The notes under the pieces are model-generated. The model made no database searches. It was not told the DNA's origin and was given only the letters and a program-made list of their open reading frames with translations. A stretch of DNA of 63,735 bases, filler included, from Lenisia limosa (taxonomy: Eukaryota; Protista; Breviatea): assembly GCA_001655205.1 (NCBI GenBank). It is 13 parts of 13 records of this genome, joined end to end, with 100 filler letters (N's around TTAATTAATTAA, not from the genome) between each part and the next. Parts side by side here need not be neighbours in the genome. Positions count along the whole stretch, not along the records: positions 4,628 to 9,019 come from LPNZ01008294.1; positions 9,120 to 11,082 come from LPNZ01008637.1; positions 11,183 to 12,556 come from LPNZ01004142.1; positions 12,657 to 14,701 come from LPNZ01011149.1; positions 14,802 to 18,626 come from LPNZ01003177.1; positions 18,727 to 30,444 come from LPNZ01010245.1; positions 30,545 to 44,096 come from LPNZ01007666.1; positions 44,197 to 51,089 come from LPNZ01011211.1; 5 more parts are not named here. The stretch is one strand, 5' to 3'. A program made the translations under genes and the position numbers. Below are positions 1-63,735 of this stretch, in pieces (the stretch's first letter is position 1; the number at the start of each line of letters is the position of its first letter).

Positions 1-89
1 CTGCTCTTCATGATATCTACTTTTAAAAAAATCAAAGTATAGATTTTTTGTATTTTCTGCACCCCCAGTATATTTCCCTTTCTCACCTC

Positions 90-1030
90 CTTCGCAGCTG
101 TAGACTCGATAAGAACATTCGAACCAGCCCTTCAACGCTGGTGATGGCAAACTACTCACGTATCATCCCAGTCACCATTGTGTCAATGAAAGGGTGGGAC
201 ATTGCTGCTTTGTAGATGAATGGTGCTGGAAAGCTCATTTATTATTATTATTATAATTATTCTGAAGGACAGCGTTTTTAACATTCCAGGGAATACCGAA
301 TAGTTGCTGACATGAAGGACTTGGAAAAGGACTTTTATCTTTACGGTATGATAGCGAGGGGATTGCGTCGTTCTCTTCCATGTTCTCTGACCGTGAGAGA
401 AATATTTTTCCAATTTTTCACCCCCGTCCTCTTTGATTCTCCACATTGACCACTATTGACATTCCAGGTGTATGCAAACTGCCCACAAGTTCGTCTGTCA
501 AAGTAGGAGCCCTTATTTTGATCTTGAATATTCATCATCAAGAGTGGCTACCGTTTTCACTTAAAACTGACTGTTTAGTTGTTACTTCGCTTCAAGGAGA
601 ACTACAATTGCCTTGTTATAGAGATACCCTTCTAGCTTTTGTATTTTATGGTTCGTCTTTCTTGTTGATTTCGGAATGGTATTTTTTTGGAGAGGTTTAA
701 TATATTGGTATTATTTTTCAAATATTTAAATATAACGATATATATATACTACATATCAAACAACTTATTATTCAACAACTCAGCCAAAATGTGTTCAGTC
801 AGTCAGTTAACTTTCTGGGGGGGAGGGGGGTGTAAGCCTTCCATTGAAGCCTGGGACATGTCAGCTGAGCAACAATAGGCATGGCAAGCAACTCGAGCCG
901 GGGCTGGCGAAATTCACTTGGCGGAACTAAAACGAGATAAGACGCACATGAATTGAATTCATGAGTAAACCATTTTATAAGAGCATCACTGATGCGATTC
1001 AAAAAGAAAAAGCAAGGAGCGTATGGCGAA
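90..1030 (-). CDS. Unassigned exon fragments downstream of the TLP core (C-terminal extension or separate gene)
   Basis: Several ag/gt-bounded open segments, e.g. RISDALIKWFTHEFNSC, VPPSEFRQPRLELLAMP, WSMWRIKEDGENMEENDAIPSLSYRK, APFIYKAAMSHPFIDTMVTGMI. Frames are ambiguous. Confidence 0.35.
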
Positions 1031-1255
1031 ACAAAGTCACGCGAACATTCTGACCCAGGATTCATCGATACCTTCGTTTTCGATATTGCTTTCGTTTTAC
1101 CCCCCCCCCCCNNNNNNNNNNNNNNNNNNNNNNNNNNNNNNNNNNNNNNNNNNNNNNNNNNNNNNNNNNNNNNNNNNNNNNNNNNNNNNNNNNNNNNNNN
1201 NNNNNNNNNNNNNNNNNNNNNNNNNNNNNNNNNNNNNNNNNNNNNNNNNNNNNNN

Positions 1256-2646
1256 TAGGTTTACAGAGGGACCCATAGCAGAAATGAGGTGCTAAATCAT
1301 GCCAATCCATGCCCGCCTCCATGATCAATCTGCAATATTATGGGATGAAATATTGCTTATTTTGGCCTGAAATAGGAATTTAATACATCAATCACAACAG
1401 CAAAACTATCTTATTGTAAGAATCAAGGAGAAAAAAAACAGGATCTCTTCAAAACTGATAAACGACGAGCAAACGATAAGAAAAGAAAGGGTAACATAAG
1501 ATCGATCAATATCTAATAATAAGGAAGAACCACAGCCCAGCAACTCCCCATGTCACACTTTTCTTTGACTTCGTCTTGGTTCAAGCCATGAATGCCTTCG
1601 TGGCCAAGAAGCGACTGGCCCAACATACTACGAAAGTTAGAATTGGAACATTCCGTCGTAATAGAATCTAAGATGTAAAACAAAGCAAAATTGAGAAAAA
1701 ATAAAGGGAGCATTTGTAGGACGCTGTCCATCACACCACAAAATATTGTTATTCAGTAGAGATTATAAGCCTTGGTAATAATCTTTTCAATCAAGTATCA
1801 TGTCTATATTAAGCTTTACCAAAAAATGGCCAGCTACCTACTTGATCGAATTGCGAGACGTAACTCGAAGACGCCATCTATTAGTCAATTCATGTTGCTT
1901 GTGACATTGTGCATATGATCATATACTGTAATTGCCAACCTGCTACCCCCTCCCTACTCAAGGTTTTGTTTGACATTCTCGATAGAAGGCATATTAGCAA
2001 CCCGACAGTCGAAATAAGGTGCAAAATCTAGCGTGTTAGAAAAGAGGTGATTTAACAAAAAATAGTTTGCATATATTTCATTCCAACCTTCAAAGAACTG
2101 TAAAATGGGCTTATTTGCAAAAGTTCCCGAAAACCCTGCATGCTTCAAATGAGTGTTAAATCTCGAAGTTAAATACCCTGAAACTTCACTGCAGAGCTTC
2201 ATCATCTGTCAGGTGAGAAACATTTTTCGAGATATTTAGTCTTTTGTACTGTTAAGAAACCCAACATTATTGTATACAGTGAAAGAAAGTAGAATATTAA
2301 AGAGACTTTTCAAATGAGATTGGACACAATGACTCGTTCTACATGACTTTCAGAATGCCTCAATCTATTACTAGTATGAAAGAAAGTAGGGGGATACTGT
2401 GAGTCCACCATACCCTGGACTTGGCCGGGGGGCATCCCGTCTGATTGGCACTGTCAAAAATGAGACTAATCTCATCGGACGCACAGTACACTGCAGCAGC
2501 ACTGAAATGTACCAACCCATCCTGCAGCGTGAACACTGATTAAAGACTGCATCAGAGTAATTCATGTTATGTAGAAATTTAATAATGAAAACACTTTTGA
2601 GATGTCAACAAAACAACATTTCAATAATACGAATATTCCTTTCTGC

Positions 2647-2677
<31 letters not shown>

Positions 2678-2980
2678 CTGTGCAGTAGCAAGCATAGTGG
2701 CTGCAAATCGAGAGTCGAACGGACGGTTCATTGCTACGTGGTGAAGCTGAGTGAAAACTGCACTTCTGCCATGCAATTAACGGAGGAAACTTCATATACA
2801 TGGTGTACCTAGCTATAGAGCTGTACCATTCCAAGCCCCGTCTAACCGTACGTGAGCTGTTTGAAATGACAGCCGTCTGCACGTGCGATGTACGGGAGTT
2901 CTCGGTTGAGGTAGCCTTCAGAGTGCTTCTCAATGTCCTGAAGGGGGTCAACTGTGAATGGAATAGAAGTTGCAATGTCA
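1256..2980 (-). CDS. Thg1-like protein (TLP; 3'-5' polymerase / tRNA-His guanylyltransferase family), multi-exon core; true ends uncertain
   Basis: Manually spliced exons (2847-2980, 2678-2733, about 2390-2530, about 1960-2205, about 1840-1880, about 1560-1630, about 1256-1330) give YIARADGCHFKQLTYAMNRPFDSRFAATMLATAQ..AVYCASDEISLIFD..KLCSEVSGYLTSRFN..YFDCRVANMP..EWRLRVTSRNSI..GHEGIHG..GMDWHDL. These match the family motifs RxDG, SDE, FDxR and WR..RNS. Confidence 0.85.
2648..2677. repeat. (CA)n microsatellite; forms the 5' end of a TLP intron as (GT)n
   Basis: acacatacacacacacacacacacacacac, directly after the minus-strand donor. Confidence 0.9.
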
Positions 2981-4989
2981 CTTGAGGGAAAAGGGAAATG
3001 AGAAAAGTAAAGAGCATAGCAAAGACCAATCAAATCTGTCCTTCCGTCCCACAATATCATATCATTTGTCTTTGTTTCCTCATTTTTACCGAATTTCCTT
3101 CGTTCACCCNNNNNNNNNNNNNNNNNNNNNNNNNNNNNNNNNNNNNNNNNNNNNNNNNNNNNNNNNNNNNNNNNNNNNNNNNNNNNNNNNNNNNNNNNNN
3201 NNNNNNNNNNNNNNNNNNNNNNNNNNNNNNNNNNNNNNNNNNNNNNNNNNNNNNNNNNNNNNNNNNNNNNNNNNNNNNNNNNNNNNNNNNNNNNNNNNAT
3301 ATCCCTTTGTAACAACAATGTATTAACCCACCATTTAGAAGCCTCCAATTCGACGGAAGGTTCACACTTGGTTGTACAAAAGGGATCATGTCACACAATA
3401 ATGAAGAATCCCAAATTCCCCAAAATAGGAGCAGATACTTTTAATGCGCCATCAAGTAGTACAGCGCACGACTGCTGGGAAAAGGACAAGAAGCTTTGCT
3501 CTAACCACCGAATAGATGATGTAACGTGTGATCGTGTGATATATTGATATATAATATGAAAGGGGGGAGTGGTAGGGAAAGAAAGAAACAAGGCTTCGCT
3601 TCGTCCATGCTGCATTTTTATAAAAATGCACACTCCATGTATATTCTTATTTTTGAATGAAGCAGTGGAAGCAGAAGAGGGCCTCATCTGCCTCATCGTT
3701 TTCAGTGTCTCAGTGGATTGTTTTCCGCAGGTTTTCTGGGCTTTTTACAGCTTACATTGCAGTTTTTCAATTTTGCTTGAGTTTTTCAGATTCAGTTTTT
3801 GTCAATCCTACCTTCCCCTTCGAGCCTGCTGATTTCACTCCCTATCACAACTGCATTAAAGGCGTGAAGCAGAATTAAATATTACTTAACAATTGAAACG
3901 ACAAGATGTTATGAAGGACAGTGAAGTGACAGACAAGGTTTCTGGTCGTCACTTCATTTCTTAATAGGTGGGCGAGACAGAGTGCGTTGAGGGCCTTCAT
4001 TATGAAGGTTTTTTTCCCCCATTCATATTAAGGATTAGCAACACAATCAAACACGCTTCTTGTTGAGTTGCTTGACTTTTCCTCAGCGTCCCTCCGAATT
4101 CCCCATTAACCAGCATGAAACAGCGGAAGTTGAAAAAGGTCCCACCAGCCGGTATGCGGGGTAATGATATAGGAGTCATTTAAAGGATACTTTTGGTCAC
4201 TATACTAAGGGGGTGGGGCCTTGGAATTCCTTAATATTATTATTGGTATCTATCTCTATCATTTTTTTTTTTGGTATTTTTGGGGGAATGGATGCTGCTT
4301 TGTTTGGGGTTAGTTGTAAGTAATATTTGACCATGTTAAACCAATAGATGATGCTAAACCTAGATATGATGTAATACTAATTCAATATTCCATCGTTGTT
4401 GTATTTCTTGGTTTGTTGTTTGAGTTTACACGTATTCCAATTTTGTTGTGGTGATAACAGGGCTTTATAGAATATGATTGTCTTTTTTTGATTCACATCT
4501 GGTTTTTATTATTTTATTTATTTTTTGNNNNNNNNNNNNNNNNNNNNNNNNNNNNNNNNNNNNNNNNNNNNTTAATTAATTAANNNNNNNNNNNNNNNNN
4601 NNNNNNNNNNNNNNNNNNNNNNNNNNNTAAATAATATTTCTAGAGAAATATGTGGATATAGTTAAATATATAAGTAGCATGAGTAATATTAGTAGAATTA
4701 GTAGTATAAGGTTGTATCTGGCCGAAGCCGTCTACACCATCACGCTAATAAGCGATATTGGATTATAAAAAATTTAATCATTAGCGTTACAACTTTGTAC
4801 ACACAGCTTTATACGTGCCTTCCCAGCATACGGTAGAAGTAATATGAGCAATATAAGTCAGTAAAAAATATATCAGTAGCATAGTGTAAGTAGTATAATA
4901 GTAGTGTAAACAGCTTTTTTTTTTATTATAATTTTGGTATTATAAGTAATATCAATGTAGTAGAGAAAGCAAATAGTGTGAGTATCATC

Positions 4990-7900
4990 ATACCCCACAC
5001 ACCAAGGTAGTAAACAGGCTGTTCAAACAGGAAAATGAGCTGGCTGGCATCGTAAATGAATAGGAAGCTTGGCAGAACCGGAGTACCCGGGCACTGGCAT
5101 TCTCCTAAGGGGGGGGGGAGTAAAACGAAGGAAACTTCGATGAAGAATACTGGTGTAAAGGGACTAATCAAATACCGAATAATCTGCAACTCCAAACAAA
5201 AAAACAAGCAATAACAAACACGAGCAAACGAAGGAAAACTCGATGAAGAATATTGGTATAATTGGAATAAAGAAAATTACAGCCCAAAATCTTATAAAAA
5301 AAAGGGGGGATATTAGATTNNNNNNNNNNNNNNNNNNNNNNNNNNNNNNNNNNNNNNNNNNNNNNNNNNNNNNNNNNNNNNNNNNNNNNNNNNNNNNNNN
5401 NNNNNNNNNNNNNNNNNNNNNNNNNNNNNNNNNNNNNNNNNCTCCCTTTACTAAAACAAAACAAAAAACAACACTGTGGAAAAACTCCCCATCAAACAAC
5501 GGTCCACCATGAGTAATGCACCATATAACGGTTTGAAATGCATATTAACGCAATAATAATCAACAAATACGTATAGTGTATTCTCAAACATATCCCAAGC
5601 CATATCATATGCACTTTACTGAGGCTTCCCTACAGTCCCAAAAAAGACTGAATTTCTCGATAAATACTCGATAAATAACGATAGTTTACCGGTCCTTTTC
5701 GGACCGTAGGGAAGCCCAATTTACACCCCCCCCCCCCAACCATTANNNNNNNNNNNNNNNNNNNNNNNNNNNNNNNNNNNNNNNNNNNNNNNNNNNNNNN
5801 NNNNNNNNNNNNNNNNNNNNNNNNNNNNNNNNNNNNNNNNNNNNNNNNNNNNNNNNNNNNNNNNNNNNNNNNNNNNNNNNNNNNNNNNNNNNNNNNNNNN
5901 NNNNNNNNNNNNNNNNNNNNNNNNNNNNNNNNNNNNNNNNNNNNNNNTAAAAAAAAAAACAACTCTGTAACAAAAAAGGCAAACTCAACTGTGTAACAAA
6001 CATGTCAGTCTTAAGAGTGGACAACTAATCAAATCCGGCCTATTTCTTGATGATTGATACTCAAATTGATGAATATCTGATCTTACAATAAAAGAATGTT
6101 TGAGATTTACGAGTTTTAGTCCCCACATACCGAGAGAGAGTACTTGGAGATTTCGAACGATTTGAGCACGTATACTTCAGCAACGAATTGCTGGGGGTGT
6201 TAGCGAGGGGAGGGGCGTACAATTGGACAATTTCTGTAACAAAAATAAAAGCCGAAATCAACCCTGTTGGCTGACAACACAAGAGGGTAACCCCCCCCCN
6301 NNNNNNNNNNNNNNNNNNNNNNNNNNNNNNNNNNNNNNNNNNNNNNNNNCAACAGGGACAACTTCGGTGACAAAACCCATGCCTTCAACAGCGGCGGTGA
6401 TGGTGACGATCGTGTCGGGATCGGGGTCGGTGATGCTGAGGAACGAGAAAACCTTGTTGGTTGCAGTGTTGTCCAGGATTAGAGCCTGGTGAGTGAGTGG
6501 AATTTAAGAATTAATGTAATAAAATGGGTAAGATAATTAAAATGAACTGAACTGAACTGCCCATCACCAACCTTGGTTTGGACCACAGACGTGTTGTCAC
6601 GGGTGTTGGTCACAATTCCGGTGCGGATGACGGGGTCGTTTGTGCCAATTTCTACGGGGGGGGGGGNNNNNNNNNNNNNNNNNNNNNNNNAGATAGCATA
6701 TAAATAGGGCTTCGGCTCGAGAAATCCTCGAAAACTAACGATAAATTACCAGTTAAGTGAAGGCCAATATAATAGAGAAATATAGTAGTACTTTCAATAT
6801 ACTATACATTACAATATTTACATCAGATGATTATGTACAAATAGCGCTTCTCTTCGGTTCGACAAAAGACTAAATTTCTCGATAAATCCTCGAAAACTAT
6901 CGATATTTACCAGAATTTTTCGAGCCGAAGTGAAGCCCTATGTACAAAAACTTAACAAGAATGGATAGTAGCAGAGAAGTCTCCAATGAAAGGAGCGGAT
7001 ACGATGATTGCATTCATTTATTTGATCTTATGCTATCATTTCGTACAGTGACCGGGATAAACCAATTTTCCTTGGGAAATCATATCAAATCGGTCAAGAC
7101 TTATCCCAGTCACCGTACATAAAAGTCCTGACACGGAATTTGAGCTTTATCTTAAGTTATCGTATCAAGACTACAACAGCCTGCGTATGACTACATTAGG
7201 TCTATGTATGGTATTGATAATTACAATTTTAAAATGCATAAACAATAATCACTTACGGATAGTTACGGAGAAGTCTCCATTGAAATGATCAGATACGATG
7301 ATAACCATTTCTTTCAGCTCGAAGTTGAGCACGGCGGGGGACGACATGGACTATAAGGGTGAGATATTTGGGGAAAGTGAAAAACAATGCTGGGGTGAAA
7401 TAAGGGGAAATTTGTGAAAGGTGTGGTGGGTATCATAAACAAAAACAAAACAAAGGAAATTTCAATGATGAACGCGAAATAAAGGTACCCAATTGAGAAA
7501 TTTAAAGCAGGACTTGGTGTTTCCTTTGTTCCCTTCGTTTACCCCTCCAAAAGATATAAGCGGATATTAATAGCCCCCCCNNNNNNNNNNNNNNNNNNNN
7601 NNNNNNNNNNNNNNNNNNNNNNNNNNNNNNNNNNNNNNNNNNNNNNNNNNNNNNNNNNNNNNNNNNNNNNNNNNNNNNNNNNNNNNNNNNNNNNNNNNNN
7701 NNNNNNNNNNNNNNNNNNNNNNNNNNNNNNNNNNNNNNNNNNNNNNNNNNNNNNNNNNNNNNTACGTAACCCGGCTCACAAAACCCGCGCACAAGAATCC
7801 CAAGTCAATACGCCGTAGTGTAATACTACCCCCCCCCTACAGAGACAGACGGAGATACAGTGTGACTGCCGAGACGAATCGAAACGGCCTCGTGACTTGA

Positions 7901-8320
7901 GAAAACGGCCCAGGTTATGGGAGAGAATGATCCAAGAGATTTCCCCTCATTCTAAGGGGGCGGTGAGAGCGCTGATTGTTTTGACAATTGTCAAGTTTCA
8001 GATTGATTCAAAATTGAATATCCCCCCCCCCCCTCNNNNNNNNNNNNNNNNNNNNNNNNNNNNNNNNNNNNNNNNNNNNNNNNNNNNNNNNNNNNNNNNN
8101 NNNNNNNNNNNNNNNNNNNNNNNNNNNNNNNNNNNNNNNNNNACAATCTGAAGGGGTGAGGTGGGCACAGACAAGTAAAATGGGAATATTTATAAAACAA
8201 AAAGCCCAAAATCAACACTGTTGGCTTGTAATACACGAGGGTAAAATCAACAAAACAAACAAAATCGACTCCGCCCACCCGCACATAAACGCTATCATAT
8301 GATCTGGCTAATCTCATTGT
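4990..8320 (-). CDS. Fragmented multi-exon gene, probable secreted or surface protein with a beta-sandwich (cadherin/Ig-like) repeat
   Basis: Exons with canonical boundaries: EIGTNDPVIRTGIVTNTRDNTSVVQTK (about 6570-6652), ALILDNTATNKVFSFLSITDPDPDTIVTITAAVEGMGFVTEVVPV (6350-6487), GECQCPGTPVLP (about 5010-5104), SMSSPAVLNFELKEMVIIVSD (about 7270-7348). Interrupted by many N gaps. Confidence 0.4.
5105..5300. repeat. Dispersed repeat family D with a G/C-run end
   Basis: (G)nGTAAAACGAAGGAAATTTCGATGAAGAATATTGG..CCGAATAATCTG.AACTCCAAAC; copies at 1050-1111, 3060-3109, 5105-5300 (head duplicated at about 100-nt period), 50207-50340 and 53108-53160. Confidence 0.75.
7046..7115. mobile_element. Tc1/mariner-type MITE family E (70-85 bp)
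   Basis: TA|CAGTGACCGGGATAA..TTATCCCAGTCACCG|TA; further copies at about 9587-9663, about 10165-10226 and 56265-56346. Confidence 0.75.
8148..8278 (-). repeat. Dispersed intronic repeat family C (about 130 nt); this copy fills a whole predicted intron
   Basis: Consensus GCGGTGCTGCAGAAGCGACTGGCCTGGGCTTTGTTTGTTTTG..AACCCTCGTGTGTTGTCAGCCAACAGAGTTGATTTTGGGCTTTTTTGTTTCATAAATTTTCCAATTTTAC(C)n; about 18 copies in the window. Confidence 0.85.
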
Positions 8321-9252
8321 GTTTACTTTATATTTAGTAGAGTATCCCTATGTATTTATTTGTTTCCCTAAATTTTTAAAAATGCATATTATCGTGGGCA
8401 CGGAATGTGATAATTTGTTTATGGTTTCCATATCGATATAAATTTATTCGTTTCCCTAGATTTCTAATGCATATACCGATATTATTATTTCTCTTTTCAA
8501 AAAAAAAAAAAATCTTTTCACAATATCTTGGATGAAAAATCAGAAAGCAACAGTAGCAAATAAACCCATACCCTCGTCCCCTTACTATAATCATATAATG
8601 TTCTNNNNNNNNNNNNNNNNNNNNNNNNNNNNNNNNNNNNNNNNNNNNNNNNNNNNNNNNNNNNNNNNNNNNNNNNNNNNNNNNNNNNNNNNNNNNNNNN
8701 NNNNNNNNNNNNNNNNNNNNNNNNNNNNNNNNNNNNNNNNNNNNNNNNNNNNNNNNNNNNNTAATTTTAATCTAAAGGAAACTAGCTCAGACCATTAAAC
8801 GTTGTTTAGTGTTGCACAAGTAGAAGATCCTCACTTCGGTTCCAAAATGGACTGAATTTCTCGATGAATCCTCGAAAAATATCGATATTTAATCGGTATT
8901 TTTCGAACCGAAGTGAAGCCCAAGGAAGTCCCATAGATTGTAGCATTGTCAGTTAGCAAGAATGGCAGGTTCATTGGCGACGTTCAATTGTTATTGTCCC
9001 TCCTCCATTCTTCCACCTCNNNNNNNNNNNNNNNNNNNNNNNNNNNNNNNNNNNNNNNNNNNNTTAATTAATTAANNNNNNNNNNNNNNNNNNNNNNNNN
9101 NNNNNNNNNNNNNNNNNNNTAACCTATGATATAAGGCTCGAGAGGAATGCAGTTTTACAAACCTGGACTACTCCTCTTGCAATATTTTAACACTTTCTAT
9201 AACACGACGGCGTCCCTTAGCAATGTTTAATTTTGTCCAATCACCTTTCTCA

Positions 9253-10313
9253 GGCCATGGTGAGGCATCGGAGGTGGAGCTTCAAGGAAACCTCTATTTT
9301 GGCGATGCGGATTCCCCAGCTCAAGATGCTAGTTGGGAGGGGTATTGCATGTACAGCGACCGGGATAAGTCTTGACTGATTTGCAATGTGATATACAGCG
9401 ACCGGGATAAGNNNNNNNNNNNNNNNNNNNNNNNNNNNNNNNNNNNNNNNNNNNNNNNNNNNNNNNNNNNNNNNNNNNNNNNNNNNNNNNNNNNNNNNNN
9501 NNNNNNNNNNNNNNNNNNNNNNNNNNNNNNNNNNNNNNNNNNNNNNNNNNNNNNNNNNNNACAGTGACCGGGATAAGTGTGATATACAGTGACCGGGATA
9601 AGTCTTGACCGATTTGCTATGGGATTTACCAAGGAAAATAGGTCAAGGCTTATCCTGCCACTGTCTATATCATATTGATATATTACTGCAGTATTGTTAG
9701 TCTTGTGTGTGTAGGGTAGTTGTGATATTATTTAAACAAGTCTGTTGATTTATGCCAAAAAAACACAAGTTCAAAAATATTTTAGCTTCAGTCAGATTCT
9801 ATTATCCAAAATCTCTTATAAGCGTGGTGGTGGACGGCTTCGGCCAGATACTCCATATTTTTATTGTCTATTTCTGTCACAACATCTCTAATTATTCCAG
9901 TGGTTCCTGTTGGTGGTGTAACTGCTTGGATCCCGGTTCCGGCCAACGCCGAGCCCCCACAAGGTATTATTATTTATTTATTATTTGCTTTTTTGGGGTT
10001 TTTTTTTTTTTGNNNNNNNNNNNNNNNNNNNNNNNNNNNNNNNNNNNNNNNNNNNNNNNNNNNNNNNNNNNNNNNNNNNNNNNNNNNNNNNNNNNNNNNN
10101 NNNNNNNNNNNNNNNNNNNNNNNNNNNNNNNNTGATTATTTCACTAGTGGATATGGGTCGACATTCTGACCGGGTAAGTCTTAACAGATTTGCGATATGA
10201 TTTCCGCCAAGACTATCCCGGCTACTTATCACAACGCTTCGAGCTCTCCTGCAATTTTCTCACACCTTAGGCTGGGTCATTTGTGACGGCCGCACCATTG
10301 AAAATGAAAAAAG
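9253..10313 (+). CDS. Partial gene containing a phage tail-collar-like domain
   Basis: Exons about 9253-9331, 9901-9963 and 10271-10313 splice in phase to ..YFGDADSPAQDAMVPVGGVTAWIPVPANAEPPQGWVICDGRTIENEK, matching the tail-collar pattern PvGti.afag..aP.GWl.CDG. Confidence 0.7.
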
Positions 10314-12984
10314 GTTTGCCCTGAGATTCCCCAGTAAATAGTGGGATTCCTTTTATCAGAATCCCAAGCTATTACAACCTTTTTATAAGAATCCCATGTT
10401 AATGCTCCGAAATACAGAGAGCCTTATGGTTCCTAAAAGATAGGAATTCCAATGGATATTTTACTGGTCTGAAATTCTCCAATTTCACCCCCCCCCCCCC
10501 CCNNNNNNNNNNNNNNNNNNNNNNNNNNNNNNNNNNNNNNNNNNNNNNNNNNNNNNNNNNNNNNNNNNNNNNNNNNNNNNNNNNNNNNNNNNNNNNNNNN
10601 NNNNNNNNNNNNNNNNNNNNNNNNNNNNNNNNNNNNNNNNNNNNNNNNNNNNNNNNNNNNNNNNNNNNNNNNNNNNNNNNNNNNNNNNNNNNNNNNNNNN
10701 NNNNNNNNNNNNNNNNNNNNNNNNNNNNNNNNNNNNNNNNNNNNNNNNNNNNNNNNNNNNNNNNNNNNNNNNNNNNNNNNNNNNNNNNNNNNNNNNNNNN
10801 NNNNNNNNNNNNNNNNNNNNNNNNNNNNNNNNNNNNNNNNNNNNNNNNNNNNNGGATTTATCGAGCAAATCAGTCTTTTTTAACCAAGTGAAGCCCGAGG
10901 GATAAGTAGTTTTGATTGGTTTGGGGGGGTAGGCCTACCTTCACTTCGGTTCTTAAAAAGACTGAATTTCTTGATAAATCCTCGAAAACTATCGATATAT
11001 TCCGACTTTTTCGAACTGAAGTGAAACCCTAGTGGGGGGGTGTATTTATTCTTTGTTGAGTTATATTATCCCCTTGTAGTTGNNNNNNNNNNNNNNNNNN
11101 NNNNNNNNNNNNNNNNNNNNNNNNNNTTAATTAATTAANNNNNNNNNNNNNNNNNNNNNNNNNNNNNNNNNNNNNNNNNNNNCGTTTTCTCAACCATCTA
11201 GCCATCGTCGTGGTGGTTGCGTGTATATTACTGTTTTGTGCAATAGGTCTAATTTATTTCTACTCTAGTTAGCTGTTAATGGCGGTTACAGGGAGACAAT
11301 GCTGAGGGGAATAAACGTAGGAGGAATATAGTGTTCTTACTTTTATAATATATGCTATATAATTATATATATATGATCATATTATATCGATATACTAGTT
11401 ATATAGTATATGATACTATATCATATGTAGTATCTTCAAGAATAACACGTTAGTTTTCGAACAGGTAGCCCATAATTTATGAATCAAGAGGAATAGGGAC
11501 AAAAATGAACACTTACACAAATCTTACTATTTTTGTGATTTTTAAAGGAAGTATTTCAGCAACCAAAAAAGGCCCCAAAAAATGTCACCTTTTCTGGCAC
11601 TTTGACCCCCCATATTATAGAAAAATCATACATTACCCGGGTAAACAGAGTCAAAAAAGAAACAGGCACATTAGCTCCGAGCGTTCACTCGGTACGGTTG
11701 GGGGCAGTGAGCGGGTCGCCCCATTTGGTCCAGGCAATGTCACGCCCGACAGATTTCACTAAAAGCAATTAGAGGCGCTGAACCAGAATGAAACTGCCGA
11801 ATGTAAGGATTCCTGGATTTTTAGTATTGTTTGCGCTCTGCTGAACAAGAATATAATTAGGCAAACGAAGGGGAATTTTGAGGTTAGTAAGATATCTTCA
11901 ACTCGAGCAATTATCTTTTATTGTTCAACCACATCAAAAGCAGACCTAAAAAAACAGCACGCTCAAACACTGACTGTTATTAAAAACGAAACTATTAAAT
12001 AAACACTATAAAACCTGTCAGAGCATGATTAAGAAGAAAACTGACAAAACTATTTAAAAAAAACAGTTACGCATTCTTTCTGATTCCCTGTACCCCCACC
12101 TCTCATTTTGAGGCAGTTGCGGCAGATCTGACGATCATCGTCAATGCAAGGTTTGTTCTCTGAATTTGTTACTTGGGCTTCGGTTCGAAAAACACCAGTA
12201 AAATATCGATAATTTTCGAAGATTTATCGAGAAATTCTGTCTTTTTTTTAAACCGAAGTGAAGAGTGAAGCCTTAATTGTTAATAATCCACAAATGTGAA
12301 GTCAATAACCACTTCCCATCATCGCATAACACTTCCAGAAAGTTAGTAAGCACAAGCCACACCACATAAAGCTGGTATATTTAAATACCTATCCATAAAT
12401 ATCAATATTGTAACGGTCTTTTTTGGACCGCGGACGCCCTAATCAGAAAGTTGGTAAAACCCCCACCGTAAAGCTGGTACAACGGGCGGTATTCCATAGC
12501 AGTGAGGAGTGGCATAAGAACATTAGCGCCTCTTAGGAGACTGCCTTCACGGCCGGNNNNNNNNNNNNNNNNNNNNNNNNNNNNNNNNNNNNNNNNNNNN
12601 TTAATTAATTAANNNNNNNNNNNNNNNNNNNNNNNNNNNNNNNNNNNNNNNNNNNNTGCTAATCGTCATTTTAGGAGCCCGGTAAGGGAGGCCCACATGA
12701 CAGGGGTCTACTCTGGGCTTTCTTGCTACTCAGGTTAGTGCTGGTTATACGCGTGTATCTTGCTTCATATGCATGAGCTTTCTCTATATTTAATAATTAT
12801 ATCTTGGGCTTCCCTATGGTCCCAAAAAGACCATCAAAATATCGATATTTATCGAGAATTTATCGAGAAATTAGGTCTTTTTTTGGGTCCGTAGGGAAGC
12901 CCTAATTATCTCTAGTTCAAATACATGTACTTGTCACTTTTAAAGAGTTTCAGCAGAAATATTTTAACAGTAATGTCAACAAAA

Positions 12985-14700
12985 CTACCAAAAGAAGATT
13001 AAAAAAATAAACAAACGACCCCCCCCACGTTTCTTTTCCTTCGGCGTTTTAGGAGCCCGGGGCGCCCTCGGGGCCTTTTCCTTTGCCTCCTGCCGGCGGC
13101 GCGGCTTCTTCTTTGGAAGAGCATCGGGAATCTCCTCATCTGAACCAGGTTCGGGAAGTTCCGACAGGGCAGGAGGCTCGGCTGCCTTGCCACGTTTACG
13201 CTGCCGGGTTTGATATTTCGAAGTTGGCGGCGACGCGGGCATGGCGTCGGGAGCCCGTGCCGGCGTCATGTCGNNNNNNNNNNNNNNNNNNNNNNNNNNN
13301 NNNNNNNNNNNNNNNNGGAGGCTCAGTTTGAGAGTATCATCCTCAAGGGCTTTGGCTCGGATTTCAAGCCGTTCCGTCATCTTAATTTCGGCTTCCTTGG
13401 CCTTCTCCACGGCATCCAAGAGGTGCTGGTCCAGCTCGGCCTGGGTCATTTGGGCCGGGTCCTTGAGGGGTGCGGATGATGATGACGTCACGGCGGGCGG
13501 GATGGGTTGTTCAGTTCGGTTTCGTTCTTCGAAATCCTTCTCGTCCATTGCGAGTTGATAGTCTTCTTCGTTTTCGTCGTCTAGGTCATCTTCCTTGAAC
13601 TCCGAGCCGTCAGTGATCATGGCGTCGTCAAAGATCGGCTCTTCAGCCATCACAATCGTTTCTTGTGGCGCGAGGCTATGTGGCACTGCTTGTCGAAGGG
13701 CCGTGTCTTCTTCCTTCTTTTCCTCTTCTTCTTTCTTCTCCACTACTTCCTTCTTTTCCTCTTCTTCTTCCTTCTTTTCCTCTACTTCCTTCTTCTCAAC
13801 TTCTTCCATCTCAGCTTCTTCTTTTTTCTCCTCTTTCTCAACTTCTTCCTTCTTCTCTTCCTTCTCAACTCCTTCCTTCTCAGCTTCTTCCATCTTCTCT
13901 TCCTTTTCAGCTTCTTCCTTCTTCTCTTCCTTCTCAGTTTCTTCCTTCTTCTCTTCCTTCTCAGCTTCTTCCTTTTTCTTCTCTTCTTCCATATCCTTCT
14001 TCTCAACTTCTTCCTTCTTCTTCCCTTCTTCCATATCCATCTTCTCTTTTTCCTTCTTATCAACTTCCTCTTTTTTCTCTTCTTCCTTCTTCTTCACTTC
14101 TTCCTTCTTCTTCTTTTCCACTTCCTTCTCCTTCCCCTCAATGGGACTCACAACCGCGCTGGTGTTCAGAAGTTCAACTGGCGGGATGTCAAGAATTCCA
14201 CCGACCGGCGGCGGCGGCGGAGACAGAAGTGCCGAGCCGGGGAGGGACAACTTCGGGGTACTCAGGGGCGGCGGCGAGCGGAATGAGATTGGCGATAGGT
14301 TGGCGATGGGGGGCTGAGGGATGGCGGCTTGCGCTTTCGGGGGAATGAGGCTGGGGGAGGCGACTTCGGCGACTTTTACGGGTTTTTTCTTGGGGGTGTG
14401 AAGCGCAGGGGCCACGAGAATCGGAATGGGTTGCACGGGAGTTGTGGGCGGCATGACCGTAACCGACGGAAGCGGCATCGGAACGGCGGTTATCGCTTCC
14501 GGTGCCGGCGCGGGCTTAGTTTTTCGAGGCCTCCCGCGGGTTTTGGAACCTGGGGTGGCCGGCCCGGTGATTTTGGGAGTTTTTGGTTTTGGTGCAGCGT
14601 GGGGAGGAGGAGGAGATTTGATCTGCCTAGGTTTTGGGGGGAGGTCAAGAGCAGGGCAGATGCTGCGCTTTTTCGAGGACTTGTTTGATTTACTGAGAAG
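12985..14700 (-). CDS. Large exon of a low-complexity Pro-rich / Glu-Lys-rich protein with an AT-hook-like motif; 5' end lost at contig end
   Basis: The 497-aa ORF stays open upstream to the gap at 14701 (..PGSKTRGRPRKTKPAP..). It has a long EK-repeat block and a probable donor (AAAC|gtgggg) near 13030. Confidence 0.65.
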   Translation of the reverse strand, partial: LLSKSNKSSKKRSICPALDLPPKPRQIKSPPPPHAAPKPKTPKITGPATPGSKTRGRPRKTKPAPAPEAITAVPMPLPSVTVMPPTTPVQPIPILVAPALHTPKKKPVKVAEVASPSLIPPKAQAAIPQPPIANLSPISFRSPPPLSTPKLSLPGSALLSPPPPPVGGILDIPPVELLNTSAVVSPIEGKEKEVEKKKKEEVKKKEEEKKEEVDKKEKEKMDMEEGKKKEEVEKKDMEEEKKKEEAEKEEKKEETEKEEKKEEAEKEEKMEEAEKEGVEKEEKKEEVEKEEKKEEAEMEEVEKKEVEEKKEEEEEKKEVVEKKEEEEKKEEDTALRQAVPHSLAPQETIVMAEEPIFDDAMITDGSEFKEDDLDDENEEDYQLAMDEKDFEERNRTEQPIPPAVTSSSSAPLKDPAQMTQAELDQHLLDAVEKAKEAEIKMTERLEIRAKALEDDTLKLSLXXXXXXXXXXXXXXXDMTPARAPDAMPASPPTSKYQTRQRKRGKAAEPPALSELPEPGSDEEIPDALPKKKPRRRQEAKEKAPRAPRAPKTPKEKKRGGGRLFIFLIFFW

Positions 14701-14801
14701 GNNNNNNNNNNNNNNNNNNNNNNNNNNNNNNNNNNNNNNNNNNNNTTAATTAATTAANNNNNNNNNNNNNNNNNNNNNNNNNNNNNNNNNNNNNNNNNNN
14801 N

Positions 14802-17170
14802 AAGAGTAGTGAACTTCTCAGGCTGAAGACGTGAATCAGAGGCATCGTTATATTGTACAGTATTAGTATAATGCATATCGATATGTACAGTATAAGAGTA
14901 ATATATCATATCTATATGTAGAGATGAGGAATAAAACAAGGTTGTATCTGGCCGAAGCCATCCACACCATCACTTTGTATCACTTTGATGGGGGATTTTG
15001 GATAATATATTAATTCAATCATTTGCCTTACAACTCTGTCCGCACAATCTGAAATATTGTACATGTACCGATAATATCGATATTTTACCAGTTTTTTCCG
15101 GATCGTTAGGAAGCTCCAAGACCCACCCACGCTGATTAAGGGAATCTCAACAACCTCTCTGAGCTTCTCGATTTGGTCCTTCATGCCTCCAACATCAGCG
15201 TAAGTCACATCAGGCTTTTCTGCATCGATTACATTTTTGAAAATGGGAAATGTTGTCATATTACAATATGCACGAATTTGGTACTCTCAATATTGGAAAG
15301 TATTCAAAGTTGTTTCATTGCATGGAATTACACAGAAAAGAAGTACTAATCAAACGCTGATTTGAACTCCAAAGCTTCATACACTTCAAACCCAGAGTTT
15401 GTATTGGATATTTATTCTTGTCCTTCAAAAAAATCAACGCCTTGACCAACCTTCAACCTCCATCAGCGACACGGTAGGATCGATCTTAGGGGGAAGAGGG
15501 ATTTGGATGGTGTATTTACTCCTTTCAACTCTGCCAAACAATGAGAAAAAGAAACTGTATCAACTTGCGAAACAGTGAAAAAAAGAAACAGTTCCAACTC
15601 TGCAAAACAATGAGAGAAAGATGGAAGTTATGAGATTTCCAGAAATCCACAGCCACTCCAAGGTGAATTGTTTCCTTGATTAAAAAGGTTCATCATATAT
15701 TCAAAATGAGCGCTCACTGATGAAGGAAAGCCCCACATATGACCAATCCCCATGTAAATTGATCCACCCATCCCTCATACCCGACGCGCATGCCGTCTTC
15801 AACATCTGTGGAGGCAACCTTTGGGGTCAGTGTTTTTTTTGTTTGAGGAGATCGCTGGGATCCCAGAGATATTGGGAGCAAGTCCGTGTTAAGAGAGGCG
15901 ATAAAGAAAGGTATAGGTGTGCTGTTGGTATATGGTGTCCCTATGTATTAGCTATCAAAAAAGGAAAAAAAAAAACGAATTGGGATACGGAAGGCAGAAT
16001 TGGCGAAGTGCAAATGGGTACTTCTCTTTATACGAATATATATATATAAAACAAGATGGTAACTAGCAGAAGACGTCCCCACCATCCCCCCCCCCTCCCT
16101 CTGAAATCACTACCTGTTTCAAAGAACAGTTGTTTTCAAAGAATAAATAATCCACTACTGTTTTTCCAGAAACCAATGAATATTATAAGAAACTATTATT
16201 CCACCATACCTGTTTGCCGAGGCCTACGACGTATTTTGCCTCCTGCCGCAAGTTGATGACGAACTTTGGAGAGTCTGTGTCGGTGTCTATGGACTGCACG
16301 ATTCGGGCAACCTGAGCGGTTAGTTAACACTTAACACTACGGACCAACTTAGGAATTTCTTCAGATTTGCAAATATTATACAAGATAACTTATTTTATCT
16401 ATACATTCTGGCTCCCCAAAAAGCACTCGGTACAATTCTGTGATCGATTTTCCGGAAGGAAATCCGATTTTGGTCATAGCTTACCATTGTCACTGTATGC
16501 AGGAATGGGAAATAAAAGGAAGTAATCTATGGTTCAATCCTCTCATTGAGAAGTACATTACTATGTTTTCAATCATGTGCTATAAATAGGGCTTGGAAAA
16601 AAAAAAGAAGACCAAATTTGTCGATGAATCCTCGAATATATCGATACACTGCTTATCACCATGTTTCGTTCTCAATTCGGTTCAAAGAGCCAGTTTAGTG
16701 AACCTTTATCGAAACGTCCTTGCCCATATTGATATCTTATTATTTATGGTTTAGCCAGCTAATGGGGGTGCAATATTATGTCTAGGAACAAAAAAAAAAA
16801 AACAGCGAGATAGTCCTACAAACCTGGAGAGGTCCTTCCTTTGGCATTGTTTGCTGGTCACGGTTCAGATCCCATTGTGATGGTGGCGCAAGTCCTGTAT
16901 CACTATCCTTGAGATCTAAACAGATTAGAGAGGACTGGGAAAAGGCTTCCCTGACTGGTAATGGTCTTGACTCTCTTTCGTAACTCCTCAACTTCCACTT
17001 CCCTCTCGGCAATGGATGCTGTATAAGGCCCATGTCCCTGTATTCAGTCAGAACTACCAATTTCCTTGAAGGATTTTGTGGAAACAACTTACATAGTACT
17101 TCAAAAGCCTGATCTCTCCTTCTGATAATGCTTTAAGGGGAGCATCATCCTTATCCTTCTCCATAGCCAT
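14802..17170 (-). CDS. PSMC2: 26S proteasome regulatory subunit 7 (RPT1), 5' part; truncated at contig linker
   Basis: Exons: [122 protein letters not shown]. Confidence 0.95.
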
Positions 17171-17465
17171 GGTGAGGGGCCTTCAACTGCAAAAAAACTG
17201 AGTAATAAAGACTTCTTAGGTATTAATTTTCAAGTAGTAGTCTATAAAATGAAAAGTTGATGGTTATTAACAGGAGTAATATAGCAAAAAGAGGCAGAGA
17301 GGCCCCCAGAAAAACAGTCACATTTTCAAATAGAATAATGGCCGCGCATGGCCGCGAGCTCTTGCTCAAATAAAATTTTCAAACGAAAATTGAGCCTTTT
17401 TTGAGTGAGTTGTGTAGTAAGGTGTTGATTAGATTGTAAAGAGATAGATTTCCTCTCTCCGTGAA

Positions 17466-18380
17466 ATGTCAACTACGTTTGCAACCTCCGGATCACCCCT
17501 TCTTCAGTGGGAATGGTGTTATATTTATTAAATACTGTAATATTCTGACGCAGGCTGACTTTTCACCAGGGGATTCTGGTCGCTGTCTGATTTGGACGAG
17601 AAGAAACGCAATGAGGCCATTGATTTCTTGGTTACCAGTGTAAAAGAGGCCCAAAGCAAGGTCGAGAACAAAACAGAGTATTCTGAGGTTGGTGACCTCG
17701 CTCTAACTGACCGTCTGGGGGCCTCTTCTCGCTTACCCTTCTGCAGGAGCTCAGATACTCCCTCAGAAGGCTTCTTAGGGGCGTGAGTTCCGGTGAGAAG
17801 GCCGCTCGTCAAGGCTTCTCAGCATGCCTATCCACGATCCTGTCTATCGAAGGTTTGTTCCCCTCCGCATGCCGTGTTAGCTGCTTATCTGTTGAGGGGT
17901 TTGGTCTTGTTTATGACGGGGTTTATGCATAGTAGTAACTGCGATTTAGATGTTTCATTGCGTGAGCGTTATTTAGTTTGGTAATGCCAAAAGGGATCGT
18001 ATTGTTGGTCTTACGATATTCTCTATTCGTTACTCTCATAATGCAACAAGAAAATTCGATATTCATTACTCTCATAATGCTATAAATGATTATGTTAGGG
18101 TTGATGGGATGCGGTGCTGCAGAAGCGGCCTGGGCTTTGNNNNNNNNNNNNNNNNNNNNNNNNNNNNNNNNNNNNNNNNNNNNNNNNNNNNNNNNNNNNN
18201 NNNNNNNNNNNNNNNNNNNNNNNNNNNNNNNNNNNNNNNNNNNNNNNNNNNNNNNNNNNNNNNNNTCATACATTTTCCAATTTTACCGCCTCCCCCCTAG
18301 AGCTTCCTCTTGACGCTGCCAAAGTCCTTGCCCAGGGACAGGAGCTCATTCCGCTGACCGGCACGGGCATGTCCAAGGCG
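17466..18380 (+). CDS. DNA polymerase phi / Pol5 / MYBBP1A-like nucleolar protein, 5' exons
   Basis: Spliced: FWSLSDLDEKKRNEAIDFLV..ELRYSLRRLLRGVSSGEKAARQGFSACLSTIL, matching the family motif YaL.RLirGlaS.re.AR.GFs.aL. Cut by the linker at 18671. Confidence 0.8.
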
Positions 18381-20015
18381 TAAGGCGGGGAGAGGGGGAT
18401 ATTGCATTTGAAAGCACCAGTAATCTTGAGAACTCTTCGTTTCAATACAATGCACAAGTTAGATATTTCATGTGAAGCCAGTTTCTTACCCCACTGGAAT
18501 GAAATACCCTCATTCTGCAGAAGCGACTGACCTGGACTTTGTTTGTTTGTTTTTACCAACGCTCGTGTGTTGTCTGCCAACAGCGTTGATTAAAATTTCC
18601 ACTCTTACCCCCCCTTGTGTTAGCTCNNNNNNNNNNNNNNNNNNNNNNNNNNNNNNNNNNNNNNNNNNNNTTAATTAATTAANNNNNNNNNNNNNNNNNN
18701 NNNNNNNNNNNNNNNNNNNNNNNNNNCCTGCTCCTGCCATCATTATCGGAGTCTTCGGGGTGATTGTGGTTGATCAAATAATATGGTATCTGGCTTTATT
18801 TTGGCTTTTCTATGCAACACTAACGATTTAAGCAACGACAACATCTTGTCTGAGGCTCCAACGGTGGAATCGATTACGGCCCAAATCGAGCTTGTTGGGG
18901 GGGGATCTCAATTGGTGGCAAGTGGGGTCTCCGTTGTGATTCAAGAATTACATATAGTACATAAGGGAAAATCTAAGGGAAACAAATAAATACAGGGGTA
19001 CTATAAACAAATTACCATAGCGCTACACCTCCACAATCAACCTGGTGACTTCATAGATGAAAATGCGGGTCCAAGAAGACGCTGCTGATGCTGCTGATTT
19101 GAGAAGGCGGAGAAAGGTGCGTTAGCGTTCTGGACAAATAGCAAAATTTCTGTGTAATTGCAATCTCATTCTTTTTTTTTTATCTCGTATCCCCATTTCT
19201 CCAATACATATACATATATCGATATGTATACTACTATATATAATCTTTCACCCATGCTTACCTCCTAGCGCTCCTCCAATAACCTTGTTGCGAGTACAGA
19301 GAAGGAGAAGGTGCCGCCCACTCCCAAGGTTGGCTTTTAATAATATTACTTTTTGGTTACATAAATATTGCTTGGTGCACAAAAAATCATGATGTTAGCT
19401 TTATTGGAATGGTGTATTTCTTAGCCTTTTCAACCATCCGATCCATTGTCTCACACCACTTCAGAAAGAGAAGAAGAAGCCCGTTCGTAAACCGAAAAGG
19501 AGGAGAAAATGGGATAGCGAGGAGGAGACGGAGGAAGATGATGATGAGGAGTATTTGGAGGAGTATAACTAGCCTCGTGGTTGTATATTATGTGTAGTTG
19601 TGTATTTTTAGTTTATTATTATGCATCATTTTGACTATTCCTTCGCAGTAACTCCTCTCCGAATAATCATTAAAAGGGACGTACATACATATTCAGGGGA
19701 AAACTCTCTATTGAGAGATACCGTTTCAACAGCCCCCTGACATTCATCTTGGTTTTACCGTGCGAGTTCATAAAGAGTCACTTTATTTCGCAATTCTCTG
19801 GACGAATTGAAAAGGGGATAATCTTTGGCTCATTAAAAAGGTTGCGAAAAAAACCTTTTATTTTTTCATTTTGTTCATACACTACCCACATTTTATATTT
19901 TTGACACTACCTCCTTTTTAGATGAGCCGATAATCGTGACATTCTTCCTCCTCCGCCCGAGCAAACCAAGGTTGATAATAACTTATAACCTTGCATAATA
20001 ATAATGAAGAGATAA

Positions 20016-22308
20016 TTAGAGCTCGTGACGAGGGATGTCTTCGATGTTCATGGAGGGAAGGTCAGCAAGGGCCTTGCGGATGATTTCAACGCAGTCGTCA
20101 AGCTGCTCGGCGGTGATGACGAGGGGAGGAGCAAGACGGATGATGTGATCGTGAGTGGGCTTGCAGAGGAGGCCGCGGTCAGCGAGGAGGAGGCAAAGAT
20201 GCCAGGCTAAGAGGGTGAGCAATTGGGAGACGGAGGAGGAAAGGACGAGAGAAGACATGAGATGATGCATACCCTTCTTCTTGCCGGTGGGGTCCATGGC
20301 CTTGTCGTCAATGACGATGGCGTTGAGGAGACCCTTACCGCGAACCTCAGTAATGTACTTGCACTTCATGTCAACAAGAGCCTTGAGCAGTTAACATCTG
20401 TACAGAGTGTTGTTGGCGAATATTTAACATGATAAATGTTGTTGTCAACCATGGAACAAGCCTCACCTTGCGGAAGCGTTGGCCAAGCTCGTCAGCGCGT
20501 TCGGCAAGCTTCTTGTCCTTAAGCTCTTTGAGGGCGGCCATGGCGACTGCGCAGGCAACGGGGTTACCACCGTAGGTGCTGGAGAGTGATGATTGTCGGA
20601 TTAATGGGGTGGACATGTTGGAGATTGGGAGGAAGCTTACGATCCGTGGCTCCCGGGGGCAAAGCAGAGCATAATCTCCTTGTTGGCGAGGACGGCGGAG
20701 ACGGGGTAGACACCACCAGAAAGGGCCTTGCCGAGGATGAGGACGTCAGGCTTGACACCTGGCAAGGTCAGGATTGTCGTGAGGAAATAGCGTCTGAGAT
20801 GGAGAGGAGGAAATAGCGTCTGAGATGGAGTGCTTACCGTCGTGGTCGACAGCGAGCATACGGCCAGTACGGGCAAGACCGGACTGGATCTCGTCGGCAA
20901 TGAAGAGGCAGTTGTGCTCCTCGCAAAGCTTCTTACAGGCGGTCAGGTAGCCGTCGTCGGGGCAGACAATACCGGCCTCACCCTGGGGTGTGAGAAAGGG
21001 GCTGAACTATGTTGAATTCTTTGATTACAGTAGAGGGGGGAAGAGAGGGTCAAAAGGACCTCAAGGGGTTAACGGAAGGATCAAGAAAAAAACAAGAAAA
21101 GAAGTGATCCAAAAGGTATCTCAGCATGAACAATAAGAATATCGTGAAATGCGTTAAAAGCAATAAATAAAGCTTCTGAGAGGACAGGGAAGAGGTGGAG
21201 AGGGGAAAGTCACCAAAAGTCAAGCCAACCTGGATGGGCTCGCAAAGGAAAGCAGCAACCTTCTTGCCGTGAGACTCAAGGGCGGTCTTGAGGGCCTCAA
21301 CGTTGTTGTACTCGACGGAATGGCCTTCGAGTCCGGGAACCTGGAAAAGTAAGTCAATATCACTTGGAAAACAATCGAAAGACAACGGAAAGACTGAGTC
21401 AAGTCCATAACTGTCAAAACTCGGACTAATAGTAGGAAAAAATTAACGCGCAACAAGGCCTAATTTTGAGAGCATAGGCCTTCAGAAAGCAATCGCGGCG
21501 GTGTAAAAGGGCCCAGCTTACGAAAGGACCGAAACCTTCACGGCAGTCGGGGTCTTGGGACATAGAGATGATAGCAGTGGAGCGACCATGGAAGTTGCCC
21601 TAAATGAGTCAACGGGAGCAGATTTCGGAGTAATAGACTTTGATTGGTGGGCGTTCGAACCTTGCAAGAGATAATGATAGCCTCGTTGGCGGGAATACCC
21701 TTCTTCTGGTAGCCCCAGGCGCGAGCGAGCTTGATAGCAGTCTCAACAGCCTCGGCACCACTAAAATGTGTCAGAATTTGAGGAATTGAAATGATAGTAG
21801 GAATCAAGCTCGAGCTCTATTTTTAATCTCCTCTTACGAGTTCATGGGGAGAACCATGTCGAAGTTGAAGAACTACAAGAGTGAAAAGACATCTCGAAAG
21901 TTCCAGGAATGAAATGTTTGGAAAACGGGAAAATCGTCGTCATTACTCACCTCAGTGATGTACTTGGCAAATTCACCGAGCTTGTCGTTGTAGAAGGCAC
22001 GAGAGGAAAGAGTGAGCTTCTTGGACTGTTCAATCATAGCATCAATGATAGCGGGACAGCAATGACCTTGGTTGACGGCACTAGAAAGGTTAGAAGGTCA
22101 AAGCTAGCTGGAAACCAACCTGTAAGCAGAAAGGAAGTCATAGTACTCCTTGCCTTCGGGGTCCTTAACCATGCAGCCATCAGCAGAAGCAAAGACCACC
22201 TAAATTGTGAGATAACCGTCAAAAAAAATCGGGGAAATTGCTTACAGGGAGGGGATGGTAGTTGTGAGCTGAGTGGTCGTGCTCGCGCTTGATGCAATCC
22301 ATAGACAT
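20016..22308 (-). CDS. OAT: Ornithine aminotransferase (class III PLP aminotransferase), about 12 exons, complete
   Basis: [110 protein letters not shown] (PLP Lys), [25 protein letters not shown]; stop TAA at 20016. Confidence 0.97.
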
Positions 22309-22870
22309 GATGATAATTTCACAGATGAAGGATTTTTTCGGAAAATTTGACTCCTTTTTATACTAACAGGGTTCCCCGGGGTACTTACGATATTAGAATG
22401 ACGTAATATCATAAAAACCCCATCTGAACCCGCCTGCGTCTTACTACCTCCGTAAGACGCAAGCCTCTGGGGGATCAGATGGTAAAAACCACGAAGTTAC
22501 CGTTACCCAGACCACAGACATCCTCTCATTCTTCCTTCCCAACTCCTTCCCTTGCTTTCTTGTAACTTTAAATTGCAGCTTTCTATTTGTTTTCTTCATT
22601 TTCACAACCTTTTCACCATCTCTCACCCATCTCTAACATCTAACGTGTATCCGCGTGAACACAAATACAAAAGCAAAACGACATGAATAATAAGAACGAA
22701 ACGTCAGACACCTTAAACATTAGTCACTGCGTTTGATTTGCAGCTTCGGTATCAGAGAGAGAACTACTGTGGTCAGTAAGGAAACAAAGCATAGGATAAA
22801 AAGACCAAGGGTAACGACCACGGGCTACCCACTTAGAAATTCGATCAGGCCAAGTTGAAGCCGGTTTCAG

Positions 22871-25800
22871 TCACATGGGGTTGAGAAGGGGGGCGATTCG
22901 ATCTCATGGGCGACCTTGAAAAGCTTGATGGAGAAAATGGCGTATTTTGTGAAGGCGGTCTCTTCCTGTTTGGGTCAATTCTGAACTTTGGCAGAGGAGG
23001 GGCTTTAAATTTTTCAATTATTATTCAGGAATTCCCTTTGGATAATAATTCCCACTCACGTGAGGTTGAGATCTCGGAAGCTTTCTTCAAGGCTCATGGA
23101 ATGTGAGTTCAAGGAATTACCGAAGGAAGGAGAAATGAAGGAACCTGGAAGAGATCCAGATTCTTCGGATTCTAAAATGTCAGCTATTTGTTGGGAAGCC
23201 TCTCAAAGCAGGTTATCAAAGGGAGCACAGCGAACCATTATCAGCAACCCAGTCGTAATAGATCGGAGTGATCTGGTCACCGGATTCGGGAAGGTGGTAA
23301 GGGTCGAAGGGGAAGAAGCTGGCAACCATCTTCGAGGCTGCAACCCTGAAGCTGTCAGAATACTGATCNNNNNNNNNNNNNNNNNNNNNNNNNNNNNNNN
23401 NNNNNNNNNNNNNNNNNNNNNNNNNNNNNNNNNNNNNNNNNNNNNNNNNNNNNNNNNNNNNNNNNNNNNNNNNNNNNNNNNNNNNNCCTTGCTCCTTGGT
23501 CTCCTTCCAGACGTTTTCTCCATCAGGAATAGAGCTACAGGCATAAGCTGTCTGGTTGTTTTCTCTTTAAACCGCACAGATTATCGCCCAAACACAATAT
23601 TATCTCCCCCCCCCCCCCCNNNNNNNNNNNNNNNNNNNNNNNNNNNNNNNNNNNNNNNNNNNNNNNNNNNNNNNNNNNNNNNNNNNNNNNNNNNNNNNNN
23701 NNNNNNNNGGAATAATATTAGAGCTTCGCTTTCGGTTACAAAAGACTGAACAAATATCGATACTTATCAAGGAATTATCGAATTCCTTCTTTTTTGGAAC
23801 CGAAAGTGACCCTCCAAATAATATGCCTTTGCTTCAACATCAGATCGTTCACTCAAGTGCCTACATGAAGAGGAAGGAATTTGGAGTTGAGAATCCTGCC
23901 TATGCCAAGAGCGGAAAACGCAGCAACCGCATCGGACTCGAAGATTTGAGGGTATTTGAAGCAGATGACGTAGCAGAGGCCTACGGTAATTATCACCAGG
24001 TTGAAGCCTTGGATGAAACCACGGGCAGATGTGAAAATGTTAATAGGGAAATACTCCACTGCGAGCGCCACTCAAACTAACCTTGAATAGCAGTGTAGAG
24101 AAGGGTATGGTCTTGGGGCTTTTTAGGGGGAAGGGCGATGTGGGCTTTTTCGTCCAAATAAGAGTGAATGAACTCGGCAATGTCTTCAACAAAGGAGCGA
24201 AGAACCTCTGAAAATGGTCAAACTGCCACGAAAGGATAACATTGTAGTTTTACAAAACTGTGTAAGAACATGAAGAAATATGATATATTAAGAGTTTTTT
24301 TGCAGCAGGTCTCTATTGGAACTAGGACCACAAAGATTTTAAGAGGCAAGTCATCTAACCGTCAGATAGGAAGCGTGACCGCGCCATATACGATGCCATG
24401 TATGCAATGGAGGCGAGACGCAGCGGGAGACCCTGGTCTTTTGCCCGCATTTTGAAGGAGCAGAACCCAAGGAAGTACTATAGGGTGACGAAGCGATATA
24501 TAGCAATGAGAAATAAGGTTGGATCTGGCCGAAGCCAGTGACGAAGCGATATAGCAATTATGAGGTAGTGGTGTGATTGGTCATAAGGGCCCATAGCGTT
24601 CCCAAAAAATAATATTGGGCTTTTGAAAAGTATTAAACGTAGTCATATTTAGCCAGTAATACCTGGGGGTAGTCGGGGTGAAAACTTGAAGCGTAGAAGA
24701 CCAGGAACTGGACGTATTTCGACTGGTAAGTTGGGAGTAGATTGCGCTCAAACGTCTGAAAATGTGAGGAGTATGACAAAGGATAGATGAGAAAATAATG
24801 CAGTATCCTAAATAGAACCAAAAAAAATAATACCTGCAACCTCGTAAGCCTCTTTAGGCTTAATAAAGCGTAATGTGATGTATAATATTCATAAAAAGCT
24901 CAATAATAAAAAAGAAAAAAGAATTCCTTCATACCACAAGGAGAACGGAGTAAACTTCATTGCAAATATCAGGGCTAACTTTGGCGATGTCTGAGAGTGT
25001 CAATGAGCAAAAAGCAGGCTGACTCTAGAAAACAGAGATATGCAGCAGGAGTATTCATGTAGTAGCTAGAAACACTGAATTCGTCACCCTCGATACACTT
25101 ATCAAAATTTCACCAAATCCAAAGCCCAAAGTATACTTTGCAATGGGGCACTGAGCCTGTGTTTAGCGAATCAGAAAACTCAAAATCCCACTGTACAACC
25201 CTACTCAGGGTTTCACATGGACCCCAACTTCAAACTGACATGATGAAACGACCCTCACTTTCTCATTCTCTACCCCGAAAAGATGGTTACAAACCGTTTT
25301 GCTTATTATCTACTGATCATAGGAATAACATAACCTAATCAAGTAGGATAATTTTCGCACTCGAACTATTTCTTTTTAAAGAGTGCCATGAATGATACCA
25401 CGCTCTCTCAACTTGAGAGAGAATCCCAACAAAGGCTTTAACACGTACCCCGGTCTTATCTCACGAGGGCAACGTCTGACACGCTTGGGTCCATATAAAC
25501 CCTCAGGTTAAAGGTTCCCCATCGACACCATCCGACTGTTGATGAACTATTGCTAACTCTCTGGTCGAATGTGATCCTCAATTGCAGCCAAGGGCCTAAC
25601 AATCTCCACAAATAGAATTGCAATAAAATCACGAGTATTCTCGGTTACTTGATTCTAGTGGATAAGACGACGGACAAGCTGACATTTAACAGCGAAAAAA
25701 AAGAGAAATATGACCACAACTTAGCAAATATTACAGATCGATAAGGTTGAAACAAGAATGTTGTTATGATAACTCCTTTTTGGAGCAAATCAGATTGCCT

Positions 25801-27617
25801 CTCAAGCGCAAAGGACACTCCACTTCTAGCAGGTAAAAGCCCCAAACCTCGAATGTAGTCCAAGGTTGCTCCCATGAAAAAGTCCAGCTTTGTGATAAGC
25901 ATTTCATTTCGAGCTGAGTCATTCTAGTTCATCAAAATCGAGTAAAACCTGTGGGAAGCAGAAAGCACCGCAAACAAAACCAATACAAAGAGTATATATG
26001 TGTCCTTATGGACAAGAAGCAGAAAAGATACCCATCCACACCTTGGCTTGGAACGGTACATTTGGTCCGTCATCGTCACCCAGAATAGGCCCGGAGTGAT
26101 CATCATCGCCTTGGTCATGGTCATGATCCTCGTCATATCCGGGCCGGTCGTCATCGTCATCGCTCGAGCCCCCAATGCAAAATAACTCTTCATGACGGAT
26201 AACAGCCTAGGGGGGAGAACAGATTAAGTAAGGGTGGATTTTGGTATCTTGGTTAAGGTACACTAGAAGACAGTAACCCCTTAAACCGGTTGATCAACAT
26301 CAGAATCGTCGTCATCTTCAAGGCGAATTTCAGCCTTGATAGTCAAAACAAAGAAGAGAAGTACACCAATCACAATATACGTACATAATTCTTTTGAAAC
26401 TTCATTGACTCGTGAAGATTTTATTTGGTCCATAATTAATCGATCGTTCCCCCTCCCCACATCAACAGGAAGCATGGCTTTGACAAAGATCACTAAAAGA
26501 GCATCTCTCAATTTGGCATTACTCTTTCCAAGGACGCTAAGACTAATGATCATGCATTTGAGAGAGTTGAGAGACAGCGTACTAAAATATCAGTCAGGAT
26601 AGGGACAAGACAGACAACTCAGCATGAGAAATTATTCGAAATAGAGAAAAGAGAGAAAAATGGCTTTTGATAAATAAAAAGAGATAATAGAATTGAATCC
26701 AGCAACCCTGTCAAAAGAGCACCTCCCCTTCCCACTCGGTGATCAGTTCACGGGAAACAATTTCCAAAAACTGATGTTGCGAAGAAGGAACTACGAGAAG
26801 GGCTTTGCTCAGGAACTCCAACACCCTACGGTGCCCAACAAGGGTTACAGGATCAACAATCATATCATCAACTGGAGGGGGGGGGGGNNNNNNNNNNNNN
26901 NNNNNNNNNNNNNNNNNNNNNNNNNNNNNNNNNNNNNNNNNNNNNNNNNNNNNNNNNNNNNATGGTGAAAAGGTCACAAAAAACTACACAATCTCAATGC
27001 TCACTTGTTGTATTCGCGTTTGCTTGGAGGGAAGACACTGCCTTCTTGTAGATATGCCCAATGAAGTTTCTATTAAGAGTTAAGTAGTCCATAATTATCA
27101 GAATGTCCAAGTTGAATACAAGGATCAAGTGTTATGTGTTTTCAAGCAATAGACCAGAAAAAGGCTCAGAAAACGATGGAATAACGTCAATAAATAAATA
27201 AATAAATAAAACAAGCATCTTCGTCAATTTTTAGGGCCATCAGCTTACCCGCAACTTGACATGATGTTAATGAAGAACGAAGCAGTCAGCTTTGCGACTC
27301 GAAGACTGGGGAAGTGGAAGTCCGCGAGAAGAAGGCAAATTTCAAACAGTTCCGAAGACCTGTCCCCAAATACTAAAATAGTTACAACAACAGGGTCTGG
27401 GGGAAGGAATACCGTCGATGAGACCATTCACACAAGAGAACCAGATAGCTCTACTAGATTCATCTAGGTCCCCAGCAGCAAGTTGAGCTCTCATTTGATT
27501 GACAATTGCCCTGTAGTTCTCATGATTAGAAGTAACAGCGTTTTTGAGGTGCGAGCGCATTGTGACCACTCGGTCAATTTCTTGTTGAGACAATATTTCA
27601 TCTTGTTTAATCGACAT
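22871..27617 (-). CDS. RRN3: RNA polymerase I initiation factor RRN3 / TIF-IA, multi-exon
   Basis: Exons give LRDALLVIFVKAMLPVDAEIRLEDDD, KLDFFMGATLDYI, HTLLYTAIQGLCYVICFKYP, GRILNSKFLPLH and SFFPFDPYHLPESGDQITPIYYDW. The last matches the conserved RRN3 C-terminal FFPFDP..L..S...I.P.Y..W. Confidence 0.85.
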
Positions 27618-27973
27618 TTTGATTAGTTTTTAAGAAAAGGAAGCACTAGTTGTATTCACCTAATGCACCATTACATTATTAACAAATATAACAACAAAAA
27701 AGTTATATATATCAACTAAATATCTGCAGATTATAATCAAGATGAACCAGAAAGAACCAAACGGAAGAAGAACAAAATAAAAAACTTAACAAGTCTCCGA
27801 GACAACTTTGCTATTTTCACCAAAATTTTTTATAATTTTGAAAGTACTTGACTCGCTTTCACTTTTCTTGTAGTGTACGACTCAGAAGTCACTATCTATT
27901 ATCAAAACTCCTTTGACATTCTTTCACATTAGACCCTTATTCCCTGTGACTACTTTCAGCAGTTTATTTTATA

Positions 27974-30250
27974 ATGAGTGATACCGAACAGAATTATGAT
28001 GAGCCTGTGAGTTGGGAGAGATTGGTTGATTGATAGATATAATATAGATTGTCTTTTCTGTATTGCTGTCTTGATATATTTGCATAATTGTGTCTTTTAG
28101 ACGACATTGAACTTCACGGCTGTATTTCATTTTTTTTATAGATTGCTCAAGAGCCTACTTACTCTGACGAAGAGCCTGCTATGAAGTCTGACATCGAGGA
28201 TGAACCTCTTGCCACTGAGGAAATCCAAGTTGAAGACGATGTTCTTTCCGAAAAGGAGGAAGACCACGTCATGTCAGAGAAGGAAGACGAGGAGCCGTAT
28301 AAATCCGACAACGAAGCTGTTGTTGATGATGAGCCCATCGAGTATGCCGATGAGCCTCTTGATGATGAACCTGCCCTTTCTGAGAAGGAAGACATCGCTT
28401 CCAAGTCTGATGACGATCTTGTTGAAGATGATGTTGTTGAGGATGATGTTAAGGAGGACACCTATGCTGATGAAGAGCTGAAGGCAGAGTCTGAGGACGA
28501 CAAGGACGAGCCCCTTTCTGATGGTGAAAAAGAAGCCGCAGTGTCCAACCTCTCTGATGTTGAGAAGGAAGAAGATTTCCCGGAGAAACATGGTGATCAC
28601 ATCTCTGAAGGTGACCTTGACGACTACCAGCCTGCCGATGAGACTGAAGAGTCTGCTGAACGTGTTGCTGAGCTCGAAGATGAGCTCCGCCGTACCAAGA
28701 AGGTTGGAAGGACCAATCAGATTTGTTCATGACCCCGTTCTATGTTTCTAAAGTGCCCCATTTCTGCCAGCTTGGGGTTGTCTTGGTTGAATAATGCTAA
28801 TTGGAGGACAAATTTAATGATACTATTTTGACAAAGAGCTGAAGGCCAGACTCCTTTAATCATCCTGCTGTTATTTTGTTTCAATTTCGTTTCACGAGAT
28901 TTCANNNNNNNNNNNNNNNNNNNNNNNNNNNNNNNNNNNNNNNNNNNNNNNNNNNNNNNNNNNNNNNNNNNNNNNNNNNNNNNNNNNNNNNNNNNNNNNN
29001 NNNNNNNNNNNNNNNNNNNNNNNNNNNNNNNNNNNNNNNNNNNNNNNNNNNNNNNNNNNNNNNNNNNNNNNNNNNNNNNNNNNNNNTCAGATGGAAATTG
29101 ACGAGCAAGCCTCTATGATCGAACAACTCCAGGAGCAGTGGGTTTGGATGCTGTATCTTTGTATTTTGTTTCTAGTCTGATATGTCCACAGCTGTAAGGT
29201 GAATATTTGGGTGAATTAATATTACTTTGATCCAATATCTCTAAGAAGCATGATGTGTGGACGACTTCGGCCAGATACAACCTTGTTTTTATTTTTCTCT
29301 TTTCTATCTATAATGATATTCTTGTGGCTTAAAATTTCATGTTTTTTTTTAAAAGTAAATATCCATATAGTGTGGATAACGACTGCAGGTCCATCAACAT
29401 GTCTGGAATTGAGCCTGACACAGCCATGATGGATGAGGACCGCAAACAAGTGCGCTAGGGGGGGGGGGGGNNNNNNNNNNNNNNNNNNNNNNNNNNNNNN
29501 NNNNNNNNNNNNNNNNNNNNNNNNNNNNNNNNNNNNNNNNNNNNNNNNNNNNNNNNNNCTCATTTCGATATTATTTCTGGTCTTTTGGACCAACGTAAAG
29601 GCAGACTAGCCCAATAACACAGTAGGTTGAAGCCGAACGTGACGAGCTTTCTGAGAAGCTTGCTGCCATGGAAGCCGAGCTCGATCGCTCCAAGGTCATG
29701 AGCGGTGGGAGGGGGAGATATAATTATTTTGAGTGGTGCAATTGCTTCTTAATTTACTCTCATTATTGTTGATGGTTCTCAACGTGTCACTCCGAAAACA
29801 TGTTCAACTCAATACGGTTGTTTGACCACTCAGGCGCCTCCCCCGACGAACGTGTCAACCTTCTTGAGCAGAGCCTTGCCGAAGTTGAGGAGGAGAAGGA
29901 TGCACTCGAGCGCCAGCGCAACAAGCTCAAGCGCCAAGTCGAGGAGGCTGAAAGTGGGTGGTCTTTGGCTCCGGAGGAGGAGGCGTGGCAAGAAGTCCCC
30001 CTCCTCTAAATTATCCAATTTTACTCTATTTTGAAAGAATGTTTGGAGATTGCTTCACACATTAGGCCGCATTGAGGAAGAAGAGGAAGAGAAGAACACT
30101 GCTCTAACCGAAGCACAGCGCCTTGCTTCCGAGGTTCAGGTATGGGGTTAATAAATGCTTCCTGCAAGACGCTGGTATCAAATTGCAGTTGTGTTGTTTT
30201 CTTTTCAACAGTTAAGACGGAAGAAGCTCTTACCGCAGAGAATATTACGA
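27974..30250 (+). CDS. Acidic N-terminal / coiled-coil protein of unknown identity; 3' end uncertain
   Basis: ATG at 27974 (MSDTEQNYDEP|gt), a long D/E-rich exon 28142-28702, then heptad-like exons (VEAERDELSEKLAAMEAELDRSK; RVNLLEQSLAEVEEEKDALERQRNKLKRQVEE). Confidence 0.7.
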
Positions 30251-30488
30251 ACTGAAACAATAGTTTCGCTTTGGTCTGACTAAGAATATGAAAATGTTGA
30301 TATTTTTCGTCCAATGTTTTGTTGTTTTCAAACCTCTTGTGTTGCTAACCAGATTTGATTTTGTGCACTTTTTTTGTTTTTGTGTTTCATAAATTTTTCC
30401 AATTCACTGCGGTGCTGCAAAAGCGACCGGCCTGAGCTTTGTTTNNNNNNNNNNNNNNNNNNNNNNNNNNNNNNNNNNNNNNNNNNNN

Positions 30489-30500
30489 TTAATTAATTAA
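30489..30500. other. Assembly linker TTAATTAATTAA (one of 12)
   Basis: Identical 12-mer with stops in all six frames, always embedded in N runs. Confidence 0.9.
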
Positions 30501-30565
30501 NNNNNNNNNNNNNNNNNNNNNNNNNNNNNNNNNNNNNNNNNNNNTGTCAACCCCCCCCCCCCCAG

Positions 30566-33407
30566 GACCTCTTTGCCCAGATCATCATTGACGACCCCAA
30601 CGTTTGTGTGGCCATTCTACAGCTCTGCCACGTCTTTTCTGACGCCATTCCAACCAAACACCGAGATGCATCTTGTGTCTGGGTAGGCTTTGTTGATATG
30701 TATGGATCGGACGCTTTATCTTCATGCTAAACAAACGATGTGCACTCATTTCTTAGTTTGTGAAAGCCATGGAGGAAACGGAGATTGTCAACAATCACGT
30801 CATTCGGCTTCTGGCCAAATTCTCAGTGATGCACACCCTCAAAACTGACCTCAGTATTGTAAGAGGCTGCGTATCTCTTATATTTTGGGGGGTTCTCTTT
30901 TTGGGTTGAACTTCTATCGTGTTTATAGCAAGTTTAGCCACCCTAACACCTCCCCAGTTGTTGAACATTGCCAAAGACATCAAGACAGTAGTCAGCCCAA
31001 TGGATGCAGTGACGCAGCTGTCTCAAGTCAAAACGGCTGGTGAGGGCGGTGGCTGTCTTTAAGATACGCAACGCAGCCAACTTCATGAATTAACAAATGG
31101 TCTTTATTTTTGCAACCCACGTATTCCTTTTTGGGATTTGTCAGTTTTATTCTATTTTTACCTTTTTTACACCAGCAGACATTTACCGCATTATTGTCCC
31201 CGAAACAACGCCGGCAATGTGCACTGGTTTCTTCCAAGGAGTGGAGAGGTGTCTAAGGTATGAACAAGAGAAAGCGGATATCNNNNNNNNNNNNNNNNNN
31301 NNNNNNNTACTACATGTAGTATATTAGCTAATGTTATGATCGTTTGCATTTTGCATCACGTTCTAGTGAAATTGAACATGCACTGAGTCTCTTAAGAGGT
31401 ACCTTAGCTGCAGGAGATGAGGAAGGTCGGGGAGGGGGGGAGTAAGTAATCACACCTATAAGAACAGTATTGNNNNNNNNNNNNNNNNNNNNNNNNNNNN
31501 NNNNAGTATTTGCCAAGCTGACCATTTAGACGGAGTGATGCTCAAAGATGTCGACCCTCTCGAGAAGGCCCTCTTCATCCGTCTTGACCAGGTACGGGAA
31601 TGCTTTGAGGGTCTGTATGAGGATCAAGAGTTGTGGATAAGGATCAGTCTGCAGTGTTCACTAATTTGATAATACCTCTCAGTTGGGGAAGGGTATCAGG
31701 AACCCTGATAGACCGATTTCAGCTGTTTTACACCCCATTTTCTCCCCTCCCCCCTAGGCATGCTCAGTGGTGGCCGAAACAAACAACATTGCCTACCCAT
31801 CTGCAATCATTGACCTCGCGTTGAAGGTATGCTTTCTGCATTGTCGTTCTTTGACGTTTTGACGGTCTGAAATACAGTACCAGAAACTATTTTGATTAGA
31901 GTGGTCTTTTATTTCACAAGCAACCCTTATTCACACCTAGGCCAATTTCCGCCTCTGCAAAACACTTGTTGCCACCGCCCGCTATGTATGATGGTTCCCA
32001 CTGACTTTTCAAGATTTATTGACATATTATATCGGGTCAAGATTTATCGAAATATATCGGGGGGGGGGGTGTCCGTTACCCTCCCTTTCTCGCGTTTTTT
32101 TGCCAAATGAGCTTCTCAGTTTTGCAGTTTCCTTCTTTGTCATCCCCCAGATTATCAGTCGGAAGACGCTGCCGTCAAATGCCTTCCAAAACCTGGTCAA
32201 AACGGCTGGCCGCGACCTCATGCCCGAGATATACAAGTTCCTCACGGGCTATGAGGTATGTTGGGATACATAATACCTGTTTTTCTATACATATCTGCTG
32301 TTGTGCATGTATTCTGAATCTTTGCTCGATTCGAGACTGTATGAAGGCACCTTGTCTTGCCAGTACCGAGTTTGGTTGCTTCTCACCAACAGCAACATGA
32401 AGTCGTGGACAACCAGAAGAACAGCAAACGAATCGACAGAGAACAGAAGGTAGGCCAAGGCGTTTCAAAACAACTCCCGTGTGACCCCTCTACTTTTCAT
32501 GATGTACAACTTTGAGTTACCGTTTAGACGGTGTCAGACCTGGTGTTCACGATTGAGACATTCGACACCCTGATCTTGAAGATCCAGAGAGTCCAGAAAG
32601 GCAAGGTCAATCTATCACAGTATCTGCAAAGGACCCAGTCACGTGACTTCAGAATCAAGACGAAGGATATTCATTTCGTAAGCAGAGTAACCTTGGGAAT
32701 AATGCTATGATGTTCAACGATACATAGAATGATGGAATACTAAGTTCACAGTGCATGCCCAAAGAATTTCTATCTCGTGAGTAGTAGTGTATCATACAGT
32801 ATATCTATATCCATATGATGTACTTTGATCCCTTTGACCCTCCCTGTTGTGGCAACTTGATTTTTTTTTTTTTTTTTNNNNNNNNNNNNNNNNNNNNNNN
32901 NNNNNNNNNNNNNNNNNNNNNNNNNNNNNNNNNNNNNNNNNNNNNNNNNNNNNNNNNNNNNNNNNNNNNNNNNNNNNNNNNNNNNNNNNNNNNNNNNNNN
33001 NNNNNNNNNNNNNNNNNNNNNNNNNNNNNNNNNNNNNNNNNNNNNNNNNNNNNNNNNNNNNNNNNNNNNNNNNNNNNNNNNCATGTTACCGGAAGAGGAG
33101 AAGGACCAAGGAGCCGACCCCGCGCCGGTTGAAGTGAGGGAGGAAGGGATTTTGTATTATTGTGCTATTTTAGTTCATTCAATCCCAACTTTTTCCTACC
33201 GATTTATAGTTTAGGATGAAGCTATGGAAGCTGAAGATGATGATGATGAAGATGAAGAGGACATCCCAATCGAGGAAGTAGGCCGGGAAACAGATGATGC
33301 TTGTCGATTTTTGAAATTGGAGCTCGTTGTTAATATTTTAGTCGTATAAGAGGCCGGCAGCTGAAGATGATGACGATGAAGACGATGATGATGAGGAGGA
33401 ATATTAG
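30566..33407 (+). CDS. FANCI: Fanconi anemia group I protein, 3' part; 5' part lost at linker 30489
   Basis: FQNLVKTAGRDLMPEIYKFL and SDLVFTIETFDTLILKI..GKVNLSQYLQRTQSRDFRIK match the FANCI C-terminus (PNLIF.IE.YE..LI.L..K.KVNL.Q......RDF.IK). Acidic tail, then TAG at 33405-33407. Confidence 0.85.
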
Positions 33408-33599
33408 ATTCTCTTTTTATTATTGTATTATTATAATTGTACATATACTACTACAGATCGATTGAACGAACAGACCAAACTCATCTTTGGTATCAATCAC
33501 AAGTGGGAGTTGTAACCGCAACACAGAGGAAAGCAACAATGTACTATTACGATATATTCAAAATAGACGATGCCTGAAACAGAAACTAGCGAACGTATA

Positions 33600-35900
33600 C
33601 TTCCAGCGTTTGGGCACCAGTGTCATTTGCATCACAACTGCGAAGAACGCTCCATCCGTTCATTGATGAGTACGATGAATACCCCGAGTCTAGAGGGGAT
33701 GAAAGGGGTCTGATCGATGGGAAAACCGGTTTGAAGCTCAACATACTCTGGGACCCGACAGTTGAGAGATAATTAGAAAGCAGTGTGTTGACACATCCAT
33801 TATTGAGGCAACGGTACGTGTCGCCATGCCCCTAAGGAGTGAAAAACAATCTGTGCAACTCTTTTTGGCTTGTAGATGTCAAATACACCCTTCCCAAGAT
33901 GAGGTAATCACACATTAATAATCGAAATAAATAATAATAAAAAAATTGGTATGTAGAAATACGTAAAAGAACAATAACTCTCATTACCAACCACAAAAGT
34001 TGACGTGGCCGAAATGCCGATGTCGCCGCCGCGGGCCGTGAGCGAAACGTCCAGACAGGTGCATGTCGAACATGGAGTACTGCCCGAACCGGTCCGACCT
34101 ACGTGGTGACGTGTTGGATTGATACTGGATTGGTCTGGGGTGACAGGTGTTGGATTGAAGTACAAGCTAAGCCCCCCCCCCCCCCCNNNNNNNNNNNNNN
34201 NNNNNNNNNNNNNNNNNNNNNNNNNNNNNNNNNNNNNNNNNNNNNNNNNNNNNNNNNNNNNNNNNNNNNNNNNNNNNNNNNNNNNNNNNNNNNNNNNNNN
34301 NNNNNNNNNNNNNNNNNNNNNNNNNNNNNNNNNNNNNNNNNNNNNNNNNNNNNNNNNNNNNNNNNNNNNNNNNNNNNNNNNNNNNTTGAGCGATGTACCC
34401 CCCGCACCCATTTTGAGAGATCAGAGACGTCAAGGGGGACACACCCATGAAGTACGATGTTCCGTCCTGATATTGTAAACTTGGGGGGATTTGCTTCCTC
34501 ACATACGGCACAATCAATTCACCCACATTCTTGAGAAGGCTGATGTCATTTGAGGCGTATCGGATGGACTTGGAACCGGCTGAATCATGAATGTGGGGGG
34601 GGTGTGTGTAATGTAGAACAGACCTGAGGAGATGGGCATGAAGAAATACAAATAGAGGACGCTATTATAAAAACAATACCCCCCATACATAACGTTCCGG
34701 TGTGATATGCGAGAGTCCATGCTCCTCCATCAATATCCTCACGGCAGTAAACGTCTGTGGTGGTCTGTGCGGTCAGAAAAACAATAGACGCTTATTTCAC
34801 AACAGAAGAAAACGCCACCATGCGCCCACATTTGCGTTTTTGAGGGTGTAGTAGCCGGAGCCGAGACTGGCAAGGTCCTGACACTTCATAGGTAACCCAC
34901 ATGTCATATTGGCCGACCAGCCGGCTTGTGTACACGTCAATATTGAGTCCTTGGGTGGGTATGTGTCAGTGGGACAAGTTCCCTAAAGAGGTCACCACTT
35001 ATCTGCTTTTATGGTCATCATTTGCTTGTAAAAGTGTTTGATATATTATACATATATAGATACAATATGATTACCAACCCAATCAACTAGTATATATTTG
35101 AGCCATATCAAAAAACTCTCAAACAGTCAGAACAGCAACAGCGCTGATGTAGTCGGAGCCGTATTTGACATCTGACAGTTCCAACGACATTCCAAAAGAG
35201 GTGGTAGGGAGATTACTTAGACAATCTAAGGAAATAAGGACAACTATCATCAACAAAAAATGATTGTGAGGCCATATTAGATGAAAATGAACGTTTACGT
35301 TCCTACTTTGGACTAAATTTGACTTCATGTATTTCTGAATGGTGAGTAAAAAACTATTTTTTTTGAACAAAAAAATACATCACATCTTCAAACTCTTATT
35401 TTATACTCTATAATACTTATTTTTGGAATACAATCTATGAAAGTATACACCAAAAATCAAATCTAACCAGTGTCAATACATCATCATCGTGTGTCGGCTG
35501 AGCTTCAACCCTAGAGAATTAATAGTGACACGTACTTATTATTTGCGATATTGATATAAACTCTTTTTATATTCAATTAGAATTATCATATCATATACTA
35601 TGATATGATTTGCATGACATATCTTAATTCTTCATGAAAGCTGTCTCAATGAATATTGTATTTTAGAATTTCAAAAAATTCCTCATACCTCAAGGTATTC
35701 AAACAGATTATTCCCTCAGGATTAACTCCAACAAATGCAGAAACGTTCTGAAGTAAAACGGCCACTCTGAATGAATGAGATGTGGAATGGAGAATAGAAC
35801 GTTGAGAAATTTAACGGACCAGTGCTTATTTGGCAATCACTCCATTTTTGATTGATTGCTGATAACTACAATTTTCCAAAATGACTAAATGAACAAATGA
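33600..35900 (-). CDS. Cys-rich probable secreted protein with fibrinogen-like YCxxxxxGGxW domain (paralog 1); ends uncertain
   Basis: Exons VEAQPTHDDDVLTL; CLSNLPTTSFGMSLELSDVKYGSDYI; GTCPTDTYPPKDSILTCTQAGWSANMTCGLPMKCQDLASLGSGYYTLKNANVGA; TTTDVYCREDIDGGAWTLAY. Confidence 0.65.
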
Positions 35901-36737
35901 ATGACAAAGAATATGCTGTAAATATTATGACTAACACATAATCATTTTCTAAAGGGCCAATACTATGCCGATTGAAAAGTGGTAAATTAATAATTCACCC
36001 GACAAGTAACAGGGGAGGTGTTTGCAATCATCAATGAAAACGAACCCATAGTTTGGTGGTTTTGATATCTAGGCTGGTATTTTTTCTGTTTTTAAACAAA
36101 TCGCTTCTCAGATACTTATCATACCAACCTCCCAAAAGCTGCAATCAATCGGTAAGGAAGAGCTAGGTACTCGGGTTATAATCATCCCATTTATTACTAT
36201 TACTATGATAATTATTTTGACATTTGATATGATAAATATATTTAATAATGCATTCTAGCCCGCCCTTCTTTATGTATTGTTAGCACCCTGCATCCACCCA
36301 AGAACCCAGCAAACATTACAAAGTGAACGATCTTCACTGTACACATTTCAGGAATATTTTTATCTTCTCTGATGTTCTCTGAAAATACTACTCAGTTCTC
36401 TACTCTCTGTTAACAAGCCTCCACTGATGTTTTGTTTTCTTGATGGTTTGATTAATGGTTTAATAGTTGGTTTTTGGGAGATATTTGTTCCCTTCTAGAT
36501 CAAAGATCATTAATTTTTTGAATGCAGTCATTTCTAATTTTTCTGTTCATTTTTTTTTAGGTTTGTGAGGTGTAGAACTGTAGTGTGGGTGTAGCAGTTA
36601 AATAGCATCAAAAGTTGGAAAGGAAAATTCGTAGTTTGGTGGCAAGGTTAATGATGGCTTGGAAGTGCACTTATCAGTTGCTCTCTTCAACCTTCTCTTG
36701 TGTTATACAATCGTGTTAAGTTAAAATTCAATTCCAC

Positions 36738-39700
36738 ATGAGGAGCGTGCAAGAAGAGCGCTGGCTTCTTCTCGAGTTCTGCGCTGTGTTGTTTCTGTCG
36801 TGCTTCACCCTTGGGCTGAGCCATGCAACTGCGGATCAAGAAGCGGGTATGATTTGAGGTGTTGTATGAACAATCTTCGGGCGATAGGAGGTGACTAGGA
36901 GGGTTAGTTTTATTCCTCCAGTGACCATCATCATCAGGGTTGAAGGAACTATACACCTTTCTTCCCGTCACTTATTTATTTATTTCAAATGGACACATCT
37001 TGTCAATTGGGATTTATATTCCATATTCAGGATTGAATATGTAGCGATACAGAGATACAAATCATATGAGCCTTAGATTCCCAACTCAGTATCAGATCGT
37101 CGTCAATATTTGTTTTTCATCACCGTATACCTGTTCTAGAGAAATGGGTAGTTGTTAGGTTGAATTGATTGGCCGAGTATAGTTTGTCAACCCGTTTCAC
37201 CCGCCCCACCCCTTTTTTTGTTGCTTCAATNNNNNNNNNNNNNNNNNNNNNNNNNNNNNNNNNNNNNNNNNNNNNNNNNNNNNNNNNNNNNNNNNNNNNN
37301 NNNNNNNNNNNNCTGGATGAGGATCATCGCTGTAAATGGCACCATCAGGACTTGGAGGTTTGCGGTGCATTTGTTGAGTCATTTACACATTTGTATACGA
37401 TGCGTATTCTCATGCACAAACGTGGTGAGGCACGTGATAAGAGGTTCTACTGGACAGAAATCATTGTTCCCAATTTCACACCTGTAGCTTGAGCCCAACT
37501 GCTGGACCTGTCTTCCTAAAAGACCTAGATTCAAAGAATGTGGGTCTTTTTTTGTTTTCATACAAGGGCTTTGTCAACCCTCGTGTTGTCAGCCAACAGA
37601 GTGATTTGGGGTTTTTTGTTTCATAAATTTTCCAATTTTATCCCCCACCCCTCCCAATAAACAAGAGTAACTTGCTCCTAACTATACAGTGATAATGTGG
37701 ACGGCTTCGGTCAGATTCAACATTATTTTTTATTTCTCATCACTAACGATACAGTGATAATGGTGGGGGATGACTCGGCAAAAGTGCTGGCAAGCTGCAT
37801 GGCCTATATGATCAATTTCTACGACCCCGAAAGCGAGAGTTTTCCCGAGGTTGGGGGCATGCCCTTCTTTGGTTGCTTGGCCTTATTTTTTTTTGTTTTC
37901 TAAGCATTTAATCATTCTCTCTAAATACTGCATTCCCAATCTCACCCCCTTAGGACCTTATCGCATCATGCCGGCCGCTGAAGTTGCAGGTCGACACCTC
38001 AGGTGACGCCGATGTCCCGTCAGTCTACCGCCCTCTCGAGGCTGAAACTTGTGAGCATGAAAGGAATGGGGAGTGGGAATGGGGCGTGGGAATTATTCTG
38101 AGTTATCACACTGAGTCATTGAGTAAACATTTTCTTATTAAACAGTCAACGGGACCGTTTTGGTTCGATTCGTCTACGCGGCCACACTGCGACAAGCCTT
38201 AAGTGCCCTTCTAGAAATGAAGGACTTCAGCCGACAGGACCATGCAATCATGTTCAGTCTCGGCCTAAGCGATTCCCTGTGGGGGGGTGGTGGGGGATTG
38301 ATACCGACCGAGAGAGACTGTAAAGCGAGAGAGGATTTCCAGTCGCAATTGATCATTTTGCAACATATTGTTCTGGGAGCGACGACGTGGAACTGCTGTG
38401 TGGTTACCCTTCAAATATGTATATATATTCCACCAGGAATCATGTCAGCAAAATATCATATTTGTAGGGACTACCCTTCAAACATCGTGGAAACCATTGC
38501 CTCTTTTACAAAGGTTTGTAGTAGCCCCACCTCCCTTTTTTGTTTTTTTCACACCCAATGTGCTTTTTTTGACATCTCTTTTCCAGTTGTGTGAAAATAG
38601 TCCTAATGATTATCGGCTCCACGGCCACCATACTGTAAAATACAGATAACTCCTGTGGTTTAACCTAGTCTATTTCTCTTGTGACCCATACAGCTGATTG
38701 ACAAGACGCATAGCTCTCTCATTTGGCTCGGACCTTTTGCTGTATCGGAGCATCGCCTTATCACTCCGCCCAAGTTAGTCTGTGCTCTCTGCTTCGCCAT
38801 TATATGTATTTCATAACAATGATTGGGTGAATTAGTATGATACCATAATCCAATATCTCTTAAAAGCGTGANNNNNNNNNNNNNNNNNNNNNNNNNNNNN
38901 NNNNNNNNNNNNNNNNNNNNNNNNNNNNNTATCTGGCCGAAGCCGTCCCCACCATCACGCTTAAATATAAGAGATATTGGATTAAAGTATAACACTTCAC
39001 CCAATCATTTGCCTTGCAACTCTGTGCACACAGCTTTCTGAGTGCCTCCGCGATATTTTTTTCATATTCATCATGTCACCACACAGAATTACCGCAAAAA
39101 TGCTTTCGTTTCATGTGGCAGTCACATGCTCCATTGTTACCACTTAGGTACTTCCGCAATAGATCAATCAGAATGCTGGACTCCTTTGTGCGGATGGTGT
39201 GGCAGTCACCAATCAACTACCCCCTTTTCAACATCACCATCGCTGCTCGAGATATCGACTTTGCTGGTATGCGCTACTTTGGGGGGATCACCTGATCACA
39301 TTTGAAAAAAGCACCTTTTCTGTACTAAGGGAGTTTACTGGAAACTTAAACTCACTCAGACTTGGATACCACCTTTCTATTGGCTTTACATTGCTAATTA
39401 AGTTACTGTGTTTTATTTATTAAAGCCGTCACCTCCTTTTTTGTGGTGTTTATAATCATCCAGGTTGTGATATCAGTCCATACACATTTTCCAAAAATAA
39501 AATGTTCATCGAAATGTGCTGACACCCCCAGGACAACATACTCTACAGCCGTCGTACATGGCCAATGTCGCGACCGCTATCATTCACCAGCTTCAGACAG
39601 GACCACGTAACCTTTCTGTTCGAGGGGTGAAGAATGGCAGCTCCCAGGGTTATGATCAAAATTTAATTGAAATTCAACCGCATAAGAAACATTCATAAAT

Positions 39701-42060
39701 CATGATTACTATATCATATCATACACTCAGAGATTGACGGTTAAGATATGAACTAATTAGGATAATTAATGACTACTTAATTTTGCAAATGCTACAAGTA
39801 ATTATGACTGACCCAACAGGACTGTTCTTATGTTCTTGGTAAATCAGGGAACACCACCTATCAGCTGAAGCCGCGTCCACAGTCCATAACTGTATGGGGG
39901 GTCAACTTAAGATCACCATAGATGAGTTGTTTAATCCCCATTCACCAAAAAGAAAGGGTTTTACAAATATTTTCTTTTTTTATTATTACTCGGTTTTGAT
40001 CAGATAATATTAACATATTCCTTTCTCACTTTTTAGATTGCTGGGGACCGAGTGGGTATCTTCAAAAGCCCCGAAGAGAACCTGGGTGATAAAATAGGTG
40101 GGGTGTTTGTTCAGAAGATACTCTATTTGTTTGCACGCCCATGATTCTAAACATTGAATATTCCGATTAATCATCTCTAGAAGCTACCAATCTTGTTCTT
40201 CCACTTTCCTTATCCGCTCAGATGTGCTGCCCCTCCACAACCTGACTTTTGCTATCAACCCAAAACTGGAGAAGCGGGAGTTCCGTGTGCTAGCCGTTGG
40301 TGATGCCATTACGGAGTCATGCTGCTTCCGGGACCGCATATATGGCCAGTGGGGGGAAAGGTCATGATGGATGCTCTTGTTCTGGATCCAGAGGCGTTAA
40401 GCTGAGTTACACTTAGGGCTTCACTTCGGTTCGAAAAATGCCGGCAAAATATCGATAGTTTTCGAGGATTCATCGAGAAATTCAGTCTTTTTTTGAACCG
40501 AAGTGAAGCCCTAATTGCACTTACACTTCATACATCGGTACCCGTTGCATTTCACCAAATTTATCTTCTTCTTTTGATTAATACCTAATTTTGCACTTCC
40601 CCGTTTTATACTTTCAGACCAGTTCGTTGTCAATTCTGTCGGAACAGCTGGAGAGCATACGCATCAACAGCTTTCGCAAAGTACAACAGTTTCATAAAGT
40701 GGGAGTAGTAGCCTTTTGCCCCACTGAGAAGACAATGATCCATCATACTGTGTTGTAGTTATTTCGATTCAAGGGTCATGGCAGGCTTTATTTTGGGACT
40801 TACAGGTTCAATTTTGTATTTTGATATTGAACCTCTTCTCTTCACATCAGTCCTCAAATTTGCTTCATTCACACATGTAGTTTTGTCGGATCACGTTCAG
40901 GAGTGAGTAACGGAATTACAAACGCAAAGGGCGTACACCCCATGTGGGCTCTTTTTATTGCACCAATTGTTTAATATGTTATCGTATTGTTTTACTTTAC
41001 AAAGGTCTTTTAGTGATGATAGTGGGCATGTTTGTACATACAGAAAGTGCGTAACTGACACCTTTAGGAACATTGGGAGCTTCAGTCTTGGACACGCTGC
41101 AGCGTTTGGTGCCACCTCCACTAACATCCTTGAAACAGTTGACTACTCCATTCGTAACTTCTTTCCCGAACTGGTTGTTATCCACCTGGGTAAGCAGGTT
41201 TAACTTTCCGGCTGTTTATCCAATTAATGTTGTTAATCGCTTCCACATTTTTGTTTTTTTAGGCATTTTATTTTTGGTAAATTTTTACTCTTAAGGTACA
41301 ATGGAAATCATCAGTGGCCTCCCCATCCATGAAGTTTTCCTGTCTGTATCCAAGTTAGCAGAGACGGCTTGTGACGCACAGCATAAACCGGCAGTTCTTC
41401 TTTCCTTGGTAGTTGGGTTTAAGTTGTCTCAAAGAGTTGCTTGTAGACTGTACTTTGACAAACGCTTAGTTACATCCTGAAACTATTTCCCTTGTTGTTT
41501 ACTCTCGCAGATTATTCCAACCTCTCTCTCTGGTGACTGTTCAAAGCGGATCCAGTACCTGAACAAGCAGTTGCGGGCGGCCTACCCTATGTTGATGGAT
41601 GACAACCAATCAAAGGTTGGTCACTCAATAATCCACTTCCCAATCACAACAAAAACAACCTGCCTTCCAATCAAAAAAATAAATATTGTTTTTGACGTTT
41701 TGTTTTTTGTCCGACTAAGTCTCTCAGACCGGTCATAAGGCGTGCCGAGGCTTGGAGTATGCGAGTTGCATTCGTTTGATCGATATGCACATGGCCGTTA
41801 ATGAGGCGCAACTGTTTGACCACATCCACCCGAATAACTCTGGCGAGGAGTCAATGGGCCAGACTTATGCGGAAGGGATCATTTATGCTGTGAGAAGGTT
41901 ATTTTCTTTACCTATTTGATGGTTTTTGGATCATCTGTGATCATATACACATTTTACACTATATCCATCAGAGGCACATTCCCTTGTTCACCCTCCAGGC
42001 AAGTCAGCTGCTGGAGTCTTCATGACAATTCGCCATTTTTAATTTCTTTTATCTGATTTT
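36738..42060 (+). CDS. Secreted multi-domain protein with C-terminal SGNH/GDSL-hydrolase-like domain (catalytic Ser absent)
   Basis: Signal-peptide-like start MRSVQEERWLLLEFCAVLFLSCFTLGLSHA. In-phase exons 40223-41890 give RVLAVGDAITE..WRAY..GHAAAFGATSTNIL..FPELVVIHLGTME..IIPT..IRLIDMH..FDHIHPNNSGEESM (blocks I, II, III, V). Confidence 0.75.
40414..40513. mobile_element. hAT-type MITE family A1 (about 100 bp), reference copy
   Basis: TIR TAGGGCTTCACTTCGGTTC..GAACCGAAGTGAAGCCCTA with degenerate 8-bp TSD gttacact/attgcact. Other copies at about 6845, 8828, 10930, 12174, 23719, 45119, 48872, 59951, 61196 and 63572. Confidence 0.85.
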
Positions 42061-42592
42061 CTGATTTCACCATACGATATGTTATGTATTGATGAATATA
42101 CATATATATGAGCTATTTTGTTTTACCTTCCTGCCTTGTAAAGTAAGTTACTTTTTGAGGAGGTGGCAGCCGCCTTGGGTGGCGGCGTGTGTGTTATTTT
42201 TTGTAATTCAACATACATTATTGGAGTAGGGAAAACCGCCTTTGAATCCTGATTGAATCTAACCATAATTGCTTGATAATTGCTGTAGTAAAATTCTAAA
42301 AGTAACACACAATCAGACAGAAGGTCCAGCATATGATGACACCTAACAACATGCCATCATAATATAACATACCAAGAGCTAGACGATCTTTTGATCTATC
42401 TGCGCCAGTATGTCATTTTCATTGTCATTTGCATGCTATTTTATATAAAAATATAATAAAGACAGTTTGACGACAGCTTGCAGAGAGCAGCAGAAGAGAA
42501 GGGGACGCAGAGGAGAAAAATACGGAACAGCAATCAGAAATCATCCGACAATGCTTCATATCTTCTTGTTGGTTGGTTAAGAGGATCACGTC

Positions 42593-44096
42593 TATGAACC
42601 TATTGCTATCTGTCTTTGTTACCTCTTTGTTCTCCGACAGTTTGGGAGGGAGGGGGGGGGTNNNNNNNNNNNNNNNNNNNNNNNNNNNNNNNNNNNNNNN
42701 NNNNNNNNNNNNNNNNNNNNNNNNNNNNNNNNNNNNNNNNNNNNNNNNNNCGTATCTAGAGCTACGGAGGAGTGGAATGTTATGGAATTTCAGAAGGGAG
42801 GTGAATCACTTCTGGGTTTTGGTATCCACACCCTCCTCGATCCACACAGCAATCACACAGAAACAGTTGTATTCCTCTCAGAATTGTATATATTGGGTTG
42901 TAAAAAACAATTGGAATGCAATTGATTGTTAAGAATTTGCGCGCTGTTCCAGCTTTGCTCTTCTGCAACAATGCTTGGACTATCTTCTTCGGGAATCAGC
43001 ACCTTTGGCTCTCTGAGGTTTGTGGCCCCAATTTTTGATACAGCGTACATACATATTTTCAATCATTCATATAGGAGGCCTGTATTAGTACAATATAATA
43101 GTCCTCCTGCGTGTCTTATATAATAATCTGAATATGATTGAAAACTATTGTACTCTTTCAAAACATGTGGATGGTGTCGTTACGTCTGTTTGTGTCTCCA
43201 TTTTTTAACGCACCAGGGTAGAATCCCAGGCGACACATGATGACGATGTTTTGACACTGGTAAGGAGTGCCATCTATCGTTGTTTATATTATCATGTCTG
43301 TACATGTAGTGTATTATGTTAGTAGATACAACTTTTTTTCTGCTAGCATACGTTGTATATCTACAAATTTAGTAAGGTCATATAGTGCACTATTTACAAA
43401 ATTGAAATGATAATCGTCCCATCTTACTCACTCCAGAAATACATGAAGTCGAACTTTATTCAAAGTTGGTTTGTTTGTTGTTTTATTCACACGGATCTTT
43501 GTTTCTGTAGAATATCGAGTTTAATTAAGGTTTTGCTCTTTTGAATGCCAACAATGTTCCCACCTCTTTAGGCTGCCTCAGCAACCTCCCTGCCACTTCT
43601 GCAGGGTTATATCCAGAACTGTCAAACCTCCGATACGGTCCGGATTATATCACTGCTGACGTGACTGTTATAGTGGGAAGTTGGTTGCTTAGATCACATA
43701 AGCAGTTTATTGTATAATAATATAAAATAAATCGCCTCCTCTTTATGACACAGCTTTTTGCATAATGCTAGCTGATGTGACTGTTTGATGGTTTCGTATG
43801 GCTTGAAGGTGCACAGTATACCAAGGTGTTAATTTTTTCAGGGAACTTGTCCCCTTGGTGAGTACAGAACCCCCTTAACATTGACGTGCACACAAGCCGG
43901 CTGGTCGGCCAATATGACATGTGGGCCACCTATAAAGTGTCAGGACCTTGCCAGTCTCGGCTCCGGCTACTACACCCTCAAAAACGCAAATGTTGGCGCA
44001 TGGTGGTGTTTTCTTCTGTTGTGAAATAAGCGTCTGTTGTTTTTCTGACCGCACAGACCACCACAGACGTTTACTGCCGTGAGGATATTGATGGAG
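42593..44096 (+). CDS. Fibrinogen-like YCxxxxxGGxW-domain protein (paralog 2), truncated at contig end
   Basis: Exons VESQATHDDDVLTL; CLSNLPATSAGLYPELSNLRYGPDYI; GTCPLGEYRTPLTLTCTQAGWSANMTCGPPIKCQDLASLGSGYYTLKNANVGA; TTTDVYCREDIDG. About 220 nt are nearly identical to the reverse complement of 34725-34945. Confidence 0.65.
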
Positions 44097-44257
44097 NNNN
44101 NNNNNNNNNNNNNNNNNNNNNNNNNNNNNNNNNNNNNNNNTTAATTAATTAANNNNNNNNNNNNNNNNNNNNNNNNNNNNNNNNNNNNNNNNNNNNAGAG
44201 TTGATTTCGGGCTTTTTTGTTTCATAAATTTTCCAATCTAACTCCCCACCCTCCCAG

Positions 44258-47200
44258 ATTCGGACGTGAGCGGTTTCCTGAGCCCCCTAGTCTCCCCATC
44301 TCCCGTCTCCTCGCGCACTGCGGCATCGCAGGACTATAGGCAAACAGCTGGAAATATCAGTGACGGTGACACTGACGTTCGAGTACCACAACCTCGCAAG
44401 TCGCCAGTGCTACTGCTTTCACCGCTCCAATACCATTCAGATAAAGACCCCGAGAAGCCTCCCACCGGAACGTCAATTAGCAATTCCCTACAAACTTCCC
44501 CCGAAAAACCCATCCTTGATGAATCTACTCCGCCCACCTTCACAGAACTCCCAAAAACTCCCTCTAGCAATTCCGCGGTTAGTCTGGGATCTTCACACCC
44601 CTCAGAAATGCAAACGCAAAATTCAATTCCCCCCGAAAATATCACTGCTGATTACCCCGAAATCTCCCGGGTACCTGAAGCGAAGTCGGGCACCTCGGAA
44701 GACAGCAGGGGGGTACCAGAGCCGACCTCGCCAAAAAGGCCCGAGGTTTTGCCGCTTGTCACGTCATCACAGTTCCAAGTGGTTTCGCACAACCTTTCAG
44801 ACCAATTAATTCCTCCGATCGAGGCTGAAGAGGTATGTTTGAATGTTTTTGGCAAAACAACACAATGGCGCATTGACCTGTCTTTTTTTTTCACACGTAT
44901 GGACTATCATTTTCCAGTGATATGATACCTCATATCCACTTGTGTGATAATTGACCGACAAGTTAATGATACTCTGATACACTCAGGATGAATCCCCATG
45001 TAACTTCGTTCATCATTTCGACTTGAAAGTCGGTCATATGATCATATCACCAGTGGATATGGGTCAACATGTCAATAATACGGATATATACATATTATTA
45101 TATATTACACAAAACTACTAGGGCTTCACTTCGGTTCGAAAAAAGACTGAATTTCTCGATAAATCTTCGAAAACTATCGATATTTTACCTGTTTTTCGAA
45201 CCAAAGTGAAGCCCTAATTATTACATATGTTGAATGACATTCTTAGATCCTACCACCCAGATGTGAATTGATTAGATCAAGGTTTGGGGGAGTGGGGTGT
45301 ACTATGCGCGAAGCTTGGGATATAATAATAATAAAAAAAAACAGAAAACAAAAGAAAAAACATAAAGGAAAGAAGAAAAAAGTGTGCCATCATCATCATC
45401 ATCATCTTATCTTAACCATCATCAACAACAAAAAAATTATAATCATCACCATCTTCATCTTCATCTTCATCNNNNNNNNNNAAATCATCATCTTCAACAC
45501 AACAAATTCATCTTCATCACCCCCCCCAGGTCTTTGGAATTCATTGCATCACACATATCTGCAAGCCCAAGCACGAGAAACGGCCAGGTAAATTGAGGGG
45601 TCTAATTTGGGTTAGTTGTTCTCTACCCCTCGTGTGTTGCTAGACAACAGAGTTTATTTTTGGATTTTTTTTTTTTTTTTNNNNNNNNNNNNNNNNNNNN
45701 NNNNNNNNNNNNNNNNNNNNNNATAATCATTTCTCCAGATTTCCCATTACTCCACCATCTTTTCTCTTTCACTTCAGCAAATCCTTTCATTCATTTCTCC
45801 AGATTTCCACATTTTCAACAGCAAAATTTAGCCCCCATGCAGCCCTTAAAGAAGGCAAGGTTGTCGTTACCGGCGTCTCTCAGACGGACTGGTGCAGAGT
45901 GGGGGGTGTAGCACTTGAGTTTATATACTGCACATGTATGTTATATCATCAAGTCGATGCGCCATAGTGTAACCGATGGTCACTGGCCGGCCCGAGGAGC
46001 CTCTAAGGGATCAGATGGCCCTTTTCTAGGGCTCCATGCAATTATTTGAAAAATAATTGCAAAATTTGAAATGCGACAAATTGTAATGTTAACTAACTCA
46101 ATTTGAGACACTTTAATTGCAAACTTTATAAATTTCTTCAATAATAGCACGGAGTTCTAGTAATCATAGAGATGAGTAATAAAAAAAACTTTTTTTTTCT
46201 CATCTATGATTATTATGAAAAAAAAAACAATAAGTTGCATTTGGCAGAAGCCATCCACCCCACCACGCTGATAAGATATTGGATTTTAGAATACTATACT
46301 TTTTCCATTGGCTTTTCCCTCACCCCTATAGACACGACAGCGTGCGAACACACAGCCAATTATGTCCATGTTTAATAGGGAAAATGCCGACGACTTTGTT
46401 TCACATTCAGTGGGTATTATTTCTCTTGTTAAATAAAAACATAAACTTGTTTCCAAAATTGTCCAATGGTACCATTGTCAAGTTGTAGCGTTGATTATTC
46501 GATTAGTACCTTTATGCCAATATTTTTCATCGAAATTACATTCGTTTGACCCCGCCCCCCTCACAGACCCGATCCCGTGGGCTGGCCATTAACACCACCG
46601 CCTTGGCGCCCCCAGCCTACNNNNNNNNNNNNNNNNNNNNNNNNNNNNNNNNNNNNNNNNNNNNNNNNNNNNNNNNNNNNNNNNNNNNNNNCGCTCACCT
46701 TCGAATGCAAACTCCGACAAGTGAAAGGTTTGGGCTGGGCTGCCTTATTTGGAAGATTTCAGTTGTCTTATTTGGAATGTAGTTGTTGTGTTTGGAAAGT
46801 TACCTACAATATAGGCCGTATTGTGAAGATGGGCTTTACAATATGTTGTTTTTTTCGTACGCAATATTATGCCAATTAGTGGTTATTTTTTATGGTATCC
46901 GATGTATTCTTTTTTTATACATACATAGGTATGTGGGGGGTTGTACCTACATATGTATTTTATTATGCACGCATATAGCTGTGCACACAGAGTTGTAAGG
47001 CAAATGATTGGGTGAATTATATTATATTCCAANNNNNNNNNNNNNNNNNNNNNNNNNNNNNCTTATCAGCATGATGGTGTGGACGGCTTCGGCCAGATAA
47101 AACACTTGTTTTTTGTTTTTTTTTCATCTCAAAAGTAGTTATCATACTATGATAGATATATTCTTTTGTATCTCGAGATTAGATTTATTTTGCAGATTAT

Positions 47201-50200
47201 CTTGCTTTCACAAAACTGATCGCCCTTGATTCCCCTGTAGTCCTTTAGAAGAATCAACCCCTTCTTCCGCTCCCTCTCCAATCCTCAGGAATTCGCCTCA
47301 AGTTCCTCGTGACGTTAACATTGTCAAAAAGGTTACGCTAAGTACCAAGTTCAGCCAAGATGTTGATGTCTGCACGGTTCTCTCTTTTTGAAGTAAAAAT
47401 TCTAGGGCTCCGTGCAATTAATTGAAACAATAATTGCAAAATTTGAAGTGGGACATTGTGTAATCGGAACTCCTTTTCAGACACTTTAATTTCTAATTTT
47501 GTCAATTAATTTCCTCAAAAAATTAATTGCACAAGCCCTAAGAAAATATCCAAAGTGTCATACATATGCACATGCATATTTTAAATGTATATTATTATAC
47601 AATATATATAAATATGTATATATGTTTNNNNNNNNNNNNNNNNNNNNNNNNNNNNNNNNNNNNNNNNNNNNNNNNNNNNNNNNNNNNNNNNNNNNNNNNN
47701 NNNNNNTCTTTTTATTAGGTACATGTTGATGATATATGTATGTATGATATGAAAAAATATCTTACGTACGCTGGAGTGATAGGAGGCGGTGCTGCAGAAG
47801 CGATTGGCTCGGGCTTTTTGTTTTGTTGTTATCAGCCCTTGTGTGTCAGCCAACAGAATTGATTTTGGTCTTTTTTTTTTTGTTTCTTAAATTTTCCAAT
47901 TTTAAAGTTGATTTGGGCTTTATGTTTCATAAGTTTTCCAATTTTACCCCCCCCCCCCNNNNNNNNNNNNNNNNNNNNNNNNNNNNNNNNNNNNNNNNNN
48001 NNNNNNNNNNNNNNNNNNNNNNNNNNNNNNNNNNNNNNNNNNNNNNNNNNNNNNNNNNNNNNNNNNNNGACGGTCAGCCAGAAATGCTGTTACCAGACCT
48101 GCTAGATTTCGGTTTGTGAGTAAATCACATTAAAATTCAATATTAATGACGATATTTTGTACCTTACACCTCACGCCCGACACCAAGCTGCTACTTATTA
48201 TTAATTCACCCAATTAGAAACCTTCCCACTCTGCTTAATCTATAAATCTCTTATAAGCGTGCTGGTGTTTGCTTTGGCGAAGGTTTAATCCCCCTTCACT
48301 TGTGAATATCCTTTTATTGTTCAAAAAAGGGAACATACCTCCTTCTCTTAACTATTAATGCGTTACTTTGACATGTTTCATTACCCACCCTGCTTAGATC
48401 GATCCTACACGGAGCTACTCACCTCCAATCGCTTCTTCGCTTCCTTCCTCAGAGACAAATTGTCGTATCTGGATGTGGAAATGGAGAATCAAGTGGGGGG
48501 GGGCGGTAAATTTCGGTGAACGTCGGCTCGGCTCGGTTCAATTCGGAAAAGGGCTTTTTGATCTCAATTCGGTTCGATGAATTGATGAAATACCGAGCTG
48601 AACCGAACTGAATCGAAGTGAACCGAAGTGAAACTGGGGAGGCACGCAGAAAGCTGTGTGCACAGACTACATATATCGTATTTCATTTCTTCACACCCCA
48701 GTACACTGACGATCTTCTCGAGTCCTTCCCTTTCCTCAAAAACGACATGACGCTTCTGGTGGCCTCTCATTTTATCATGATAACAGGGCTTTTGTTCGAG
48801 CTCAATGAGTCGTCGAATGCGTAAGTGGGGTGTTTTTTTTGTGTGTGTGTAAAGCAGGGTGCCAACAAAAGGTTTTCACTTCAGTTCGAAAAATCCCGGT
48901 AAAATTTCTATCATTTTTGAAGATTTATCGAGAAATTCACCCTGTTTTCCAACCGAAGTAAAGCCTTAGTGCCAACCCATAAACTGGCTACATTATTACA
49001 TCACTGCGTTGAATTGACTATGTTAGTCAGATGCTACCTGTTTTCATTTCTCATCTGCTGCAGCGGCCTGTCCATTTTCCTAGCAGTTGTCCTGCTACTT
49101 CTTGCACTCGCTACGCTCAACATCCACTTGCTGCTGGAAATCCTGCGATGTGACGAACCTGGAAGCGCGTTAGCTTTCATCCATATGTGCACCATGGTGA
49201 CTGTGGTGAGCAGAGGAAATTGGAATCTTTGATATTTCTGGAGTTATTTTGTTATTCAGTCGCTAATTAATCTAATATGTTTAATGTATATTCCATGTCA
49301 ATATATTCCATGTCTATTCTCCCACCTCATTTGTTCTGATTTCCAAATTTATCATTTTATCTCCTCAGCTACTTACCAACACTTTCAACCTTGGAATTGG
49401 CACATTTTGCGTGGCGCTGGCGTCTGTGCTTGCCACGCACACTCTGGCCTTCTCAAAACTGGTTCGTGGGGGTTATTATCTTTTATGGATTTCATCAATT
49501 ACTTTCTAGCTTGGAGACGGAGTGTGGAACCTAAGAATCCTGCTCTTCAACTCCCTGATCTTTACCCTGTGGTTCCTTGCCAAAATGTCATGGCCGCGAC
49601 TTTGGATTTCTGCCGTTCTGATTTTTGCTCTTTTTGTCGGTATGCTGGGGAGGAACGCTGTGTGAAGAGTTGTAAGGAAATTGATTGGGTGAATTAATAT
49701 TATACTATGATTCAATATCTCTTCTAAGTGTGGTGGTGTGGACAGCTTCAGCCATATTCAACCTTGTTTTATTTTACAGAAGGATACTATGTTGCTATCA
49801 TTGTTTGTGTCCCTCTTTACCTGAAATAAACTATTTAAACACATTACTGCATTTAAGATTTTTTGTAACACGCCAGGCCTGAGCGTGGCCTTCACACTCA
49901 TCTCTAATGACACTCTTGGCGTTAGAGTAATAAAAAAACTCTAATACAACATTATGGGCAATAAATACTCCAGGTAAAAGCATAAAAAACAACTCCGATA
50001 TATTATGACAGGCTATGACATGCATTAAACAACACCCCTTGTTTTATTTCTTTAATTATAACGCGCCAGGCTTGAGCGTGGCCTTCAACAACGCGCAAAT
50101 GACGCGCAGAATGGCGTGTCGCCACTATCTCCTGGTATGCTCCGACCTCGCGGTTTTCGACTTCCTACGCCGCCGGTTTCACCCCGTCATTATCCGGGCT

Positions 50201-51089
50201 CTCTTGGTGGGGGGGGGGTAAACGAAGGAAATTTCGATGAAACATATTGGCATAAAGGTACTAACCACGAACCGAATAATCTGAAACTCCAAACAAACAA
50301 AAACCAAAAAACAAAACAAGCAATAACAAACTCGAGCAACCAACGCTAAAACTGGAAAGCCAATCCTCTCCCCACCCCTATCTGGACAATTCAACAAAGA
50401 AGACCCACCATCGACGGCAACGTCTGGAATAAGGGGGTTCCTTAGAGACATAAACTGAAACTGCGCTACAACTGGAAAACTAACCGCCTTCAGAATTGCA
50501 ATACGCCTATTTCGCTTCACCACAACAACGTAACTCTCATGATGGTGGAGATATCCTCGTTTTCGTCTGTCGTCTCCCTCCTCAGCCCTCTAAACGTAGG
50601 TTTTTTTTTTGTTTCGGGTTTTTATTGATTATTTTCGGTTTTTTTATGGAATTATTGTTGTTTTTACGAGTTCTCATCTCAATGTTGTGTTTATTTCTTG
50701 GTTTTTGATCTGTGTTTTTTTTGTATCCTCTTTTTCGTCAGCCGTTAAACGTCAGTTTTATCCTTCTCTTTGTTTTTTTTCTTTCTTCCTACTTTTGTTA
50801 TTCCTTTTTTCGTCTCACTCCTCAGTCCTCTAAACGTTACCATTCACTTCCCACCATACCCTCACGTTTCTTGAATCCTTTCAATTAACTGTCAATTAAC
50901 ACAATTATCCCAATTAATTATCACAACATTAACATTTGATTAATATTATTAAAATTACTATAACAATTAATAAACACCGTTAATAGTCAAAACCAATGAA
51001 TTAACTTTTCAGACCTTCACGCTACTGGAGTCCTTCATCCAGCTTGTGGAAGATATGTGCCGATTCGATGACTTACAGCTCATCCCCAG
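44258..51089 (+). CDS. Fragmented multi-exon gene: Ser/Pro/Thr-rich region followed by several hydrophobic (TM-like) exons; family not recognised
   Basis: ORF 44266-44830 (low complexity), exons DRSYTELLTSNRFFASFLRDKL, SGLSIFLAVVLLLLALATLNIHLLL, WNLRILLFNSLIFTLWFLAKMSWPRLWISAVLIFALF, all with ag/gt boundaries. Confidence 0.5.
47402..47539. mobile_element. MITE family G (about 140 bp), TAGGGCT-terminated
   Basis: TIR tagggctccgtgcaattaatt / aattaattgcacaagcccta; homologous copies at about 46028-46169 and about 57712-57823. No clear TSD. Confidence 0.7.
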
Positions 51090-52759
51090 NNNNNNNNNNN
51101 NNNNNNNNNNNNNNNNNNNNNNNNNNNNNNNNNTTAATTAATTAANNNNNNNNNNNNNNNNNNNNNNNNNNNNNNNNNNNNNNNNNNNNCCGCCTCCAGG
51201 ATTGTAACATTTGCGGTGGAACCCTCAACAAGGTTCCACTTAAGGACTGGCAGACCCATGATACTGTAAACTGCTCCCTATGCCACATGGTGGGGAGAGG
51301 TGGGTATTATTACTCCGTTAATTGATGTGCGTTCTTGATGCTAGTTTTTGAAGTGATACAGACAAACATGATAAAAGGGTTTTTGTAAGCAATGAAACCA
51401 CAAAGGGAGAACAAAATTGCAAGTGAAGCAGCAAAAAATACGTTATCATACGCTGACCCCAATCCCCCAGAACTATCATCTGGCCTGCCTTGCACCCCCA
51501 CTCAAAAGTAAACCAAAGGACTTCATCTGCATCCGATGTGTAGGCATTGGGGGATTGTTATGAGTTTTTTTTTGTTTTTGAAGCCTCTCCAATGTATTTT
51601 CTGCATCTTATGGTGTAGATCAGCACACGGCCTTGTTGTTCGATATGCTATTCGAATAACTCTCAAAGATGGCAACTGGTAAGAAGATATAACACCAACA
51701 GTTTTATTATAATCAGGATTGATTTGTGTTATAGTATACTATGACCTGTTATAAGCATGAGCTTAAACCGAGAGATGTTCATCGAACTTTTTGGGTTCGA
51801 GTCTTGCACAATTTTTTTTTTTTTTTCAAAATTAAAAGAAAACAAACATGTGATCTCTCATTTTTCTTTTTTGGGTGATCTCAAACAATTTCCTGGTATC
51901 TATCCTTTGCTCTCTGAATTGATTGGTATTGAAAGATACAATCATTTGAAAAGAGACAGAGATGCATTGGACATCGAGAAATCAAGAATTTGCCTCACAA
52001 AGGAAGAAAAGACCCCGATCCATCCAATCCTGGCGTTCTTTGAAACAGGGGGTATTCGTGCCTTCCTTCCCGGNNNNNNNNNNNNNNNNNNNNNNNNNNN
52101 NNNNNNNNNNNNNNNNNNNNNNNNNNNNNNNNNNNNNNNNNNNNNNNNNNNNNNNNNNNNNNNNNNNNNNNNNNNNNNNNNNNNNNNNNNNNNNNNNNNN
52201 NNNNNNNNNNNNNNNNNNNNNNNNNNNNNNCCCTCACCACCAGCACCTCTAACCATGCAGACCTGGCGAATGGAGGGTCAGAGGTTCGAATTTGCTGAGC
52301 AAGCGAATACCTTAGAATACCCACGAAAGCCCTTGTTAGAAGCACTCAAGGCAACACCGTTGTTAGATCGAAGACAGGCAAAACTTGTGGTGGGGCCCAT
52401 GGGATGTCTTTTGTTGCAAACATGTACATTAATATCGATATATATCCCCGTCCNNNNNNNNNNNNNNNNNNNNNNNNNNNNNNNNNNNNNNNNNNNNTTA
52501 ATTAATTAANNNNNNNNNNNNNNNNNNNNNNNNNNNNNNNNNNNNNNNNNNNNTATGCAAAGAGCTACTAAAACAACAACAAACAAAGTCCAGACTATCA
52601 AACGAGTCCAAAAAATTCCTAAAAGAATACTATCTGTGAGCCCCAGTAAAATCATTCTTAAAGAAACAAAAATAGAGAAAAATAAAACAAAAACACAATC
52701 AAACAAAAGAAAAGCAAAATAATATAATAAAATCAAACAAAATTGCACTTCCCACCTAC

Positions 52760-54320
52760 CAAGACCAGAGGGATTGGGGCCCCAACCGGGGGGAGGGGCA
52801 ATAGATACGGGCAAATCCGGCGATTCTGAGGACTCTGNNNNNNNNNNNNNNNNNNNNNNNNNNNNNNNNNNNNNNNNNNNNNNNNNNNNNNNNNNNNNNN
52901 NNNNNNNNNNNNNNNNNNNNNNNNNNNNNNNNNNNNNNNNNNNNNNNNNNNNNNNNNNNNNNNNNNNNNNNNNNNNNNNNNNNNNNNNNNNNNNNNNNNN
53001 NNNNNNNNNNNNNNNNNNCCTCCCCCCGCACCAGCAGCAATTTCAAGCGTATCAATTTGGTCTTTTTCCTTCGTGAAAGCCACACTATCCTTCCTCTTGG
53101 TTCGGGTCTGGAGGGAAAGTAAAACGAAGGAATTTTCGATGAAGAATATTGGTGGGATTGGGGGATAGGGTTGAGTCCTACAATCATATGATATGATATT
53201 ATATGATAATATATACAACTATAAAATAAGATTGTATCTGGCCGAAGACGTCTACCATCACGCTTACTATAGATATTAGATTGTAGTGTTAGTAACTTAT
53301 ACAAATTCACCCAATCATTTGTGTGACACTCTGTGTACACAGATTTCTGCCATGGGTACAACGATGACCCCAAAAACCCCGGCCAACTTTCCTTTTGCGG
53401 TTGGCTGCGGCGCCATCATCATCAACTGCTGTGAATAGTCAGAGAAAATATGATTGTTTGATTTTTTTACAATTATTTTTGGGGTTTTCTGTTACTGTTC
53501 ATGTTTTAGCTGCTAAAAGAATATTTTGTAGTAGAAATACTGTTTATTCAAAAATAAAGTAATCTGGCCGAAGCCGTCGACACCACTAATTCAAACAATT
53601 ATTTGCTTGTTAAGTATTTAATATAAAGGTGACTGGCTTAATTTCGAAATTTTTTTTTTAAAAAAAACAATGAGAGAATTGAAAAAAATACCATACCGCA
53701 TACCTGCTACTCTTGATTTCGACTTTTTCGGGGGTTGGATTCTAGAAGGTGAAGTGGTAGAGGGGGGGTTAATTGACAAAAAAAAAAGCCCAAAATCAAC
53801 TCTGTTGGCTGACACACATGAGGGTAAAAACATTTCAAGGCCATCATTCCAGCTTACTTGAGGGTGGGAGGGATGGCACTCTTGGGACAAGTGATGGTTG
53901 TGACAAAGGCTTTGTCATCTAGCTTCTCTGGGGCTGGCATGTTGAATTTGTCTTCATGTCTAAATTGTGAAAAACATATTTACGAATGAAAAGTGTTCCC
54001 TATGCTCCGAAGTTGGTCGAAAACTATCGATATTTATCGAGGATTGGTCGAGAAATTCAGTCTGTTTTTAGGACTATATGGTCCAAAATCTCTTCGCTAA
54101 TAGTATACACAGGGCTTCCTTCCCGTCGTCAATAATACCTAGGGATTCCCTGCGTCCGAAAAAGGCCATCAAAATATCCATATTTTTTGAGGATTTCAAT
54201 ATTGGGATTCGGTCTTTTTTGAATACCCCAACAAACGATGATTCACCATCGGCTGAATTGAGCCGTCGAGCTGGCGAGGAAAGGCCAACTCCCCTTCCTA
54301 AATGATGGTTAAGACCCGAG
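52760..54320 (-). CDS. Unassigned exon fragments
   Basis: In-phase exons RHEDKFNMPAPEKLDDKAFVTTITCPKSAIPPTLK|IQPPKKSKSRVA|AVDDDGAAANRKRKVGRG and TRTKRKDSVAFTKEKDQIDTLEI. Confidence 0.45.
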
Positions 54321-54865
54321 GGNNNNNNNNNNNNNNNNNNNNNNNNNNNNNNNNNNNNNNNNNNNNNNNNNNNNNNNNNNNNNNNNNNNNNNNNNNNNNN
54401 NNNNNNNNNNNNNNNNNNNNNNNNNNNNNNNNNNNNNCAACAAAGTTTCAATAGTCTCTATTGAAACCTTTCCTAAATAAAGGTTAAGAACTGAGGAGCA
54501 CCAAGAAATAAAAAAATAGGATCTGGCCAAGCTGCCCCCACCATCACGCTTATATAGAGCAATACGAAATAAAAAAATAAATAAGGTATCTCCAAAACCG
54601 TCCACACCATCACGCTTACACATAGCAATAAGAAATAAAAAAAATATGGTTGTACCTAGCCAAAGCCGTCCACACCATCACGCTTTTAAGATAATTCATT
54701 CACTATCCCCCCATCGGACCATGAGTTGGCAAGAGACAGGCAATGCGAGATGCTGAGTTGAGGGCNNNNNNNNNNNNNNNNNNNNNNNNNNNNNNNNNNN
54801 NNNNNNNNNTTAATTAATTAANNNNNNNNNNNNNNNNNNNNNNNNNNNNNNNNNNNNNNNNNNNN

Positions 54866-56767
54866 GGTCGCAGACGAGCCCGGACTTAAGGCCACTCAAA
54901 AAGAAGACATTGTTGTGCAACCCCCAAGGTAGCTTTGGAAAGAAGAAAATGCGTTATATTAAAAATAGGGCAGTGAGGATTCCGGTGTAAAGGCGTTACA
55001 TTAAAACTTGGGGAGGGAAGACGGTATACGGCGTTTGGAGGAGTTTTGCAGCCATACAAAATATACAGGGAGGAGGGTATTTGTATTCATCAAGGCGTCT
55101 GTATATTCTGTATGGCTGCAAAACTCCCCTAAACACCGTACTCCGTCTTCCCTAGTTTTAATTATATACCCCCCCCCCCCNNNNNNNNNNNNNNNNNNCC
55201 CTATGGGAAGTGGTGCTGCAAAAGTGACTAGCCTAGGCTTTGTTGGTTTTGTTTTCAACCCGTGTGTGTTTCCCAAATGCTTGCCAAATAGTGTTGATTC
55301 TGGGCATATATACAAGTTTCCGAAATTTTACAATTTTACACCTGGCCTGGGTTTTGTTTGTTTTGTTGTTCTCAACCCTTGTGTGTTGTCAGCCAACAGA
55401 GTTGNNNNNNNNNNNNNNNNNNNNNNNNNNNNNNNNNNNNNNNNNNNNNNNNNNNNNNNNNNNNNNNNNNNNNNNNNNNNNNNNNNTCGAGGATTTATCG
55501 AGAAATTCTGTCTTTTTTGGGACCGTAGGGAAGTCCCAGGTGTAGCTTGAGTGTGGTGATGATTGTCGTGGTTTATGATGATGCCCAAGAAACAAAAGAT
55601 GCATCAAGTCGAAACAAAACAATTATTTTGGCAGAGAGGTTTAAACTTACCACATTCCAGCCATGATGAAGCCCACGAAACGTCCGAGGAAACTTCCAGT
55701 GAAACTACTGAGGAAGCGAAGGCCGGTGATGAGAATGGCGAAAAAACCAAGATCCCCGAGGAGGAGCCTAAGACTGCTTTCCAGAAGGCAAAGGTACGAA
55801 TGGGCTTTGTTTGTTTTGGTGTTATCAACCCTCGTGTGTTGTTAGCCAATAGAGTTGTTTTGGGCTTTTTTTTNNNNNNNNNNNNNNNNNNNNNNNNNNN
55901 NNNNNNNNNNNNNNNNNNNNNNNNNNNNNNNNNNNNNNNNNNNNNNNNNNNNNNNNNNNNNNNNNNNNNNNNNNNNNNNNNNNNNNNNNNNNNNCATACG
56001 ACCGGTTCCAAGTCCGCAAGCAAGTCAGCGACCAAGGCGAGTTGTCACGGTGGGGGAGGGTGTTCGGTATGGTGAAGGATGATAGTTTATCTTGTGGAGG
56101 GTGGTGAAAGCATGACAGAGGGATGCGTGTCTTGTGGAGGGTGGTGATGATTGTTATGGTGGGGGAATATTTGCATCAATACGTCGCAGTATGCTATTTA
56201 CACATATTATGATATTCTCTATACATACCAGGCTATCGCGGTGGGGTCTGAATAAATTAAAATATAGTGACCGGGAGAAGTCTTGCTTGATCAATTTTCC
56301 TTGGGAAATCATATGGCAAATCGGTCAAGACTTTTCCCGGTCACCATATATCTATCTTCGAAGCGTGATTGTGGGTTGCTTCGGCCAGACACACCCTTGT
56401 TTTATTCCTCATATCGAAGATATACTAACAAGTTTGTTGGCCCATTTCCACAAGTGATATGAATTGTGCCATTGATCTGATCATAACACGAGGGTTCATC
56501 CCGAGTGGAGCAGAATTTTGTGGAGACTTGTAATTCCCTTTGAATATAACCCAAAAAGTGATCTAATAGTAGTTCTCATCTGTGAAAATGACCCATTAAA
56601 AAATGTCGTAACATCCCCAGATTCCGCGCTCGTGTCTACGCAGTCACCGGCAAAATGGACGAGGAATACCAAAAAGACCTCGAAAAGGCTGCTGAGAAGG
56701 AAGCGGCAGAGAAGCAGAAGAAGGAGGAGGAGAAGGCTCGGATTCTGGAGAAGAGAAACGCCAAGTA
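54866..56767 (+). CDS. 3' part of a charged (E/K-rich) protein of unknown family
   Basis: Exons HDEAHETSEETSSETTEEAK..KTAFQKAK and TGKMDEEYQKDLEKAAEKEAAEKQKKEEEKARILEKRNAK*. Confidence 0.5.
55014..55154. repeat. Long imperfect inverted repeat (about 54-bp arms, about 31-nt spacer)
   Basis: gggaagacggtatacggcgtttggaggagttttgcagccatacaaaatatacag pairs with ctgtatattctgtatggctgcaaaactcccctaaacaccgtactccgtcttccc, with about 6 mismatches. Confidence 0.9.
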
Positions 56768-57289
56768 GGGGTCGAGGGGTGTTTCGCTTTGTTTTTATGT
56801 ATTGTTTCATTTTTTTCCTCAGGCATTGGACTCACAATTTCCTTGAAAACTGAAGGGAAATTTCTTTGAGGCACCTGTTGTTGAATTAAGGTGAAATGAG
56901 CATGGTATAAGGAATATACACCCATTGAAATGAGACGTTTAGATTTTGTTAAACCCACTTCAACGGCACATCGACTTGGGATTCTTATGAAAAAGTTGGC
57001 GCGTATCATGATTCTCATGCTTTCTTCTGTTACCGAGTCCACAGGAATCCCGAATCGGAAAATGGGAGACCCCCCCCCCCCNNNNNNNNNNNNNNNNNNN
57101 NNNNNNNNNNNNNNNNNNNNNNNNNTTAATTAATTAANNNNNNNNNNNNNNNNNNNNNNNNNNNNNNNNNNNNNNNNNNNNCAAAGCCCAGGACAGTCAC
57201 AGCGGACTTGCTGATATAAGTGGGATCACTGGCGATCCTTAGCTCTCTGTAAAAAAATGCAATAGCGCCGAATTATGTTAATATAACTT

Positions 57290-57875
57290 TGGGGTGAATA
57301 GACAATACGCATATGATGAATACTTCAATACGGCATCGACTTGGGCTTCTTGCGAAAAAGTTGGAATTCCCAAAAAATACTGAATCCCTTAGTAATGAAA
57401 TACAAGTATGAAGAGCCATCTCAACAAAATCCACCAACTTGGGGGGTGGAGGCGGCCTGTTAGATTTGGGCGGAGGAGGAGAAGGAAGGGGCGAGGCCAT
57501 TGGGGGAGGGGCTACAATAGTTACATGGGGATCTGGCAGAAACACTAATATAATTAGTAGGGCTTTCCTACGGTCCGAACAAGACCGTTGAAATATCGAT
57601 ATTTATCGAGGATTTATCGAGATATTCGTTCTTTTTTGGGACTGTAGAGAACCCCTAATTATTAGTGATAGCCCTGGTTTCCTTCTACAAGGAATACTTT
57701 TTTTTTATGATGGGGCTCTGTGCAATTATGTATTGCCGAGTTTGAAGTGCGACATATTGTTATGGCAACTCCTTTTCAGACACTTTAATTTCAAATTTTG
57801 TCAATTAATTCCTCAGAGTCCTAAATAATACCCACCAGGAGGTCTGGGTGGTGGAGGCGGGGCGGGAGGCATGGA
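57290..57875 (-). CDS. Proline-rich exon fragments (FH1/WASP-like composition), unassigned
   Basis: SMPPAPPPPPRPP (57836-57875) and PDPHVTIVAPPPMASPLPSPPPPKSNRPPPPPKLVDF (about 57400-57540). Confidence 0.35.
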
Positions 57876-58579
57876 NNNNNNNNNNNNNNNNNNNNNNNNN
57901 NNNNNNNNNNNNNNNNNNNNNNNNNNNNNNNNNNNNNNNNNNNNNNNNNNNNNNNNNNNNNNNNNNNNTTTGCATATGAAGAGACAGTACATTAGAATCT
58001 CACATGTATTTCTTTTATCGTATCTCGTATATTCAAAACAAGGATGAGACAGAGATTGAAACCCAAAAGATCACTCTTGGCTTCCCAAATATAGCAGAGT
58101 TTTACCGTTTTACCTCCTCTCCTACCCTGAAACGCCCCAATTTATCATGATTTGTGCTCACAGCACACTAAACTGAGGAGTGAGATGAGGGAATGAGGAG
58201 ACAGGAGAACAGCAGCACCTTATCTAGTAAATCCTTTTCTGGCTCCAGTCCAAAAATTAGTGATAGTATAGCGCTATTCTGTCAAAGAGCAACCGAGGAG
58301 ACACATAATGATCGATCACAAAATAATTTTATATACTCTATAACTCTATTTTCCTTTCTATGACATATATCAATATATATCTATATACAATCTCTTTTAG
58401 TGTGCTTGGGCAATGATTGGGAATTGATCTCAAATAAATGTAAACTCTATCTGGGTATGACAAAAACCAGAATATGCCTTTTAAACGATTACTTTTTGAT
58501 TTTAGAAACAGAGAAACAGAACCGCATTATTGATTCATATTCTAATTTGACACGTGAATTATTATTGAATATTTCAATC

Positions 58580-61100
58580 ATGATGATTGCACGACAGATT
58601 GCCCGCCCTCTTCTTCGTAACTTCCGCCTGTTCTCTGCTACTGCTTCTCTTGCTCACGAAGCTACTGCTGCTACTCCAACAAAGGAATTTGTCCGTATGC
58701 TCTATTGGTTTTGTTTTCACAGATTTATATAAGTCCCTTAAGCGTGGTTGGTCTTTAATATGATTAGTTCCCCCTCTTCCATATCCCATTGAGAACGGTC
58801 TCCAGCCCTGTATCTCACCTGCCGCCCTTGACCTTCACTACAACAAGCACCATGCCCTCTATGTAACGAAAGGTGAGTGAGAGAAACATAATTCGGTCTC
58901 CTTGGTGGACTCTTGTTAGTGAACGTTTTCTTCACTTATATGTCTTACCGGTTTAGCCAACACTGTCCTTGACCAGATCCAAGATGAGAACATTGACCTT
59001 GTTAAGACCATCTTTAACTCAAAGCGCGACCCCTCCAGAGCCTTCATGTTCAACAACACTGCTCAGATCTGGAACCACGACTTCTTCTGGAAGTGCATGA
59101 CCCCAGGCGGCGCCGAGGTTCCTGAGGATCTCCAGAAGAGGCTCAACGACGACTTCGGCTCTTTGGAGAAGTTCAAGGAGGAGGTTTGCCAAGATGACGT
59201 ATCATGAGGATCTCGATTGCTGGAGAGAGGGGGACCCTTTTGTCATGGAAATATTGTGAAAGCGTTTGAACCCAGTTATCTTTTGTCTTGTTTGGGCTGG
59301 TTTCCTTTTTTTNNNNNNNNNNNNNNNNNNNNNNNNNNNNNNNNNNNNNNNNNNNNNNNNNNNNNNNNNNNNNNNNNNNNNNNNNNNNNNNNNNNNNNNN
59401 NTTCTTCATTACTTTTTCATTTTGCCAGTTCTCAAGCAAGGCTCTCAACCACTTCGGCTCCGGCTGGTGTTGGGTTGTTGGTATGCGGGGGGGTTGGTAT
59501 GAGTATGAATAACAGATTCCTATAAAGCTGTGTACACAGAGTTGTAAGGCAAATGATTGGTTGAATTGCGGCCCTTGAAGGCTAGAAAGACAGTAGTATT
59601 AAAGCTGTGTACACAGAGTTGTAAGGCAAATAAGGCATGCAGGAAGCTGTTTGCACAGAGTTGTAAGGCAAATGATTGGGTGAATTAAAATTATAATCCA
59701 ATATCACTTATAATGATGGTGTGGACTGCTTCGGCCAGATACAACCTTTTTTTTACTCTCGTTTCTATACAAGAACAATAATTATTAATTGATCCCTGCA
59801 TCAGCCGCCGGATGTCTATGGTCCTAGTTTCAATAGAGAATTTACTGCCAAAAAAAGCACTTTTCTTTCAAAAGCTCATCCGTAAACTTTTTTCTTACCC
59901 CTCATTCGACCACTTTTATCCATGCACTTTTTTTTCTTTCACCCCTCATCTAGGGCTTCATTTCGGTTCGAAAAAAGACTGAATTTCTGGATAACTTCAT
60001 GAATACTATCGATATATCCCTGGTTTTTTTTTTTGGAATTGAAGTGAATCCCTACCGACATCCTATCACTGTCTCTCACCTTCATTCCTACTATAAATAA
60101 AGCTGCGACAAGGACCAAAGCAACCCTGCAACTATAAGACTCTTTCAAATGGAATGATAAAGAATAGCCTGTTAAGCAGGTACATGAATACTATGGTAAT
60201 CTGAAATGTAATTTCATCTACACTCTTTCTCTCACCCACATCCTTGCACTCTTTCTCACCCCAATGCAGAGGATGTGGATCACGCCTCTGCCTTCCGCAA
60301 GCTGAAGATTGTTACCACGCCCAACGCTGGAGTGCCGTTTGTTGATGGCCTCCACCCCCTGCGTAGGCTGGAGTGATGGTGCGGCGCTTCAGAAGCGACN
60401 NNNNNNNNNNNNNNNNNNNNNNNNNNNNNNNNNNNNNNNNNNNNNNNNNNNNNNNNNNNNNNNNNNNNNNNNNNNNNNNNNNNNNNNNNNNNNNNNNNNN
60501 NNNNNNNNNNNNNNNATTATCTCAACTTGCATCTTTATGTTTTTGATCTTTCTAACGATTTAGTTACTCTGGACATGTGGGAGCATGCGTAAGTGGGGCT
60601 CAGGAACCAGGGCTTGTGGAGGAGGTCCCTGTTCAGGAACCAGGGCTTGTGGAGGAGGTCCCCGTTCAGGAACCAGGGCTCGGGGAGGAGGTCCCTGTTC
60701 AGGAACCAGGGCTAGGGCTTGTGGAGGTCCCTTTCTATTTTGCGTTTATCCCCGGGGTAATACATGCAGTATTTCATGTTCTCTCTCTTTGAGTTAAGCG
60801 GTTGAATTGATGTTCTAGTTTCTATTACGACTACCAGAACCGTAAGAACGAGTATGTCGAGAACTTCTGGCAGGTGTGTGTGCAATTGACATCCGAAAAG
60901 AGTCAATATCAGAATGCATTATATGGATAGTGTAGCTCGTATAATTCTCAGAATGATCACAAATTTCTCCAAAAACACTATAACTATCCAAATTGTATAA
61001 CAGAAAAGATTATAAACTTGGAGTATATCCCAAACACCTCAACCTTACCTCCAAGGTTGTTAACTGGGAGTTTGTCAATGCTCGTCTTGCGATGGAGTAG
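58580..61100 (+). CDS. Fe/Mn superoxide dismutase, Fe-type signature, with N-terminal mitochondrial-like presequence; 8 exons, complete
   Basis: [20 protein letters not shown]..; [15 protein letters not shown]; [17 protein letters not shown]; FGSGWCW; TTPNAGVP; [38 protein letters not shown]. All four metal ligands (H, H, D, H) are present. Confidence 0.95.
59641..59750 (-). mobile_element. Non-TIR dispersed repeat family B (110-130 bp), Helentron/HINE-like
   Basis: Consensus AACAAGGTTGTATCTGGCCGAAGCCGTCCACACCATCACGCTT..TTCACCCAATCATTTGCCTTACAACTCTGTGTACACAGCTTT. More than 15 full or partial copies on both strands (4710, 9815, 14935, 29262, 37695, 38931, 46225, 46977, 49660, 53230, 53558, 54515, 56365). 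Mechanism is inferred. Confidence 0.6.
60595..60732 (+). repeat. 33-bp minisatellite (about 4 units) in SOD intron 6
   Basis: Unit gttcaggaaccagggcttgtggaggaggtccct. Confidence 0.9.
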
Positions 61101-61329
61101 ATCCAACCCCCAGTATTTTTTGTTTCTGTTGTTTCATAAATATATATCCCTCTGTTTCCCTCAACTTGGTCGATTTTCTGACTCAAGAGCATTCTTATGG
61201 GACCGTATTTAACTATCGATATTTACCGGCCTTTTTCGAACCGAAGTGAAGCCCTAGTTATAATCGTCGAGCTCCAGTGAGATGAAGAAATAAATAGAAC
61301 AAAAAGAGAGACAAAACGAATAACTTAAA

Positions 61330-63560
61330 TCATGAAAATCGAGCCATCCACACAGCCGATAGCGAGAGTGTCGTGGTCGTTACTGTCGTGGTTAGATCAA
61401 ACACCATCTTTAAGGGAAAAGTGGTTTGGCGCCTATGAACCCCCAAAAATAATAAAAAGACGACCAAATAAAACAGATGAACATGGTGATAAATAAAGGA
61501 AAGATGGTAATTAAGGGTTCCCTACGGTCCCAAAAGACCGAATTCCTCGATATATCCTCCATAAATATCGATATTTATTCGGTCTTTTTCGGATCGTAGG
61601 GAAGCCCTAATGGTAATAAAAACAAAGAGGTCCAAAAATGATGATCAAAAAAGAGGACCAATATGGTAAGAAGCAAGCAGCCAACCTGCAGCTATGCAGG
61701 GCAGTGGGAGTGGAAGGAATGGGGATGGCCGCGGAAAGTGCCAGTTCAGTGGGAGGCGCATGCGTAGGGATGTCGTAGATGATGATGGCGTGACTATGAG
61801 CAACAACAAGCCGGTTGCCACTAAGGCCTGTAATGGCGACAATCGGGAAGTCTGGGGGGGGGGGNNNNNNNNNNAAGCAAAAAAAAAGCCCAAATAAACA
61901 AAACCTCTCAACAACTGTTGAAGAATAATGATATAAACCCATTTGCCGTAATAATCCTAGCATATATCGATATGATGAAAATTAGAAAAAAAAAAGGGGA
62001 TCAAACAAAAAAAACAAAAAAAAAACAGTTGGCATACCGANNNNNNNNNNNNNNNNNNNNNNNNNNNNNNNNNNNNNNNNNNNNNNNNNNNNNNNNNNNN
62101 NNNNNNNNNNNNNNNNNNNNNNNNNNNNNNNNNNNNNNNNNNNNNNNNNNNNNNNNNNNNACGCAACACAGGCAATGTCGCCAATAAAGGTTGCCTAATA
62201 TGGTAAGTACGAACAAAAAAGGTTGCCTACTATGGTAAGTAAGAATAAAAGTCCTAACATGGTTAAGTCCGAACATGTTATTCTCACCATTCTTGTGCGA
62301 CTGTTCTTTGGAAGGTGGGTCACAAAGCTGCCATGGCATGATTGCTGCTGGAGTAAGATATTCTCAACTTGTATTTTATGATGTATAGAAATGAAACATA
62401 ATAACGGTAGTATCGCGCCGCGTGTGTTAGAATACGTGCGTATAAATGGAAACTTCTTATGAAGCAAAAATCAAATTTGTTGGCCATTTGGGCAACATAA
62501 GAGGGCTAAAAATAACAAAACCAAGGTCAGTCGTTTCGCATCCATCCTTGCNNNNNNNNNNNNNNNNNNNNNNNNNNNNNNNNNNNNNNNNNNNNNNNNN
62601 NNNNNNNNNNNNNNNNNNNNNNNNNNNNNNNNNNNNNNNNNNNNNNNNNNNNNNNNNNNNNNNNNNNNNNNNNNNNNNNNNNNNNNNNNNNNNNNNNNNN
62701 NNNNNNNNNNNNNNNNNNACCGACAAAAAAGCCTCTCTTGGCTACTCATTTGGATAACATACGAGGGTTAAAAACAACAAAAATAACAAAGCCCAGGCCA
62801 GTCTTCTGGTAGCCCCCACTTCAACGTTTTCTCAATACCCCCAAAAACACCAACACCAATAAGGATCCCCCATACACAGTACCAACACCAATAACAACAA
62901 CAGCAAGAAGAACAAGGCAGTAAGAGCAACAGCAATAAGAGCAACAGCAAGAACAACAACAGCAGAGAGCAACAGCAATAAGAGCAACAGCAATAAGAAC
63001 AAAGCAATAAGAGTAACAGCAATAAGAATAACAGCAATAAGAGTAACAGCAATAACAACAACAGCAATAAGAGCAACAGCAATAACAACAACAGCAATAA
63101 GAGCAACAGCAATACGAACAACAGCAATAGCAAACCCCCATACGCAACGGGGATGGTGTTGGCTTTCATGCGGGTGATGGCATCCTTGTAGTGCAGGCTG
63201 AGGGGGGGTGGGGATAATTGGAAAATTTATAAAACAAAAAAGTCCAAAATCAAAGGAAAATCTGGGATTTTTATGAGGAAGAGAGGTGTAAAGGTAAGAA
63301 TCACGAGGTGGCGAATAAGGATCGCATTTATTTTATGACAAATAGGAGGCAGGAGGGGAGAAAGAGTCAACAAAATAGACTGTTTAGGCTCAGATAAGTC
63401 TAGTTGTTTAGTGACGGCAACTCTTCCGGATACTTAACTTATCCGAACATACGATCCAGTTCCAATTGAGTCTTTATTGCAAAAATAAAAGAACATACTT
63501 GGGGGGCATGTGGTCAACAACACCGTTTTTCTTGTCGCCTCGAAGGATACTGGAGTGTGA
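61330..63560 (-). CDS. Exon fragments of a probable beta-propeller (WD40-like) protein
   Basis: LHYKDAITRMKAN; DFPIVAITGLSGNRLVVAHSHAIIIYDIP; PTALHSC; DTLAIGCVDGSIFMI*. Confidence 0.4.
61512..61609. mobile_element. hAT-type MITE family A2 (about 100 bp), same core as A1 with variant TIR
   Basis: TIR consensus TAGGGCTTCCCTACGGTCC; perfect 8-bp TSD ATGGTAAT on both sides of this copy. Other copies at 5620, 12804-12904 (attatatc/attatctc), 55487 and 57558-57657 (ataattag/attattag). Confidence 0.9.
62885..63135. repeat. Degenerate 15-bp tandem repeat (CAACAGCAATAAGAG)n, intronic
   Basis: Directly visible; it explains the spurious poly-Leu and poly-Cys ORFs. Confidence 0.9.
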
Positions 63561-63735
63561 GGAAAATATTATTGAATTTCTCGATAAATCCTCGAAAACT
63601 ATCGATATTTTATCGGCCTTTTTCGGACCGAAGTGAAACCCTAGTACTAATACAAAGTATTTGCTTCCCTCCCCCACTAGACAGTAGAACTCATGAATAA
63701 CAACCCCAGGAATATAATATTGATGAGAGATCGGA

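What the first reader, a model, noticed from the sequence alone, without database searches (positions are those of the whole stretch)
5948..63265. Orientation-locked, intron-filling repeat family C (introner-like or intronic RNA)
Seen: about 18 copies (6191, 8148, 18107, 18522, 30322, 37540, 44197, 45590, 47780, 53742, 55206, 55795, 60375, 61852, 62478, 62722, 63198). Each has its U-rich strand on the sense strand of the predicted host gene, whether the host is + or -; families A and B occur in both orientations. Its C-run end runs into the acceptor AG at 6191, 8148, 18623, 44257, 53742, 61852 and 63198. It begins just after the donor at 8278, 37541, 45589 and 55795. Introns 8148-8278 (131 nt) and 53742-53857 (116 nt) consist almost entirely of it. 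It carries an internal hairpin CTC(G)TGTTG-tcagc-CAACAGAG and shows no TIR or TSD. Known: introner elements create introns and are orientation-restricted. Inference: an intron-generating mobile element, a splice-signal-donating SINE-like element, or a multi-copy intronic ncRNA.
Basis: partly seen in the sequence, partly recalled or inferred. Interest (0 to 1): 0.8.

Follow-up and report, generated by a model that had tools for sequence, protein, structure and literature searches.

The report
Old introner-like repeat supplying splice sites
A 120-170-base repeat lies only on the sense strand inside introns of an unidentified eukaryote, supplies working splice sites and fills one transcript-confirmed intron end to end; it is likely an old, decaying intron-making mobile element (introner) of a kind known from algae and fungi.

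Summary
Family C is real. All 16 intron loci (10-11 genes) are sense.

The element is longer than reported. Its consensus runs from a GT-headed 5' header to a C-run plus AG, so it has the form of a whole intron.

Transcript evidence: the intron at 55794 is family C from donor to acceptor (about 122 nt); one copy starts at a superoxide dismutase donor (60363); one ends at the acceptor 63198; a tandem pair (55204, 55342) sits inside a longer intron. 53857-53742 is whole by reading frame only; 8148-8278 is unverified. Most copies fill only part of their intron.

No terminal inverted repeat, target-site duplication, covariation or Rfam match was found. Median identity is 68%. Family B is also mostly sense and fills one intron, so orientation lock is not unique to C.

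Best reading: an old introner like Micromonas IE-A, probably spread through spliced RNA. Intron gain could not be tested (no orthologous loci). The scan's index holds no sequence look-alike, only unrelated introner reports.

The parts
6191..6299 (-). C copy ending at acceptor AG (6191); intron at most 160 nt (6350-6191), 5' part in a 50-N gap; likely a whole-intron copy
   Evidence: profile hit; joined frame open
8148..8278 (-). C copy from a GT to an AG; exon partners unverified (downstream exon in a gap)
   Evidence: protein search with a nearby exon empty
18095..18300 (+). C copy: header, 126-N gap, tail ending at acceptor 18300; 5' end probably inside a longer intron
18494..18623 (+). C copy starting 114 nt after donor 18380 and ending at an AG 3 nt before a gap
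30315..30444 (+). two C copies head to tail inside an intron, running into a linker gap
37540..37654 (+). C copy near a probable donor (37544); terminal AG lost; followed by a B fragment and a separate acceptor near 37754
44197..44257 (+). 3' half of C ending at acceptor 44257, before a long open exon
45588..45680 (+). C copy starting at donor 45588 of intron 45588-45821; acceptor lies beyond the copy
   Evidence: frame only
47766..47958 (+). most complete copy (GT-headed header to C-run) with duplicated tail; donor use unverified, 3' end in a gap
53742..53857 (-). 116-nt intron filled end to end by C
   Evidence: joined frame open; no transcript protein found
55204..55404 (+). two tandem C copies inside intron 54929-55660, touching neither splice site
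   Evidence: transcript-derived P0027
55794..55873 (+). visible part of an intron that is C from donor to acceptor (about 122 nt in another DNA contig; the rest lies in a 121-N gap here)
   Evidence: P0027 (spliced) and P0026 (read-through)
60363..60399 (+). C header starting exactly at the donor of SOD intron 5 (60363-60563); the last 48 nt of that intron are not C
   Evidence: RNA joint; splice model reproduces P0001 exactly
62437..62551 (-). C copy ending about 90 nt before acceptor 62345; 5' end in a 167-N gap that probably hides an exon
62724..62828 (-). C copy after a 15-nt tandem repeat; 3' end in the same gap
63198..63253 (-). 3' third of C forming the acceptor of intron 63498-63198
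   Evidence: RNA depth gives exon pieces of 54 and 34 nt as predicted
61852..61940 (-). acceptor region with faint C likeness; membership doubtful
   Evidence: RNA piece starts at 61852; no profile hit
58580..61100 (+). host gene: Fe-type superoxide dismutase, 7 introns
54867..56768 (+). host gene for P0027 (154 aa, no Pfam family)
49640..49779 (+). family B copy filling an apparent intron end to end (companion family)
   Evidence: frame only

Best explanation
Family C is a repeat that carries a GT donor at its 5' end and a C-run plus AG at its 3' end, lies sense in introns, and is likely an old introner: a mobile intron whose copies would have been inserted into transcribed genes, probably through the spliced intron RNA, making new introns in exons and remnants in older introns. 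Shown: repetition, sense orientation, use of its ends as donor and acceptor, one whole intron, internal tandem copies, no TIR or TSD. Inferred: mobility, creation of new intron positions, the RNA route (reverse splicing into pre-mRNA or R-loop DNA, as proposed for Micromonas), a branch point in the conserved tail, and decay or later insertion as the cause of one-ended copies.
For: Whole-intron copy at 55794. The spliced protein P0027 continues directly after the donor. The read-through protein P0026 from another DNA contig runs through C core and C tail (83% identical to the translated tail at 47907) and ends exactly as AG plus the next exon predicts; only 16 of 288 codings of that exon start allow this. 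Whole or near-whole copies by frame at 53857-53742 and 6350-6191. In transcript-confirmed introns, 4 of 10 C copy ends touch a splice site against 0 of 12 ends of families A and B (Fisher p=0.029; uniform placement p<=6e-4). 16 of 16 loci are sense (p=3e-5; 10 of 10 genes p=0.002), including copies that touch no splice site. Exon flanks are unrelated and show no duplication beyond 0-3 nt. Header/tail complementarity equals composition (p=0.37-0.60). Micromonas IE-A shows the same mix of sense-only, whole introns, remnants in older introns and nested or merged copies (PMC3879977).
Against: Only 1 confirmed and 2 likely whole-intron copies among 16 loci. Of 15 resolvable 3' ends, 6 are at supported acceptors, 2 at unverified AGs and 7 at none. 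In one-ended introns the other 48-245 nt look like ordinary intron, which fits insertion into older introns equally well. Median identity is 68% over 78 pairs, unlike young introners. The header is partly a general donor motif (a looser form occurs at several non-C donors), and C-rich acceptors are common here (41 of 127 visible C-runs precede a YAG). Family B is also sense-biased, and antisense C would expose A-runs (13 vs 0), so selection could produce the orientation. No ortholog comparison was possible.
Confidence: 0.55

Rival explanations
1. C is a mobile splice-signal cassette that inserts at or beside existing exon-intron junctions and takes over one splice site. It lengthens and remodels old introns and creates few or no new intron positions; whole-C introns arise when the old sequence is lost.
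For: One-ended introns outnumber whole ones: 60363 (RNA) and 45588 have C at the donor only; 63198 (RNA), 18300 and 18623 have C at the acceptor only. Some introns look like stacks of modules, e.g. B near a donor and D at the acceptor in 53348-53117, C then B in 37544-37754.
Against: No relic AG directly before, or GT directly after, the visible element ends. The clean 122-nt and 116-nt whole copies need complete loss of an older intron. Many inner junctions are hidden in N gaps.
Confidence: 0.25
2. C is an ordinary non-autonomous DNA element or SINE without terminal signatures. It inserts in either orientation; antisense copies are removed by selection and splice-like ends are occasionally adopted.
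For: B is also about 14 of 17 sense. Antisense C carries 13 A-runs or AATAAA against 0 in sense. Tandem and truncated copies occur. 2 of 4 SOD introns without repeats are as U-rich as C.
Against: It does not explain both ends coinciding with splice sites in the same intron, nor 4 of 10 against 0 of 12. No antisense hit at E<0.05. No tRNA-like head, TIR or TSD.
Confidence: 0.15
3. C is a multi-copy intronic non-coding RNA (snoRNA-like) processed from the lariat, and the hairpin is its functional core.
For: Sense-only and intronic; the hairpin pairs in 89% of cells.
Against: No Rfam hit at any C copy at E<=1. 0 of 8 pairs show a two-sided change. Folding z-scores run from -1.9 to +2.3 in 7 copies. 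Copies are truncated at varied points and 68% alike.
Confidence: 0.03

Closest known systems
Micromonas introner elements, class IE-A (PMC3879977: passages and section 11 read; PMC4540971: passages read)
   Same: Repeated spliceosomal introns only on the sense strand of transcribed regions; partial remnants inside older introns; nested or merged copies; reverse splicing proposed as the route.
   Different: IE-A is mostly whole and conserved (6,112 introns against 463 remnants). Here remnants and one-ended copies dominate and identity is about 68%. Novel intron positions are shown for IEs and untested here. Sequence homology to IE-A was not tested.
Introners in general (PMC9860276: parts 1-3 of 7 read; PMC12130899: part 2 of 7 read)
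   Same: Length within the reported 30-654 nt; several families per genome; families without TIR or TSD exist; similarity reaches the splice boundaries.
   Different: Only a minority of C copies would pass the both-ends filter. No autonomous partner or transposon class could be assigned.
Fungal introner-like elements, ILEs (PMC3609843: part 1 of 3 read)
   Same: No TIR or TSD; carry donor, acceptor and pyrimidine tract; decay towards regular introns.
   Different: ILEs have stable predicted structures; C copies do not fold better than shuffles in 6 of 7 cases.
Repeated [D1,2] stwintrons of Hypoxylaceae (PMC8469720, PMC12403724: search listing and abstract start only)
   Same: Repeated intron-like units nested at a splice site.
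   Different: No nested two-step arrangement was seen or tested here.

Membership tests
Introner (Gozashti 2022 criteria) | multi-copy sequence in introns of non-paralogous genes | tested here: met
   16 loci in 10-11 genes with unrelated exon flanks
Introner (Gozashti 2022 criteria) | similarity reaches both splice boundaries | tested here: inconclusive
   met at 55794 (transcript) and 53857-53742 (frame), likely at 6191; not met or hidden at 13 of 16 loci
Introner (Gozashti 2022 criteria) | spliced out by GT-AG splicing | tested here: met
Introner (Gozashti 2022 criteria) | creates new intron positions (absent in orthologs or alleles) | not testable with these tools
   no genome held; one study only; no true copies in other collections
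Micromonas IE-type | sense strand of transcribed regions only | tested here: met
   16 of 16 loci; one window only
Micromonas IE-type | high within-family identity | tested here: not met
   median 68%, range 55-90%, 78 pairs
MITE-derived introner or MITE | terminal inverted repeats | tested here: not met
   summed header/tail complementarity at shuffle level, p=0.37-0.60
MITE-derived introner or MITE | target-site duplication | tested here: not met
   0-3 nt at 4 C-containing introns, only one of them whole; old copies could have lost it
Fungal ILE | stable predicted secondary structure | tested here: not met
   z from -1.9 to +2.3 in 7 copies
SINE | tRNA/5S/7SL-derived head | tested here: not met
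   ARAGORN 0 genes; no such Rfam hit
SINE | internal Pol III A and B boxes | not tested
   no scan run
snoRNA or other intronic ncRNA | conserved covarying structure or Rfam family | tested here: not met
snoRNA or other intronic ncRNA | stable small RNA product | not testable with these tools
   only a poly(A) contig set was available

The most novel reading that the evidence does not exclude
This genome builds its introns from several sense-only, splice-site-bearing mobile modules (C, B, D) that are re-inserted precisely at existing splice junctions and into each other, replacing intron ends. It would be a genome-wide record of spliceosome-guided reverse splicing, with thousands of copies, in a lineage where introners have not been described.
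Probability: 0.2. Interest if true: 0.8.

Novelty: new member of a known kind. Interest (0 to 1): 0.5.

Why it matters
How spliceosomal introns are gained, and whether any introners spread through RNA, is still open: most surveyed families show DNA-transposon marks, and ascomycete families are the outlier (PMC9860276). A dense family with no TIR or TSD that is sense-only even inside older introns would be a test case for the reverse-splicing model. Its many decayed and one-ended copies would show how introners turn into ordinary introns, a stage that both-ends screens miss.

Tried and rejected
TIR idea. By eye the 5' header looked complementary to the C-rich tail; shuffles show this is composition. 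Rejected.

Copies elsewhere. A 23-nt core pattern gave 0 matches in viral and metagenome contigs. A 21-nt pattern gave 2 metagenome, 2 prokaryote-genome and 0 viral matches; all 4 loci are isolated 22-25-nt matches in GC-rich DNA with no flanking similarity. Rejected as chance.

Motif searches in the supplements of PMC9860276 and 12 of 14 files of PMC12130899 found nothing. They are uninformative: the head rows shown have no sequence columns, and the PDF appendix of PMC9860276 could not be read.

Transcript-derived proteins were not found for the hosts of 6191/8148 or 53742. This is weak evidence either way.

RNA was laid on one segment only (57182-63735), so 44257, 45588, 47766, 8148 and 37544 lack RNA evidence.

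Zero RNA depth over C copies is not used as evidence: a real 25-nt SOD exon also showed none.

I first read 62478 and 62722 as internal copies of one intron. The RNA piece start at 62346 and the frame mismatch point to a hidden exon between them, so they were left out of the boundary count.

B-C homology: none by reciprocal profiles (best E 0.78).

Lineage: PDB and Atlas searches with SOD gave family only. P0027 has no Pfam family or Atlas hit.

The MIR319 Rfam hits lie on family A palindromes, below the gathering score. Rejected.
Full report
Setting. The window is an intron-rich eukaryotic scaffold: 37.8% of all letters are G or C, with 5,872 N and 12 artificial linkers, so context across linkers is uncertain. 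No whole genome is held. Two public runs from one study hold part of it: a poly(A) RNA run (X1) and a run that is probably the source DNA (X2). Recognisable genes are a proteasome subunit, a class III aminotransferase, RRN3, a weak FANCI-like hit and an Fe-type superoxide dismutase. The organism was not identified.

Is the family real? Yes. A profile from 10 copies found six further copies, while shuffled windows scored at most 7.4 bits. Copies are old: median identity 68% over 78 pairs. In X2, summed depth over two C-containing bins is about 500 and 67 times single-copy depth. The tool warns that this is no copy number; I take it only as a sign of a genome-wide repeat.

Anatomy. Upstream of the U-rich core lies a shared header that begins with a GT donor in three copies (47766, 53857, 60363) and continues as a G-rich motif also seen at 18111, 30409 and 55210. 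Downstream are a conserved tail, a C-run and AG. A branch point in the tail is my inference from the consensus, recalled rather than tested. Tandem copies or duplicated tails occur at 30315/30407, 47766/47904 and 55204/55342. Header/tail complementarity is no higher than shuffles give, and boundary repeats are 0-3 nt: no TIR, no TSD. The hairpin pairs in 89% of cells, with no two-sided change in 8 pairs over 10 copies. Whole copies fold no better than shuffles in 6 of 7 cases. Rfam and ARAGORN find nothing at C.

Transcript evidence. (a) RNA contigs and the spliced protein P0001 fix all 7 SOD introns. Intron 5 (60363-60563) begins with the C header at its first base, but its last 48 nt are not C. 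(b) P0027, from a transcript assembly, and P0026, a read-through of another DNA contig, share the exon ending at 55793. P0026 continues through C core and tail and stops exactly as AG plus P0027's next exon predicts, giving a 122-nt intron that is C end to end. (c) The same transcript places the tandem pair 55204/55342 inside intron 54929-55660, away from both ends. (d) RNA depth per bin gives exon pieces of 54 and 34 nt, as predicted for intron 63498-63198, whose last 56 nt are the C tail. (e) An exon is probably hidden in the gap between the 62724 and 62437 copies, so their inner ends are unresolved.

Frame-only evidence. Open joined frames support a whole copy at 53857-53742, a near-whole one at 6350-6191, acceptors at 18300 and 44257, and a donor at 45588. 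8148-8278, 18623, 37540-37544 and 47766 stay unverified.

Counts. Orientation: 16 of 16 intron loci are sense (p=3e-5), in 10-11 genes (10 of 10, p=0.002). One tail-only hit at 10459 has no assignable host and was left out. Boundaries, in transcript-confirmed introns only: 4 of 10 C ends touch a splice site against 0 of 12 ends of A and B (Fisher p=0.029); the two copies with unresolved ends were dropped. Over all resolvable 3' ends: 6 at supported acceptors, 2 at unverified AGs, 7 at none. Whole introns: 1 confirmed and 2 likely of 16.

Against an easy reading. Family B is also about 14 of 17 sense by hand assignment, and one B copy fills an apparent intron, 49640-49779. A further family D ends in a C-run at several apparent acceptors. 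C-runs before YAG are common (41 of 127), and a looser header motif occurs at non-C donors, so part of the coincidence reflects this genome's splice signals. Antisense C would expose A-runs (13 against 0), which selection could remove.

Mechanism. The simplest account of an element that is a complete intron, sense-only even where it touches no splice site, and lacks DNA-transposon marks is an introner copied through its spliced RNA into transcribed DNA or pre-mRNA. Exonic insertions would give whole introns, intronic ones would give remnants and tandems, and decay plus later insertions would give one-ended introns (0.55). The main rival is targeting of existing junctions without intron gain (0.25), then an ordinary element shaped by selection (0.15) and an intronic ncRNA (0.03). 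Mobility, gain and the RNA route are inferred.

Comparison. Micromonas IE-A is described as sense-only, with 463 degenerate remnants outside introns or inside older ones and with nested or merged copies, and reverse splicing was proposed for it (PMC3879977, passages and section 11; R-loop version in PMC4540971, passages). Fungal ILEs degenerate into regular introns but are structured (PMC3609843, part 1 of 3); ascomycete introner families lack TIR and TSD (PMC9860276). The survey definition requires similarity to reach both boundaries (PMC9860276, parts 1-3 of 7), which a minority of C copies meet. PMC12130899 (part 2 of 7) lists further origins and introners of unknown mechanism. C works like an IE-type introner; membership is not proven because gain is untested.

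Novelty. No true copy was found in viral, metagenome or prokaryote collections or in the scan's index; a word search returned other genomes' unrelated elements. Six literature searches showed no description that I could match to this family, but I could not search by organism, and the supplements seen show no sequence columns. Verdict: probably a new member of a known kind, interest 0.5; higher if junction-targeted stacking of several families is confirmed.

Noticed in passing
window 49640-49779 (+) and 22 other profile hits, e.g. 4695-4831 (-), 53221-53348 (-), 59523-59786 (+): Family B (about 130 nt) is mostly sense, starts at donor-like GT sites in some copies and fills one apparent intron end to end; it may be a second introner-like family. 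No profile homology to C.
   Followed up: partly
   Followed up: partly
window 10939-11044, 40406-40523, 45101-45227, 57531-57664, 59940-60054, 61501-61622 and others (24 segments): Family A is a palindromic MITE-like repeat of about 110 nt; 0 of 4 copies beside transcript-supported exons touch a splice site. It gives spurious MIR319 Rfam hits.
   Followed up: partly
window 46024-46139, 47400-47517, 57732-57815: A third MITE-like family whose ends resemble those of family A.
   Followed up: no
window 34725-35522 and 43205-44096: Inverted duplication with arms of several hundred bases (96% over 223 nt) flanking a gene that looks like an SGNH-type hydrolase by eye (no Pfam hit); could be a large inverted-repeat element or an assembly feature.
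   Followed up: no
window 60564-60588 (+): 25-nt exon in SOD carrying the conserved DMWEHA motif, flanked by the C-headed intron and by an intron with a 36-nt tandem repeat.
   Followed up: yes
window 62836-63140: 15-nt tandem repeat directly after donor 63143 (-), ahead of the 62724 C copy.
   Followed up: no
window 7061-7120, 9349-9655, 56262-56340: Another small dispersed repeat, partly tandem.
   Followed up: no
window 10459-10499 (+): Tail-only C-like hit (E 0.007) before a 351-N gap; many gaps follow C- or G-runs, so more copies may be hidden.
   Followed up: no
window 54867-56768 (+): Gene for a 154-aa protein (P0027) with an acidic stretch, one short hydrophobic segment and a charged tail; no Pfam family or Atlas hit.
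   Followed up: partly

Follow-up and report, generated by a model that had tools for sequence, protein, structure and literature searches.

Introduction

The prototype of the tail-collar domain of phages (PF07484) is T4 gp12 (PDB entries 1OCY, 1PDI and 5IV5). In T4 gp37 and in the proteins of the virophage DSLV2 the collar is reported to be a trimeric stabilizing base, the receptor being bound by a variable head (PMC12724248). Collar proteins have also been reported in non-phage bacterial operons (PMC2938197). Small collar-plus-tip proteins that operate around eukaryotic cells, reported as trimers, are described for virophages: OLV18/19 (PMC3671162) and the DSLV2 trio (PMC12724248). These are virion proteins encoded in viral genomes by three paralogues in a row. 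Among eukaryotes, the Plasmodiophora brassicae protein Pb4_109755 (homologue CEO97090.1), a secreted candidate effector of 191 residues, bears the label Phage Tail Collar Domain (PMC9530463). Two further systems reuse phage fibre domains in cells: MYRF/MrfA for trimerization in eukaryotes (PMC3742443) and the MAT fibres of Bdellovibrio for prey recognition (PMC10769870). Both rest on β-helix or S74 chaperone parts and not on the collar, and the word 'collar' is absent from the main text of the MAT paper. The 'tail collar' of crabs is a sperm structure and was set aside.

The original prediction placed a collar-like domain, split by spliceosomal introns, in a 63,735-nucleotide stretch of Lenisia limosa DNA (the window), and regarded the domain as belonging to phages, bacteria and some giant viruses. 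The latter restriction is contradicted by the annotation of the Plasmodiophora protein. That protein and the present one belong to a similar size class and are likened by label only, as PMC9530463 gives a table row, and its passages on the protein take up neither domain nor introns. This label is, as far as we found, all that was already known, and the description of a spliced collar gene appears to be new: none was found in the literature searched (main texts without supplements, few subscription journals).

The locus shares with T4 gp12 the P-x-G...W...W-x-x-C-x-G core and the downstream P-D. It differs in a longer loop after the first Trp, in a short SP[FY]NG insert that replaces the long helical insert of gp12 and in being a spliced nuclear gene, and its SP[FY]NG relatives fall below the Pfam cut-off. 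The three-gene context of the virophage collars is not seen here. 'SP[FY]NG type' is a label coined in this work; no published family was found under it in the literature searched. These proteins give the best profile for the window peptide and have the 7-residue spacing and the downstream motif in common with it, with a best identity to any relative of 46% over 39 columns. Their genes, however, are intronless and their N-terminal parts are unlike exon 1.

Materials and methods

The window consists of eukaryotic assembly sequence rich in N gaps, with 12 linkers of 100 bases (44 N + TTAATTAATTAA + 44 N), for example at 4528–4627, 9020–9119 and 11083–11182. The gene lies on a single piece between linkers (9120–11082, about 2 kb), so that genes elsewhere in the window are unproven neighbours. 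Two sequencing runs of one study were used: X1, polyA RNA labelled metatranscriptomic, and X2, DNA (71 million letters). The high intron density, the small size of the DNA run and the labelling of the polyA library fit a protist host. The evidence for splicing comes from the one RNA run. Of its 180,449 contigs, 11 aligned to the studied stretch, one of which is the collar contig.

The Pfam model PF07484 was applied to single exons, and the spliced peptide was scored with our own profiles. For the Pfam scan of the window, 105 of the 117 N-free frames of at least 80 residues were used; the 12 omitted were mostly low-complexity or antisense.

Results and discussion

Transcript and reading frame

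A single RNA contig (record 1; 1,023 nt, depth 10, + strand) joins three exons with 0 mismatches and 0 gaps. Its positions 241–318, 319–379 and 380–424, contiguous in the record, correspond to genomic positions 9254–9331, 9901–9961 and 10269–10313, and every aligned piece of the contig is at least 31 letters long. The second joint is ambiguous by AG; shifted, the exons become 9254–9331, 9901–9963 and 10271–10313, each of them preceded by AG and followed by GT (Table 1). DNA contigs cross 9593–10012 and 10133–10501 unspliced, including the intron borders of exons 2 and 3, and hence the introns are present in the DNA. Exon 1 has no DNA contig cover in X2, an absence that carries no weight either way. 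The introns are thus of the GT–AG type, removed in polyA RNA yet present in DNA, which is what marks a resident spliceosomal host gene and agrees with the spliceosomal nature predicted for both. As a rough control, the upstream 4.4-kb piece (4628–9019) has no RNA cover at 99% likeness, so the RNA library is not simply DNA there; the alignments listed on that piece (11 records) are short repeat matches, and the collar contig is absent among them.

Once the exons are joined, a single frame out of six is open; it holds VPVGGVTAW (exon 2) and WVICDG (exon 3). In unspliced DNA these two halves of the collar motif fall in different frames, so that the motif becomes readable only after in-phase splicing, as had been proposed. 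The alternative frame GSCWWCNCLDPG, which transcripts might have used instead, has stop codons in exons 1 and 3. The visible coding part amounts to 184 nt after splicing and encodes a 60-residue peptide, to which the loose ends of the RNA add about ten codons on each side. Four introns border or split these 184 nt. The GC content is 0.47–0.62 in the exons versus 0.37–0.40 in the introns.

The RNA contig extends 240 nt 5' of 9254 and 599 nt 3' of 10313, beyond the piece, which implies at least two further exons. With about 840 nt of transcript outside the 2-kb piece, the leader, the tip or head and the stop codon lie out of view. A motif search of the readable window for the adjacent exons was negative. 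Comparison of exon 1 with 232 upstream segments of relatives showed no similarity (50 of 100 shuffles did equally well); a fibre shaft was ruled out for this exon, as no shaft similarity was found among those segments.

Table 1. Features of the collar gene, its intron repeats and Pfam matches elsewhere in the window.
Feature	Position	Strand	Basis or remark
Upstream intron, 3' part	9120–9253	+	Acceptor AG 9252–9253; 240 RNA nt before 9254 lie off-piece
Exon 1, 78 nt, linker ahead of collar domain	9254–9331	+	RNA 241–318, 0 mismatches
Intron 1, 569 nt including 149 N, GT...AG	9332–9900	+	RNA and DNA contigs
Partial tandem copies of left end of 9582–9668 element, intron 1	9345–9411		Direct repeat families D1/D2
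MITE-like element, about 85 bp, terminal inverted repeats, intron 1	9582–9668		Copies 7044–7120, 56262–56352
Second dispersed host repeat, intron 1	9797–9865		Copies 4714–4770, 14930–14969, 29230–29293, 59692–59786, others
Exon 2, 63 nt, first half of collar core (P-x-G...W...P)	9901–9963	+	RNA 319–379
Intron 2, 307 nt including 120 N, GT...AG	9964–10270	+	RNA and DNA contigs
Decayed copy of 9582–9668 family, intron 2	about 10167–10221		Repeat comparison
Exon 3, 43 nt, W-x-x-C-D-G and 7-residue spacer	10271–10313	+	RNA 380–424
Downstream intron, donor GT 10314–10315, into 351-N gap	10314–11082	+	599 RNA nt after 10313 off-piece
Third inverted-repeat family, about 93 bp, downstream intron	10939–11031		About 15 other places in window
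RRN3 exon	24636–24899	-	Pfam scan
Weak FANCI match	31992–32270	+	Pfam scan
Fe/Mn superoxide dismutase exon	58923–59204	+	Pfam scan

Repeats in the introns

The introns had been predicted to carry host MITEs of two families. One of these stands: the element at 9582–9668 is short and non-coding, has terminal inverted repeats and occurs in many copies, as a MITE should, and by eye it has TA on both sides, a candidate target-site duplication. For the second repeat (9797–9865) a terminal inverted repeat was sought and none was found, so that the MITE label does not extend to it. The third family is very abundant, with a summed DNA contig depth of 1–2 × 10^5. Summed contig depth, which is not a copy number, is about 10^5 over the intron repeats compared with 17–29 over exons 2 and 3. 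This contrast marks the intron repeats as abundant host repeats, and the exon depth gives no sign of near-identical paralogues. Since the introns are filled with host repeats, contamination by a bacterium is excluded. Taken as a whole, the locus is very likely a resident gene of an intron-rich eukaryote, spliced and transcribed.

Collar homology of the spliced peptide

The residues of the core motif P-x-G...W...W-x-x-C-[DN]-G are present and aligned in the spliced peptide, and none of the core residues (P, G, W, W, C, G and P-D) is missing. By eye, the 30-nt loose end of the RNA after exon 3 is in frame and fits SP[FY]NG...P[DN]L, breaking off after P-D plus the initial two bases of a Leu/Phe codon. 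Exon 3 together with this loose end conforms, again by eye, to the pattern C-[DN]-G, 7 residues, S-P-[FY]-[NH]-G, 3 residues, P-[DN]-[LF]. The 7-residue spacing occurs in 188 of 395 collected domains, the seeds of which had been chosen by that pattern.

A profile of these 395 SP[FY]NG domains scored the spliced peptide at 31.5 bits, against 7.8 for the best shuffle, and none of 2,000 shuffles reached the score of the peptide. With a profile from 11 viral rows alone the peptide scored 28.9 bits; the top score was 12.7 among 2,463 fragments of the window and 6.7 among 1,000 shuffles. Among the 2,463 six-frame fragments of the window, the frame of exon 3 alone rose above noise in the profile search. 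Exon 2, whose motif lay outside the pattern used to seed the family, scored 6.6 bits by itself, and 1 of 2,000 shuffles of it scored as high. On these scores, homology to the collar family is firm; as judged from the sequence, the window peptide is almost certainly a collar homologue. A profile of the viral SP[FY]NG proteins, which included two window exon rows, also matched T4 gp12 (1OCY, E 5.9e-5) and the short tail fibre 9CUY (E 5.2e-7).

Assignment to a subfamily is less direct. The short NGTPDL-type collar profile (23 rows) gave 27.1 bits (best shuffle 7.9) and the long phage-type profile (34 rows) 18.4 bits (best shuffle 10.0). On the window peptide the short type scores nearly as high as the SP[FY]NG type; choosing between the subfamilies therefore relies on the loose end of the RNA.

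Formal membership of PF07484 does not follow from the single exons. Exon 3 alone reached 12.2 bits (E 0.18; cut-off 24), and the other four of the five pieces gave no match. The predicted collar-type domain in a eukaryotic gene was thus upheld as a spliced and transcribed coding region that matches our own collar profile significantly, but not as a formal Pfam hit. The SP[FY]NG subfamily itself behaves in this way: 13 of 14 viral proteins of the type match PF07484 at 14–22 bits with none passing 24, and in a second sample none of four passed (range of the closest subfamily, 14–23 bits). All sampled members of the short type (4/4) and of the long phage type (4/4) are over the cut-off. None of the three exons matched PHROGs singly, and a tblastn search of phages with exon 3 gave just matches to cyanophage tail fibres at E values of 2–6. 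Exon 3, a weak query, yielded six candidates for the protein itself in a public collection, none at E ≤ 10. P0044, whose contig is likewise 1,023 nt long, proved to be another protein.

Relatives and their distribution

The SP[FY]NG pattern was found at 15 viral loci and at 74 loci in prokaryotic genomes (L001–L089). The prokaryotic matches, many of them in uncultured bacteria, include Leptospiraceae, with many copies in one genome bin, as well as Bacteroidota, Planctomycetota, Acidobacteriota, SAR324, Myxococcales, Bacteriovoracaceae and one archaeon. All relatives found (for example P0199, P0186, P0079 and P0026) are intronless and prokaryotic or phage-borne. In a scan of 59 proteins from 15 loci, the neighbours at viral loci match tail, endolysin and replication families, and those at five genome loci mostly have no match or match non-structural families. 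By a crude window test, a hydrophobic N-terminal stretch is present in 40 of 71 genome-borne relatives versus 0 of 14 viral ones. The two relatives closest by identity, P0199 and P0186, both start with a hydrophobic leader. The stretch between the core Trp and the C-terminus has a median length of 120 residues in the family (n = 215), which is compatible with the 599 nt left in the RNA contig.

Nine of the prokaryotic loci encode giant proteins of 1,800–3,300 residues (L017, L023, L030, L047, L052 and L080, all in one Leptospiraceae bin, and L061, L073 and L083). They contain several tandem SP[FY]NG collars, and some of their ends are S74-chaperone-like by eye. Small leader-bearing paralogues accompany these giant proteins. 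A viral contig of 4.4 kb carries three collar genes of the short type in tandem (L092–L094), which recall the virophage trio.

No eukaryote-named protein was present among the matches listed (best 120 of 1,251, 120 of 202 and 150 of 2,935); with mostly unnamed rows and with queries weighted towards prokaryotes, absence cannot be read from this. A search of metagenomes by DNA pattern gave no close relatives and one distant locus (L090), and the exon 2–3 pattern gave no close relatives in viral contigs. Atlas look-ups using the relatives, and not the window protein, returned Collar clusters that held no taxa other than viral and bacterial ones. A quick tree (127 rows by 40 columns) left 85 of 124 inner branches open and the window row without a supported placing; on this basis bacterium, phage and eukaryotic virus are indistinguishable as donor.

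Origin and probable role

We favour, with roughly an even chance of its being correct, an old import from a bacterium or phage that still serves as a gp12-like trimeric fibre tip binding surfaces outside the cell. The collar gene would be an ancient acquisition, with a bacterium or its phage as the source, that was later fully intronized; four introns around 184 coding nt together with an intact core suggest long residence under selection. Because the collar is the trimeric base in gp37 and the DSLV2 proteins and the length of the family fits the transcript, a small trimeric tip has probably been retained in the host protein. By family likeness, the collar would clamp three chains, and the unseen C-terminal 100–200 residues or so would form a variable binding head and a return strand. 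More than half of the cellular relatives have a hydrophobic N-terminus, and for this reason the unseen N-terminal part (at most 80 codons in the contig) may carry an export leader or an anchor. The odds of an extracellular binding role are about even. What is bound would be the surface of bacteria or some other surface, with prey or partner bacteria as the most economical guess.

A transcribed relic, a contaminant or a chance motif would be in keeping with the failure of any single exon to reach PF07484 and of the exon-3 query to find the protein in the public collection. Precise GT–AG splicing that leaves one frame open, and core residues intact at a score that shuffles fail to match, make this extremely improbable. 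A virophage or giant-virus gene, either used by now for defence against viruses, as decoy or receptor, or else an endogenous viral gene that has not yet decayed, is distinctly improbable. Collar proteins are indeed known in virophages and giant viruses (OLV18/19, PMC3671162; DSLV2 trio, PMC12724248), and the short type, derived from viral contigs, scores well on the peptide and groups with it in the tree, if weakly (support 60, with a flag for a long-branch meeting). Such an origin has to be squared, however, with introns that are filled with host repeats, with the SP[FY]NG insert in the downstream motif, and with viral carriers of SP[FY]NG that, where neighbours were matched, sit among tailed-phage genes. 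Nor did the 105 scanned frames of the window contain any viral Pfam family, although only 9120–11082 is the gene's own piece.

The role could also be internal: in a host protein inside the cell or tethered to a membrane, the collar would have been kept only as a trimerization clamp. MYRF sets a precedent for a phage fibre domain reused in eukaryotic cells (PMC3742443), exon 1 resembles no prokaryotic shaft and no leader is seen in the visible part. The upstream codons, however, leave little room for a large partner domain unless the contig is 5'-truncated, and most cellular relatives look exported; we consider such a clamp unlikely. We would give a similarly low weight to an old, overlooked eukaryotic collar family, shared with Plasmodiophora and other protists, in which the import is older than the lineage and the role is a general secreted or matrix one. 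The secreted Plasmodiophora protein (PMC9530463) speaks for it, as does the age implied by a high intron density; the lack of eukaryote names among the matches listed counts against it weakly, the rows being mostly unnamed and the profiles prokaryote-weighted.

If the import indeed gave rise to an exposed fibre tip, bacteria-eating protists might display collar tips as intron-rich surface receptors that recognize prey or partner bacteria, much as Bdellovibrio does with its MAT fibres; this is a tentative proposal, and we would not call it probable. How protists recognize the bacteria that they feed on or harbour is poorly understood in molecular terms. A concrete and expressible candidate for such binding is offered by this small gene, which is expressed, rich in introns and based on the receptor-binding tip of a phage. 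It is likewise a clear example of a structural module, prokaryotic or phage in source, turned into a normal nuclear gene.

Other features of the window

The scanned frames matched just four families: class-III aminotransferase, RRN3, FANCI (weakly) and Fe/Mn superoxide dismutase. A long open frame at 12988–14700 (-) encodes a Pro-rich and Glu/Lys-rich low-complexity protein without a Pfam match. At 6350–6660 (-), short Thr/Asp-rich coding-like stretches, which have no RNA cover in the RNA run, resemble exons of Ig- or cadherin-type repeats by eye. The class-III aminotransferase gene at 20019–22320 (-) has PF00202 in five frames and is ornithine-aminotransferase-like by eye; it is intron-rich and illustrates the high intron density of the host.
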